Origin: Mobula hypostoma
Lineage: Eukaryota
Reading direction: 5' to 3'
Length of the DNA stretch: 64,000 nt
Assembly: GCF_963921235.1 (NCBI RefSeq)
Contig: NC_086097.1
Location: 147,872,001 to 147,936,000 of the forward strand
In this document: piece by piece, positions 1-64,000 of the stretch
Layout of the letters: each line of letters opens with the position of its first letter
How positions within the stretch are numbered: the stretch's first letter is position 1
The notes under the pieces: model-generated
What the model saw: the letters and a program-made list of their open reading frames with translations, nothing else
Told to the model about the DNA's origin: nothing
Databases searched by the model: none
Program-made: the position numbers and the translations under genes

Positions 1-374
1 AATCCTATCTGATTTTCACTTTTGTGAAGTGATAGAACAACTCTTTCCAATCTTTTTCATAGCATCTTCTCTGGAGTCATTCAATCAATTTTTAATGTCA
101 AAATGTTTGTAGTCTAGGATATAGTTAACCACATAATCACTCTCTGCTTTATTATTACGTAGGGTAGGACACACTTGCCTAACACCACACTGTGTCATCA
201 GTGAATCACTAATGTGACTTTTTTCTACACTTACACATTTTATCTTGTGTTCCCCAAACTTACTACTACTTATCCAGAGAGTGTTTCTGCCTAAATGCTG
301 AGGATTTGATTCTTTCAACAGAAGCTGATGAATATCTGGAATATCCTACTGCAGGTCATGGAAGTACTTATATT

Positions 375-520
375 TTGTTAAAGATCAGGGAATGGAGGGT
401 TATATAAAACTGTCACAAAAGAGGCAATGAAACCTGAGGCAGACCCACCATGCTTGCTTGAATGGTGGCGAGGGCTAAGGGACTGACTGGCCTGCTCATG
501 CACCTGCTTTCTTATGTGCT
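375..520 (+). mobile_element. Old CR1 LINE 3' end
   Basis: Degenerate match to the CR1 3' terminus seen elsewhere in the window (gaatggtgg...aaggg...tggcctgctc...tttcttatg). Confidence 0.55.
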
Positions 521-1034
521 AGCTAACATGTCGTAACTTCTTTGATCCTGAATTCTAAATTCTAATCCTTTCTTAAATCTGTATGAGAAATTGTAGTCCA
601 TATGGAACCTCAAGTCTGGCACACAATTTAGTTTTATTGCTAATCCAGTTCATTATCAACTTTCTCTCCTGATCTTTGTGTCTTCCATTCTTTTTAGTGC
701 TTTATCATGTAAATGGATCTCAGCTTTGAACATACTCAGCAACTGAGCAGCCATAACCCTCTGTAGTGAAGAATTCTGAAAATGCTATACAGAAATTCTT
801 CATCATCTGACTATTGGGATGACCAAAGCCAACATCTTCAGTTCCCGTCACATGCAGTGTTCCTCAGCTATTGATTCCATCCTCTCCATGGCAATAGCGT
901 GAAACTGAACTGGACTGTGTGCAACTTTAGTATCATATTTGATCCCAAATTGAATTTTGCATCACGATTCCGTCATCTCTCAAATTCTTCTTTTTTTTTT
1001 GCATGTCATCTCACTCATTTCCCTGACTATAACC

Positions 1035-1254
1035 CCCTGAAACATGCACAAGAGACTGTAGACGCTGGAATCTGAAACAACAATGTGCTAGAGGAACTTA
1101 GAGTCATGCAGCATCTACCGGAGGAAAGAAATTGGTTAATGTTTTAGGTTGAAACATCAGACATGATGCAGGGTTTCAACTTTGAAATGTCAGTAAGTTC
1201 TTTCCTCCTACAGATGCTGCATGACCTGCTGAGTTCCTCCAGCACATTATTTTT
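1035..1254. mobile_element. Fold-back (palindromic) Penelope pseudo-LTR derivative, degenerate
   Basis: Arms tgtgctagaggaactt..catgcagcatct / agatgctgcatg..gagttcctccagcaca are reverse complements. Candidate TSD tgacta(ta/tt)acc at 1024-1034 and 1255-1265. Confidence 0.7.
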
Positions 1255-1626
1255 TGACTATTACCATTACACTTTTAGCCAGTTCCCTCATTTTATTTGC
1301 CATATCTTTGAGCACAACCAAATTGGCTTTCAATCCTAACTCTCACTAAGCCTCATTCACCCAAATAGTTGCTGAACCGTAAGAACTGACAGGTAGGCAA
1401 TCCTTTAATGTTTTAAACTGCTCCATAGCATTCTCCTATTCTTTGATCTGTCCACTTTCCAGTGAAGTGCCTCAGAGAAATTACCATATTAATGTTCTAA
1501 TATGAAGCTTATTCCGAAACTTTTATATATAACAAGTGGCTTTAGATAAGTCTGACAGAGTGAGAGTTGCCACTTCATGGTAAAATCTTTATAATATCAC
1601 ATTTATTAAAGCAGCAATCTGTAAGG

Positions 1627-1987
1627 TGGGAGGTGGGGTGGAGATATGTCTCCACCAAAGGAGATGTAAGGAGCACCTTCCTTCTGCTAGCCTGCAGGTC
1701 ACCCTTGGGTAAGGTGTAGCACCTGATCAGCCCCCTGATCAGAGTCATGTGGAGCCATGGGAGCAGGTGGTAGATGGTCATATGAGCAGCTGGTGTATAT
1801 CACAAGTCTTAGTTGACCACTGACACCAGGCAATCTCTGAAGAGTATTGATAATGGCTGGGGTCACCCATCTTGTAAAGACACTGCCCAGAAAAATGGCA
1901 GACCACTTAATTTGCCAAGAACAATCATGGTCATCGAAAGACCATGATAATCTATGTCGTACAACACGGCACATGATGATGATGAAG
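1627..1987 (+). mobile_element. Non-autonomous RTE-type retroposon (SINE-like, no recognisable tRNA head) with (TGA)n tail
   Basis: TSD ctgtaagg at 1619-1626 and 1991-1998. RTE/BovB-like 'aatggcagaccact..ttgccaagaa' motif and 3' tgatgatgatga tail. Confidence 0.7.
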
Positions 1988-2094
1988 AACCTGTAAGGAT
2001 GTGTTCCTATTTTTTTCATTATTCCTAAAGTATTAATTTATTCTCTACTTCAATTCCACAAGAGAAAACAAAACGTTTGCCAACTGTTTCAGAG

Positions 2095-2270
2095 AGACAC
2101 GAGATATTGCAGCTGTTGGAAATCTTGAGCAACACAGAATGCTGGAGAAACTTAGCGGGTTCAGGCAACATTTGTGGAGGGAAATAACCAGTTGATGCTT
2201 CAGTTCTGATGAAGGGTCTCAGCTTGAAAAGTTGAGTGTATATTTTCCTTTATAGTTGGTACCTGACCTT
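2095..2270. mobile_element. Penelope pseudo-LTR fold-back fragment with degenerate hammerhead motif
   Basis: cagttCTGATGAagggtctcagcttGAAAagttgagtg at 2201-2238, preceded by the inverted arm. Confidence 0.65.
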
Positions 2271-2275
2271 CGTTG

Positions 2276-4805
2276 TTAGAACATAGAAAATATACAGCGC
2301 ATTGCAGGCTCTTCAGCCCACCATGTTCTGTCGACTATGTAACCTATCTAGAAGCTGCCTAGATTTTTCCTGCCACTTAGTCCTCTATTTTTCTAAGCTC
2401 CAAGTATCTATCTGAGAGTCTCTTAAAAGACCCTATTGTATCCGCCTCTACCACCTTCACTGGCAGTGCATTCCACGCACCCACCACTCTGTGTGGAAAA
2501 ACTCACCTCTGACATCCCCCTTGTACCTATTTCCAAGCACCTTAAAACTATGCCCCTCGTGTTAACTATTTCAGCCCTGGAGAAAAAGCCTCTGGCGATA
2601 CACAGGATCAATGCCTCTCATCATCTTATACAGCTTTATCAGATCACCTCTCATCCCTCGTCGCTCCAAGGAGAAAAGGCCAAGTTCACTCAACCTATTC
2701 TCATAAGGCATGCTCTCCAATCCAGGCAAAATCCTTGTAAATCTCATCTGCACTCTCTATAGCATCCACATCCTTCCTGTAATGAGGTGACCACAACTGA
2801 ACACCGTACTCCAAGTGCAGTTTAACTATACTCCAAGTGGGATTTAACTTTTCTAGCTGTAACATTACCTCACGGTTCTTGAACTCAATCCCACGGTTCA
2901 TGAAAGCCAATGCACCCTACATCTTCTTACCAACACTGTCAACTTACACAGCAGCTTTGAGTGTCCTGTGGACATGGACCCCAAGATCTCACTGATCCTT
3001 ACGCTGCCAAGATTCTTACCATTAATCCTACCCACACCCAAGAACCTGAAACGTTGGTGGGGAGAAGACCCTGCTTGTTTTCTTTGTCAAGCACCTGCAT
3101 CACTAACACACATTTTAACAGGATGCACCACAAGCCTCACCTAGGGGCGGTACACTTGGCAGCATAACCAAGTTCTCAGACAGCTGGCATCAATCTTGGA
3201 GGAGAGGCGAATCACCACAAATGCTCTCCCACAAACATCGGCAGGAAATGTCCACATCACACGATTTGTACCGGCAGGCCAACCTCCAGAGCACCATATA
3301 ACATCACGGGATTGGAAAATGGATGTGGACTTGGAAAAAAAGCTTGTGTTTCCCCGAGACATTGCGGCTACAACACTCCGGCCAGACATGGTCCTGTGGT
3401 CCATAACTGCCAAACTGGCATATGTTGTGGAATTGACAGTACCATGGGAAGATGGTGTCGAAGAAGCTTATGAGAGGAAAAAGACCAAGTACTCTGAACT
3501 GGCAACTGAAGCTGCCCAGAATGGCTGGAAGACCAAGATTTGCCCTGTAGAAGTGGAAGGCAGGGGATTCGTTGCTACATCTATGACCAGTCTATTGAAG
3601 AAGATGGGGGTGAGAGGTCACTCCCTCCAACAAGCAATCAAGCCCTTGTTAAATGAAGCAGAAGAAAGCAGCAATTGGATTTGGATTAAAAGGAAAGACA
3701 ACAACTGGGCTGCAAGATGAAGACAGGAGGGTATGGAACTGAGGGTGATGTATCTGGGACACCAGGTAGCATCAGTGAGGCCTCTGGAGACATCGTGGGC
3801 CTATCAACAAAACGTCAAAGAAGGAGGGTGCCCACTTAATGACCCCGATAACATACCTACTCTCCCTTCTTGTCACCACTCCAAGCCCACTGCCAACATC
3901 GAGAGTGCCGACTTATCATGAGGATTGAAATATCTAATGGTTCTACATATTTTGTCTTCAAATTTGACCGACCGAGATGAACCACTTAACACTTATCTGG
4001 GTTGAACTTCATCTGTCACTTCTCAGCCCAGTTCTGCATCCTATCGATGTCCTGATGTAACCTTTGACAACCATCCAGACTATCCACAACACCCCCCAGC
4101 TTTTGTATCATCAGAAAACTTATGAACCCACCTTTCTACTTTCTCATCCGGATAATTTATAAAAATCACAAAGAGGACGGTTCCTGGAACAGATCCCTGG
4201 GGAACACCACTGGTCATCGTCCTCCATGTAGAGTATGAACCATCCACAATTGCCCTTTGCCTTATGTGGTCAAGCCAATTCTGGATCCACAAAGCAAAGT
4301 CTTCTTGGATCCCATGCCTCCTTGCTTTCTGAATGAGGCTCGCATGGGGAACCTTAACAAGTGCTTTACTGAAGTCCATATACACTACATCCACTGCTCT
4401 ACCTTCATCAATGTATTTTGTTACATCCTCAAAGAATTCAATCAGGTTCGTAAGGCATGACTTGCCCTTGACAAAGCCAGGCTGACTATCCCTAATCAGA
4501 TTATGTCTCTCCAACTGCTCATAAATCTTGCCTCTCAGGATCTTCTCCAACAACTTGCCTACCACTGAAGTAAGATTCACTGGTCTATAATTTTCTGAGT
4601 TATCTCTACTCCCTTTCTTGAACAAGGGAACAATGTTTGCAACCTTCCAATCCTCTGGTACTTCTCCCATCCCTATTGATGATGCAAAGATCATTGCCGG
4701 AGCCTCAGCAATCTTCTCCCTTGCTTCCCACAGTAGCCTGGGGTATATCTCGTCCGGTCCCGATGACTTAACTAATGTAATACCTTTCAAAAACTCCAGC
4801 ACATT
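2276..4805 (-). mobile_element. CR1-clade LINE, 5'-truncated (RT + 3' UTR), interrupted by a HERO insertion
   Basis: ORF 4080-4802 has CR1 RT motifs (NYRPVNLTSVVGKLLE, YMDFSKA, SGVPQGSV, KFSDDTK). ORFs 2423-2910 give the CR1 C-terminus (HLEYGVQLWSP, LERRGMRGDLI). Confidence 0.93.
3027..3943 (+). mobile_element. HERO/NeSL-type (restriction-like endonuclease) non-LTR retrotransposon 3' part
   Basis: CCHC knuckle CFLCQAPASLTHILTGC followed by GRYTWQHNQVL, then the RLE motif LRPDMVLWS...VVELTVPWE...YERKKTKY..VEVEGRGF (ORF 3196-3720) and a 3' UTR. The CR1 sequence resumes on both sides. Confidence 0.85.
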
Positions 4806-4949
4806 CTCAAGTGTTTCAGTCCATTTTAAGTTATCCCCACAATTGCCAAGGTGATCTTCACTGGTGAATATTGAATTCCTTCAGCACTTTGTGTGTTTTT
4901 TCAACTATATCTTTTTTTGCTTTGCTTATTGCATTGTGACTATGTAGAG

Positions 4950-6352
4950 CAGCCTTTCTCAACTTTTTTGCCCTGGAGGAACCCTTGAAATAATTTTCAA
5001 GTCTCAGAACACCTGCGTAAAAGTTATCATCTCTACAGCTCATAGTACATTAGCGTGATCAGTGAGTCATAGATAAAATAATCCAAAAATAATTGTCAGT
5101 GCTCTTTTGAGTAGAGAATGGATTTTTAGCCAACCTTTCTTGGAAAAATATCGGGTAGTTAAGCTTAGCTTACCTTTCTTGAAATTAATCTCTTTCCCTT
5201 TTATAAATTTTAAGAACTCATAAGGAAAATATAATAAACTTCTGTTAAATAACTGGCTTAAACCAAAATGGGATTTTATTTTTCTAAAGGTAGTTTCAGT
5301 ATATTTGATTTAAGTAAAGGTTGTAAATTGATTTTAGTTAACGCTACTTACAGCATGAAAATTTGACAATTTGAATAATAAAGTTACTAAAAACCATAAG
5401 CCAGAGCAATATGAATGAAAATATAGCCTAAGCCACAATTTTATACAAGACCTTGAGGAAACATTTTCTTATGAAGTGACATGATCAGGCTGAAATATAG
5501 GCCTGGCATGTGAAACCTGTGCTTGTTTTTTTGCTGCACAATACTCAATTCTGCACTGAACCTGCAATATGCACACAAGGTTTTCACCTTCGACTGAAAT
5601 GAGATCACCTCTATCCTTGCTTTTGATGTTTGTTAAACAAGAAAAAGCTTGCTCACACATGTAAGAAGTTGAAAACTGAGGCAAAATGTTCATTGCTTTC
5701 CTATGAATGGCAGGATACTCTTCTTTCACAGAAAGCCAGAACTTGCTTTGGGACAGATCAGTAGATCTCATCTTGAGTGCATAATCAAATAGCATCTCAC
5801 AAAGTTCTTCCTCTTCTCTCAGAGTCAAGTTCTCAGGCTGAGCAAAAGATTCAGAGAAAGTGTCCTTCACCCAGTCATACATTTGTGTTAAAAGAGAGGA
5901 AAAATATTGTTCAATTTTATTCTGCAGTACTTCCAGGTGGTTTTCAGAAAGTTTCAAGTCTTATTGATATCTTTCCTCACTCTCAAGCCCAAACAGCGGT
6001 GGAAACATTTCAAGATTTACTTTTGCAGCATAATTTTACCAAAGATTCAGTTTCTTTTCAAATCCAAGAATTTTGTCACTTGAAGTCAAAGCATTTCCTC
6101 CAGGCCCTTGAAGAGACTTCAACTGGTTCCTATGATGAAAAATGCCTGCTAAGTAGCCTAGTTTTTGCACCCGTTCTTCATCTTCAAAGTACTTAGCAAA
6201 ATCTAACATGATTGCTAACCGGTCTGCTTGGCCACTGCCCACCATCGTGATTGACAGTGTTGCACAAAGTTCAAAAAAGATTTTCTTTTTAAATCATGGT
6301 CTCTCACAGAACCCTGAGCAACCTCTGGCTGAACCCCAGTTGAGAAACCCTG
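4950..6352 (-). mobile_element. hAT (Charlie/Buster-type) DNA transposon, internally deleted
   Basis: TIRs cagcctttctcaac / gttgagaaaccctg and an imperfect 8-bp TSD atgtagag/aaatagag. The hAT C-terminal dimerisation domain FWLSVKEEYP..FSTSYMCEQAFS is in ORF 5469-5957. Confidence 0.85.
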
Positions 6353-6559
6353 AAATAGAGTATACAGAAGGACACTGAGTCAGTCAAGTCAGACTTGCAT
6401 TTGAGGTAGATGAAAAATTTGATTTATTTATCATATGTACATTGAGACAGTGAAACCGACAGTGAAATTTGTCGGTTTCTATTAATGGCCATCACGATCA
6501 GATCTGCTGGGCAATCCGCAAGTGTCATCGTGCTTCCAGCCGCGACGTATCATGCCCAC

Positions 6560-6732
6560 AACTTACTGATCCTAACTTGTACATCTTTGGAATCTGGGAA
6601 GAAACTGGAGGAAACCCATGTGGTCACTGGGAGGTCATACAATCTCCGTACAGATGACAGCAGGAATTGAACCCTGATCTTATACCTGGTGTTCTGAAGC
6701 TGTATGCTAGCTACTATGCTGCTGTGTCACCC
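6560..6732 (-). mobile_element. tRNA-derived SINE (elasmobranch HE1/V-SINE-like)
   Basis: Minus strand begins gggtgacacagcagcatagtagctagc with a B-box-like gggttcaattcc. Same family as 14283, 21930 and 52745. Confidence 0.65.
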
Positions 6733-7033
6733 ACAGTCATGAGGCTAACATATTTGTTAAGTTGTCACTGCAAAAAAAACTTTGAAAAAATTTCCTACAG
6801 GTCCAGCAGCACTCATGGTCATTCTTTCTAGTGTTGGTCCATATTTTAACAAAGAAATAAGATAGGCCATTTCAGGTTCATGCTTCAATTCTGTCATTCT
6901 GTTAATTATGAGTGATCTTTATCTAACTTTAATTTTACTTGCCTGGTTTCATGTTTCTGAAAGCCACAGTTTAACTGAAATCCAACAATCTCATTTTGAA
7001 ATTAATGTTTGAACCCCAACGGTATTTGGGGAA

Positions 7034-7185
7034 GAAACAACACAAAAAGTGCTGGAGAAGATTAACAAATATGGCAACTTCTCTGGAGGTAAATGTTGCA
7101 TGTCCATTTTCCTCCATTGATGCAGTCCGACATGCTTTCTGTGTTGCTCCAGATTGCAACATCTACAGTACATCTTGTGTCTCCA
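7034..7185. mobile_element. Degenerate Penelope pseudo-LTR fold-back fragment
   Basis: caacacaaaaagtgctggag arm and opposite tgtgttgctccagattgcaacatct arm. Confidence 0.5.
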
Positions 7186-7372
7186 GTTTTAAGGTTATGT
7201 CCCTTGATCTAGAGACCCCACAGTGATAAATTGTTTTTCACTAACTACACTTACTGATTATTGAAATTCATTTCACTACTTGGTGGTACTTTTTTCTGGT
7301 ATTTTGTCTTCATTGCTTGAACAATGTATATATGTTGTTTAAGTTATTTATTACTTTTTTATGCTTACACAG

Positions 7373-7529
7373 GTTTAAGTTCCTCATTCTCAGTGAAAAA
7401 CCCTTCAAGCAACAGACTAATCAATACAAGGTATAAAATAGTGAAGAAGAATGCAGGTTTCAATAATTTGACAACAAGCTCATCTGCTTTTTCCTGGAAG
7501 ACTAAAAAGGTCAACAACTCCTGTGTAAG
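7373..7529 (+). CDS. ZC3H3: Internal coding exon of zinc finger CCCH domain-containing protein 3 (157 bp, phase 1 in, phase 2 out)
   Basis: T-rich tract plus cacag acceptor (AG 7371-7372) and donor AG|gtaatc (GT 7530-7531). Peptide LSSSFSVKNPSSNRLINTRYKIVKKNAGFNNLTTSSSAFSWKTKKVNNSCVR resembles the ZC3H3 'TRYRIVKK...SWR' segment as I recall it. It splices in phase (AG+G=Arg) to the exon at 58204. Confidence 0.88.
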
Positions 7530-8914
7530 GTAATCTTATATTTCAAAACTAACTGTGTGTTTCTGACTTCATCAGATGCTGGTCCAATACTCTTTGAGTT
7601 AGAGACTTCAGTCGTACACATGACAAGACATAATTCTGCCTTGGTTGTACGTGTGTACTTTGTGTTGAACATCTCAATGACTATAAGGATGCAAGATCTC
7701 TTGCTGGTTTTTGTTTGCCTTGTTCCAGGGTAACAGTAGCCTATTGTGACTTAATCAATTGTGTTGCCTTAATCAAATCAACTCTGAAGGTTTTAATTCC
7801 TAATTGATTGCACAGAGCCATCAAAAGGACTTGTGCACCTAATCTTCATAATTCAATCTGATCCTTGACTTTTTCTTCTAAACTGTAGAGCTGACTAGTT
7901 GACTAGCTGACTAGTACCAAGTGAACATTTTTATACGCTGATTTCATTTTTTGTGGTTACATTTCCAATAAGAGATTTTGGTCAATTAAAAAGATATTTT
8001 GTTTTAAACAAAAATATACGAATCTGTTCAACCCATGATTCCTACTACTTCTTGGTTGTCTATATTATAGTTTGGTGATCTCTTTCTGTTTTTAATATTT
8101 TTAATACCCATTATAAATAATCCTAGCAATGTGATCAGACAGAAATGGCAGTTTTATTATTACTTCTAACTGAAGATGATGCATATACTAACATGTAGAT
8201 TATAAATTCTCAGTTCCTTATTGTGATTGCCACTTCAGCTATTGAATCTCTAAAACATTGCAATTGGGTGTTTTGGTCTTTCCAAATAGTGAGATCAACT
8301 TTTATCGGTACAAAATGGCACAAATGGCTGCTGATGCTGTAATCTGGAGCAAAAACCAAACTGCTGGAGGAGCTCAGTAGGTCAGGCTGCATATGTGTGG
8401 CAGATGGTCAAGATCCTGCATAAGTCTTGATGCACTCATGGTAGTCATTATAAATTCTGAGACTGCAGTCTCCTTTTGGAACACAATTATTAAATGTTCT
8501 TTAAAAATGAAAATACTAGTAATTTGGAAAAAAGGTTGTAAGATTTTATTTAAGCTATCTTTGTAGGCAAGGGCATTTCTAGATGTACAAACATTTCCAG
8601 TTGATCATGCATACCCAAACTACGTTATGCTGGCTTGAAGGGCCGAATGGCCTACTCCTGCACCTATTGTCTATTATTTTGTAGCACAGGTAGTCCATAG
8701 TGGAGACCAAATATCCAGTATTGTAAGGCCTTTACTGAATTGCAAAAGCATTTTACAGTTCCCAAATTTTCCATAGTTTAGTAAGATTACTTTGAAGCTA
8801 GATCGTAATTTAGTTTGCCGAATCAAATTATTTTAATCATATGAGTACCATTCATACCATGAAAGACACAAACTGAAGTAACAGCATGGCAACCAGTGTT
8901 GTTAAAAAAGTAAG

Positions 8915-9262
8915 TCTATAAGACCATAAGATAAAGGAGCAGAATTAGGCCATTTGGTCTATTGTGTCTGCTCCGCCATTTCTTCATGGCTAATCCATTT
9001 TTCCTCTTAGCCACAATCTCCTGCCTTCTCTTCATATCCCTTCATGCCTGACTAATCAAGAAATCTATAAATCTCTCTTGTCTTAAACATACATAAAGAC
9101 TTGGCCTCCACAGCTGCCTGTGGCAAGGAATTCTACAGGTTCACCATTCTGGCTAAAGAAATTCCTCCTCATCTCCATTCTAAGAGGATGCCCCTAGGCT
9201 GAAACTTTCCCACCATTGGAAACATCCTCTCCACATCCACTCTATCAAGGTCTTTCACCATT
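8915..9262 (-). mobile_element. CR1 LINE 3' end
   Basis: cataagaccataagat..ggagcagaattaggccatt tail repeat and 3' UTR, as at 14692 and 32555. Confidence 0.75.
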
Positions 9263-9599
9263 ATATAATATAAATACATTTTATTTGTTGTAATTTGTTG
9301 CGATTTGATTCACAATTTATGTTCACAATTGGGTGCTAATGTAGCAAGTGCTTTTGGTCATAATGATGAGCCTCATACAAGATAAACATACAACAACTGA
9401 TCACCAAAGATGCTGTGTATGGTACTTATGTAGTGCAATAGTCCGTTTACTGTAACGGGAATTAATTTAAAGTGAGTAAAATGTTTATGTTTATTATGTA
9501 GCATTTTCAACAATTTTGCCACATTAGTTTTGTGCATTGATTTGTTTTCTAGAGCAATCAGTAAAGTAGTGGTCTTGTTTATTTTGTTGATTTTTGATG

Positions 9600-10200
9600 G
9601 ATTTCCTGTTCCTCTGGTAATGTTTTTTTTGTTGGAATTTAGCATTCAGATACATTGAAGATGTTTTCTGTTCTCTATTGAGACATGATTTTGCTTTTAG
9701 TCCAATGACATACCGTGTTTATGATCATTTAGCTATTAAATCCTCTGGACTTGCTCATCAAACCAAAATTGTTGTTTTTTTGGTTGAGAAGCTTTGTAGT
9801 TTAACAGGTGGATATTATGTGGTTCTTCCGCCTGACGAGGTACTGTGGATGCTGTTTGATTCCTGCTTGCTAGAAGTTGTCAGGTTGTTTATGAGGAGCT
9901 TGCTTTGTTCCTGGGTCTTTGGGTCCTTTAGTATTAGTTTTCCTGTGGCAGCGTTTTTGTCACCACCTCTTTTTAGGAATGGAGATGATTACTGACCCAG
10001 CCGCAGAGTAATCAATGGTGGTATAAGTAATAAAGTCACCACGCAATCTGTCATTCAGATGGTGACATAATCTAGTAGATGCCTCTGCTCTATCTGAAAT
10101 CTTCTGCCTGTTTCTTTGATGAAATAAGGTGCTGAATTTGACAGAGCCGTATTGCAAGACTTTTGTGGGGAGAAGGACCACGACTAAACTTGGTTTTCCT
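9600..10200 (-). mobile_element. Ancient RTE-clade LINE fragment (endonuclease C-terminus/linker)
   Basis: Minus-strand remnants LFHQRNRQK..., LLDYVTI and WFDEQ resemble RTE ORF motifs. Heavily frameshifted. Confidence 0.45.
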
Positions 10201-10629
10201 TACTACTTTTTGCTTATCATATCATTCAGAATTTCAAGCCACCCACTTAATATCCTTAAGCACTGGCAAAACCATCAAACCCAAAGGCCAACCTTACTGA
10301 TATCCAAGAATGGGTAAGGAGGAATTAAATAGATTGGCCTATGCTCTCAAGAATTTAGAAGACTGAGAGGTCATCTCATTATTGTACAAAGGTCTTACAG
10401 GTTTGGTAAGGTAGATGCATTCTTGTGGTTCCATTGGCTCTTGAAACAGATGGCACAGTCTCAAATTAAAGTGTCAACCACTCAAGGCAAGCAATTTCTT
10501 CACACAAAGAAGAGTGTATCTTTGGAATTATCTACCCAAATGGCTTGCATAAGCTTGGCCAGTGAGTATTGTTCATAACACAGACGGACAGACTTTTATA
10601 TATGAAGTTAGTGAGGAGAAATGATGAAA

Positions 10630-11078
10630 TTAGAGCCTAATGGCTGAGGGTAAGAATGATCTTGTATAGCGCTCTTCGGAGCAGCACAGTTGTCTTAGTC
10701 TGCTACTGAAATTGCTCCTCTGTTCAATCAAGGTGGCATGCAGAGGGTAAGAAACATTGTCAAGAATTACCAGGATTTTCTGTAGGGTTCTTTGTTGTAC
10801 CACAGCTTCCAGTCTGTCTAGTTTGACTCCTAAAGCAGAGCCAACCCTTCTAATCAGTTTATAGAGGCTGCTGGCATTGCCTGTGTTAATGCCATTGCCT
10901 GAGCACGCTGCATAGAAGATTATACTGGCAACAACGGGCTGGTAGAACATGTGAAAGAGAAGTCTGCATATTCCAAAGGACTTCAGTCTCCTCAAGAAGT
11001 AGAGGTAACCTTGGCCCTTTTTGTACACAACTTCTCTATTGGTGTTCCACTCAAATCTGTCATCTAGGTGCACCCCCA
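10630..11078 (-). mobile_element. Rex1/Babar LINE 3' coding end
   Basis: LGVHLDDRFEW..KKGQGYLYFLRRLKSF..RSFLPSAIRL (ORF 10630-11139). Confidence 0.85.
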
Positions 11079-13700
11079 GCCTTCCTGATTTATTTCTTAA
11101 GTGTTCTCGTACATTTCTTATACTCCATAAGCACCTCATTTGTTCCTACTTGCCTATCCCTGCTATGCACCTCCTTTTTTCTCTTAACCAGGGCCTCAAT
11201 GTCTCTTGAAAACCAAAGTTTCCTACACTTGTTTATCTTTTATTCTTACAGGCACATGCAATCTTTGTACTCTCAAAATTTTGTTTTTGAAGTCCTCCCA
11301 CTTTTCAAGTACTCCTTTGCCAGAAAACAGCCTGTTCCTATCCACACTTGCCAGATCATTTCTGATAACCGCAGAATTGGCCTTTCTGTAATTTAGAATC
11401 TCAGACCAGACCAGACCTATGATTTTGCATATTTACTTTGAAACTAATGGCATTATGCTCACTGGATGCAAAGTGTCCCCCTACACAAACTTCTGTCACC
11501 TGCCCTGTCTTATTCCCTAATAGCAGAACAAGTATCACAAGAGGGGCAGGACTGGCAGCTCAGTATTTCGGTGTTCCATTGTTTTAGATGGGACAGAACA
11601 GGAGCTATACATACTGATTAAGGAAACTTTTCTGAACACATGACAAACTCCATTTCATCTAGTCCCACTCAATATGTTGGAAAGTTAAAATCACCTACTA
11701 TAACAGCTGAATCACAAGCAAAATCTGTAGATGCTGGAAATCCAAGCAACACACAAAATGCTGGAGGAACTGAGCAGACCAGGTAGCATCTATGGAAAAG
11801 AGTATATTCAACGTTTTGGGACAAGACCCTTCATCAGGATGTCTTGATGAAGGGTCTGGGCCCGAAACATTGACTACTCTTTTCATCCCATTCCAGCATT
11901 TTGTGTGTGATTCTATAACAGCCTTATCTTTCTTGAAAAAGTCTGCAATCTCTTTACAAATTTGTTCCTCTAAATCCCTTGGAGTTTTGGATAGGCAGTA
12001 ATATAGCCCCATTAACGTGGTTATACCTTTCTTATTTCTCAGTTCCATCCATAACGCCACATTAGTCGAGTTCTCCAGTATGTCCTGACAAAGTACTGCC
12101 ATGACATTTTCCCTGACTAGTAACGCCATCCCTCCTGCTCTGTCACATCTAAAACGATGGAACCCCGGAATATTGACCTGCCAGTCCAGCCCCTCCTCCA
12201 ACCAAGTCTCATTAATAGCTGCAATGTCATAATTCGAGGTGTTGATCCAAACCCTGAGCTCATCTGCCTTTCCTGTGATACTTCTTGCATTGAAACATGT
12301 GCAGCTCAGGACATTAGTTGCACGAGTCTCAACCTTTTGATTCCTCACTTTGTCTGAGGTCTTACGAGTGTCTGCCTCCACAACCTCTCCACTACCTTGC
12401 TGGCACTCTGGTTCCCAAACCCTGCAACTTTAATTTAAACCCCACCATATAGCATTAACAAACCTTTCTACTAGGATATTAGTCCCCCTCCAGTTCAAGT
12501 ACAAACCATCCCTTCTGTACAGGTCCCACTTTCCCTGGAAGAAAGCCCAATGATCCAAAAAAATCATAGCCCCTCCCCCCCCCCATCCTACAACTCTTAC
12601 CACGTGTTAAACTGTATAATCTTCCTAGTTTTTGGCCTCACTAGCACGTGGCACGGGTAGCAATCCTGAAATCGCAACCGTGGAGGTCCTGCCTTTTAAC
12701 TTAGCACCTAACTCCCTGAGCTCCCTTTGTAGAGCCTCGCCACTCGTTCTACCCATGTCATTCGTACCTATATGATCGCAACCTCCGACTGTTCACCCTC
12801 CCACTTCTAGAATGCTGAGGACTTGATCCGACATTTTCAGAACCCTGGCACCTGGGGGTGGGGGGAGAGGCAACATGCCATCCAGGAATTTTATTCTTGC
12901 CCAGAACCTGTTGTCAGTTCCCTTAACTAATGAATCCACTATCTCCACAGCACACCTCTTCTGCCCCCTTTCCATCAGAGTCACAAAGGCAGACTCAGTA
13001 CCAGAGACCTGATCACTGTGACTTTCCTCTGTTAGGTCATCCCCCAAAGTGGTAATACCTGTTGTTGAGGGGGATGATCACAGGAGTACTCTGCACTGGC
13101 TGTTTAACCCCTTTCCCCCGACAGACTAGCACCCAGTTTCCCGTGTCCTGCCTCTCTGTATGTCCTGTGTATGATCCTTTCAGCCTCCCAAATGATCCAG
13201 AGTTCATCCAGTTCCAGCTCCAACTCCTTAATGCTGATCATTAGAAGCTGCAGCTGGATGCACTTATCGCAGTTGCAGTCATCAGGGACACTGGAGATCT
13301 TCCTGCCTTCCCACATGAGGAGCTTTTAACTATCCTGCCTGGCAACTCTACTGTCCTAACTGAGCAGATATAATGAAGGGAAGGAAAAAAAAAACAAAAC
13401 CTAGAGCTTTTCTTCGTTTTGCTTTCATTGACTGAGGTCTGTCTTCGCTGAAGCCTTGAAGAGCTAAAGCCTCAAGATCAACACTCTAACTCTGTCCACT
13501 CTGACACTGGCCATAGCACTTGCCCCTGCCTTCCTTTAATTTGCTCTTGCTAATCAATCCCAGAAGCTGATTGGTCACTGGTCAGAGCTGAATTGTGTTA
13601 CCGAGATCCGCCGTTGCTTTTTTCTGCTGGGTCAGTGGACCTGAGTGACATCGCCTCCTGTTAAACTTCTGATGTCCTGATTGGTCACTGGTCAGAGCTC
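11079..13700 (-). mobile_element. CR1 LINE 5' half: 5' UTR, ORF1 (zinc finger/coiled coil, esterase-like) and APE endonuclease
   Basis: ORF 13104-13316 (CxC..CxxC, ELELELDEL), ORF 12793-13047 (IVDSLVKG), ORF 11698-12381 (FNARSI..INETWL..RCDR..GGMALL). A 23-bp 5' UTR duplication ctgattggtcactggtcagagct is present. Confidence 0.88.
11708..11912. mobile_element. Short fold-back Penelope-derived element with two back-to-back hammerhead motifs, inserted in CR1
   Basis: Perfect 10-bp TSD ctataacagc at 11698-11707 and 11913-11922. Central gacccttcatcaggatgtcttgatgaagggtc inverted junction. Confidence 0.85.
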
Positions 13701-14004
13701 AATTACCTTGTGATCATAATGTGCACAAAGTTGTTGGTATCCAATTAAGACTTTAATTTGATTCCTCTCACTATGACTTGCTGACATCTTTAAAGACCAA
13801 CTGATTCTTACTTTCTACTCCACCTTCACCCCAGTTCTTTCACAGCCTTTATTATTGTTTTATTATATATCTTCTTTCTGTTTTCCATTAGTTTTCTTTA
13901 TACCATTTTCAACCATATGTCTTTCATTACTATCTTTAAATATCACTTTATCTTTTTACATGGAACTTAGATTTTCTGGTACTCTCAATAAATTGTTTCA
14001 ATAA

Positions 14005-14190
14005 TCCTTGAGAATCTTGAGGAGAGGAACTAAGCTCAAGCAGCATCTGTGGATGAAAGGAATTGTTGATGTTTCGGGACAAAACCCTGCATCATTTCCT
14101 GATGTAGGATCTCAACCTAAAACTGGAAGTTTCTGTCCTCCCAAAAATGTTTCTCAACGTATTGACTTACTCCAGCAGATTGTTTATTAC
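14005..14190. mobile_element. Degenerate Penelope pseudo-LTR fold-back element
   Basis: gaggaactaagc..cagcatctg..gtttcggga..ccctgcatca / cctgatgtagg.. arms. Confidence 0.55.
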
Positions 14191-14282
14191 TTTCCATTAT
14201 CCCCATTTATTTTAATTATGAGTGGCTTAGAAATGTATACCACACTGGGATATGAACCATGAAGATGCACAGGTAATTTCAG

Positions 14283-14520
14283 GTGTGGCACAGTAGCGTA
14301 GTGGTAAGCATTAACACTATTACAGCACCAGTCACTTGAGTGTAATTCTGCCTCTGTCTTAAAGGAGTTTGTATGTTCTTCCTGTGACCAAGTGGATTTC
14401 CTCAGGATGTTCTGGTTTAGTTGATTAATTGGTTACATGAATGTAATTTGGTGGTGCAGGCTTATTGAATTGTTGGAGCCTGTTACTGTGTTGTATCTCT
14501 AAATAACAAAATAAAATAAA
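14283..14520 (+). mobile_element. tRNA-derived SINE
   Basis: A-box-like gtagcgtagtggt head, conserved body and ctgtgttgtatctctaaat(aaaat)n tail. Confidence 0.7.
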
Positions 14521-14691
14521 GAATGATTATCACACACTTTTTCATATAACTTCTAAAGTTCAATATCACCAACTTTCTGAAATGGCGAGAACCTGCTTTT
14601 CTCATTCCTGTAAGGCATTTGGGATGTTGCTTGTAAATATAAATTGTTATTGACCAATGGGTATCCATAAATGGCCACATTAATTTATAAC

Positions 14692-16295
14692 ACCATAAGA
14701 CATGAGCAGAATTTTGGCCCATTGATCCTGTTCTGCCATTCCATCATGGCTGACTTATTAGCCGTCTCAACCTCATTCTCCTGCCTTCTTCCTGTAACCT
14801 CTGACACCCAGACTAACCAACAAACTCTTCTTAAATATACTCCATGACTCGGCCTCCACAGCTGTCCGTGGTAGTGAATTCCACAGGTTCACCACCCTCG
14901 GCTAAAGAAATTCCTCCTCATCTCTGTTCTAAATGCTGTCCTTTTATTCTGAGGCTGTGCCCTCTGGTCCAAGACTCAACCACTATAGGAAACATCCTCT
15001 CCACATCCACTTTCTGTAGGCCTTTCAATATTTGATAGGTTTCAATAAGATCCCTCATTCTTATAAACTCCAGTGAGTTCAGGTCCAGTGCCGTCAAATG
15101 CTCCTCATATGTCAACCCTTTCATTCCCAGAATCATTCTCATCAACCTCTTCTGGACACTCTCCAAAGCCAACATATCTTTTCTTAAATAAGGGGCCCAG
15201 ACCTGCCCACAATACTCCAAGTGTGGTTGACCAGTGCCTTATAAAGCCTCAACATTACATTCTTCCTTTTATATTCTCGTCCTCTGGAAAAGAATGCTAA
15301 TATTGCATTTACCTTCTTTACCACTGACTCAACTTGCAAGTTAACTTTTAGGGATTCCTGTACCAGAACTCCTAAGTTCCTTTGCACCTCCAATTTTTAA
15401 ATTTTCTCCATTTAGAAAATAGTCAATGCTTTTCTTCCTTCTGCAACGTGCATGACTATACACTTCCCTGCAATATTTCAAATGCCACTTCTTTGCCTAT
15501 TCTCTCAATCTGTCTATGTCCTGCAGACTGTCTGCTTCCTCAACACTTCCTGCCCCTCCATCAATTTTCGTGTTGTCTGCAAACTTGGCCTCAAAGTCAT
15601 CAATTCCATCATCCAAATCTTTGAAATATAATTTGAAATGAAGCGATCCCAATATATACCCCAGTGGAACACCACTAGTTACCAGCAGCCAACCAGAATA
15701 GGCCCCCTTTATTCTGTTTCTTTTCTTTTTGCCAGTTAGCCAATCTTCTATTTATGCTAGTATCTTTCCTGTTTCACCATGTGCTTTTACCTTGTTAAGC
15801 AGCCTCATGTATGGTTTCTTGTCAAAGGCTTTCCAAAAATCCAAGTAAACAACATCCACTAACTCTTTTTTCACCCTGCCTGTTATTTCTCAGGCAAGAT
15901 TTCCTCTTATGGAAACCATGCTGACTTTGACCGACTTTATCATGTGCCTTAAAGTAACTCGAAGCCTCATCCTGAATAGTGGACTCCAGCATCTTTCCAG
16001 CCATTGAAGTCAGGCTAACTGGTCTATAATTTCCTTTCTTCTGCCTCCCTCCCTCCTCAAAGAGTGGAGTGACATTTACAATATTCCGGTCCTCTGGAAC
16101 TATACCACAATCTAGTGATACTTGAAGGATCATTATAAATGCCTCCACAATCTCTTTAGCTATCTTCTCCAAAGCCCTGGGGTGTATTCCATCTGGCGCA
16201 GGTGACTTATCTACCTTCAGACATCTCTTTCAAACCACCTTACCCTTAGTAATAGCAGTGACACTCACTTCTGCCTCAGCACTCTCAGATTTTTG
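14692..16295 (-). mobile_element. CR1 LINE, 5'-truncated, decayed RT + 3' end
   Basis: ORFs 14918-15393 and 15822-16172 (GNYRPVSLTS, SQHGF, EYCGQVWAP). Confidence 0.9.
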
Positions 16296-17644
16296 CAAAA
16301 TCAAGCACTATCAAATTTCAGGTAGCGTTTCTTTGTATATTGTATAAACTAGGTGCAAGATCACAAAATCTCATCCATTTTTTCGAATAGAATTGCTGAT
16401 TATATTTAAGAAATTAATCAATAGATTAATGGGGTTAATGCAGGAAAGTGGTGCTGAGGTAAAAGAATCTTCATCACATTGAAACCCAGAGAAGGCCCAA
16501 GTAACTGAATGGCCAACTCCTGCTTCTGTAGTTTATGATGAGGTTCTTGTTCGTTCCTGCTTATTTAGTTTTACGAATTTACTCCATTAATGGAATCCAA
16601 TACATCCTATGCCTTAATTTACTTATTTTAATTCAAACTTTAAAAATGTTACAGATTCACACCTTAATATTGTCTCATTCTAAAATTAATGAACACTTAC
16701 ATGTATGTAACAGATGGACAAATAGGATTAATTGCCTGTACAATTCTGTTCTTTCTAATCTTGTTTAATAATTTACAATAATTTTGTAAGTTGATTAGTC
16801 AAGGGGTAATTCAAATAATCTATTCCATTGTTTGCAGAAATGGAGCCATGCTTGCAGTTAATAAATGTAACATAGCTGACTCTCTATCCTATAAATCTAG
16901 ATTCCAATCTCCCCGCACCCCCCCCCCCATCATTATTCGTTTCTTTTGGTTACTTTTTTAAAATTTTCAGTCCAAATTTCATTTTGGCCAGCTACAAAGT
17001 CCCTCTGAAGGTGACAGATACTTTGTTGTAGAGGACTAATGATAAATCACAAACTCATTTTCTTTCAGTTGCTTGTACATAGCTAAGTATGAATCAGTTT
17101 TCACTGCCACTTCAGGCACTGTATTATAGGTCATAACTTTTCATTGTGTGGAGGAAAATCATCCATTTGACTCCTTAGTTCTTACCCCAGTCACCTTAAG
17201 TACCTACAAGCTGGTTTTCAAATTGTCCACCAAAAGAAACGATTTGTCTGGATACTTAATGATTTTAAAAAGGGTAAAATTTGATCTGAATTTGCTGATG
17301 TCTAAGGTCTATGACACAAACTTTTACAGTGAAGTCCCTGATTCAACCATTCCACTAAATCCTTCCTAAAGTGCAGTCACCAAATTTGATAATGCTCCAT
17401 ATGACCTATCTAATAATTTTTATAGGATTAGCAAAGTGTTGCTATTATTCATAGACTGTGCCTCTATACAAAGACCGAGATGCTTTTGTTAGACACTGTT
17501 TTTACAACCTGACCTCTGATTTCTAAAGGTTGGTGCAATACAGAGAGCATAGACTTATGACATTTCTATTTTCTTTTGTATGCCACTTCTTAATTTCTTA
17601 TTAAACATAACCGCTTCACGTCTCTGAATTAAGTGTGTCTTCAC

Positions 17645-18040
17645 AGTTCAAAGTTCAAATTAAGTTTATAGTGAAAGTCCATATATGTCACCACGTACAA
17701 CCCTGAGACCCATTTTCTTGTGGCATGCGCATTAAATGCAAGAAAATACAATAGAATTCATGAAAGACCGCACCCAAAAGGACAAACAAATAACCAAAGT
17801 GCAAAAGATAAAAAACTGTACAAATGCAAAAAGAAAAATAAAACATAAAAAATAAGTAAGCATTAAATATCAAGAACATGAGATGTAGAGTCCTTAAAAG
17901 TGAGTCCATGGGTTGTGGGAACAGTTCAGTGATTGGGTGAGTAAAGCTGAGTAAAGTTTGGGGGGTGAAAACCGTTCTCTAACTTGGTAGTGTGGGTCCT
18001 GAGTCTTCTCTACCTCCTTCCTGATAACAGCAGCAATAAG
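17645..18040 (-). mobile_element. Rex1/Babar LINE 3' tail (continues at ~19490-19675)
   Basis: ttcaaagttcaa..tttat tail. The minus-strand Rex coding remnant resumes after the plus-strand Rex copy (ORF 19410-19598 TLTNFYRYTVENILTGC). Confidence 0.6.
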
Positions 18041-18044
18041 AATA

Positions 18045-19488
18045 CTCCAGCTGGCGGGAGTATTCAAGGACATTTTGAACCTCTCGCTGCTACGTGTGGA
18101 TGTTTTCACTTGCTTCAAAAAGGCAACAATTATACCAGTGCCTAAGAAGAATAATGTGAGCTGCTTTAATGTCTATCACCTGGTAGCACTCACACCTGCA
18201 GTGATGAAATGCTTTGAGAGGTTGGTCATGACCAGACTGAACTCCTGCCTCATCAAGGACCTGAACCCATTGCATTTTGCCTATTGCCACAATAAGTCAG
18301 CAGGAGATGCAATCTCAGTGGCTCTTCACACGGCCTTAGACCACCTGAACAACAACACAAACACCTATGTCAGGATGCTGTTCATCAACTATAGCTCTGC
18401 ATTTAACACCATCATTCCCACAATCCTGATTGAGAAGTTACAGAACCGAAGCCTCTGTTCCTCCCTCTGTAATTGGATCCTCGACTTCCTAACCAGAAGA
18501 CCACAATCTGTGCAGATTAGTGATAATATCTCTTCCTCGCTAACGATCAACACTGGTGCAGCTCAGGGGTGTGTGCTTAGCCCACTGCTCTACTCTCTAT
18601 ATACCCATGACTGTGTGGCTAGGCGTAGCTGAAATACCAGCTATAGATTTGCTGATGATATAGCCATTGTTGTTAGAATCTCAGATGGAGACGAGAGGGT
18701 GTACAGGAGTGAGATATGCCAACTAGTGGACTGGTGCCGCAGCAACAACCTTGCACTCAACGTCAGGAAGACAAAAGAGCTGATTGTGGACTTCGGAAAG
18801 GGTTGGATGAAGGAACGCATACCAATCCTCCTAGAGGGATCAGAAGTGGAGAGAATGAGCAGTTTCAAGTTCCTGGGTGTCAAGATCTCTAAGGGCCTAA
18901 CCTTGTCCCAACATATCGATGCAGTTATAAAGAAGGCACGACAGCAACTATACTTCATTAGGAGTTTGAAGAGATTTGGTATGTCAACAAATACACTAAA
19001 AAAACTTCTATAGATGTACAGTAGAGAGCATTCCAACAGGCTGCAACACTGTCTGGTATGGGGAGGCTACTGCAGAGGGTTGTAAATTTAGTTGGCTCCA
19101 GCTTGGGTACTAGCCTACAAAGAACCCAGGATATCTTCAAGGAGCGGTGTCTCAGAAAGGCAGCGTCCATTATTAAGAAGTTCCAGCACCCAGGGCATGC
19201 CCTTTTCTCAACATTACCATCAGGTAGAAGGTACAGAAGCCTGAAGGCACCCACTCAGCAATTCAGGAACAGCTTCTTCCCCTTTGTCATCCCATGAACA
19301 TTACCTCACTTTTTCAATAATATTATTTCTGTTTTTGCACGATTTTTAATCTATTCAATATATACATACTGTAATTGATTTACTTATTTTTTTTCCTCCT
19401 CCTTCAATATTATGTATTGCTTTGAACTGCTGCTGCTAAGTTAATAAATTTCACGACACATATCGGTGATAATAAAACTAATTCTGAT
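18045..19488 (+). mobile_element. Rex1/Babar LINE, 5'-truncated RT + 3' UTR
   Basis: ORFs 18075-18632 and 18699-19297 ([49 protein letters not shown]); tail aataaaactaattctgattc. Confidence 0.92.
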
Positions 19489-21929
19489 TCAAGGGCATTG
19501 GTACTTCCATACCAGGGTATATTGCAACCTGTTAATATATTCTCCACCGTATATCTATAGAAGTTTGTCAGAGTTTTAGATGATACAAGTAGAGACATTT
19601 CTGTGCATTCTTCATAATGGTACTTGCGTGCTGGGCCCAGGACAGATCGCCTGAAATAACACCAAGGAATTTCAGTAACTTGTGTCCTCTTACGCTACAC
19701 AACCTAATCCAAGGCGTACATTGAATGAACTAGTAGCAATCTCTGAGGAACACCATTTCATATCATTTTCCTTTCCAAAAAGCAAATAATTCACCATTCT
19801 TGTTTCTAATCCCAAGCCAATTATGTATTCATGCTGTCCCTTTGCTCAATGGCTTCAATAACACATCTTTTTAATCAAACATTCTATACGTTACATGAAC
19901 TGTATTTTTTTAATCAAAGCTCTGTTATCTCATCAAAAATCTCCATGCACCTACCACTCTGTATACATTAAAAAAACTCAGCTCTAATATCTCCCCTATG
20001 CTTTCTTCCGAACACCTTAAAGTTATAGCCCCTCATATGAGTTTTTTATGACTGAATGGTCTGTAGTTGTTAAATATCTATTTCCATTAATTTCCAAACA
20101 GGTATGTAAGCTTCTCTCATCCTCTGTTACCACTCCAGATCTAAAAAGGATTGTATTGTAACATCAAAAATAAAACTTGTAAAAGGCTGTATGTTACCAC
20201 TCCAAAACTGTTGCTTCCCCACCCAAGCTTCATCATCCATTCAGTAAGAAAGTGCTTGATGCTGTCTAGTCAGTCAATGAGTACATTCACAAATGAAATA
20301 AATATATGTTCTGCAAATTTGCACATGCTTTTTTTCCTCACTTCAATCAAAAATTATCAATATATCTTGAAATTTCCTCGGCAAGCTCGAATCCTAACGT
20401 TCATTACTTAGAGACTTTCTTTGGTTTGCCTTTTCCCAGCCTGTGATTGTCGCTTGTGTCACCCAACTTGTGTCTTGTCTAAAGTTCAACCATTTTTCAC
20501 TGCTGGTTTTGCCAGCTGTATTTCAATATCACTTTATCCTTGGGAGATCAGCTGTCAACCCACAAAGCTGGCCCTCCAATTGAATATTATTTCCTGTCCA
20601 TGTTTCAATGCATGCCATGTGCACTGCATATTCAATACTCCCCCATCAATGGTTGCTTCACTCACCACATTCCCCAGAATCGGATCTAGTAGTGTCTCCT
20701 TTCTCATTTCATCAGAAGCACATTATCTAAGACGGTTTTCCTTAAAGTGCCTCAAAAGTTCTTTATTGAATAGTTGAGGTCTTGTAACATTGTTCCTGTA
20801 CTTGCTTGAGAACACATATCATCATGCATAATAATAAGTGGAGAAATTACACCTTATTTTCTGCATAAATGCTTGACCTCTGATCCTGAAGCTTATCGAT
20901 CTTTTTTTTTCTCTCTTTCATCAGAGGAAATATCTGTAATGCCATTCCTCAGATAAAGAAAACGTAACCACACAAGAGTTCTTTACTCAAGTTGGAGAAC
21001 TCTCACAATTATATATGTCTTATATAGTTATGTACTTCATTATAATTGACTAAAGTTACTAGATCAGTCCATTTACCTATAAATACATGACTGCCCCAAT
21101 ATAGCATTTATTAACTAAATGGTTTCACAATTTTGGTCTCTGCTACTCTAAAAAAGACATGCATGCTAGAAGAAGAATGCTTTTAAAAGTTATTTCTCAC
21201 TTGTTCCCTAATCACACACTTAATATATGTAATTCAAAGTAGTATCCCAGTTTCAGATTTCCATACATTTAATTTACTGACTTATGATATTTGTTGTTTT
21301 GTGGCCAAGGCGTAAAAATCCATAAATTTAAAAATAAATAAATAGTGCATAAAGGGGAAAAACATTGTCCTTTAAAATGCTGTTAATTATTTCTGGGAAA
21401 TTGCAAGTTGCAGCATCACTCTCTAAAAGACTTGTTTATACAGGATTGTCCTTGAAACAGATTGCTGACTTAAGTCTTCTGAAATAGTGCTGGCACCTTG
21501 TCCTTGAGTTTAATATTCACATCCTCTTCCTAGCTAGTGGAGTCCATTATTACTTCACTTACCACAAATTAATTATGATTATATTTTGTAAATTTGTAAG
21601 AATTTTCTAAACTGATCATCAATTGATTTTCTGTTCTGGACCAAAATAAAATAGCTTGGGAACTGAGTCAGTTACATTTTCGACCCCTCATATATTATGT
21701 GTCCTTAAAAAAAATTCTGACAGTGAAGGGTGGGAGAGCATTATTGTAGTAAATCATCGTTTCTATCTGGTACTCTGATTTTCTACTGTTAAACTCCATT
21801 GCTGATAACCTCTCTCTTATAGATTCCATGGCCTTGATTTTCATTCTGAGTGGGATTAAACCAACACCATTCCTAGTCATCATAATATTTATTGTGACTT
21901 CAAGGAGCATTTGTATTTTTAAAACTGCC

Positions 21930-22178
21930 AGCACAGTAGCAAAATGCTACTACAATGCCAGTGACCAGGTTCAATTCTAGCTGCTGTCTATAAAGAAGCA
22001 TGTACATTCTCCCCATGACTGTGTGGATTTTCAGGTGTTACGGCTTCCTGCCACATTCCAAGGATGTACAGGGTATTAAGTTAATTGGTTACATTGGTAC
22101 ACTTGGACATCAGTGCAGGTTCTTTGGGCTGGAAGGGCCTGTTTCTGTACTGTACCTCTAAATTAAAAAAAAATAAAG
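21930..22178 (+). mobile_element. tRNA-derived SINE
   Basis: gcacagtagc..ggttcaattc head and A-rich tail; same family as 14283. Confidence 0.65.
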
Positions 22179-23713
22179 AACAGCAATCACTGAATGAAAA
22201 TAGACAAAGTCAAAGCTGAGTTTATTGATATATGCAGAGGTACATGTGTTACAGGTACAATGAAAATTTTGCTAACAGCAGCATCACAGGCAGATAGCAT
22301 CAGTAAAGCAGCATTGATGAAGTATCAATTAAACATTTTTCTAAGAACTCAATTAGAGCAAGAAAATTATTAGACTTGTTTAGCATGGGAAAGAGATATC
22401 GTGCTGATATTCTTGTTATCCTTATGTATTTAACTTTGCTTTGAGAGATCTGATCTTTCCCCACTCACTTACTAACTGACGAAAGACGTTCATCTGCTTG
22501 GCTTTCGTGCTTCCATTTCACGTGCTAATTTTTGTTCCACCCATTTTTGTGACCTTTGTATTAAGGGAAGAAGTGCCTTTGTCTCCCTGGCCTTATCGGA
22601 TTCTAGGCCCACTTTTGGGTTCCCATTTTCCTTTTCATTTGCAGATTAATAATGATTTGTTGCCAATGAAAGAGTGTTATTTAAATAGATACTGTCCAGT
22701 TAACAAACATAGTATAATTTCCATAAAATCCAAGCCACCCAAGTTTCCCAATATTGGGAGGATTTTAAAATTGATGTCCTTTATAGCTGAAGAAGTGGAA
22801 CTCATCGTTGGTGTTTTTTTTGTAGTTTCTGCACTTTTAAAATATTTTCATATATATTGATTATATTGTACATGCATGTAACAGGCATATTAATGTTATA
22901 TTTTTGTAAGAGCTAGCAAGAAGCTTTGTGATAGTAAGCAACAGGCATTCTTCAGAAAGTCACAATCTTTCCTATTTTTTATCCTTCATAAATATGAAAT
23001 GTGCTATGGTCAATTAGCTCTGAAACCCAAATGTTACCCCTAACTCTGTATCTTGCCACCCGAATCTGCACTTTTGGTGGTTGAAAAAGATAAATGGAGG
23101 CCAGAAAAAAATGATAGTAATATGCTGCAGAATGCAATAGCCAGTGGTTTAATTTGTGGTTAGTCTGTCTGTTCAGATTGTACACTGTGAAGTAGTCAGC
23201 AATAAATTGGCAAGATATTTGATTTAACAACAAGGGAACTGGGACTGGAAAAATAAGACCTTTAAGTCATTTCACCAAGTTCAAAAATATAGATATAATC
23301 TCAACATTAACTACATTAATAGTAGCCGAAGCTGAGTTAAGAGAGCCATAAAGTATTGGCTAGAAAAATAGAAATTATATCCATCTCTCCTGCATGCACG
23401 TAATTTCCACACCCATCAAGAAATTCACTTGTACATATTACTGCCAGTGTTATGAGGCTGAACTAGCTGGGTTGATCTGTATGTTTTACATTATGGTAAC
23501 AGCAATCACAGAAGCTAGACCTAATAATTTGTGTCTACTTTACCAGGCACCTTAAGAATTAGCTTAATCAGTTTTAGTGATTCAATATTGATTTAAACAG
23601 GATATGAAATTGAAGGTAATTGCTCCAACATAGTAATAAAGTGCTTAATTTTTAGCAACATGCATAACCCACTGGAGGAACTGAGCAGGTTGGGCAGCAT
23701 CCATGGAAACGAA

Positions 23714-23751
23714 CAGTCAACGTTTCGAGCCGAGACCCTTCGTCAGGACTG
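23714..23751 (-). ncRNA. Minimal type I hammerhead ribozyme motif (intact core)
   Basis: Minus strand reads CAGUC-CUGACGA-A-GGGU(CUCG)GCUC-GAAA-CG-UU-GACUG: stem I CAGUC/GACUG, CUGANGA and GAAA cores, stem II, and a loopless palindromic stem III (AACGUU). Confidence 0.75.
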
Positions 23752-24308
23752 AAGAGGGAGGGGGCAGTGGCCTTATAAAGAAGGTGGGGAGAGGGTGGGA
23801 AGGAGAAGGCTGGTAGGTGCCAGGTGAAAAACCAGTAAGGGGAAAGATCAAGGGGTGAGAGAGGAGATAGGCAGGAAAGGTGAAGAAGGAATCGGGGAAA
23901 GCACAATGGGTAGTAGAAGGAGGCAGAACCATGAGGGAGGTGATAGGCAGCTGGAGGAGGAGGCAGAGTGAAACTGGGTTGGGGGAAGGGAGGGGGAGGG
24001 AATTACCGGAAGTTGGAGAATTCGGTGTTCATGCCAAGGGGAGGGAGACTACCCAGACGGTATATGAGGTGTTGCTCCTCCAACCTGAGTTGGGCCTCAT
24101 CATGGCAGTAGAGGAGGCCATTTATGGACATATCCGAATGGGACTGTGAAGCAGAGTTGAAGTGGGTGGCAACCCGGGAGATCCTGTCTGTTGTGGCGGA
24201 CAGAGTGGAGGTGCTTGACGAAGCCAGGTTTTTCACCTGGCACCTACCAGCCTTCTCCTTCCCACCCTCCCCCCACCTTCTTTATAGGGCCCCTGCCCCC
24301 TCCCTCTT

Positions 24309-24346
24309 CAGTCCTGACGAAGGGTCTCGGCCCGAAAGGTTGACTG
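24309..24346 (+). ncRNA. Minimal type I hammerhead ribozyme motif (stem III mutated)
   Basis: CAGUC-CUGACGA-A-GGGU(CUCG)GCCC-GAAA-GG-UU-GACUG. A C>G change breaks the AACGUU palindrome. Confidence 0.65.
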
Positions 24347-25269
24347 TTCGTTTCCACAGATGCTGCCCGACCTGCCAAGCTCCGCCAGCGTGTTGTGCAT
24401 GTTGCTTAATTTTTAGTACAGGTCTTGCCTAGTTTCCAGTTTCAATTTGGTTTTGTTCCCGTTTAGTCAAACACATTTATTGTAAGTGTATGTCTGTTTG
24501 ATGACTGATTTTTTTTCCCTGCTATTTGTTCTTTTCTCAATTCAATTTTGCTTTTTGTATTTTGATCAGGAAGCTTCTTGGATACTAAGGAGTTGAACTT
24601 AAATGTAGGATGATCATTGTTTTAATATTTTAAATTTTAAACTGTGAAATTGTCTCACTCCCTTGATTTTTTTCCAAATCCAGTAATCCCTCATGTAGAT
24701 TAAAGCAGGTTGGTAGTTTGTACAGTCTTTTAACATTGTCCCTCATGAATCTGAATTGACATGCTTGGGTATGAAACTCTTTTAGCTCTATTATCTTGCA
24801 TGTAATTTAATGTCTTTTTGTTTACTTGGTCAATTAACTCCAAAACCTGAGACAATAGTAAAGTGCATTAGGGTTACTTAATTACCTTATTACCTTCACT
24901 ATAAAATGCCTTTAATATCATTATTCCTTTCTTTATAGTGTACAACATGAACCTATATAAAGATTAGACGGTGAATTGCATTTAATGTAAAATTGATATT
25001 GTTTTTTTTTACTAATTAGTGTCACTACTCTGGTGTTTATTTTCTGTCCCTGTTACAGTGCAAGAGCACCTTAGGCACTTCACAGCCATTTTCAGATAAA
25101 CAGATCTACTGTACATCCTACAAATTGCATTTATGTAGTTCCTTACACATAATAAAACATGCCAGGGACGTTCTGCATTATTTTGCAGAATTTGATATGA
25201 AACACATGAGGAGACTGGTCAAGAATTGCATTTCAGCATGGTCTTAATAGCTGAAAGTAGGACAAGGGA

Positions 25270-25995
25270 CTTCGCAAAGGCATGGACGTCAGCGAGTTAG
25301 ACCGGCAGAAAGGATATAAAGGAAGGCAATTTTTTCCTTAGTGGTTTGATTGAGGCACGACTACACAAGTGAGTGGACGTCAGCAAGTTAGACCAGCAGG
25401 AAGGATATAAAAGAAGACAGTTTCTCATCAGTGGTTTGATCGACGCCCCAACTGTGCAAGCACGTGGATGTCAGTGAGTTAGACCGGTGGGAAGGATTTA
25501 AAAAGAAGACAGCTTTATAGAGTGGGCATTGGAATAGAGGGAAACAGAGTAGGAGGGCTTTGCTTCAACAGGGCTTCGGTGATAACGGGTCGAGGCAAGG
25601 TAAGTTACTTGTGAAGAGTAGGAATAGAAAGTATATCTGTGAGGCTGTGTCGAGGATCAGAGGAATCTTGGGGTCTGAGTCCATAGGACACTCAAAGCTG
25701 CTGCGCAGGTTAACACAAGAGGGCACAGTTTTAAAGTGTTTGGAAGTAGGTACAGAGGAGATGTCAGGGGCAAGTTCTTTTACGCTGAGGGTGGTGAGTG
25801 CGTGGAATGGGCTGCTGGCGACAGTGGTGGAGGCGGATACGATAGGGTGTTTTAAAAGACTCCTGGATAGGTATATGGAGCTTTTAAAAATAGAGGGCTA
25901 TGGGTAACCCTAGGTAATTTCTAAAGTAAGTATATGTTTGGCACGGCATCGTGGGCGGAAGGGCCTGTATTGTACTGTGGGGTTTCTATGTTTCT
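25270..25995 (+). mobile_element. Internally deleted CR1-derived element: tandem-monomer 5' region + short RT remnant + CR1 3' end
   Basis: 91-bp tandem units (tgga(c/t)gtcag at 25283, 25374, 25465), then gaggatcagaggaatcttgggg..aaagctgctgcgcagg (cf. 39635-39685) joined to the CR1 3' end with a tttctatgtttcta tail. Confidence 0.75.
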
Positions 25996-26309
25996 AAGGG
26001 AGATAAAGTTAATAACTTTAGAAAAGTAATTGTAGAATTTTGAATGATGGGGTCCATAGTTCATTTGTTGTTGATGATGGGATCCAAGAAATCTTATACA
26101 GTACTCAAGTCAGTATGATAGCAATGAGTGCATGTGACATGCTTTGCTTGCAGCCTATTTCTATGAAAGAAATAAAAAAAAATCAGGTTGATAGGCAGAT
26201 GACCCCCACAACAAAGTCACATGTCTGTGAGGACATGCAGAGTAGAAATTTGCGGCCATGAAACTACTGTTGTTGGTAGTTGGTAGAGACTTGTAAGAGT
26301 GAGATAGAT

Positions 26310-28231
26310 CAGGGGTCCCCAACCTTTTTTGCACAGCAGACCGGTTTAATATTGACAGTATTCTTGCAGACCATCCGGGGGGGCGCGGGAGTGGTGTTAA
26401 TCATGACCGGAATATAGGATATAGGTGTTAAGTCACTTATGAGTGGCTAATACACTCAATTTTGTTTCCAGAAGGGTTTATCTAACAAACTTAATATTAA
26501 GTACAGTGCATATTTTCCTCGCATGAATATAGTGATAAGTCAATTATAAGTCATAAGGGGGTTCCTTATGTCCAGTTTTTTCCACAATTTAGTTTTCATT
26601 GCATTCATTACAGAAAACTCCACTTCACAGAGATATGATGTTGGAAACGGAAGCAACATTTTCAGTGCTTTCGTGGCTATCTCAGGATGTTCAGCCTTGA
26701 CTTTGATCCAGAATGCCGGCAGAGATGTTATGTTAAACATACTTTTCAGCCCACCGTCATTTGCAAGCTCAAGGAGTTGATCTTCTTCCCGCGCTGACAT
26801 GGATGATTCACCGGGGGCATTCACAAATGGGTTACGGACCCATTCCTTTGCATGTCTTGGGTCATTTGCAGTTGGGAAATAACGCTCGAATTCTGTCGAC
26901 AGCGAAGATAGGTGTTCATGAACCAGCTGGGAGCCTCAGTCTGTCCCAGATTCGCAGCTAATGTTGGGAACATGTCAAATATGCCCCTGTCCACTTGCCG
27001 TCCCCACAGTTTCAGTTTGGCTGTGAAAGCAGACACTTTATCTGCCAACTTGAAGACAGTTGTCATTCTCCCCTGAAGTGACAAATTGAGTTCCTTGAGC
27101 AGGTTGAAGATGTCACACAGATAAGCAAGTTTTGCTATCCACTCCTCGTCACTGAAGTGTGCTTCCAGTGGTGACTTTTTTCCCAAAAGAAATCTCTGTA
27201 GCTGCTCTCTTAACTCAAAAACCCTGGCCAAGGCTCTCCCCCTTGACAGCCACCTGACTTCAATGTGTAAGAGAAGGTGTTTGTGCTCTGCATTCATTTC
27301 CTCGCAAAGCTGCTCAAACAGACGTGAGTTAAAGGCTTTTGCTTTGATGTGATCGATAACTTCAACAACTTCACTCAATACGCTATTAAGATCAGGTGAC
27401 ATTTTTCAGCTAGCCAACATTTCCCTGTGTGTGACAGTATGTAGACTGGCATTCAGGAGCAACCTCTTTGACTTGGGTAGTGAAACCAGATTCGTTAAGC
27501 CGTTCCAACAGCTGTGCTTGAATGTCCTCTGCTATGTCATCAATTCTCCTTGAAACTGTGGTAGCTGAAAGAGAAACCTGTGCCATCTTTTTAGCTGCAG
27601 CTTCTCCCAACAGTTCACAGCACATGTCCTTGGCAGCAGGCAGAATCAATTCTTCACCAACAGTGAAAGGCTTCTTAGCCTTAGCAATATGGCTAGCCAC
27701 TAAGTACGACGCTCTCAGAGCAGCAGCATTTGTGGAGGTGGTAGCTCTCAGCACTTGCTTCTGTCCCGCTTGCTCACGTTTTTTCCGCTCAGAAAACTCA
27801 ACGGGTTTGCCTTTAAGTGCAGGGTGCTTGGACTCAAGGTGCTGAGGCAGTTTTGAGGACTTCATTGCCTCATTAGACAGCTTGTCTCCACATATCACAC
27901 ACAGGGGGCTTGGAGTGTGTGAGTCGCCAGTCGCAATAAAGCCATATTTTATGTACGACTCGTATTTTCTGTTGAAGGAAGCTTTTTTTTTGCAGTCTCG
28001 GCTTCAGCTGTCTCTGCGTTATCATCATCGTTAGGCCATTTATGTCCCCTACCATTTCTTCCAAAGAAACTCTCAAGCGACATTTGTTTTTCACTCATCC
28101 AGTAGTTGTAGGTTAATGACCAACTGATCTCCTCGTGTGCGTTCAAGTTCAACGGTGGGCTTGACAGAGAATGAGGAAAGGTGCAGTTGACTCATATCGT
28201 TTCCGCGCGGCCCGGTGGTTGGGGACCACTG
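26310..28231 (-). mobile_element. hAT (Charlie/Buster, ZBED5/SCAND3-like) transposon with both ends; transposase frameshifted and internally deleted
   Basis: TIRs CAGGGGTCCCCAACC / GGTTGGGGACCACTG and a perfect 8-bp TSD agatagat at 26302-26309 and 28232-28239. BED finger CVICGDKLSNEAMK..HLESKHP, EVRWLSRG, LAYLCDIF and FPTSYLCE motifs. Confidence 0.95.
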
Positions 28232-28239
28232 AGATAGAT

Positions 28240-28982
28240 TGGCTGGTTGCGTGGTGAAACAGCAGTCTCCCACTCAATGTCAGCAAGACCAGGAACAGAT
28301 TGTGGACTTCAAGAAGGGGAAGTTAGGAGGACATGCACCAGGCCTCATTGAGGGATCAGCTTCATAGTCCTGGGCGTAAATGTTTCCAAGGATCTGTCTT
28401 GGGCCCAATGCAGTCATGAAGAAGGCATGCTAGTGAGTCTACTTTGTTAGGAGTTGTAGGAGATTAGGTACACCACTTACAAATTTTTGACTCTTCAGAA
28501 ATTTCTACAGATGTGTGGTGGAGAGCATTTTGACTGATTGCACTTTTACTTGGTATGGAGCCTTCAAAGCACAAGATCACAAGAGGCTGCAAAGGGTTAT
28601 GGACTTAGCCAATGCTATCTCAAGCACAGCCCTTCCTACTCAAGGACTTCTTCAATGGGGGAGAGGATGGGGAAGTTTACCTAGAGGTGGCATCCATTAT
28701 TCAGGACCCTCACCTGGAACATGCCCTCTTTTTATCATTACCATGGGGGTGGAGGCACAGGGAAGTGAAGACCCATAATCAGCATTTTAAGAACAGCTTC
28801 TGCCCCTCTGCTGTCAGATTTTTGAATGGTCCATGAACTCGTAAACACTACCTTATTATTCCTTTGTCTACAGTATTTATTTATTTTTGTAATTTATAGA
28901 GTTTTGTATCTTTGCACCGTACTGCACCCACAAACAGCAATTTCCACATCATATGTCAGTGATAGTATACCTGATTCTGATC
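28240..28982 (+). mobile_element. Rex1/Babar LINE 3' part (host of the hAT insertion; starts ~26280)
   Basis: gagtgagatagat|tggctgg continuity across the hAT. VESILTDC..WYG and FKNSFCPSAVRFLN remnants; cctgattctgat tail. Confidence 0.8.
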
Positions 28983-30909
28983 AGAATTTATTCTGGTACA
29001 ACTCAGGCCTGTGTCTTTGCAAAATGGACATTTGAAAGGCGAGAAAAATACCATCTAGATGTGTAAACTTTCTCATTTGAAATCTGAAATTCTAATTGCC
29101 CTTCTGACTTTCCTTTGCTCTATTTAGTTTTTGTTTTGTTCAAATAGTAACATTTGCACTCCTGGCTGTGGGTTTAAGGGATGAATACGGTAATGTAAGT
29201 GACACTCCAGAACAGTACTGTTTGATTATGTTTTTCAATTCATCTGAGGCTGCATCTATTCTGGTTGATGAATTATTTCATAGGGATTATATTTATCACT
29301 TTTTATATTTGGCAAAAAAGTATCCCTGAGGGTCTATAAAATACTGTAATTTGTTAATTTTTATGAGCTTGCTTTGTGCAAACTGGCCGTAGCATTTCCT
29401 ATATTTGTCACAAATCTTCATTGAATGTATGCTGAAATGATCTCCACTGCAGGCATTGTTGCTTCATGTTATGCACATACATGTTCTCTGAACTTTAATT
29501 AAGTGGCCTTTAATTGTATTTATGCTTTAACACTAAATGTGTTACTAGATGTGTTACTCTTCTGATAGAATGTGTAAATAGTCAAAAGTTTGAACTCACC
29601 TGTTGCTTTTTCATTTACTTTCCCTAGAATATGGAAACTATTTCAAATATGTTGCAGATGCCCTGTTGTTATCAGTTAACTCTGAATAATCTGTGGCAGA
29701 TTTAGAATCCCTCTTGTGTATAGCTCAGTGCAACAGTGCATATTTATAAATGAGCTATTAGCACAGCCCTACAGTAAACAGGCTTCATACTCAAGTTGAT
29801 GAAACTATACTTTTATACTTCATCATTGGTCACAATTAGTACACTTACTTAAAAGTCTAATAAAATCATCTGACTAATTTACCCTCCTGCAGCTAAAATC
29901 TGTTGTCTGGGCTTCTTTTATCAGGATGGGCTTTGGCATTTGATAGCTACAGGCAAAATGATGTTCTGTGCATTAGAGAGGCTTTGGGACCAGGCACAAG
30001 AGACTGACTGTGTGTTTGGGATGTTGAAGAATAGGTGGAATTGGAGGTGTGTGGTTAGGTAAAAGATTGGGAGCAGGAAGCCAAACATATTTGGGGAAGT
30101 AATCATGGTTATATGGCGATTGATATGTTTGATGAAAAGATTAGGAAAATGGCAGTGTGTTTAATACAGAGAAATTGATGATTTTGGGGATATGGGTGTT
30201 AAGAGATTGGCAGTGTGTTTGGGGAAGCGAGCGAGAGCAGAAGATGAGCAATGTGTTTCGTGAGGAGTTTGGGAATGGGAGACTGGCAGTGTGAAGGTGA
30301 GGTATTGGAGGAAGATGGACAGTGTTTTGTTTGGTGTGGAAATCAGGCCAGATAAACCTTCTCTGTGGAAGGGGTTTGTCATATCAACAATTTACTTAGG
30401 AAGAAATTAGGATTGGGAATTCAATTGGGAAATGATCATTTAGCAGTTAGAGGGAAACTGCAATTTGCAAAACATCATGTTTCAGGGGAAGTAGGTGGAG
30501 GACGGATGTGCACCTTACGTGTGTTATATTTTTCCATATGATGCAAAACAATCTGGAAATGGTCTTATTTTCTTTCAAGTGTGAAACATAAGTGTTCAAT
30601 TTTTGTATGCTGAAAAATGTTGTTTTCTGCAACTAAATGTGTAAGTTGCCATTTCTAATTTTGCTGGAGCAGTTCCTATATAATCACTACTTATCCAGCA
30701 AATATTTCAGTTTACTTTGGCAAAAGAAAAACTACATCATTTTAACATGATTAAATGCTACAGCAAATTTATTGAACATTTTTATCATTTTGTAATTGCA
30801 TCAACTATGCACAAATATTGTCCAATATTTTCTGCTAAGCACTTTATTATAGAATGTGTACACTGTCAGAGTAAGTTGATGTTTCAACTTCAGTGAGATG
30901 TGTTGAATA

Positions 30910-31635
30910 TCAAAGGTTCAAAGGTACACTTAATGTCAGAGAAATATATACAGTATACATCCTGAAATGCTTTTTCTTCGCAACCATCCACGAAAACAGA
31001 GGAGTGCCCCAAAGAATGAACGACAGTTAAGTGTTAGAACCCCAGTAACCTCCCAGCTCCCCTCCCTCCTGCACATAAGCGGCAGCAAGCAACAATTCCC
31101 GCCTCTCCCCACCAGCAAAAGAAAAGCATTGGCACCCACCAGCGAGCACTTGAGCATGAGCAAAGCAACAGCAAAGACACAGACTTGCAATACTCCAAAG
31201 ACTACACTGTTCACCCAGCATTCGACATACCACAGTGTCTCTCTCTGCCTAATAAGGGAGAAAGAGATGTCTCCATTTCACAATGAGAGGAGAGACGTAA
31301 CAAACAACTCGCTGGTTTACCATGTTAAAAGTCTGTTACATCGCTTTTTTCGAGCTCGTGCCCAAAGATCTTGAGTCTCTGGGCATACAACCATAGAGCT
31401 TCTGACTCCCCTGACGACACATGGATCTCCTGCCGTGACACCGACCTTCGATCCGCCCATCTCCAGAGCCCCAAGATCCTAGGCTGAGCCCTTGGCATGC
31501 CAAACAATGGCTAGTTGTGAAACCCCGAAAGTGGGTCCTATTCCCGCAAAGAACCATAGTCAGCATGTAACTCTAGATCAGGGTCTTCAAAAGAACCCTG
31601 AAAGGGAAAAATAAAGGTCTTAAAGACAGAAATAG
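30910..31635 (-). mobile_element. Rex/Babar-type 3' UTR or non-autonomous retroposon
   Basis: tcaaaggttcaaaggt tail of the same style as the other Rex tails; no coding motif recognised. Confidence 0.45.
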
Positions 31636-34069
31636 AATATCCCGCACTTCAACATCGAGAAAGTAAAATGCAAGAAATTTGAATATTCGTGATGGAGTTC
31701 TGTATTTATTTAGCACAGGGGAGAATTATGAGGTCGGGAGACAAGACTGCTCCCACAGTAAGAACAGAAGAATAACCCAGACACACAGCCAATCTTGTGA
31801 CCAATCGACAAAATTACCCTCTTAGAGGGATTGAAAACAGACTGGCAAATTCATTTGAACACTTCCAAGTAGTTTGCTCAGTGGACGCTGTGAGTGCTTT
31901 TTCTGTTTGGATTTAAAATCTCCATCATTTTATTTGTTATCTGGAGGTTTTTAAATTAGCTGAATATTGCTAGTTCAGGATACTCAAGACTAAAGTCAAT
32001 GAAAAAGATCTCAATGTTTTATTGAAGACCCAGCCTGTCATGACACACAGCCAACTGGATGTTAGGAGAAGGGATACTTGATCCATTTACCTATTTCCCA
32101 ATAAAAAAGTGCCACTTAAGTGCCATAACTGTCACAGACACATTGGCCAATCTGTCCCATTTTTTGTTAGCTGTTAATATTCAGAGAATGGATTTGTGCT
32201 TCTATACATGGCAGAGCTATCTTTATCTCCCCAAATTCAAAGCATAGTTCAGATCAAGTATGCTTTAAAAAGGGGTCTGCAGGAAGAACATGGAATTGTG
32301 GTGGCACTGGTGGAGGTCATTTGACCTCTTAGAGTAATTGCGTTGGTTACACTCTTGCAAAATTATTTTCCTTCTAGATCCCTATCCAATTCCCTCTTGA
32401 AACTTTTGGTTGACTCTTTCCAAAATCCTAACAAAATTTAGTTTTCGTCTTTTCCTACATCTTTTGCCCATTGCTTTAGATGTGTATCCTGGTCTTGAGA
32501 AGTCACTCACAAGAACAGCTATTCATTCTGTATCCTATCCAAATGTGACCAGATCATAAGACATAGGAGCAGAATTAGGCCACTCAGCTTGTCGAATGTG
32601 CTCCTCCATTCCATCACTCTCCTGCCTTTTTGTAACCTTTGAAGCTCTGACTAACCAAGAGCCTATCAAGCTCCACTTCAAATTTATTCAAGCACAGCAC
32701 TTTGTAGCAATGAATTTTACAGATTCAGCATCCTGCAGCTTAAGAAATCCATTCTTATTTCTGCTGTAAGTGAACGTACCTCAATTCTGAGACTGCCCTC
32801 TGTTTCTACATTCACTCAGTATAGGAAACAACCTGTACAACCACTCTTGTCTATGCCTTTCAATATTTGATAGGTTTCAGTGAGATTCCCCCTCTACTCC
32901 CCATTCTTCTAAACTCCAGCAAGTACAGCCCCAGAGACATCAAAAACTCCTGAGAAGTTAGCCCTTTCATTCCTGGGATCATTCCCGTGAACCTTCTGGA
33001 TCCTCTTGAATACCCACACTTTTTTTTCTTTGATAAGGGGTTCGAAATTGTTCACAATGCTCCAATTACAGTCTGACCATTGCCATATAAAGCCTCAGTA
33101 TTACATCCATACTTTTATGTTCTAGTCATCTCGAAATGAATGTTAACGTTGCATTGGCATTCCTCACCACCGACTCAACCTGCAAGTTAACTTTTAGGGA
33201 ATCCTGCACAAGGACTTCCAAGTGCCTTTGCACTTACTATTTTGGAATTTTTTTCCCCGTTTAGAAAATAGTCTGTGCCTTTATTCCTATTACCATAATG
33301 CATGACCGTACACTTCCCAACACTATATTCCATCTGCCACTTCTTTGCCCATTCTTCCAATCTGCCCAAGTCCTTCTGCAGACTCCCTGTTTCCTCAGCA
33401 CTGCCTGCCCCTCCACCCACCTTTGTATCGTCTGCAAACTTGAACACAAAGCCATCAATTCCCACATCCAAATCATTGACACATAATGTGAAAAAGTATG
33501 GTGCCAATACCAACCCCTGTGGAACACCATTTGTTGCTAGCAGCCAAACAGAACAGGCCCCCTTTATTCTGACGCTGCTTCCTGCCAGTCAGTCAATCTG
33601 TTATCCAGCTTCTTAAAATGAAATGGCAAGGTTGCTGTCCAATGCGCCACAAGGTGTGGAAAGAAATCTTTCCTGTAATACCATGAGCTCTTATCTTGTT
33701 AAGCAGCCTTATGTTTGTCATCTTTTCAAAGGCATGCCTACTGAAAATCCAAATAAACGACATCCACTCACTCTTCTTTGCCTATCCTGCCTGTTATTTC
33801 CTCAAAGAATTCCAACAGATTTGTCAGGCAAGATTTCCCCTCAAGCGAACAATGCTGACTTTGGCCTACTTTATCATGCACCTCCAAGAACTCCAAAACC
33901 TCATCCTTAATAATAGACTCCAACATCTTCGCAACCACTGAAATCGGGCTAACTGGTTTCCTTTCTTCTGCCTCCCTCTCTTAAAAGGTGGAGTGATATT
34001 TGTGATTTTCCATCCTCTGGAATCATTTCAGAATATAGTGACTCTTGAATGAACATTAATGCTTCCTCA

Positions 34070-34279
34070 GGGCTGGCTGGTGGTGTAGTGGCATCAGCAC
34101 TGGACTCCAAGGCAGATGGTCCTGAGTTCAGACCCAGCCAGGTCCCAACCTGGGCTGCAGCAGTATTTGCGTGGAAGAAAAGCCTGGCAATCTACTTCCG
34201 TATCTTGCCATGAAAACCCAATGGACCCTATGGTCTGTGAGGTCATGAACAGTCGGACTCGACTTAACGACTGAACAAC
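34070..34279 (+). mobile_element. tRNA-headed SINE with RTE/BovB-like tail
   Basis: Perfect 12-bp TSD aatgcttcctca at 34058-34069 and 34280-34291. A box tggtgtagtgg, B-box-like gagttcagacc, tail agtcggactcgacttaacgactgaacaaca. Confidence 0.88.
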
Positions 34280-34649
34280 AATGCTTCCTCAATCTCTTCA
34301 GCTACCTCTTTCAGAATCCTGTGGTTAGTCCATCTAGTCCTGCTTCAGACTCTTCAGCTTCCCAAGCATCTGCTCCTTAATAATAGCAACTACACTCACT
34401 TCTGCTCCCAAAACTCTTGAATTCCTGGCATACTGCTAGTGTATTCCACAGTGAAGACTGATGCAAAATACTTAAGTTTGTCTGCCATTTCTTTGTCACC
34501 CATTATTATTATTTTTCTGCCATCATTCCTACTAGTGTCCCCTTCCCATCAACTCTGGCCAGCTACTCTCTCATGCTTCTGTAATTACCTTTACTCCACT
34601 GTAATACTGATACATCTGACCTAATCTTCTCCCTTTCAAACTGTATAGT

Positions 34650-34830
34650 TATGTTGTTATTTCTTTCCACACCTTGTGGCGCATTGGACAGCAACCTTGC
34701 CATTTCTTTTTAAGAAGCTGAGTTGCTAGCTCGACACTCAACCCAGCACAAATAGAAAGTATGCAAGGATTCGAACCCATGACCATTCACCTCGAAATCC
34801 GGTGCTGATGCCACTACACCACAGGCCAGC
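34650..34830 (-). mobile_element. tRNA-headed SINE (same head as 34070, different body)
   Basis: Minus strand gctggcctgtggtgtagtggcatcagcaccgga..gggttcgaatcc; body ends ggtgtggaaagaaataacaac. Confidence 0.8.
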
Positions 34831-36964
34831 TGCAAACTATAGGATAAACTCTATCATGTTATGATCACTGCCCTCCAAATATTCCCTTACCTTAAACTTC
34901 CTATTGAAATCTGGGTCATTGGACAACACAGAATCTAGGATTGCCTTTCCTGTACTGGACTCAACTAGAGGCTGGTCTAAGAAACCATCTCCTGTGCATT
35001 CCACAAGTTCCCTCTTTTGGGATCCAGCATCAACCTGATTTTCCAAATCTACCTGCATATTGAATTCCCCCATGACTTATTATAACATTGCTCTTATTAC
35101 ATGGCTTTTCTATTGCCCGTTGGAATTTATATCCCACATTCTGGCTACTGTTCAGTGACCTGTATGGCACTGAATAGTAGCCAGAGGGCCCTTTTACCCT
35201 TGCAGTTGCTTAATTCTGCCCACAAGGATTCTTCATCTTCTGTGTCACCACCTTCTGAGGATTTGATTTAAATTTTTACCAACCCAGTCACCCAACCACC
35301 TCTGCCTATCTGCTTGTGCTTTTGATTCAATGTGTATCCTTGGATGTTGAACTCTCAACTATGATCTTCTTTCAGCCACAACTCAAAGATGCCCACTACG
35401 TCATACCTGCCAATCTCTTACAGCGCTACAAAATTATCTACCTTATTTCATATAATGTGTGCATTCATATATAATACCTTCAGTCCTGTATTCATCACCC
35501 TTTTGGATTTTTCCCCCATATCATCCCACTGACTGCAATTTTACACTATCGTGTGCCTGTCCTTCCTCACAGTCTCACTACACACTAAATCAGCTGCCCC
35601 ATCTTGACCCCAACTCTCTGGTTCCCATCTCCCTACCAATTTAGTTTAAACCCTCCCCAAAAGCTCTAGCAAACCTACCCACAAGGATGTTGGTCCACCT
35701 CAGGTACAGGTGTAAACTGTCTTTTATATACAGATCATACCTTCCCCAGGAGAGATCAAAATGATCCATAAATCTGAAACCTTGACCCCTGAACCACTTT
35801 CTTGTACAGTCATACATCTGTACTATTGTCCTCTCCCTACCCAAACTATCAAGTAGTTCGGCGAGTAATCCAGAAATTACTGCCTTTGGGGTCCGGCTCT
35901 TCAGCCTGTTCCCTAACTCTCTATACTCAGTGCATAGGACCTCTTCCCCCTTTCTACCTACGTCATTGGTGGCATTGTGCATCATTATGCTGCTCGCCCT
36001 CCCTCTTGAGAATCTTCTGCAGCCACTCTGAGACATAGCACATGGGAGGCAACACACCATTCTGACTTCTCTTTGACGGCCTTAAAACCTGCTGGCCATC
36101 CCCTAACCATCAAGTCTCCTATTAGTACTGCTGTGCCTCACATTACTCCTCCTTGCTGAGCCTCACAACTGGCCACATTGCCACTGACCTGGCTGCTGCT
36201 GCTGTGCCGATAGGTCACTCTACCCCAGCTATTTCTAAAGGTGTATACTTGGTGCTGAGAGGAAGAGCCACAGAAGAACCCTCTGCTAACAGCTTACTCC
36301 TCTTACTAATGGTGGTTACCCATCTACTACCTGAAGCCTGCAGTCCAGGTGTGACCACCTCAGAAAGTACTTTTCTATGAAGTGTTCAGCCTCCCAGATG
36401 TTCCTGAGTGCATCTAGCTCCAGCTCCAACTCTAGTTCCAGTTCCTTGACCTTGTCACTCCAAAGCTGAAGTTGGGTGCACTTCCTTCAGATGTAATCAT
36501 CAGAGAGACCATTAGGTACCCTGAAATTTCACATCTCACAGGAGGAGCGTTTAACTGCCTGAACTACCATCTTCCCTACAGTTTTATGCCTCTAACTTCT
36601 CAACCTTAAGTTCTGGCCTTCATCTGTTCTTAGCAAAACCTGATGAGCCAAAGCATGCCCTCTCTAACATTGTTTACTCGTACAATGGCTGCTCTGCTTA
36701 ACCCTCATTTCTTTTTATTGGCTATTGCTAATTAGCCATAGTTACTCTTAACCCAAGCAACCAGTCACTCCTCAGAGAAGTCCCAACAGGCCCCACTCGC
36801 TTTTCAAAACTGGTACTTAGTCAACAGGGAACTGTCTCCAACTCACTTCTTTGATAGATGTGTACAAGTGATATTGTATATTTCTGTCAAAGTATATTCT
36901 TTGGGACATTTTGACACCAAGAGGAAGTCTTAAATTCTGTAATCTAACATATCTGAAAATCATT

Positions 36965-37262
36965 TAAACCATAGAAACCATAGCACAGAAACAGGCCTTT
37001 TGGCCCTTCTTGGCTGTGCCGAACCATTTTCTGCCTAGTCCCACTGACCTGCACACGGACCATATCCCTCCAAACACCTCCCATCCATGTATCTGTCCAA
37101 CTTATTCTTAAATGTTAAAAAAGAACCCGCATTTACCACCTCGTCTGGCAGCTCATTCCATACACCCACCACTCTCTGTGTGAAGAAGCCCCCCCCCAAT
37201 GTTCCCTTTAAACTTTTCTCCCCTCACCCTAAACCCATGTCCTCTGGTTTTTTTCTCCCCTT
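36965..37262 (-). mobile_element. CR1 LINE 3' end (young-looking)
   Basis: aaaccatagaaaccatag tail and TRGHGFRVRGEKFKG. Confidence 0.8.
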
Positions 37263-37747
37263 CTGGAAGAATTCCAGAAAAACTGTTTTGCCCTCTTTCA
37301 TGGACCTGCACAACCTTCTCAAAATGTAGTGGCAAAATCTGTGTCCTAAGCTGTGTCCGAATTCCCAACTTCTTACACTTGAAGCACAGGATTCCATTAA
37401 ATTTTTCTTAGTTGTTTCTTAACATGTTGCCACTTTCAAATGTTTATCAACTAGGTAGGTAGGTTCATCTCTACCAAGTTACAAATTAGATCTGTGACAT
37501 TTGATGTCATATTGGTGTACTTATAATAATAATAATATTAGAAGTACAGCTCTGCACCCACAAATCGTATTTAGAACAATTTTGAAATGTGAATACAGTT
37601 GTGATCTGCATATTGCCTTGTTGGAATGCACTGAGAACAAGGTGTAGTTCTGGTCTTCATGCAGAACTCGGCTTCCCATGCATCTTAGTTCGGTTGCGCT
37701 CTGAACACTGCATTCTTGGAACTGGTTTATTATTGCCACATATGCCA

Positions 37748-38570
37748 AGATACAGTGAATTGAATTGACTTTATTTCTTACATCCTTCACATACATGAGG
37801 AGTAAAAAGCTTTGTTGCATTCCCGTCTGAATGTGCAATGTGCCAATTATAGTAATTTGTAATAGATAGTATGTACAGTAGGATATACAATAGAACAGTC
37901 AATATAGCTTAGAAATATAATTTTGTCAGTGTGAATTAATCAGTCTGATAGCCTGGTGGAAGAAGCTGTCCCGGAGCCTGTTGGTCCCGGCTTTAATGCT
38001 GCAGTACCGTTTCCCAAATGGTAACAACTGGAACAGTTTGTGGTTGGGATGGCTCGGGTCCCCAATGGATCCTTCAAGCCCTTTTTATGCACGTGTCGCT
38101 GTAAATGTCCTGTATAGTGGGAAGTTCACATCCACAGCTACGCTGGGCTGTCCACACCACTCTCTGCAGAGTCCTGCGATTGAGGGAAGTACAGTTCCCG
38201 TAACAGACAGTGATATAGCCAGTCAGAATGCTCTTCACTGTGCCCCTGTAGAAAGTCCTTAGGATTTGGGGAGCTGAACTTTTTCAACCATCTGTATGTA
38301 CAGACCAAGTGAGGTCATCGGTGATGTGCATACTGAGGAACTTGAAGCTGTTCACCCTCTCAACCCCGTTCATGTCAATAGGGGTAAGCCTGTCTCTGGT
38401 CCTCCAGTAGTTCACATGAATCTCCTTTGTTTTTGTGACATTGAGGAGAGGTTATTTTCTTGACACCACTGTGTCAGCTTGACAACTTCTTCTCTGTAGG
38501 CTGCTTTGTTATTATTTGAGGTAAGGCCAATCAGTGTAGTATTATCTGCCAGTTTAATTAGCAGATTTGA
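37748..38570 (-). mobile_element. Rex1/Babar LINE 3' part
   Basis: gaattgaattgactttatttc tail; LLIKLADNTTLIGL..QWCQENNL (ORF 38412-38651). Confidence 0.8.
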
Positions 38571-39930
38571 GATGTGAAGAGCAAGAGGATAAGACATGAG
38601 AGAATAGGACCAATCAAGTGTGACAGTGGAAAAGTGTGTATGGAACCACAAGAGATAGCCGAGGTATGGAATACTTTTCTTCAGTATTCACTACAGAAAA
38701 GGTCCTTGGCGACTGTAGGGATGACTTACAGCAGATTGAAAAGCTTGAGCATATAGACATTAAGAAAGAGGATGTGCTGGAGCTTTTGGAAGGTATCAAG
38801 TTGGATCAGTCACCGGGACTGGATGAGATATTCCGCAGGCTACTGTGGAAGGCGAGGGAGGAGATTGCTGATCATCTAGCAGTGATCTTTGCATCATCAA
38901 TGGGGACAAGAGAGGTTCCGGAGGATTGGAGGGTTGCAGTTGTTGTTCCCTTATTCAAGAAAGGGGGTAGAGATGGCCCAGGAAATTATAGACCAGTGAG
39001 GCTTACTTCAGTGGTTGGTAAGTTGCTGGAGAAGATCCTGAGACACAGGATTTATGAACATTTGGAGAGGCATAATATGATTAGGAATACTCAGGGTGGC
39101 TTTATCAAAGGCAGATCGTGCCTTAACGAGCCTGATTGAATTTTTTGAGGATGTGATTAAAAACATTGATGAAGGTAGAGCAGTAGATGTAGTGTATATG
39201 GATTTCAGCAAGGCATTTGACAAGGTACCACAGTAAGGAGGCATGGGATCTAAGGGGACCTTGCTCTGTGGATCCAGAATTGGCTTGCCCAAAGAAGGCA
39301 AAGAGGGGTTATAGACGGGTCATATTCTGCATGGGGGTCGGTGACCGGTGGTGTGCCTCAGGGATCTGTATTGGGACGACTTCTCTTCGTGATATTTATA
39401 AATGACCTGGATGAGGAAGTGGAGGGATGGGTTAGTAAATTTGCTAATGACACAAAGGTTGGGGGTGTTGTGGATAGTGTGGAGGGCTGTCAGAGGTTAC
39501 AGCAGGACATTGATAGGATGCATAACTGGGCTGAGAATTGGTAGATGGAGTTCAACCCAGATGTGTGAGGTGGCTCATTTTGGTAGGTCAAATGATGACA
39601 GAATATAGTGTTAATGATAAGACTCTTGGCAGTGTGGAGGATCTTGGGGTCCAGGTCCATTGGACACTCAAAGCTGCTGCGCATGTTGACTCTGTAGATA
39701 AGAAGGCATATGGTGCATTGGCCTTTATCAACTGTGGAATTGAGCTTAAGAGCCGAGAGGTAATGTTACAGCTATATTGGACCCTGGTCAGACCCCACTT
39801 GGAGTTCTGTGCTCAGTTCTGGTCACCTCACTACAGGAAGGATGTGGAAACTATAGAAAGGATGCAGAGGTGTTGCCTGGATGTTGCCTGGATTGGGGAG
39901 TGTGCCCTTTGAGAATAGGTTGAGTGAACC
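38571..39930 (+). mobile_element. CR1 LINE ORF2 internal fragment (RT)
   Basis: ORFs 38636-39912 (GNYRPVRLTS, GVPQGSVLG, KFANDTK, RPHLEFCAQFWSP). Confidence 0.9.
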
Positions 39931-40335
39931 TAGTTAGGATGCTTTCTATTGTGCATCGATAATATTGTTATTGGATATGCCAGATTTCTTTAACCACCTG
40001 AAGAAGTATGGGTAATGGTGAGCTTGCTTAACTTCTGACATTTATGTAGTTGGCTTAGGATGGGCTATTGGTGATGTTAACTCCTGGGGACTTAAAACCC
40101 TCCACCCTCTCAACCGCAACAACATAGATGTAGAGTGGAGTTTGCATGCCACCCAGTTTTCTGGTCAATGTCCAGTTCTTTAGTTTTGTTGACGTTGACG
40201 GAAAGGTTGTCATGACAGCATGTTACCAACCTCTCTATCTCCTTCCTGTATTCCAACTCATTGTTACTTTTGATCTGGCCCACTATGGTGGTATCATCTG
40301 CAAACTTATAGATGGAGTTAGAACATAATCACGGT
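39931..40335 (-). mobile_element. Older Rex1/Babar fragment
   Basis: Minus-strand KFADDTTIVG (gtatcatctgcaaactt) and the surrounding Rex-like sequence. Confidence 0.6.
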
Positions 40336-40684
40336 GAGTATACTGGTCTTCATCTCAGACCAGATGTCTGCCAGGAAGGAGTGTGGGGTTGGTAGTGTAG
40401 TTTGACAGTGAGGTATTGTAGATTATTAGAATTGATGTTGAAATGGATTGATGGTATATTAGTTTGAGTAAATGATTGAGAGCAAGATTGCAAGCTGAAG
40501 GTACTTACATTGAGAGTGGAGAGCTGGATAACCCTCAGCAATGGATAGACGCCTTGAACTGCCTGCCAGCTGCACATTTGTGAGGAAATTAACTCTCACC
40601 AAGGCAGACCTCAAACTCCAGTTGCTACTATTCTTGGTAGATGTATCTGAAAGAGATTAGTCAAGCATTAGTCAATGCACAACA

Positions 40685-40712
40685 AACACACACACACACA
40701 CTCACACTCACA
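40685..40712. repeat. (CA)n microsatellite, imperfect
   Basis: acacacacacacacactcacactcacat. Confidence 0.8.
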
Positions 40713-41054
40713 TACTATTTAGTTATTTCTCAAAATAGGTTGACTTCTGTAAATTAAAGACATACAAATAATTTACACCATAACCAGGTCATTTTTTTTC
40801 TGAATCAGTATAATCTTTTCTCCAACGTTTCACAGCCTGAGTGGCATGCTGAAACATGTCTAATATCTTGCACCTCTGAAACCTTAAATCTGTTACTGCA
40901 GTGCCTTTTCCTGTATACTTATGACGCAGCTGAAATTATTTTTAAAAACATGTTCAAAAGTCAATCTTTTCACCTTTCATTAAGGCTATCATTTGCCTGC
41001 TAACCACAACAGTATACAAGTGATTTTTTAAAGAATTCTGTAAAGGTGAATCAT

Positions 41055-41929
41055 GGAATCATGCGGCCAAAAAGTTCTATTCAGAAGGTTCAAAGGAACA
41101 TCAAAATAAGCTTGATGCATTTTGGACACAAGTCCTGTGGACTGATGAAGTTAAAATAGAACTTTTTGGCTGCAATGAGCAAAGATATGTTTGGAGAAAA
41201 AAGGGTGCAGAATTTCATGAAAAGAACACCTCTCCAACTGTTAAGCATGGGGTTGGATCAAACATGCTTTGGGCTTGTGTTGCAGCCAGTGGCACGGGGA
41301 ACATTTCCTGGTAAAGGGAAGAATGAATTCAATTAAATACCAGCAAATTCTGGAGGCAAACATCACACTGTCTGTAATAAAAAAAAAGCCGAAGGTGAAA
41401 AGAGGATGGCTTCTACAACAGGATAATGATCCTAAACACACCTCAAAATCCACAATGGACTACCTCAAGAGGCGCAAGCTGAAGGTTTTGCCATGGCCAT
41501 CACAATCCCCTGACCTAAACATCATCGAGAATCTGTGGATAGACCTCAAAAGAGCAGTGCATGCAAGATGGCCCAAGAATCTCACAGAACTAGAAGCCTT
41601 TTGCAAGGAAGAATAGGCCAAAATCCCCCAAACAAGAATTGAAAGACTCTTAGCTGGCTACAAAAAGCGTTTACAAGCTATGATACTTGCCAAAGGGGGT
41701 GTTACTAAGTACTGCCATGCAGGGTGCCCAAACTTTTGCTTCGAGCCCTTTTCCTTTTTTGTTATTTTGAAACTGTAAAAGATGGAAATAAAAAAGTTTT
41801 CTTAAAATATTAAGGAATGTGTCATCTTTAACTTTATGCCTTTTGGAAATCAGTTCATCTTTTACTCGCTTAGCTATTCACAGTAACAGAAATTTTGACC
41901 AGGGGTGCCCAAACTTTTGCATGCCACTG
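41055..41929 (+). mobile_element. Tc1-like (DD34E) transposon, 5'-truncated, with IR/DR-type right end
   Basis: VLWTDEVKIELF, PTVKHG, QQDNDPKH and WPSQSPDLNIIE (34 residues between D and E). Direct repeat gggtgcccaaacttttgc near 41722 and 41903; end ..gccactg followed by TA. Confidence 0.92.
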
Positions 41930-44509
41930 TATAAGTGTATTACCTAACGTTTGCCTGGAATAAATTTCATTAAATTTTAACCTTAAAATAGTGCAGGAGA
42001 TATTAATGGGATTGATCAATGAAAAGACCCCAGGGCGAGATAACCTGCATTCTTGAATACTAAAAGCGCTAACCATGGAAATAGCAGGGGCATTGGTAGA
42101 CAACTTCCAAAATTCTGGAGATTATCAAAGGGTCTCTGTAGATTGGAGTGTAGCAAACCTAACTTCACTATTTAAAATAGGAGAGAGCATAAGAAAAGAA
42201 AGAGAACTACCGCAAAGATTCACAGACAGATTCCTGAGATGGCAGGATTGTTGTACAAAGAATGGATCAGTTGGACCTGTACTCGTTTGAATTTTGAAAA
42301 ATGAGAGAAGGTCTCTGATTCTTCCTTGGCTAGGGTGTCTTTAATCAGGAGTTACATTTTCAAGATATTTAGGGTTGAAATATAGAGATACGAAATTCAT
42401 TGGGTGGTGAACAAGTGGTAGTGTCTGCCATTGTAGGCTTCAGAAGCCATGTTGTTGAATATATTTGTGAAGGAGATGGTAGGTTTCTTGACATAACTGA
42501 CATGACAAGAAGTTAGGATTGTGATATGGAGGAAGACTATCAACTTTGCTTAGATTGATTGAGAGGTTCAAAGGGTTGAATAACCTAACCCCTTTCCCCC
42601 CGAAGTTTCTATGTTTTACGTTTGCTTGGCATTTTGATAGTGGTTTTTTTGTAGAATAAAAGTGAAGATTGTGTTTTCTTGCTGTTTTCATCATTTTTTT
42701 AACAGTATTTTGGTTCTTTGGTGAATTCAGTCACTGTATTGCCATCTCACACTCAATTGATGATTTTTGAGATTAATGGTAAAATATTAGACATCCTTGA
42801 AATTTTAAATTAACCACCTGCATTAGCACCAATTAACTATAAAGTTCCATTTGTGTTGGCAGTTGAGAGAGGAGTGGTTATGGAGGAAAAATTACCTCTT
42901 AATAATGGCAACAAGAAAAGTAATCACTGTCCTCTCCTTCATTGGTTTCTCTTTTTTTCTCATGGGTGCAGCATCATCCTAATTTTTCTCCTCATGTTTG
43001 CCTTTACAACTTCTGCCCTTGCTGTCCCTTTATTTATTTAGCAGCTATGTTGCAATCTGCATTCCATTAATTGCAGTTTTGAACCTGGCGACCAAGCATT
43101 AAGGGCATTAAATACCCTTGAGCTCTTTTGTAGAACCACTAACTTACTGAAATTTTTACTTTTATGAAAATAATAGTATACTTTCTTATTGGAAAATATA
43201 TTCACTTCTAATGTACTTTGCGTCGTGAGGATAAGGTGATGGAGTAGTAAAGTAAGAATGGAATTTTGTACCAGCTATTCTGATTTTTGAGGCAACCCGT
43301 CACCCATTAATCTTCTAGTTGCTAATCCATATGAGCAAACTATCCAGGTTTACAAATGCTGCTATTAGAAATTTGGCTGTTATACATAACATCTATATTT
43401 GTGTTCTCCCATGGATTACCTTCCTCTATATTAAAAAGAAACCCACCTTCCTTACAGTTGCTGACCTGTAGTGACAACCAATCCAGACAATACCTAAATC
43501 CAGTTTTAAGACTTCTTTGCCAATCTCAAGATTCATGTCCTCACTGTTCCAATGAGTAGAAAGAAAGAACTGTGATAATTATGTCAATAATTTTTAATTT
43601 ACCTCATTAAGTCATAGAAAGATATTCACCCTCTTCACATTAATTATTAGATTTGGGTCTAAATAAGATGTTTTGTTTTTCTCCTAAATGAGTAAGATTA
43701 TTGGAATGTCTCCATATGGAACATTTTTACCATCTGCATCTAACTCCTGAATCAAAAATTGGGCGGCATAAATACTGAACTTTTTCTCTGCAATTTGGAA
43801 TTAGTTAAGTACGATGCATTTATCTTGCAAGGTTTGTCACAAAAAATATATTCCATTTCAATGTTTTGATTTATTTCTTAATGAATGGCAGTTTTATCTA
43901 TTCGCTCTATCTGGGAATTAATTCCTGGATAGGATATTGTTTGCTATTTGGTGCCTTTGCCATCAGTTGTCGTACTGTTCCTCAATACTGCAGAACTTCA
44001 TGTTGAACTTGTATCAAATGGCGAAATCCCAGGAATGTTATCAAACCATGTTACTACATGTAGAGCTTAGGGTTTCATTATTTTTATTCAAAGGCACACA
44101 TTAGTAGTGTTCTCCTGCTGTCTCAGTCAACTTTAATCCCTCAACCAATATCATAGTAAAATGCATTGTTTGTTCACCACTTTGCAGATTGCAGTGTCTT
44201 GTAAATAGCTTCTCACATTTTCATTCATTGTAAACTAGCCTCCAATTCAGAGATGAATAATTAACTGTTAACATCCTGAGGATGTTAGCAATGTCATAAA
44301 TTTTCAAGTTGTTTATTTCGGCATTTATCAGAAACTCCAGCATCAAAGATAAGGTTGATAGGCTAGAAAGTTAGGCAGTTAATGGCCTAGGAGAAATGTT
44401 TATAAATGCTCTGCAGTAGTTTTCCAAGCAGCATCAGATATTACTGACCTGTATGTTGTGTAATTTGTTATTTTGTAAACAGTACAATGCAAAGATATAA
44501 AATTATTAT

Positions 44510-46527
44510 TGTAATGTGTGGATCTACTACTTTTAGAGCAGTGTCAACCTCCCCCCCCCCTTAGCACTACGTATTGATCTGTCTCTGCGCATGCACATTG
44601 TTCTTTCTCTCACTGTAATGTGACTACACCAGTTAAAGCCATCTCCCGCGTACGTACTTTTATTTAATCAATACGTAGTTGTGCACCACAGACACAACAA
44701 ATTGGCAGCGAGTATGAACCTGAATGTCAGAAAATATCACAAACTGCACCGACAGTTACGGTCTGAAACAGCGTGAGTTTAACAACAGGGGAAGGCCGTC
44801 ACAGACACTAACAAACGTGTGAGTACAGTGCATAGTAACAGTGCTGAACTTAAAGTGAAAATATCGTGGCGAAGGCTTCAGTCGGAAAGTTGACGAAATA
44901 GATAGCACTAATGAAGGCTGGGAGTCGTATTTCGAGAGGGTTGAACTGTGCTGTAATGCAAACAATATGAAGGAGCAAAAGAAAGTCCCTACACTTCTTA
45001 GCTTAATAGGTATAGTGTCTTGTGGAACGCAGTAACCTCTGAAAAGCCAGCAAGCAAGATATTCGAGGAAATTGCAACAAGTTTATAGTATCACTTGAGC
45101 CCTAAGCTGCTGGTAATAGCTGAGATATTTAGATTTTACAAAACAATTCAGTCAAAAGATGAAAGCATTTCTGAATACATTGCAAGAACTGCTCAAATTT
45201 TCTCAGTACTGTGACTTTAAAGATGACTCTCTGATGCATTAAGGAACAGGCTTGTATATGGCATGCATAGTCAGAACACTCCAAAGAGGCTGCTATCTGA
45301 AAGAGACCTAACCTTAGAACAGGCATTGAGCATTGCAATATTGTTAGAGAGTACAGCAAAGGATGCAGCAGAACTACAGAAAAGGTTAGAATGTGAAATG
45401 CATAAAATGTCCCTGAATAGTGCAAAAAGGCAAAGATGTTACAGATGTGGCAAATCCTACCAGGATGCAAATGACTGTTGGTTCAAAGAAAAAGTCTGCA
45501 GAAAGTGTCACAGTCAAGGTCACATGGAGTATGCAAGGCAGACAAAAAGTACAACAGAGTGAAAAGTCTTAAACACAAAACCAAGCAAATTACCGAATGT
45601 AAAACAGAATCAGAAACAACACAGAGTGTGACAAAGTTGAACTGTGATGCATGGAACTGCATAGTATTACTGAAGCAGGTCGCACATGTTTGGTGTACGA
45701 CTGCAAATGCAGTTGATACAAAGTCAGCTTTGTCTATAATTCCAGATGCTGACTACAGCAAAGTGTTTTCTAAGATACCATTAGAGAAAACCTCAGTAAT
45801 GCTAAAACCTACACAGGCGAAAGAGTGTCTTCCAAAGGCAAACTGAAATTGATATATGGAAGGCAAACACAGCAATTAGTGCTTTATGTATTGAAATGTG
45901 GAGGGCCAGCACTTCTCAAATGTGAATGTTTGAGAAAAATCCATCTAGGTTGGTACTGAATCAAAGCTCTCAGTGTGGCGTCAAAAGGCAACGGCAGCCC
46001 AAATGGTAGCACTAACCAGAGACTGGCACAGCTGCTTAATGCTAATGAAAAGGATATTGGTAAATTCAAAGGCATGAAGGTCAGAATTGAATTGAATGAA
46101 CCAGCAAAACCCAGATTCCATAAAGTGCATCTAGTGCCTTACACTACATCCTAAAGTGGATGCTGAATTTCAGAAGTTGGAGGCAACTGGAATTCTCTCC
46201 AAGGTTGAGTGGAGTGATTGGGTCATGCCCATTGTCTCTGTGATCAAGAAAGGAAAGGCCGGAGCCGTTTACATATCTGGGGATTTTGAAGTGAGCATCA
46301 ACCCACTGCTGCGTACTGTGCAGTATCCCCTGTAAAGAATACAAGACATTTTTGCATCATTGGCAGGCGGGGAGAGGTATTCAAAGATTGATTTGTCACA
46401 AGCCTATCTGTAAATGGAGATTGAGGAGTCAAGCAGGAAGTTCCTCACAATCAACACTCACAAGTGGCTGTTCCAGTAGAATCATCTCGTCTTTGGCGTT
46501 GCATCAGCTCCAGCAATTTGGCAAAGA
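44510..46527 (+). mobile_element. Ty3/Gypsy (Mag-like) LTR retrotransposon 5' part: LTR, PBS, gag, protease, start of RT
   Basis: Short LTR TGTAAT..ACAACA (44510-44699), PBS-like tggcagcgag, gag WESYFERVE, two knuckles CYRCGK..C and CRKCHSQGH, protease VDTKSALS, RT start (..GDF..INP.., SKIDLSQAYL). Truncated by a Rex insertion. Confidence 0.88.
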
Positions 46528-48560
46528 ATTGAATTGACTTTATTTCTTACATCCTTCATATTCATGAGTAAAAATCTTTGTTACATCTCTGTCTCTATGT
46601 GCAATTTATAGTAATTTATAATAAATCGAATATACAACTGGATAGTCAATATAACATAGAAATACAATTGTATCAGCGTGAATTAGTCAGTCTGATGGCC
46701 TGGTGGAAGAAGCTGTCCTGGAGCATGTTGGTCCTGGCTTTTATGTTGCGATACCATTTCCAGGATGTTAGCAGCTGGAACAGTTTATGGTTTGGGTGAC
46801 TCGGATCCCCAGTGATCTGAATCATGGGAAGTTCACAACTACAGATGCGCTGATCTGGGTGGTGGGGTGTTGCTGATGATGGATGCTGCTTTCCTTTGAC
46901 AACGTTCTGTGTAGATGTAGTCAATTGTGGAGAGGACTTTATCCATGATGGACTTGACTGTATCCACTAATTTTTCTAGGATTTTCCGTTCAACAGCATT
47001 GGTGTTTCCATAGCAGGCAGTGATGCAGCCAGTCAATATACTCTCCACTACACATCTCTAGAAGTTCATCAAAGTTTTAGATGTCATGCCAAATCTTTGC
47101 AAACTGCAAAGGAAGTAGAGGCACTGCCATGCTTTCTTCATCCCAGGTCCTCTGAAATAATAACACTAAGGATTTAAAAGCTGCTGGCTCTCTCTACCTG
47201 TGATCATCTGATGAGGACTGACTCAGGGACATACAGTTTCTTCCATCTAAAGTCAATAATCAGCTGCTTGGTCTTGCTGACATTGAGTGAGGGGTTGTTG
47301 TTTTGACACCACTCAGCTAGATTTTCAAACAACCTCCTATATGCTGACTTGTCTCCACCTTTGATTCAGCCCGTGATAGTGATATCGTCAGCAAGCTTGC
47401 ACATGGCACTAGAGCAGGGGGCTAAGCACACAGCCTTGTGGTGCACCTGTGCTGATGAAGATTGTGGAGAAGATGTTGTTGCCAATCCAAACTGACTTGG
47501 GTCTGCAAGTGAAGAAATCGAGGATCCAATTGCACAAGGTGGTATTGAGGCCAAGGTCTTGAAGTTCTTTGATTTTTTTGAGGCGATGATGCTGTTGAAT
47601 GGCGAGTTGTAGACAATAAAGAGTTTTCTGATGTATGCATCTGTGGTGTCCAGATGGTCCAGGGTTGAGTGAAGAGCCAATGAAATGGCATCTGTTGTGG
47701 ACCTGTTGTGCCAATAAGCAATTTGGAACAGATCCAAGTCACCTCTCAGGCAGCAGTTGATATATTTTATTACCAACCTCTCAAAGCACTTCAGTATGGT
47801 GGTTGTAAATGCTGCTGGACAATAGTCATTGAGGCAAGTTACCATGTTCTTTTTAGGCCCCGGTATAATTGAAGCCTTTTTGAAGTAGGTGGGTACCTCA
47901 TATTACTGAAGCGAGAGGATGAAGATCTCAGTGAACCCTCCAGCCAGTTGATCAGCACAGGTTTTTAGTACTTGGCCAGATAGTCTGTCTGGGCCGGATA
48001 CTTTTTGTGGGTTCACCCTCTTGAAGGCTGCTTGCATGTTGGCCTCAGAGACTAAAGTCACAGAATCACAAGGGCTATGAAAGTTCATGATAGTTCCTTT
48101 ATGTTTTGGTGGTCAAAACGAGCATAGAAGGTATTGCTCATTTAGAAGCGAAGCCTGATTATAAGAGGTGATATCATTCAAGCCTTGTCACAACAGTCGA
48201 GATTTCTTCGTTGATTCAAGATAAGCCTGGAATTGCCACTTTGGCTGTGAGATGGCTTTCTGGAGATCTTACCTGGACCTTTTGTAACTTTTTTGGTCAC
48301 CAGGCTTAAGCACCTCTGATCTGACCCTTAGCAGATTGTGGATCTCATGGTTCATCCAGGGCTTCTGGTTGGCGATGATTTTGAATGATTTTGTGGGGAC
48401 ACACTTGCCTACAACTGTTCTAATAAAATCTTTGACAACCGTGGTGTATTCAGATCCACAGATGAGCTCTTGATGAACCCGACTCGAAGTAATCCCCAGC
48501 CTCCCACGACCATCTCTTTGTTGTTATAATCCCTGGATCTTAGCCTCTGCCTGTATGCAG
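46528..48560 (-). mobile_element. Rex1/Babar LINE segments (two subfamilies joined near 46850)
   Basis: Tail at 46528 is of the same family as 37748. ORFs 47366-48088 ([43 protein letters not shown]). Confidence 0.85.
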
Positions 48561-48648
48561 GTGGAGGGACAGCTAAGCTAATTCCATATCTTTATACTAA
48601 AACTACTTGATATAAAGGTTAACAATAGCTGCCCCTGTTTGTTGTTTG

Positions 48649-49238
48649 TGTAACACCCTGGAAAAGGTTTCACTGCTAACGTACTGGTCTTTCTGTAGAA
48701 GCAGTGTGTAGATTATGGTTAGAAATGACGGGTGCTTTGGAATATGAGCTATCTAATCAGGTGAGCGTTTTTTTTTGTGTCTGCCACCAGTGTGAGCTGG
48801 TGGTCTTTGTTCAGCGGGAGATAAAAGAGAGAATTTCTGACGCTGGAGAGAACCAGTCGTAGGATTTGACTCGGTGGGGAACTGTGATTCGATGGAGCAA
48901 GGTGCAGAGGTCTAGTGAGGATTGGTGAATATGACTTTTGGTAGAGTTCAGCTCCAAATTGTGCACATTTGATTGTTTAACTATAATGGGCCCTTTTTGG
49001 TTTTTTTTCTTTCTTTTCTTTCCTTTAGTTAAGTTAACATTCATAAGTATAATTCCTTTAATTGTATACAGTGTGATGTCTGTTATTTCTTGGCACCAAG
49101 TTGTAATAGGGTAGCAAATTATACAGTATCCGCACAAACTGGGGTTTGAGGTGGGAAAGCCTCTCAATCTCACAGATTTGGCGGGACTGAAGTGTGTATT
49201 CCTTAGATTTATGCAGCCCAAGGAAACCAAAGGTTTCA
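48649..49238. mobile_element. Solo LTR (590 bp)
   Basis: TGTAAC...GTTTCA termini with 4-bp TSD tttg at 48645-48648 and 49239-49242; no internal coding sequence. Confidence 0.72.
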
Positions 49239-50999
49239 TTTGCTTTACCTGAATGTAAATTATTGTGATGCATGTTACAGCGGTCAGTTAATCTATTGAT
49301 GTGCATGTGTTTAGCTTGTGGCGCACCCAGAGAAAACCCACTGACAGCACAGAGGTTGGGATTTAATTCATCTTTGTCATTGTACTGTCTAAAATCGTTG
49401 CCAAATTGTTGTTTAAGGGGATCATAGGATTTGGAACAGAAGGAGTTAAATAAAGCTGTGCTACGGCTGAACCATAACCTCGATGAATGGTTTACTCTTG
49501 CTTGTATTATCATTTATAAGAACATCAAGGAACAGGTTAGGATGAATATTTCTGCTAAATGGGAAAAAAAAATTGTGTAAATACTTTTGTATGCAGTTTG
49601 TTTTTTTAACTTGTACAGTTTCTCAACTGCTATTCTTTTACTGCACTCAATACTGTTTTATATCTCCTTGTAGCATGGTTGATAGAAAATCTTTAATATG
49701 AGGACAAAAGACAATCTTTAAATTAATCTTTAATTGCAATGTAATGGTTACTTTGTTATTTAGATATCTTCTGCTGCTGTTTTAGTTGCAATGCAGCCAC
49801 CAGCAGAAAAAAAACGTAATCACAAGGCCTAAATTGTCAAAAAGCACTAAAGGTTATTTGTGCAATTAATGATTCCAGTACAAAAATGAATTGAAATCCT
49901 TTTATACACTTTGACAGCTATTGACTGTAAACTACAAAGTGATACATACATGTTGGTCTTGGACAATTTTTTCCTCTACCAGATTTTTAAAATCATTTTT
50001 ACCCCATCTCCCCTTGTATTTATTGTCACCGACCCTTATTCAATGCCCTTTGTGTAGGGTTTCAGCATGCCACACAACCTCTAAGTCAAGGTTATGGTGA
50101 TAAATTCTACAGTATTGTCACTTCTATTCTGAGGAAATTGGTTTGGTGCTTTCACATTGAAAGCAGATAATTTGCTGCAGTCTTTCAAATGAATTAGAAA
50201 TGGATTTGAAGTTAGAGTTCATGCCACCCATTACACCACACGAAGAGAAGTGTCTTAAGGCAGTATACACACTCCTGCCTTCATTATATGCACTTAATAC
50301 CTTTCCTTTTTGTCATTTAATGAAATCCCCCACAGAAACATGTCTTGCTAACTATACCTTTTAGACTGCACAGCTCATATCTTGAAAGGGAAATTATAGG
50401 TCCCTCTGCATTGAGGGTTGGTGCCTCTAAGTCCTTGCCCTTCTTATTATTTCATTAGTTCTAACCTCTTATCTTTTTTTTATGAAAGGTTTGCTGAAAA
50501 AATTTTATTCCTCAAGTTAAGGCAACAATTTATTTGAGTATTTTGACATTGGCTTAAATAAAAGTTGAACTGTTGAAATGCCTGCCCCCATCCTTGCATC
50601 GTTGTCAGATGGTGTACAGCATGCTTACCTTGAAGACATTGAGCTAACGTAAATCTCCCAATGCTCACTATAATCTTATCCAGTACAGGGAATTTTGCTT
50701 TATTTAGACTATTAATTGTTATGATTTTCAGATGGATTTGTCAGCTCAAGATATACAGTTTTAAGCTGAACAAGTTTCAAATAAAAGATCGAGTAGATTT
50801 GTTCTTTCTGCAGAAAAAGGATATTTGAAAGGAATGATTGAGACCAACATGACTATCATTTTCACCATCAACCAATAATTAACCATTTAGGAGTGCAAAT
50901 CAGCATCAGAGATGTTTGTTGACCATGATAATTTAATATTCTGTATTTCTCTGTAAAGGTATGATAGACCGTAACTCTAAAGGTTTTTAAAAGGGAATT

Positions 51000-51285
51000 T
51001 GGGATAGTCATAGTTAAAGTCATTGTCATAATAACAAGTACAAGAGGGAACACAATCAGAACAAAAAAAAAAGGTCCATCATAGTGCAAAGCAGTCAAGG
51101 TGTTGCTGGACTCAGTGATTAGGGTTGTGCAGATTGTTTTCAGAATGGAATGATTGAAGATAAGTAGTGGTTCTTGACCTGGTAGTATGGGACTTCAGGC
51201 TTTTGTACCTCCTGTTTGATAGTAGCAGTGAGAAGATGGCATGGCCGGATGGTGGGGATCTTTGAAGACAGATACTGTCTTCTTC
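51000..51285 (-). mobile_element. Rex1/Babar 3' end
   Basis: Same 3' coding/UTR sequence style as 17900-18040 (cctggtagtatgggacttcaggcttttgtacctcc). Confidence 0.55.
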
Positions 51286-52744
51286 GTCCATGACCTAGAT
51301 CAACACATTGATGTTGTGTGGAGGCTTGCATGCTTCAAGGACTCTATCAGACGATGCCAACCCAGAGCTATCCATGTTAGAACAGGTGTGGACAAGATGG
51401 CTGATGAAGATTTGTCCACGCTTGCCCCTCCTGGGCCATGTCATAAGAAACAGCAGTTGCCTTCTTGAAGTGTACCTCATATATAACGAGGGATTAACAT
51501 ACTGTTGACCAGGGTTTAATATTGTGCATTCTTAAATTTGAGAATATTGACTGTTATTCTAAGTAGGTGTGATTAATTCAAAATTGTGATGTACATTAAG
51601 ACTCCTGAGTAAATTTGATCTTTTGGCCTACCTAGTTACAGTATAGTTACAGATCTTTTTTTTTTCAAAGCTACACAATTGAAAATACATTGTAACTTGG
51701 TACACGTGACAATAATAACAGCGGAAAACTTTGTTTTGCATACTATCCACACAGATAATTTAATTAAATCAGTGCTTTGCTTTACAATATTAGAAGGAAA
51801 AACAATAACAGAATGCAGAACAAAGTATTATAGTACAGGGTGGGTGGGGTCTTTGATTGTGCTGGCTGCTTACCAAACCTATTTCTTTTATTTTCTTATA
51901 TTGATTATCAGTTTGATTATGAGATGTTTGTTTATTGCATTATTGTACTTTTAAACCTTGGCATATGCTAAACCACCAGTGTCACTTAATTGGATTTCTC
52001 ATTGCAACCATCTCTAGCTATTTACTTCTTAATATGCAAACTAGCAGAATTATTTTACTACCTGAATAATCCATTATGCTTTCTTGTCAAACAACTTTAG
52101 AAATTTGTTAATATATAGTATAGGAAGTGATACACGTCATACATTAGTTGCATTAATGCGTGAATAATATATTTTGTTCCCTCTCAGTTCCACTTTTTAT
52201 CAAGAGCAGTCAATATTTTTTTCTTGGAATGGCATTTCCGCCCTGCTGTGAACCCCTATGGAATTTCCTTGACGTGCTCCATCAATCTGTCATATGCTAG
52301 AATTGGATCCTCAGCTACTTCATTCTTTGATATTAATGTCATCTCAGACAATTTCCCACATAGCTTCATTTGGACCATCCCATATAAATTTTATGCTTTT
52401 GTATTGAATATTTCTTTCAAAATGAACTGTTGTCAGCTTCATTAAGTGCCATAATAGGTTCCATATGTACATAATATCTTCTGCACGTTAGTTCCTCAAA
52501 AAAGTTGTTTAATCACAGGCCAAACACAATTATATTCTTTGCTAATTTTCATGCGGAGATGTTGACATAGTGGGCATTCACGAGTACTGACTGCCCACCT
52601 AGATAGTAAGTAGTTGCATGTAATTCAACCATGAGTCAACCAATCACATATGAATTGATTTTCAAATCTTCTGTTCCAGTGGAGACATGCTGACGGTGCC
52701 TTCAAAATAATAAAGTATTTGTTTGATGATATTGGTTGAGGTTT

Positions 52745-53037
52745 ATTTTTAACTTATTTAGAGATACAGCATGGAACACGCCCCTCCGGTCCTTTAAGCT
52801 GCACTGCCCAGCAACTTCCGATAACCCCAATTTGACCTTCACCTAATTGTGGGACAATTTACAACGATCAGTTAGCTTAACTGGTACGTCTTTGGACTGT
52901 GGGAGGAAACCGGGGGACATGCACACATTCCACAGGAAGGACTACAAGCGCCTCAGAGGACGCTGGGATTGAGAACTGAACTTCGATGCCCTGAGCTGTA
53001 ATAGTGTCATGCTAACTGCTATGCTACAGTGGCACCC
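52745..53037 (-). mobile_element. tRNA-derived SINE with CR1-like tail
   Basis: Minus-strand head gggtgccactgtagcatagcagttagc and tail ctgtatctctaaataa. Confidence 0.7.
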
Positions 53038-53505
53038 ATGGTTTAAATCTTAGCCAAAACTTCTGGTTGAGATCTTTACAAGTGGAAGTGCACTCAATTT
53101 AATATCTCATGTGACAGATGGTACCTTGACAGAGTTCTACTCCCTTAAGATTACCATGAACTTTGATCCTGAATAGTCCTCTGCCTATAGGTTGAGGCTT
53201 AAACATGCAAACGTTTGACACTGATGAGAAACACTGATCAAAGGTTGTTACCTTAAAGGACAACACTAACCTTTTGCCTTCAACTAACCAAACTTCTAAC
53301 TATATTTTTCTCTACGGTTAAGGTGCTCAGTTTACTATCTGATTGAGTCTTTACCGAATGCTGCCTAAGAACTGTTGCATATTCCTACCTTGCAAATGAA
53401 TTTTCTAGTTGATTCTGTTTATAACTGTATCAATTTATATTGGTTTATTCCCTTACATGAGATTAGTTGTAGCTCTAATTTATTCGGGATTAAAGGTTTC
53501 TTGTT

Positions 53506-53628
53506 CACGCTGGAGGAACTCAGCAGGTCAGGCAGCATCCGTGAAAAAAGACGGGTTGACGTTTCGGACCAGAACCCTTCGTCAGCACTGAGACTTTGAC
53601 CCCAGCATCTGCAGATTATTTTGTGTTT
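53506..53628. mobile_element. Short Penelope pseudo-LTR-derived element with a minus-strand hammerhead core
   Basis: Perfect 13-bp TSD aaggtttcttgtt at 53493-53505 and 53629-53641. Minus strand CUGACGA-A-GGGU(UCUG)GUCC-GAAA-CG-UC. Confidence 0.82.
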
Positions 53629-54428
53629 AAGGTTTCTTGTTACTGGAGCCATTGTTTCTTCTCAGTTCCACTTTTCATTCATATCAGTCAATATCTTTTT
53701 CTTGGAAATGCATTTGTGCCCTGCACCTCTATGGAATTTTCTTGACATCCTCTTCAGTGTTAGAATAATGTGGGATTTCGATCCAAAATTTTGATAGCTC
53801 ATCTCCCCCACTGACACTGCTTGACCCACTGAGTTCCTCCAAGAGATTTGTTAGTTGTTTGTGTAAGTTTTGCTGTTTTATGTTTAGTACATTGACTGTT
53901 TGTCATGGTTGACTAGTACACAATGTCATCACTCTACAATTGATTAATACAATTGAAAATATACTACTAACCTTAAAATTAAAGATACTTAGAAAAAGTT
54001 GTTCTTCTGACTTCTCCCAAGCAACTTCTCACCGATCTAGTGCAAGCTAAAGGATGCACTGCAATGGCATTGATGCGGCAGAAAATGAAATTTCCTGATT
54101 ATCCCACACTGTCAAAATTTAGTTAGTTTACCAGGAATTGCACTTTATTGCATTCAAATATGCCACCAGGTCTTCCTTTCCCTAGGCCTAGTTGAAGGAT
54201 GGCTAATTGAGTGGATGAACTTACCTGGATTCCTCATTACCACTCCAGGCAGCATGGCTGGCAGGGATTACACTGGATGAGGAGAGCTTAAGTGAACATT
54301 GTCTGCGCTGTTTGGGGATGGTGGAGAGGAGAAGGTGGCTTGGCATAATTGAATATGGTAACTGGTTGTATATAGGTTAAAAAGATGTAGACTACTGAGT
54401 TGTGGAGAAGCCAAGGATTTAAATGGTA

Positions 54429-56640
54429 CTAGACAATGGGGTGACCCGTTGGGGCACCCTTTGAGAGAAAAGTAGTGCAGACTGACGTGACCAGAATGAA
54501 CATTAGATTTCCCTGAATGCTCTTGCTATCGCTTTGCTTTGGAAGTTAAAGAAGAAAAACTCAGTTTATTAAAGAAGAAAAACGCATAGCAAAACAAATA
54601 TAGCTCCTCGTTTATCAAAGGACACTTTTGATGACAACATTTCTGGTTGATCTGCCACCCTTCACGAATAAATACTGTAACGTTTTCATTTCTTTTTCCC
54701 TAGTTTAAAGCCACATACAGCTGACCATGCTGGAATACTGGTTTCTTCAGATAAATCAACACATTCTCCATGGTTTGGCCTTGTGCCTCATGTATAGTCA
54801 TAGCAAAGCATGACTGTATCAGGAACTGGCTCCGCTGAAGAGGGACATCTTCCCCTTTTGCTAAACTGATAGTAATTCTTGGGATCATGACAATGTCATT
54901 TTTGAACGCACCAATGTTTATCTTGGCTATGATGAGACTGTCGTGCAGTTCTTCCACCATCATTCGCGTTCCATTGCAAAGCTTTGGTGGATCCAAGTTC
55001 CTCAATGAAATGATGGGAGATCCCCTCTTCAATTCCAGTTTATGTGGTGACAATCCAGAGAGTTCGACTGAATCAAGGAATTCTGTTGGAAAATGAGTGG
55101 CTTTAGCTCCTTAACTTACGGCACTGAAGGAACAGTATTCTTTCATGATTCCAGGGAAGCGACTAATGTTTTTTCACATCATTTCATTGAGAGGAACCAA
55201 AATAGAATTCCTGGAGAACAGTTCTGCTGGATTGTCGAATGTTGGGTAGATGAAATCAATACATTCTTCCATAGTTTTTGCTGGCAAAATCATATCTTCA
55301 GGTAATTCGATTTCATCGTTTTCATTTTTCTCAATCTTGTCTTCTCCAACATCCATTAAGAACTCAGAATATCGTTCTTCTCCCTCACTCAATGGCATGT
55401 TTCTCTTCAATTGAAACTTGATGATGCTTCTCCATAAGTAGGATTTTTTATGCATGAATTCTCCATATCAGCATCATTTCCTCCTCGTTTCACAACTGCT
55501 AGAAACTGACGGAAATTGTCACAGCAAATGGTTAAAATACTCCCGAAGGCCTCATTCTTGCCTCATATATAATGAAGAGCCCGGTCCACGGCTTCGAAGC
55601 TCTCCCTCCTCCTAATCATGGGGCACTCATCCCAGACAATAAGCCTCGCATTTCGGAGTAAATTTGCAGTATCAGTGTTTTTATCGATGTTACAAAGTGC
55701 ATCCTCATTGACTTTGAGGGGCATCTTGAATCTTGAATGCGCTATCCTACAACCAGGCATCAATGTTGCTACAATACTGGATGATGCTACAGCAATAGCA
55801 GCACCTCCATCTCCCCTAATTTTAGCGAGGATCAAGTTGATGATAAATATCCCCATTCCTCCTGGTGCATCAATGAAAATCATTGAAGAGAGATTCCTTT
55901 CCAAGAGTCACACACATATTCATATACTTCTTTTTGCTCATTATTCAATAGGTGCTCCTTCTGTGAAACAAATTCCTGCTGTTTGTCTGTGTTGTATTGC
56001 AGTTCATGCAAAAATTCCAGATTGCCAGCACCTTGAGTAATTGTACCGTTTCTCGGTGTCCGCAAGTTATATTCTTCAAGTGTTTTGCCCAAGTTCTTAA
56101 GTTTCTCTTGGAAATACAGAAGAGTTTGTCCATGATGCCTCTCATTGATCATGATATTAGGATCATTGATAGTTCTCTTCATTGGTAAGAAATCTTCAGA
56201 CATTGCATTCTTGAACCGGTTCCGTAATTGTTGTGGATTGTTGATTTCAGTGTTTGTTAGCAAGACGACAAACAAATCTCTCATTGCTGTGGGCATTTTT
56301 GTTCTCTCTGCCTCTTTCATAGTTTGCTACCAATGATCATCAGCTTGCAACAACCCTCTCTCTCTGCAGACGTCTTTGAATGATGGAAGGATATCATGTG
56401 TTTTCAAATGATTCGAAAGATACTGGCCCCTTTATGTGATGAAGAAGTCGTCTCAAATAGTAGAGGTCACCACTTCGTGGAGAAACAGTAAACACTCGAC
56501 CCAGAACATTTGCTTCAGAAATCCCAGAGTAGTCCTCCACTCTTTTCCCCATTTTCCTTCTTTCCCATCTCTTATTAGTCCAAGTGTGGAATCTGGGAAT
56601 AGGGTGTTTCGAAGTACTTCATTACAATAAGACTTAAATA
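54429..56640 (-). mobile_element. Helitron (Pif1-like helicase region, pseudogenised) with canonical 3' end
   Basis: Helicase motifs FIDAPGG, AVASS..AHSRFK, IVWDECPM, LRNLDPPKLCNGTR, FAMTI..QGQT, HGQLYVAL, plus LYYLRRLLHH upstream. The minus-strand 3' hairpin gggtgcccc-aac-gggtcaccc is followed by CTAG|T at 54429. 5' end not located. Confidence 0.92.
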
Positions 56641-56868
56641 TCTCTTACTGATGGGTCGCAGTTTGATCTGTCCCAATCCTGCATATGCTGATGGTGATTA
56701 GCAGAATGTGACCGCTCAAAATAGAGCTGCCCTGCCCTTTTGCTGCAGTTGGTGTCGCTGCTGTGAGCATCGTAGTTCATTGCCAGTTCAATCCATATTG
56801 CCGTGGGAGTGCCATCCAATGGTCACCCTTTGACGAGGTAGTCCAAGTTTGCATTTAACAATGCAAAG

Positions 56869-57733
56869 TGTTACATACCTCAAGGAGATCTTGTGCCTTT
56901 CTTGTGAGAATGATGTAATGGTCTTTTGGAGGTCACCTGTTGTAATTTTCCCGCCGAGGTGAGATCACGTAATGACATGTTCACCACGGGTATAAAAGGG
57001 AAGACCTCTGGTGACGCAGTTAGTCTTCCGGCTAGAACGTTCATCACTGTCTCTGTTTTGTTGTCTATTTGTTTTATGACGCAGTTTCATTTTTAAAACG
57101 GAGTGTTACGTTCTGTTGCAAGGTACAATAGTACTGGACTGGCAATTTGCTAGATTTGTTGATGTACTTTTTCAGTAGTATTGGAGAGTGAAGACTTTAA
57201 CAAAGTACATGACATGAAGGATTAAGAGAAGTTGGTATCGTTTGGCAGTTTAACAAAGGATTGACCTTATTGAGTCTTCGTTGAAGAAGTAGCGACCTGC
57301 ATCGAAGATAACTCCTGCCGAAAGAGAAAGGAAGTTCATGCAAGGTTTGCTTTCTAGAAGAAATTAAGGTCAGTTGTTTTAAGCCGTTTATTTCCTTCCT
57401 CATGAATCCTTTGGACAGAACCAGCAGGAAAGTCGCGTCTATGAAGAAATCCTTCTGCAGAGAAGTCTCTCCCAATTGAATGTTTAAATCTGTTGGACTT
57501 TCAAATTTACCATTTTAAGAACTGTATTTTGACTTTACTGCTTTAAGAACTGTTTTCACATTTATCGCTTTAAAAATCAGTACCGAGTGATGATTTGTTG
57601 AACAGCTGCATAGCGGTTAACTCCCGGTTAAGGTTTTCGTTTGTTTTTTATTGTTTATCCGTGTTTAGTAAATGTTTGGTTGTTCTTATATAACCTGACT
57701 CGATTGATATTCATTGTTGCCGGTTACGTAACA
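56869..57733 (+). mobile_element. Solo LTR (865 bp)
   Basis: TGTTACAT...ACGTAACA inverted termini, 4-bp TSD aaag at 56865-56868 and 57734-57737, TATA-like gggtataaaagg near 56990, AGTAAA near 57667. Confidence 0.8.
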
Positions 57734-58203
57734 AAAGGAGTATTGCTCAGGACTAGTATCATCCCAAGAATGACACGAATAGCGGTGGTTGGTTTGTCTT
57801 CATAATTGTTGAGAATTGCACATAAATCATCAGAAAAGTAATTATACAGCACTAAAATAATAGCCTAAAACCCCAAGAAGTGCAACTACTGTAACTTTAA
57901 ACTAGAAATAGTCAATGATGGAAATGCTCAGGGTGCATTTGTAGAAATAGAAACAGAGTTAATGTTGCATGTCAATGCCCTTTCATTGGAACCTGATATA
58001 AATTAGAAATCAAATGTATTTGCTTTCTATTTATATCTTTTATGATGACAGTCAATGAAAAAGGATTAAAGACCCATAAGTAATCAAATAAATAAAGCAT
58101 AAATTTGAAACTACTGGAGGTAATTTTAGCAGAAACTAGCTTTTCACCAGAGTCTCGTCCTATTTCCTGATTTGATGAGGTTCTCTTCTTTCTTTTCTTG
58201 CAG

Positions 58204-58388
58204 GTCACTCCTGCTGAACCGAGCCAGACTGAGCAGTAGTTACAGGTTCCTTCAGCAGAGATGGAAAACAAAAGGCATGCGATGTATTGGGGGAGTGTTG
58301 TATCGTGTATCTGCCAACAAACTTGCAAAAAGCAGTTCTGTTCCCATCAGAACTGGAGTCACAAATGCAAGGAGTACTGTGAAATCAG
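58204..58388 (+). CDS. ZC3H3: Next internal coding exon of ZC3H3 (185 bp, phase 2 in, phase 1 out)
   Basis: Strong polypyrimidine tract ttctcttctttcttttcttgcag and donor CAG|gtaaaa. Peptide SLLLNRARLSSSYRFLQQRWKTKGMRCIGGVLYRVSANKLAKSS carries the ZC3H3 'KGxRCIGGVLYxVSANKL' motif that precedes the CCCH fingers. Confidence 0.93.
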
Positions 58389-58649
58389 GTAAAATGACCA
58401 ATTGTGTTGAAATGATCGATGTAAGGGACGTCTGAGTTTCAATCCCAAAATGAGCATTGCATTTCATCAAGAGTCATAAAGATTTGGCCCACCAGATCCA
58501 CACTGTTTAATGGGCAATCATTTCCAGTTTCGTCCATAGCATTCTAGGCTTTGGGTAGGTTCTGTACTCATCTAGACACAACATAATTGTTGTCAGCAAC
58601 TCTGCTTCCACCACTTTCTCTGAGACAGTGAATTCCAGATACTCATAAA

Positions 58650-59155
58650 GATGCCTGTCTATGTTAATCCCTTTTTGCCTGCATATGGCCTTATGCCCCT
58701 AATCCCTTCCTATCCATGTACTTGTTGAAGTGTTGTTTTAATTATAATTTTATTTACCTTTACCACCTCCTCTGGCAATTGCATCCACATACCCACCATT
58801 TTCTGAATGGGAAAAAGTTACCTCTGAGATCCACTTTAAATCTTTTGACTTTAAAGTTGTGCTTTCCAGTTTTAAACTTGCATATACTGGAGAAAAAAAA
58901 CGTGTGACTATCAATGCTATCTATGCCTCTTGCAATTATATAAATCTCTATAGGGTTACCCCTAAGCTTCTTCCATTCTAGGAAAAGTAGTCACTGCCTA
59001 TCCAATTTCTTATTATAACTTAAGCTGACCAGTCCAGGAAACACGCATATGAATCTTTTTTGCACCCACTTCAGCGCACTAGCATCCATGGTGACCAGAA
59101 TTGCACTCAAAGCTCCATATACAGTCTCACCAATGTTCTGCACAGCTGCAACATG
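58650..59155 (-). mobile_element. CR1 LINE 3' part
   Basis: Homologous to 2400-2830 (ggtgaccagaattgcac..ctcca; ALKWVQKRF). Confidence 0.7.
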
Positions 59156-59789
59156 ATGCCTGACAGGCATACGCAATGCTGCAAATTAGAAAGGGCAAAC
59201 ATTGAATACCAACCCTTAAGCATGACATATATAACAAAAGGACAAACATTAATAATTTTTAAAAAGTGAATTTGTTCCTCATGTTGTATTGCTTTTTACA
59301 AATTTTCACAGTCCCTCTTTTTAAGAGTGGTGTAAGTTCATGAGAGTGACACTGGTACTGACCCTGCCCTTGTGAGAAAGAGCAATTAATAGTTGATGAT
59401 ACACATTTGGCTTTGGTTTTGAGCTCTTTGCTGAGACTTAAAAAAACGATCAGAGCAATCTGATGTTTGTTGGTATAAGATATATTTATAGTGAGGCGCA
59501 TAATGTAGGAGGTGTCTAATGTATTAAGTTGATGTGGTACATGGGTACAATCTCGCATCATATTGTAATTACCAAAAGCTTTGTTTCTTTTAAAACCTTT
59601 CTGAAGCTTTTGTGCAATCATGTGACAGATAATTATTGAATGCGCAGCTATGCAATGATTGTTTGCAAACTCCCTTCACTTCATCTGTTACCTTTATCAA
59701 ATGTGATTTCTTTTTCCCACATGTAACACGTGTAGCTTGTCAGATCATGATGATTAGGATATTCTTAAAATCTTTCTCCATTGAAAGAC

Positions 59790-60395
59790 AAGAAAAGAAT
59801 GGTCTTCAGGCATGTCACAGGTAGACAAGGTGGTGAAGGAGGTATCTGACCTGCCGCTTTTCATCAGTGAGGATACGGAGTTTAGAAGTTGAGAGGTAAT
59901 GTTGCAGTTGTACAAGATGTTGGTGAGATCACAAACGGGTATAATGTATAGCTTTGGTTACCCTTTCATAGGAAGGATGTTAGTAAATAGAAAGTGCATA
60001 AAGAAGATTTACAAGAATCTTGACAGGACTCAGGGGTCTGTTACAGGGAGAAGAAGGGCAGACTAAGACTTACTTCCTTGTACAATATCAATATTTAAAA
60101 CACAAAATACTCTGCAGATGCTGGGGTCAAAGCAACATTCACAACACGCTGGAGGAACTCAGCAGGTCGGGCAGCATCCGTGGAACTGATCAGTCGATGT
60201 TTCGGGCTGGAACCTGACGAAAGTTCCCAACCTGCTGAGTTCCTCCAGCATGTTGTGAGTGTCAATATTTAAAAGATATGTCCCAAAGGATAAAAGATAC
60301 GTTACAAATGTGGGCCAAGTGGACTAAATTAGATGGGCATCTTGATACATATGGATGAGTTGGACAGTTGGGCCAGAGGGCCTTTTTCCAGCGGT
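59790..60395 (+). mobile_element. Old CR1 3' fragment hosting a Penelope-derived insertion
   Basis: gaggtaatgttgcagttgtacaagatgttggtgag.. and CR1 3' UTR remnants. Confidence 0.6.
60101..60261. mobile_element. Short fold-back Penelope-derived element
   Basis: Perfect 13-bp TSD tcaatatttaaaa at 60088-60100 and 60262-60274. Arms ctggaggaactcagcagg / cctgctgagttcctccag, with partial hammerhead cores. Confidence 0.85.
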
Positions 60396-61282
60396 TTTAC
60401 TCGTGCTGATTTTTCAGAATTCTTTCGGCAAAGCAAAATGCATTTTTGTAAAACTAGAGATATTAGTTACAAGGTTGATTTTTCTTCCTTGTTGTTCTTG
60501 AAGAATTGGTGACGCAGAATGTTGAAGCATCATTGAATACCAACCCTTAAGCATGACATAGATTGGGATTATGCCCCTGAACAAGCATCAATATAAAACC
60601 ACATCTCAAAAGAGCCATTAGAACTTGCATTGCCTCAAGCTGAACAAGACCCACAGGGGAGTACTATTCATTTGAAATTCATCCCTTTTTCCTTTCTGTC
60701 ATTAACTAATTAATGTTACATTTAGTTTTTAACCCACTTGCTTAACATATGTGATGTTATGCTGACTTACATTCATAGTTTCTATGTCACATTGTTGCTC
60801 ATGAATCACTAGCTTAGTTCACTGAAGAGATTTTAATCATTTCTCATGGGTTCCTGTATAGTATCCTCTATCACTCTGCTTATTCAGTATCCTGAGGGAT
60901 ATATAGGAGCTGAAAGTAAAACTCTGGCTTCTTCTCTCAGAAAATAGAATACATTTGGGAAAGCAGTTTATAATAATCAAAATTGTGCACAGGCCATTGA
61001 ATAAAATGGCCTTTCCCTGCTCTGACCCTTCAGTTTTGTGAAAAATATAGAAATTATTTTACCCTCAATATCATTTGAAAGTGTATGAAATATATTTTAA
61101 ATATTTTTTGTAGTGGTGACATTCTATTTTTGTTTCCTTACTGTTAGCTACTTCAATAAGTCAGTATCGAGATTATCATGGAAAGCTTGAACTAAACACT
61201 ATTGATAACAATTATTGTGACTGTAATTAGTCTAGATGCTCATTTGGAATGACCTATTAAAAGCAGATAGTAATGTTGTTTT

Positions 61283-61720
61283 ACATAGACTCGTAGACCA
61301 ATACGTAACAGGTACAGGTCCTTTGACCCAACAGATCCATGCCAACCACCATGCCCATCCAGCTACTTCTAATTTCCCTTGTTTAGCCCATATCCCTCTC
61401 AGCCTGCTCCTCTATGTACCTATCAAAATGCTTCTTAAAGCTGCACCTGTCTCAACCACCTTTTCTAGCAACTCTTTCCATATAGTCATCACCTTCTGCA
61501 TGAAAAAATTGCCCCTCTGTCATTTTTAAATCTTTTCCCTCTCGACCTAAATCTATGGCTCCCACCTTTGGACTCCCCTACCCTGGGAAAAAGCTCTATT
61601 GATACCATTCCTAATTTTAAGCACTTCTATTAGGTTGCCATCATTTTCCTATATTCCAAGAAATAGACCTAGCCTAGCCAGCCTCTCTCTGTATCTCACA
61701 TCCTCTAGTCCTGGTAACTG
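61283..61720 (-). mobile_element. CR1 LINE 3' end
   Basis: catagactcgtagac tail and CR1 3' UTR/C-terminal remnants. Confidence 0.65.
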
Positions 61721-61799
61721 CACTTGTTACCTATTCTGAGGCTGCCACAGATGTTGGGCTAGAGCTTGATGCCAGTGTTAAACTGCCCCATTCTTTTAT

Positions 61800-62325
61800 G
61801 AAGTGATAAATTGTTTACTATTGTCACATATACATGCCATCCAAACAGATTATTCCATTACAAAGTGCATTGAGTGTTACCGTTATAGAGAAAGTGCAAT
61901 GAAAGAAAGTACAAGGCCGTAACAAGGTAGAATCTGAGGTTAAAGTCCATCTTATCATACTAGGGGAACGTTAAATAGATTTATAGTAGCTAGATAGAAG
62001 CTGTTCCTGAGCCTGGTGGTATGTGCTTTTAGGCATTTGTATCTCCTCTCTAATGGAAGAAGAGAGAATGTGTTAGATGGGTTGGAATCTTTGAATATGT
62101 TAGCTGCTTTACTGAGGTAGCAAGAAGTATAGATAGGGTCTAGGAATGGAAGGCTCATTTCCATGATGGTTGAGACTTGTTCACAGCTCTGCAGTTTCTT
62201 GCAGTCTCTGGCAGATGCATATCAAGCCAAGATGCACCTGGATAAAATACTTTTAATGATGCATTAATTTGAAAAAAAATAGTGTGGGCCAAAGGGACAT
62301 GCCAAAGTTCTTCAGCTTCCTTAAC
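61800..62325 (-). mobile_element. Rex1/Babar LINE 3' end
   Basis: FSLLPLERRYKCLKAHTTRLRNSFY (ORF 61955-62164). Confidence 0.75.
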
Positions 62326-63449
62326 TGACATTTTGCAAGTAATTTTTGCAAAATTACATAGTCATAATGGTAGCGCATTTCATCTGGCAGAACCCCTTTG
62401 ACTATCCGTATATGTGCTGTTCCAAGGGCCCCTGAGCACAAAAAGCCATACACACAAAATCTACCTCTTTTGTTTGTATTGTGGGATAACACTGTGAATA
62501 TACTGACTGCCTGATTATTAAGTAACAAAGCAGACATGTTCTGAACGATGTATTAAGTAGCAGGGATATATCTTTAACAATGTGTTCATACAGGAGATGG
62601 CCACTTAGCATCTTCCCTATTCTTAACATGACAGGTTCAATGAAGGCCAGGAAACATGAACATCCATCTGTTCACGTGTATAATTACAATAATGTGGAAT
62701 CAGAATGCCCTATACCCAATGACTGGTTCCAATGGTCTTTGAGTATCGGTGGAAGTTAAATTATAAAGAGTTTTGTTTGAAGACAATTCCATTTTAATTG
62801 GTGCCTGCCATCCACATAATTAAATAACTCCAGAACAACCTCTTGGAACACTAGTTTAAGACTCTCCACAGTATCACCAGAGTACGAGGCAAAGTCAACT
62901 GATTATTTCTTTCATGAGAAATTAAGTACTGCATGTTCAGAACTTACACAGAGATGTTGTTCTGGTGTGCTAGTTGTTACTACTACAAAATCTGCCACCT
63001 CTCTACCAGAATGGTGACTGATATCATATGGGTCACTTGAATATGCTCTCGTTACACCTTGATGGTATCTAGGTATCAACTTTTATTTTTCCCTAAAAAG
63101 TGAAGCTTCACTGCAGCAGAACACACCATTATGAAATACTTAAAATTCATGCCATGACTATCTTGTAGTTCTGGCAATGATTGTGTTTGGTCTTTTCTAT
63201 GAAGAATTCCTTGGCTTGTTATGCACTCGCAATACATCATGGCCACCTCAAAGTGAGGACTCCAACAAAAGGTGGTGAAACATGAGGGGATGGGGGGGGG
63301 GGTTGCTGAGGTGAAACATTGGTTCCATGTTGCATTTTCAGTCGGAGTCCCGTTGTTGAAAGCAATAGGGTTGATATTGAGAGAGTGTTGGTGAGAAATG
63401 ACTGTTTGTGTATGAAAATGTCACACTGCATTGATCAGATTCATTTGAC

Positions 63450-64000
63450 ATGACAGAAATAAAATGCATTGGTTCACCTGCTGAGACTTCATCTTTTGTA
63501 CTCTATTATGTATCTTTAAATGGAGTTTCATGGGGAATTCTTCATTAATGAACTATGATGGATCTTCTTTGGCTTGAAATGTTAACTCACTAGATTAGTG
63601 CTATAGATCTCCGAAATTGTTGTGGAGCATTAACAGCAACAGCTCAACATTTCCTGAACTATATCATTACTACCAACCATGGGAATCAACCTCAGTTCAG
63701 TGAGAAGTGTAGAGGAAGCAAGCAAAGACCAGCACCATGTATCTTTAAAAGTGATGAGGACCCAATCTAGTGAAGACTTAATCCTTGGCTGCACATGTGC
63801 TAAATGATGTGCAAGTGAAAGCGCTAAGTGATCTCACAACCAATGGATCAGATTGGAACTTTGCAGGCTTGCACACCTGGGTGTGAATGGTAGTGGCAGT
63901 GAAACAGCTAACAGGAGTAGGAGGTCCTAAGGACATTCCTACTGTAGTTGAACTCAGCATTGTGAGTGGTTAAAAAAGGCAGGATCATTCACAACCATGT
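63450..64000 (+). mobile_element. Ancient CR1/L2-group LINE ORF2 linker fragment
   Basis: Remnant SHNQWIRLELC...EW*WQ..QLTGVGGP..IP pattern typical of elasmobranch LINE EN-RT linkers. Heavily decayed. Confidence 0.45.

Follow-up and report, generated by a model that had tools for sequence, protein, structure and literature searches.

Short hairpin insertions in a Mobula hypostoma window are most likely dead stumps of a Penelope-like element

Inverted insertions and their target duplications

We analyzed a 64,000-nt stretch of Mobula hypostoma (NC_086097.1:147872001-147936000), referred to below as the window. A profile search for pseudo-LTR (pLTR) arms detected 17 of them, distributed over 10 loci, and a further 28-nt match at E 0.15 (Table 1); the same profile gave no match in the reversed window. 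Nine of the 10 loci are reduced to the pLTR alone, ~110 to 220 bp and non-coding. The orientation was head-to-head in all seven loci with two profile-detected arms, to which the locus at 53506 adds an inverted tail. The three elements named in a preliminary description of this DNA, with inserts of 205 bp (11708), 123 bp (53506), and 161 bp (60101), were found where it had placed them, between perfectly matching direct repeats that measure 10 bp (11698/11913), 13 bp (53493/53629), and 13 bp (60088/60262). Up to 1,500 random 70x70 boxes from the window served as a null; an exact repeat of at least 10 occurred in 2.0% of them and one of at least 13 in none. The locus at 1035-1254, cited as a probable older case, indeed lies between 11-bp repeats that differ at one position (the null for at most one mismatch in 10 being 2.25%). 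Altogether, duplications are present at 5/10 loci, with lengths of 10, 11, 13, 13, and 14 bp.

The other half of the loci (5/10) are decayed. Centers of all loci were read by eye. Arms were detected at all five decayed relatives that had been listed, with duplications no better than chance. The second arm of the one at 8315 is merely a 10-nt stub, and the one at 53770 is a single arm and not a fold-back; its apparent left arm was rejected as a local host duplication of 52174-52279. Two insertions had been said to interrupt CR1 copies. At 11708, the LINE endonuclease frame continues into a GDFN-type motif when one copy of the duplication is kept and is broken when both are, so that the reading frame shows the interruption, and the collapse of the empty site to one repeat, at this locus only. 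At 60101, the left flank matches LINE paralogs within the window, and comparison with these did not distinguish one copy from two (scores of 219.5 versus 219.0).

Table 1. Features of the pLTR-related loci in the window. Positions of centers and arm ends are counted from the first C of the hammerhead core.
Feature	Position	Strand	Remarks
Old head-to-head pLTR stump	1035..1254	.	long-tail arm left, short arm right; center about -3/+1
11-bp duplication of the 1035 stump	1024-1034 and 1255-1265		1 mismatch
Decayed head-to-head stump	2095..2270	.	center about +20/-8; no duplication found
Descriptor-positive minimal hammerhead	2201-2238		right arm of the 2095 stump
Decayed head-to-head stump	7030..7190	.	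arms begin near +31/+35; no duplication found
Decayed long-tail arm (minus) and 10-nt second-arm stub	8318..8431	.	center about 0/-2 (weak)
10-bp target duplication, left copy	11698..11707	+	
Fold-back stump in CR1-type LINE endonuclease gene	11708..11912	.	symmetric center -2/-3
Arms of the 11708 stump	11708-11840; 11841-11912	minus; plus	long-tail; short, internal deletion
10-bp target duplication, right copy	11913..11922	+	
Decayed fold-back stump	14020..14190	.	center +1/-2, 2-nt spacer; duplication no better than chance
Longer sibling: 5'-truncated PLE 3' end to -480 and inverted pLTR copy to -87	23656..24402	-	
14-bp duplication of the longer sibling	23642-23655 and 24403-24416		
C-terminal piece of PLE GIY-YIG endonuclease	24006..24222	-	one frameshift near 24173
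Minimal type-I hammerhead motif	23714..23751	-	predicted cut between 23719 and 23718; pyrimidine tract, CAG, and initiator-like word ahead of the motif
Second minimal hammerhead copy	24309..24346	+	inverted arm of the longer sibling
13-bp target duplication, left copy	53493..53505	+	
Non-overlapping inverted unit	53506..53628	.	antisense arm +79 to -8 = 53506-53592
Tail part of the 53506 unit	53593-53628		36 nt, from about +92, sense
13-bp target duplication, right copy	53629..53641	+	
Decayed single pLTR arm	53750..53860	+	start near -11; without inverted partner, without duplication
13-bp target duplication, left copy	60088..60100	+	
Fold-back stump in decayed LINE 3' region	60101..60261	.	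long-tail arm (minus, to +9); right arm short, plus, from 0, internal deletion
13-bp target duplication, right copy	60262..60274	+	

A coding sibling and the Penelope-like identity of the family

The window also contains a 747-bp insertion (23656-24402), absent from the preliminary description, in which outward-facing arms surround a fragment of a GIY-YIG endonuclease; both of its ends are of the short type. The family is thus not "non-coding only," since coding sequence lies between the same arms. The sibling's peptide matched 7/30 candidate proteins, all from rays, with 71 to 88% identity. Pfam gave a GIY-YIG match in the three homologs scanned (E 0.0005 to 0.002, below Pfam's cut-off) and no match for the sibling's own 65-aa fragment. 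Reverse transcriptase motifs and a Cys-rich linker were seen by eye in the nearest homologs; the window contains no reverse transcriptase, and its fragment is also without the linker. Extracts of PMC8557442 give this linker as a mark of Neptune/Nematis elements, and the source element probably belongs to the Neptune clade, judging from the homologs.

The short loci are tied to Penelope-like elements (PLEs) by arm homology, and because a sibling with the same ends holds an endonuclease, we regard them as the shortest members of a series of ordinary PLE insertions, 5'-truncated and inverted. The pseudo-LTR origin put forward earlier therefore holds: the arms are pLTR 3' ends, and the coding sibling has the same design. 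In extracts of PMC3846280 and PMC8557442, the insertion unit of endonuclease-positive PLEs consists of a 5'-truncated copy, an adjacent inverted pLTR, an optional 30- to 40-bp tail, and an 8- to 10-bp duplication. The window loci share with such units the head-to-head arms, the tail at one end, the variable duplication, the palindromic junction, and the GIY-YIG ORF of the sibling; they differ in being mostly pLTR-only, in duplications of 10 to 14 bp, and in junctions that cluster around the hammerhead's 5' edge. A MITE derived from a DNA transposon, with its terminal inverted repeats, would likewise be short, non-coding, and palindromic, with direct repeats at its flanks. However, the variable duplications and ends unequal by 35 to 41 nt argue against MITEs, as do arms that are PLE pLTR sequence joined in the sibling to a GIY-YIG ORF, leaving this origin with practically no chance. 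Target-primed insertion, already preferred to DNA-MITE transposition, stands; neither a fixed duplication length nor constant terminal repeats were found.

The family, including its ORF, is very abundant, with 7,768 to 36,017 contigs in 4/4 runs from four organisms, and organism B has the same left junction at the 23656 insertion; contigs of organisms D and E do not extend over it, so that no orthologous empty site was seen. Among the joints listed (15 of 120), two are strand changes within the ORF. Over 23300-24226, run depth in the hammerhead bin was 2.1 to 4.8 times that of the next upstream bin (four runs), an excess that we discarded as evidence since ORF bins vary equally and depth does not measure copy number. 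None of the 17 runs with the queried stretch was recorded as RNA, in a DNA-directed search. Pattern scans for further copies gave nothing in viral contigs (0 and 0) or prokaryote genomes (0), and 21 metagenome loci were dismissed as chance since none matches the window beyond 20 to 28 bases. We conclude that the short hairpin insertions are most likely dead stumps of a very abundant PLE, a pattern known for this class.

Hammerhead motif, arm ends, and junctions

We then evaluated the hammerhead content of the arms. A minimal-hammerhead descriptor was passed by 3 of the 17 arms (2201, 23751, and 24309), the others being decayed. A minimal type-I motif is present in the pLTR of the family, and none of the three named elements passes the descriptor. 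Rfam (E up to 5) returned three matches in the window, all below the gathering score and none a hammerhead. Folding energies of eight arm or ribozyme stretches were no better than those of shuffles (z -1.64 to +0.64), and pair covariation in alignment A1 was not above shuffles (126 of 500), so that folding energy contributes nothing to the hammerhead call, which is based on the descriptor and on the literature. Extracts of PMC4209133 describe minimal hammerheads of PLE pLTRs with the same type-I core, an additional base ahead of helix II, and a nearly absent helix III; they mention pairs of these motifs 100 to 700 bp apart on opposite strands and relate scattered motifs to truncated PLEs. In contrast, most window copies, which are predicted motifs, carry mutations in the core or in helix I.

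The predicted cut lies at +27/+28. A short template RNA set free when the hammerhead cuts itself, or one that is a monomeric or circular retrozyme, would fit the minimal motifs, of which three pass the descriptor, and the fold-back at 7030-7190 (about +31/+35), the sole locus with both arms beginning close to this site. However, 15/17 arms extend upstream of the cut, which contradicts a ribozyme-cut template, the arm ends do not fit a cut-to-cut monomer, the window holds no tandem units, and anole PLE ribozyme mutants insert normally. A self-cleaved template is thus very improbable.

The absence of tandems also separates the loci from retrozymes. Non-LTR retrozymes, reported in one chondrichthyan (bioRxiv 10.64898/2026.07.22.740005, seen as an extract), are similarly non-coding, derived from PLE pLTRs, and equipped with a type-I hammerhead, but they form head-to-tail tandems with one ribozyme per unit, whereas the window loci are inverted or single (0/10 tandem). 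LTR retrozymes, defined by a type-III hammerhead in direct LTRs and a 4-bp duplication, were rejected on the type-I motif, inverted arms, and 10- to 14-bp duplications. With unequal ends, differing centers, and a coding sibling of the same design, the label "retrozyme/MITE-like family" does not apply.

Long ends reach 47 to 52 nt beyond a common anchor, and short ends reach 11 to 15 nt, with one at 3. The 35- to 41-nt difference between them at 1035, 11708, and 60101 agrees with the known 30- to 40-bp tail. Long and short arms are paired at 1035, 7030, 11708, and 60101, and no long/long element was found among the window loci; independent priming would allow such elements. As previously described, arm lengths and junctions vary between copies: centers differ at every locus, with none shared among nine junctions. 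Partner arms are reciprocal nearest neighbors in 4/7 two-arm loci (p-distance 0.11 to 0.23), the exceptions being the three most decayed. These differing centers and the kinship of partner arms favor de novo formation of each palindrome; of the earlier proposal of de novo building from a ribozyme-processed RNA, this part is retained and the processed template is not.

Of the nine loci with a defined junction, seven have their farther-reaching arm ending at -8 to 0, within 8 nt of where the hammerhead core begins on its 5' side. This clustering has a P of at most 2e-7 after a 53-window correction under three truncation nulls, and 1e-5 with one locus dropped, in a test that assumes independent events and uses our own nulls, in a window with 10 loci, five of them decayed. 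The literature searched yielded no description of junction clustering at this edge. The stop of most stumps at the front edge of the ribozyme motif is the one point of interest here, and its mechanistic interest is modest.

A pyrimidine tract, a CAG, and an initiator-like word occupy positions -6 to -1. As evidence against an RNA start at this place, the site has the look of a splice acceptor too. Penelope of Drosophila virilis has an intron that ends at helix I, and its start site lies 46 bp ahead of a 75-bp intron; no first-exon sequence was seen at the centers of the window loci.

Possible routes to the stumps

We estimate a probability of about 0.8 that the stumps arose de novo from a PLE, by either a double-priming or a self-priming route. 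We hold the former to be somewhat more likely than not; by this route they would be dead-on-arrival insertions of an endonuclease-bearing PLE, built anew at integration from double-primed run-off cDNAs. Each nicked target strand would prime its own cDNA at one of two start zones on a bound RNA, which would be the 5' leader of the transcript, starting near hammerhead helix I. Both cDNAs would run off after 90 to 135 nt, and their ends, trimmed by a few bases, would be joined into a head-to-head palindrome inside the target duplication. Priming at the downstream pLTR of a read-through transcript would send synthesis into the 3' UTR and ORF, as at 23656-24402. Extracts of PMC11167929 deal with another PLE, Poseidon PAc of the green anole, whose protein nicks both strands of AT-rich DNA and extends them in vitro; reverse transcription starts on an uncut RNA, at a pair of internal sites by which the "tail" is defined. 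The two start zones downstream of the hammerhead, the AT-rich target, the uncut template, and the extension of both strands are common to both systems; Poseidon belongs to another clade (Neptune probably being that of the window family), and palindromic minimal products were not found described in those extracts.

The stop of the farther arm at the core's 5' edge suggests run-off at the 5' end of the RNA. Tentatively, then, the stumps could record a minimal PLE reaction, in which two run-off cDNAs on opposite target strands copy an uncut RNA 5' leader and are joined head-to-head; the placement of the RNA 5' end at helix I is inferred from the same clustering that it would explain. By its coordinates, 7030-7190 folds back near the cut site, against a run-off stop at the core's 5' edge.

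The self-priming route, in which one cDNA or antisense template folds back and is copied, endonuclease resolution leaving a tail on one end, appears rather unlikely. It has been suggested as the origin of head-to-head PLE structures whose junctions are palindromic (in an extract of PMC3846280), and an extract of PMC8557442 ascribes the tail to endonuclease resolution. The near-symmetric centers with 0- to 2-nt spacers at 1035, 8318, 11708, and 14020 fit it, as do the long/short pairings and the lack of long/long ones, and one contig of run X17 joins -4 to +33, the helix-I snap-back spot (the kind of joint is not given). Such a snap-back, however, predicts -5/+33 centers, found at 0/9 loci, and the in vitro extension of both strands was templated by RNA. 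The locus at 53506 also speaks against it. Described earlier as a fold-back, this unit is an arm plus an inverted tail, non-overlapping, as double priming predicts; its two parts share no sequence, and the tail begins a single base beyond the position at which the sibling's left arm has its short end. Under double priming, both primings would have occurred on one RNA molecule, and synthesis primed at the tail would have halted on reaching the second start. Alternatively, the unit could be a fold-back whose right arm was deleted.

In L1 twin priming, two primers on one RNA leave an inverted, non-duplicated 5' part. The 53506 unit has a similar inverted, non-duplicated part; L1, in contrast, primes at the poly(A) end, whereas the starts in the window loci are both internal and the arm is duplicated at most of them.

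We also considered a master element of fold-back form that would be transcribed and then copied in trans by PLE proteins, making it a palindromic hammerhead retroposon of the non-autonomous kind. Short, non-coding loci (9/10) and clustered centers suit this model, and extracts report that rotifer pLTRs suffice for mobilization in trans (PMC3846280) and that Chlamydomonas has non-autonomous PLEs (PMC8557442). Nevertheless, no two centers in the window are identical, the coding sibling has the same ends, and arms within an element follow subfamily in 4/7 loci, so that at least three separate origins would be needed; we judge the model improbable, although some copies could form a self-propagating non-autonomous subset.

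For annotation, abundant short palindromes in ray-like genomes would be truncated Penelope-like insertions, not MITEs or retrozymes. The origin of inverted pLTRs and tails is called unresolved in extracts of PMC8557442 and PMC3846280, and the priming step alone has been reconstituted so far (PMC11167929, extract). With readable centers, a large natural collection of minimal products could tell double priming from self-priming and indicate whether the template end is ever set by the ribozyme in vivo. If the run-off reading is true, the centers map the RNA 5' end to helix I, 53506-like units show twin priming on one RNA, and the abundance of copies makes the two routes testable by sequence census alone. 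Finally, the internal deletions in the right arms of 11708 and 60101 probably reflect later decay of the palindromes.

Penelope-like arms and a coding relative

A profile built from the arms recovered 17 arms at 10 loci in the window, plus one weak 28-nt match, and gave no match on the reversed window. Wherever two arms were detected (seven loci), they lie head-to-head and the element's 3' ends point outward. Elements 11708, 53506 and 60101 (named by start position) lie where the preliminary description placed them, each bounded by an exact direct repeat; in random boxes of the same geometry (up to 1500), exact repeats of ≥10 bp occurred in 2.0% and of ≥13 bp in none. At 1035-1254, the older case, the 11-bp duplication contains a single mismatch, and at the five decayed loci no direct repeat exceeded chance. 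Duplications were 10 to 14 bp long, as described, but the claimed AT richness is only mild (60 to 92%, versus 60% across the window).

Direct repeats and 5' arm limits at the window loci. Positions count from the first C of the hammerhead core, with the predicted cut at +27/+28; centres (where two arms meet) of decayed loci were read by eye.
Locus	Direct repeat	Repeat copies	Insert	5' arm limits
1035				about -3/+1
2095				about +20/-8
7030				about +31/+35
8318				about 0/-2
11708	exact, 10 bp	11698/11913	205 bp	about -2/-3
14020				about +1/-2
23656				about -480/-87
53506	exact, 13 bp	53493/53629	123 bp	about -8
53750 (single arm)				about -11
60101	exact, 13 bp	60088/60262	161 bp	about +9/0

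Two elements had been said to interrupt CR1 copies. The host of 11708, a LINE that we take to be a CR1, is interrupted in its endonuclease gene (Pfam Exo_endo_phos), whose frame reaches a GDFN-type motif with one duplication copy and does not with two, which shows this insertion independently. For 60101, the left flank is LINE sequence, and window paralogs score one and two duplication copies alike. The LINE hosting 11708 also contains a 64-bp inverted repeat (87.5%; 11541-11604/12132-12195).

A longer insertion at 23656-24402, overlooked previously, carries inverted arms of 193 bp (90%) within a 14-bp duplication. Of 30 candidate proteins, a minus-strand peptide from its middle matched seven, every one from a ray, with 71 to 88% identity. 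All three homologs scanned gave a GIY-YIG match, below Pfam's cut-off, and showed by eye RT motifs and a Cys-rich linker, which PMC8557442 gives as the mark of Neptune and Nematis Penelope-like elements (PLEs). Because the homologs carry these features, we identify the arms as the 3' pseudo-LTR (pLTR) of a PLE. Contigs matching a 927-bp stretch that overlaps this insertion (7,768 to 36,017 per run; four runs, four organisms) spread over pLTR and ORF alike, which marks the family as very abundant, its coding part too. Ray proteins with the PLE endonuclease piece are named ATP synthase C3-like, DIPK1C, VKORC1L1 and ABHD14A isoforms; either PLE sequence was swept into the gene models or it was exonised.

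Arm limits and the hammerhead

A minimal type-I hammerhead descriptor passes in three arms (2201, 23751 and 24309) and in no arm of 11708, 53506 or 60101. An Rfam search of the window returned no hammerhead, and folding energies and covariation gave no independent backing. The motif in these arms agrees with the minimal PLE hammerheads that PMC4209133 describes; that paper already records such pairs on opposite strands, 100 to 700 bp apart. PMC6765202 gives a summary in which minimal PLE motifs cleave weakly and as dimers.

The proposed ribozyme-processed template is contradicted, since 15 of the 17 arms run past the predicted cut site; templates cut in this way are very improbable, with 7030 a possible exception. 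Nor does the retrozyme label apply: non-LTR retrozymes are defined, in bioRxiv 10.64898/2026.07.22.740005, by head-to-tail tandem units, and none of the 10 loci is tandem. Contigs from sequencing runs X17 and X1 connect the hammerhead 5' edge to just past its 3' edge (23750 to 23713; 23751 to 23716), one joint being listed as stepping back 36 bases and the other without a stated kind; they represent either tandem bare-ribozyme copies elsewhere in these genomes or helix I snap-back.

The farther-reaching arm ends lie between -8 and 0 in 7 of 9 junction-defined loci, single arm 53750 being left out (P ≤2e-7 after window-position correction, 1e-5 if 6/9, under our own uniform and two geometric nulls, which treat events as independent). 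These ends fall on the 5' strand of helix I, with a pyrimidine tract and CAG before that strand and an initiator-like word overlapping it. No first-exon sequence was seen at the centres of window loci, and for this reason we infer that the helix I boundary may be the RNA 5' end. In Drosophila virilis Penelope, an intron terminates at helix I (PMC4209133); the start site is 46 bp ahead of this intron, which is 75 bp long (PMC2377424).

From a common anchor, long ends measure 47 to 52 nt and short ends 11 to 15 nt (one at 3); the 35- to 41-nt gap is the optional PLE "tail." PLE insertions described in PMC3846280 and PMC8557442 combine a copy that is inverted and 5'-truncated with a one-ended tail and an 8- to 10-bp duplication; our loci share the first two, but duplications are 10 to 14 bp. 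That architecture is already known. Searches of open-access text (Repbase entries and subscription papers being outside their scope) found no description of the minimal palindromic class or the helix I clustering. Unequal ends and a duplication length that varies (10 to 14 bp) exclude a DNA MITE, the least credible reading.

Probable formation at integration

No two centres are alike among window loci, and partner arms are reciprocal nearest neighbours at four of the seven two-arm loci (distances, 0.11 to 0.23), the exceptions being the three most decayed. From this pairing and these distances, a master-element account would need at least three separate origins, and none of these copies is recent. 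With the coding relative, the unlike centres and pairing by locus favour stumps formed anew at each integration, one of two routes initially offered. The other, a self-copying non-autonomous palindromic family, is unlikely: it lacks a common centre among window loci, requires those origins and coexists with a coding relative. Pattern scans of viral, prokaryote and metagenome collections yielded no further copies.

We propose, with a probability of about 0.55, double internal priming on uncut pLTR RNA. Both nicked target strands would prime internally, synthesis would run off at the leader 5' end after 90 to 135 nt, and the two run-off products would be joined head to head. For an anole PLE, PMC11167929 shows that the protein nicks AT-rich DNA and extends each of its two strands, that two internal start sites define the tail, and that insertion is normal with a mutated ribozyme.

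Element 53506 is not the fold-back described: an arm from +79 to -8 is followed by an inverted tail alone, beginning one base past the short end of the left arm of 23656. Priming twice on a single RNA would give this exact layout. Alternatively, a fold-back may have lost its right arm by deletion; two other right arms contain internal deletions. Between this element and arm 53750 lies the second copy of a ~100-bp local duplication (52174-52279/53652-53750; 80% identity).

The main rival to double priming, self-priming of a single cDNA, was proposed in PMC3846280. It is a tentative possibility, favoured by near-symmetric centres, the lack of long/long units among window loci and an X17 joint between -4 and +33 (among the 15 of 120 joints listed), which is ambiguous.

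Other repeats in the window

A 62-bp inverted repeat (98%; 33606-33667/34659-34720) has a spacing of 991 bp, and a 91-bp unit is present in 2.5 tandem copies at 25283-25512, upstream of LINE-like sequence. The 191-aa open frame at 3145-3720 (plus) has no Pfam match; we take it to resemble the end of a non-LTR retrotransposon where the restriction-like endonuclease lies. Pif1-type helicase fragments at 54700-56326 (minus; Pfam Pif1_2B_dom, E 3e-14) presumably belong to a decayed Helitron. DNA-transposase remnants occur at 41245-41616 (DDE_3 at 41245) and, as we judge by eye from their hAT-like appearance, at 26540-28003 and 5469-5960.

Follow-up and report, generated by a model that had tools for sequence, protein, structure and literature searches.

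Minimal hammerhead ribozymes have been described in the pseudo-LTRs (pLTRs) of metazoan Penelope-like elements (PLEs), and the supplement of PMC4209133 gives their consensus as CUGANGAH...GAAAN-NUH. According to the same paper, single minimal motifs show no cleavage and dimers show low cleavage. Eight of nine Xenopus dimer elements did not cleave (bioRxiv 10.64898/2026.07.22.740005), and the hammerhead of a PLE from the anole cleaves only with protein (PMC11167929). Once purified, the protein of this anole element cuts both strands, extends both and favours AT-rich/ATT sites (PMC11167929, Frangieh et al.). Its reverse transcriptase (RT) starts at two internal points that bound a 'tail' and uses uncleaved RNA, and hammerhead cleavage is unneeded for insertion (PMC11167929).

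Here we describe a locus from the ray Mobula hypostoma. All positions refer to the window, which is the whole stretch of DNA that was analysed (64,000 nucleotides of contig NC_086097.1). By the features examined, the locus is an EN+ PLE that has been truncated and has inverted pLTRs with minimal hammerheads of the standard type. The motif type, two bases that an earlier note on this DNA had taken for variants, and the inverted layout are already in print. As a ribozyme the locus is of no importance, as the copy has decayed and its motifs are masked by structure; what value it retains lies in its integration footprint, which is considered below.

The insertion, its host intron and other relics in the window

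The insertion is a 747-bp PLE copy in which the C-terminal tail of a GIY-YIG endonuclease lies between two 178-bp inverted pLTR arms (Table 1). The arms are complementary at 163 of the 178 nt, with 393 nt between them, and the direct repeat that flanks them is exact (14/14), which agrees with the approximately 180-bp inverted arms and the 14-bp repeat of the earlier note. The final 2 nt of the right arm overlap the duplication, and the inner junction between the two PLE pieces can be placed to within about 4 nt. EN+ PLEs have a pLTR, direct or inverted, after the ORF stop and a short target-site duplication (TSD), and all of these are found at 23642-24416; the view that an inverted pLTR is a typical product of PLE integration is supported. 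We conclude that the locus is very probably a 5'-truncated Neptune-type PLE that was dead on arrival and has since decayed. The 15 ATG-led codons in the pLTR may be the start of the ORF of a next unit; the first 12 amino acids of Pen2a from Adineta vaga lie in the pLTR (PMC3846280).

Table 1. Coordinates of the PLE insertion, its parts and the flanking ZC3H3 exons in the window
Feature	Position	Strand	Remark
ZC3H3 coding exon upstream of host intron	7373..7529	+	
Target-site duplication, left copy, 14 bp, AT-rich	23642..23655		14/14 identical
Main PLE copy, 571 bp, 5'-truncated	23656..24226	-	ORF end, 3' UTR, pLTR
Direct (3') pLTR arm, 178 bp	23656..23833	-	
15 open codons from ATG, in both arms	23656..23700	-	candidate next-unit ORF start
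Minimal type I hammerhead, consensus-matching	23714..23751	-	one G-U in helix II; antisense to ZC3H3
3' UTR, pyrimidine-rich	23834..24002	-	part of hairpin loop
GIY-YIG endonuclease C-terminal tail	24003..24222	-	stop 24003-24005; one-base frameshift 24174; GIY/YIG motifs absent
Inverted pLTR arm	24227..24404	+	same terminal element nucleotide as left arm
Second minimal hammerhead	24309..24346	+	sense in host pre-mRNA; helix III palindrome lost, G at 24338
Target-site duplication, right copy	24403..24416		first 5 nt also match element continuation in paralogue
ZC3H3 coding exon downstream of host intron	58204..58388	+	

The identity of the element comes from its ORF. The tail at 24006-24173 (minus strand) is identical at 48 of 56 residues to the C-terminus of a ray protein, P0002 (a Hypanus sabinus gene model), and the tblastn match runs 16 residues further in another frame, which gives the one-base frameshift. 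The PLE identity that had been proposed is supported. P0002 has an RT-thumb-like sequence, a CX3CX2C linker and a GIY-YIG region, the last with a Pfam match (E 8e-4) that is below the curated cut-off. The fragment is the last 72 residues of the endonuclease, including both His of the CCHH finger. It begins after the GIY and YIG motifs, which lie upstream of the truncation and are seen in relatives only; the 'GIY-YIG tail' of the earlier note is therefore real as a C-terminal tail, but frameshifted and short of the motifs for which it was named. A Pfam scan of the 73-aa ORF fragment itself found no family, and a protein search of the fragment at near lengths found no match. HMMER found 96 relatives, and two of the eight that were scanned (P0048 and P0085) matched both RVT_1 and GIY-YIG; in these two, RT and endonuclease are in one ORF, and the RT is absent from the truncated copy. 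A C-terminal GIY-YIG endonuclease with a CCHH finger, as in EN+ PLEs, is found in the fragment and its relatives taken together. The CX2-5CxxC linker between RT and endonuclease is outside the fragment; four ray relatives with 75-86% identity (P0002, P0004, P0006 and P0008) have it. Relatives carry the CX3CX2C linker and the CCHH finger, a pattern that is Neptune-type and absent from Penelope/Poseidon (PMC8557442), and so the element would be Neptune-type by its relatives, through which alone the clade is assigned.

The endonuclease tail of this PLE is also carried by six public gene models (P0001, P0002, P0005, P0007, P0009 and P0036). Names among them are ATP synthase C3-like, DIPK1C, VKORC1L1 and ABHD14A, and by Pfam they also include a 7TM receptor and a LAMP-domain protein. 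This may reflect exonisation or an annotation artefact.

The insertion is located in an intron, as the earlier note had supposed. The ORF at 58204-58388 shares 97% identity with ZC3H3 of Mobula birostris, and the host intron (7530-58203, 50,674 bp) has AG/GT sites that join the two flanking exons in frame. Relative to the transcript of ZC3H3, a plus-strand gene, the right arm is sense, and both the main PLE body and the left hammerhead are antisense. A search of sequencing runs listed no RNA run with words from the insertion; DNA runs of a second organism contain 0.46-0.47 of the query words.

The window contains many other relics. An nhmmer search of the 64 kb with the arm gave 13 further arm-like matches at E up to 1, nine of them below 0.01. 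Head-to-head pairs were seen by inspection at six of the nine other relic places examined, and three of the nine have exact flanking repeats, of 10, 13 and 13 bp. At 53493-53641 a minus-strand hammerhead arm is joined to a plus-strand piece inside a 13-bp duplication; this second piece is a 35-nt tail only, is absent from the first piece and resembles twin priming on one RNA. The head-to-head relic at 60088-60274, from a close subfamily, has a 13-bp duplication, a tail on the left arm only, and C17 followed by G. Back-to-back hammerheads of another subfamily are present at 11698-11922; the duplication there is 10 bp, and the left arm has a tail-like extension. Head-to-head hammerhead relics that are older and lack an exact flanking repeat are at 1085-1247, 2130-2271 and 14024-14182. 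The optional tail of 30-40 bp is represented by a 32-35-nt extension in the paralogues at 60098-60132 and 53594-53628 and is absent from the copy at 23656-24404.

Unrelated repeats are also present. A 91-bp tandem unit is present three times at 25268-25514, with copies that are 68-82% alike, directly before a LINE 3' fragment. We take the frameshifted ORFs at 26540-28003 (minus strand) to resemble a hAT/Buster-type transposase, although Pfam gave no significant match to them. Presumably the broken ORFs at 54700-56326 (minus strand) resemble a Helitron helicase and those at 41024-41616 (plus strand) a Tc1-type transposase.

The hammerhead motifs and their predicted activity

The hammerhead in each arm consists of a 5-bp helix I, CUGACGA plus an A, a 4-bp helix II, GAAA, two nucleotides, a U and U17. 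A strict descriptor of minimal hammerheads has exactly two matches in the 64-kb window (23714-23751, minus strand, and 24309-24346, plus strand) and none in 300 Markov-shuffled windows. A scan with hammerhead models, which the earlier note had proposed as a check, recovers neither: Rfam has no hammerhead match at E up to 10 across 22500-25600. A 29-nt hammerhead pattern had no matches in viral contigs and none in metagenome contigs. The core CUGANGAH / GAAAN-NUH and helices I and II are nevertheless present in both arms, and this match to the consensus supports the earlier assignment of both as minimal type I hammerheads of the kind that requires a dimer.

The earlier note had also described a loopless stem III made of the palindrome AACGUU. 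We take the outer A and U of this hexamer to be core positions A14 and U17 in the established hammerhead numbering. The palindrome proper of helix III in the left arm is 4 nt, A15.1-C-G-U16.1. The left arm, with C and G at 15.2 and 16.2, has the loopless palindromic stem, and the right arm, with G at both, does not. The predicted cut in the left hammerhead is between 23719 and 23718.

The extra A and the U at the cleavage position had been called variant features, but both are standard. By our own count of the PLE examples in the supplement of PMC4209133, 54 of 56 have the extra nucleotide (an A in 10 of 11 vertebrate rows), 24 of 56 have U17 and 15 of 56 have the same GAAACGUU. In engineered hammerheads GUU is a permitted triplet, not the best one (PMC9217987, PMC3138052).

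CpG decay was considered as the sole reading of U17. The 17/1.1 dinucleotide is TG in six of the 12 window copies (one TG row is gapped), CA in four, CG in one and TA in one, a spread that fits decay from CG. This sole reading was rejected, as U17 is found in both arms although most of their other CpGs are kept, and many of the published examples have U17 as well; for the same reasons, U17 was probably in the donor already. Covariation in helices I and II was scored in the 12 window copies, which are mostly decayed: 76% of 84 cells are paired, two of nine pairs have a two-sided change, and 257 of 500 shuffles are as high. Covariation in these copies thus does not exceed that of the shuffles.

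When folded as isolated 38-mers, both motifs form helices I and II (pair probability 0.86-0.98). Within the whole insertion, on either strand, the probability of helix I/II pairing is 0.0, because the arms pair with each other. The arm-spanning strand folds at -445.6 kcal/mol (z -23 vs 20 shuffles), and a 38-nt sense/antisense duplex has about -72 kcal/mol vs -7.5 to -10.5 kcal/mol for the hammerhead helices. In host transcripts that end just past the right hammerhead, the hammerhead helices are likewise buried. From these foldings, which are at equilibrium and ignore proteins, we predict that both hammerheads are almost certainly silent where they sit. The construct 23700-23765 that the earlier note had chosen for cleavage in vitro would be a poor monomer, with helices I and II predicted not to form (probability 0.0). 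It is plausible that the left motif would cleave in vitro as an engineered tandem dimer, because it matches the published consensus.

The earlier note had presented the ribozyme as young and probably catalytically competent inside the host intron. A young copy with a hammerhead that actively cleaves RNA in the ZC3H3 intron would be consistent with the intact duplication and with the left motif, which agrees with the published consensus throughout the core, forms helices I and II when folded alone (0.87-0.98) and has a 6-nt palindrome that can self-pair (-3.5 kcal/mol). However, this intact motif is on the wrong strand for the host transcript, the sense hammerhead is non-palindromic and would be unable to form the dimer helix (+2.6 kcal/mol), and both motifs are buried in the hairpin, partial transcripts included. 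Furthermore, the published record cited above is one of uncleaved single motifs and low dimer cleavage (PMC4209133) and mostly uncleaved Xenopus dimer elements (bioRxiv 10.64898/2026.07.22.740005), and the arm divergence, CpG decay and ORF frameshift do not suit a young copy. We therefore regard an active ribozyme at this place as very improbable.

The hairpin also raises the question of whether the locus, rather than being a ribozyme, matters to the host as intronic double-stranded RNA, either as an editing substrate or as a source of small RNAs. In the host-sense strand the arms are predicted to form a hairpin of 178 bp with 92% complementarity, and small RNAs from Penelope copies have been described in a rotifer (PMC3846280). 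Nevertheless, there is no sign of selection for pairing, as 15 differences have accumulated between the arms, evenly on both in the part that can be polarised, and similar pairs are scattered through the same ZC3H3 intron. Such a role seems improbable to us.

Age of the copy and origin of the inverted arm

Judged from the decay within the locus, the insertion appears not to be recent. The arms differ at 15 of 178 sites (8.4%), or nine of 160 outside CpG columns. When the paralogue at 60133-60203 is taken as outgroup, six private changes fall in the last 67 nt of each arm. One CpG in the arms has become TG in one arm and CA in the other, which is independent decay, and five of the 56 residues of the ORF tail depart from the majority of seven relatives. 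Together with the frameshift, these observations argue against the word 'young'. Against great age, the two copies of the duplication are still identical. The CpG o/e ratio is 0.36 in the element vs 0.22 and 0.15 in the flanks, and the copy is among the better preserved in the window, as the only two strict descriptor matches fall in it. The divergence would overstate the age if the arms came from two different donor loci. A literal clock with the epaulette-shark rate (7e-10 per generation) was rejected: it gives 21-64 million generations, implausibly old for a ray locus, and it was used only for 'not recent' because this figure is too old to trust. The differences are uneven along the arms, with five in the 115 nt before the cut site vs 10 in the 63 nt after it (p 0.011; p 0.16 without CpG columns). 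This unevenness may be due to chance plus CpG, to conversion of the inner part or to two donors.

How did the head-to-head arms arise? We lean towards double target priming from a staggered cut on uncleaved RNA. The GIY-YIG/RT protein of the element would have nicked both strands of the AT-rich site, up to 14 nt apart. At each 3'-OH, reverse transcription would have begun from one and the same point of the element, which is 63 nt past the hammerhead cut site. The template would have been element RNA that was uncleaved (or religated) at the hammerhead site, because both arms run across it. One cDNA of about 571 nt and another of about 178 nt would then have been joined head to head, and repair would have filled in the 14-bp duplication. 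The hammerheads travel with the pLTR as passengers. Cleavage as dimers is presumed for them in active tandem elements; at this locus they have no partner on the same strand, and any transcript across it would fold the arms into one long duplex that hides the motifs.

Both outer ends of the insertion are outward-facing element 3' ends that adjoin the exact duplication, a geometry that would be expected from first-strand synthesis at both nicks. The cutting and extension of both strands by the anole protein, its AT-rich targets and its use of uncleaved RNA (PMC11167929) also favour this reading, as do the exact 10-13-bp repeats at three of the nine other relic places. The inverted arm could instead come from fold-back (self-priming), for example on an antisense template, and not from a second target-primed event. 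Fold-back was proposed for rotifer Penelope from palindromic junctions (PMC3846280, Discussion), and it would account for the common terminal nucleotide of the two arms and for the U17 that both have. Yet 393 nt separate the arms, the would-be fold-back point is complementary at only one of four bases, and the right arm does not run on into an inverted copy of the left flank. Nor can the locus at 53493 be a fold-back copy, because its second piece is absent from its first. We consider fold-back unlikely here and prefer double target priming. The primer ends match the element continuation over 2 and 5 nt, with one paralogue as proxy, and this match between primer and RNA is a lead only.

A wider proposal can be made tentatively, namely that ray genomes are littered with TSD-flanked head-to-head Neptune relics, each of which arose from two independent target-primed events, one per nicked strand. 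The RNA would have been uncleaved, and 2-5 nt of pairing between primer and RNA would have guided these events. If this is true, the ray relics would be a natural test on a genome scale of double priming vs antisense self-priming as the source of inverted pLTRs, and the reported independence of PLE initiation from homology to the cut DNA would have to be qualified.

Comparison with known systems

The value that remains in this locus is a clean PLE integration footprint, in which both ends would be priming ends and both templates uncleaved, and which bears on the origin of inverted pLTRs. With this locus, the range of PLE minimal hammerheads also comes to include a ray. No cartilaginous fish is among the 56 examples or in Table S1 of PMC4209133, and in the openly searchable literature we found no description of PLE minimal hammerheads in rays.

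The hammerheads themselves resemble those in the pLTRs of metazoan PLEs (PMC4209133), with the same CUGANGAH core plus extra nucleotide, G10.1-C11.1 pair, loopless palindromic helix III, short helix I and U-rich 5' flank. The 8-nt core recurs in the minimal hammerhead of Acropora digitifera Neptune, where helix II is nearly identical too, and the legend to Fig. S4A of that paper likewise describes a 5'-truncated PLE with a second minimal hammerhead on the opposite strand at its 5' end. Unlike the palindromic motifs of PMC4209133, the right-arm copy in the ray has lost its palindrome.

The layout is that of truncated Penelope copies of A. vaga (PMC3846280) and of PLEs in general (PMC8557442, Fig. 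2 legend): a 5'-truncated unit, an inverted copy at the 5' end, a short TSD and a pLTR with first codons. The TSD is 8-10 bp in A. vaga (PMC3846280) and 14 bp in the ray copy. The ray copy also differs from A. vaga in having no palindrome at the inner junction, and it has no tail at either end, whereas an optional 30-40-bp tail at one end is described in these two sources.

PAc, the PLE of Anolis carolinensis (PMC11167929), shares the AT-rich target, extension on both strands and two RT starts that bound a tail, and its hammerhead is dispensable for insertion, as we infer for the ray copy. However, PAc is a Poseidon and the ray copy is Neptune-type, and initiation by PAc was reported to occur without homology to the cut DNA, in contrast to the matches of 2 and 5 nt here, for which a paralogue is the proxy.

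Finally, animal non-LTR retrozymes (bioRxiv 10.64898/2026.07.22.740005) bear hammerheads, are related to pLTRs and are reported from one chondrichthyan genome. We rejected this identity, as the arms are inverted and there is no tandem unit at the locus. Non-LTR retrozymes are head-to-tail tandem repeats, whereas the ray copy has its two pieces head to head, keeps a remnant of an ORF and is flanked by a TSD.
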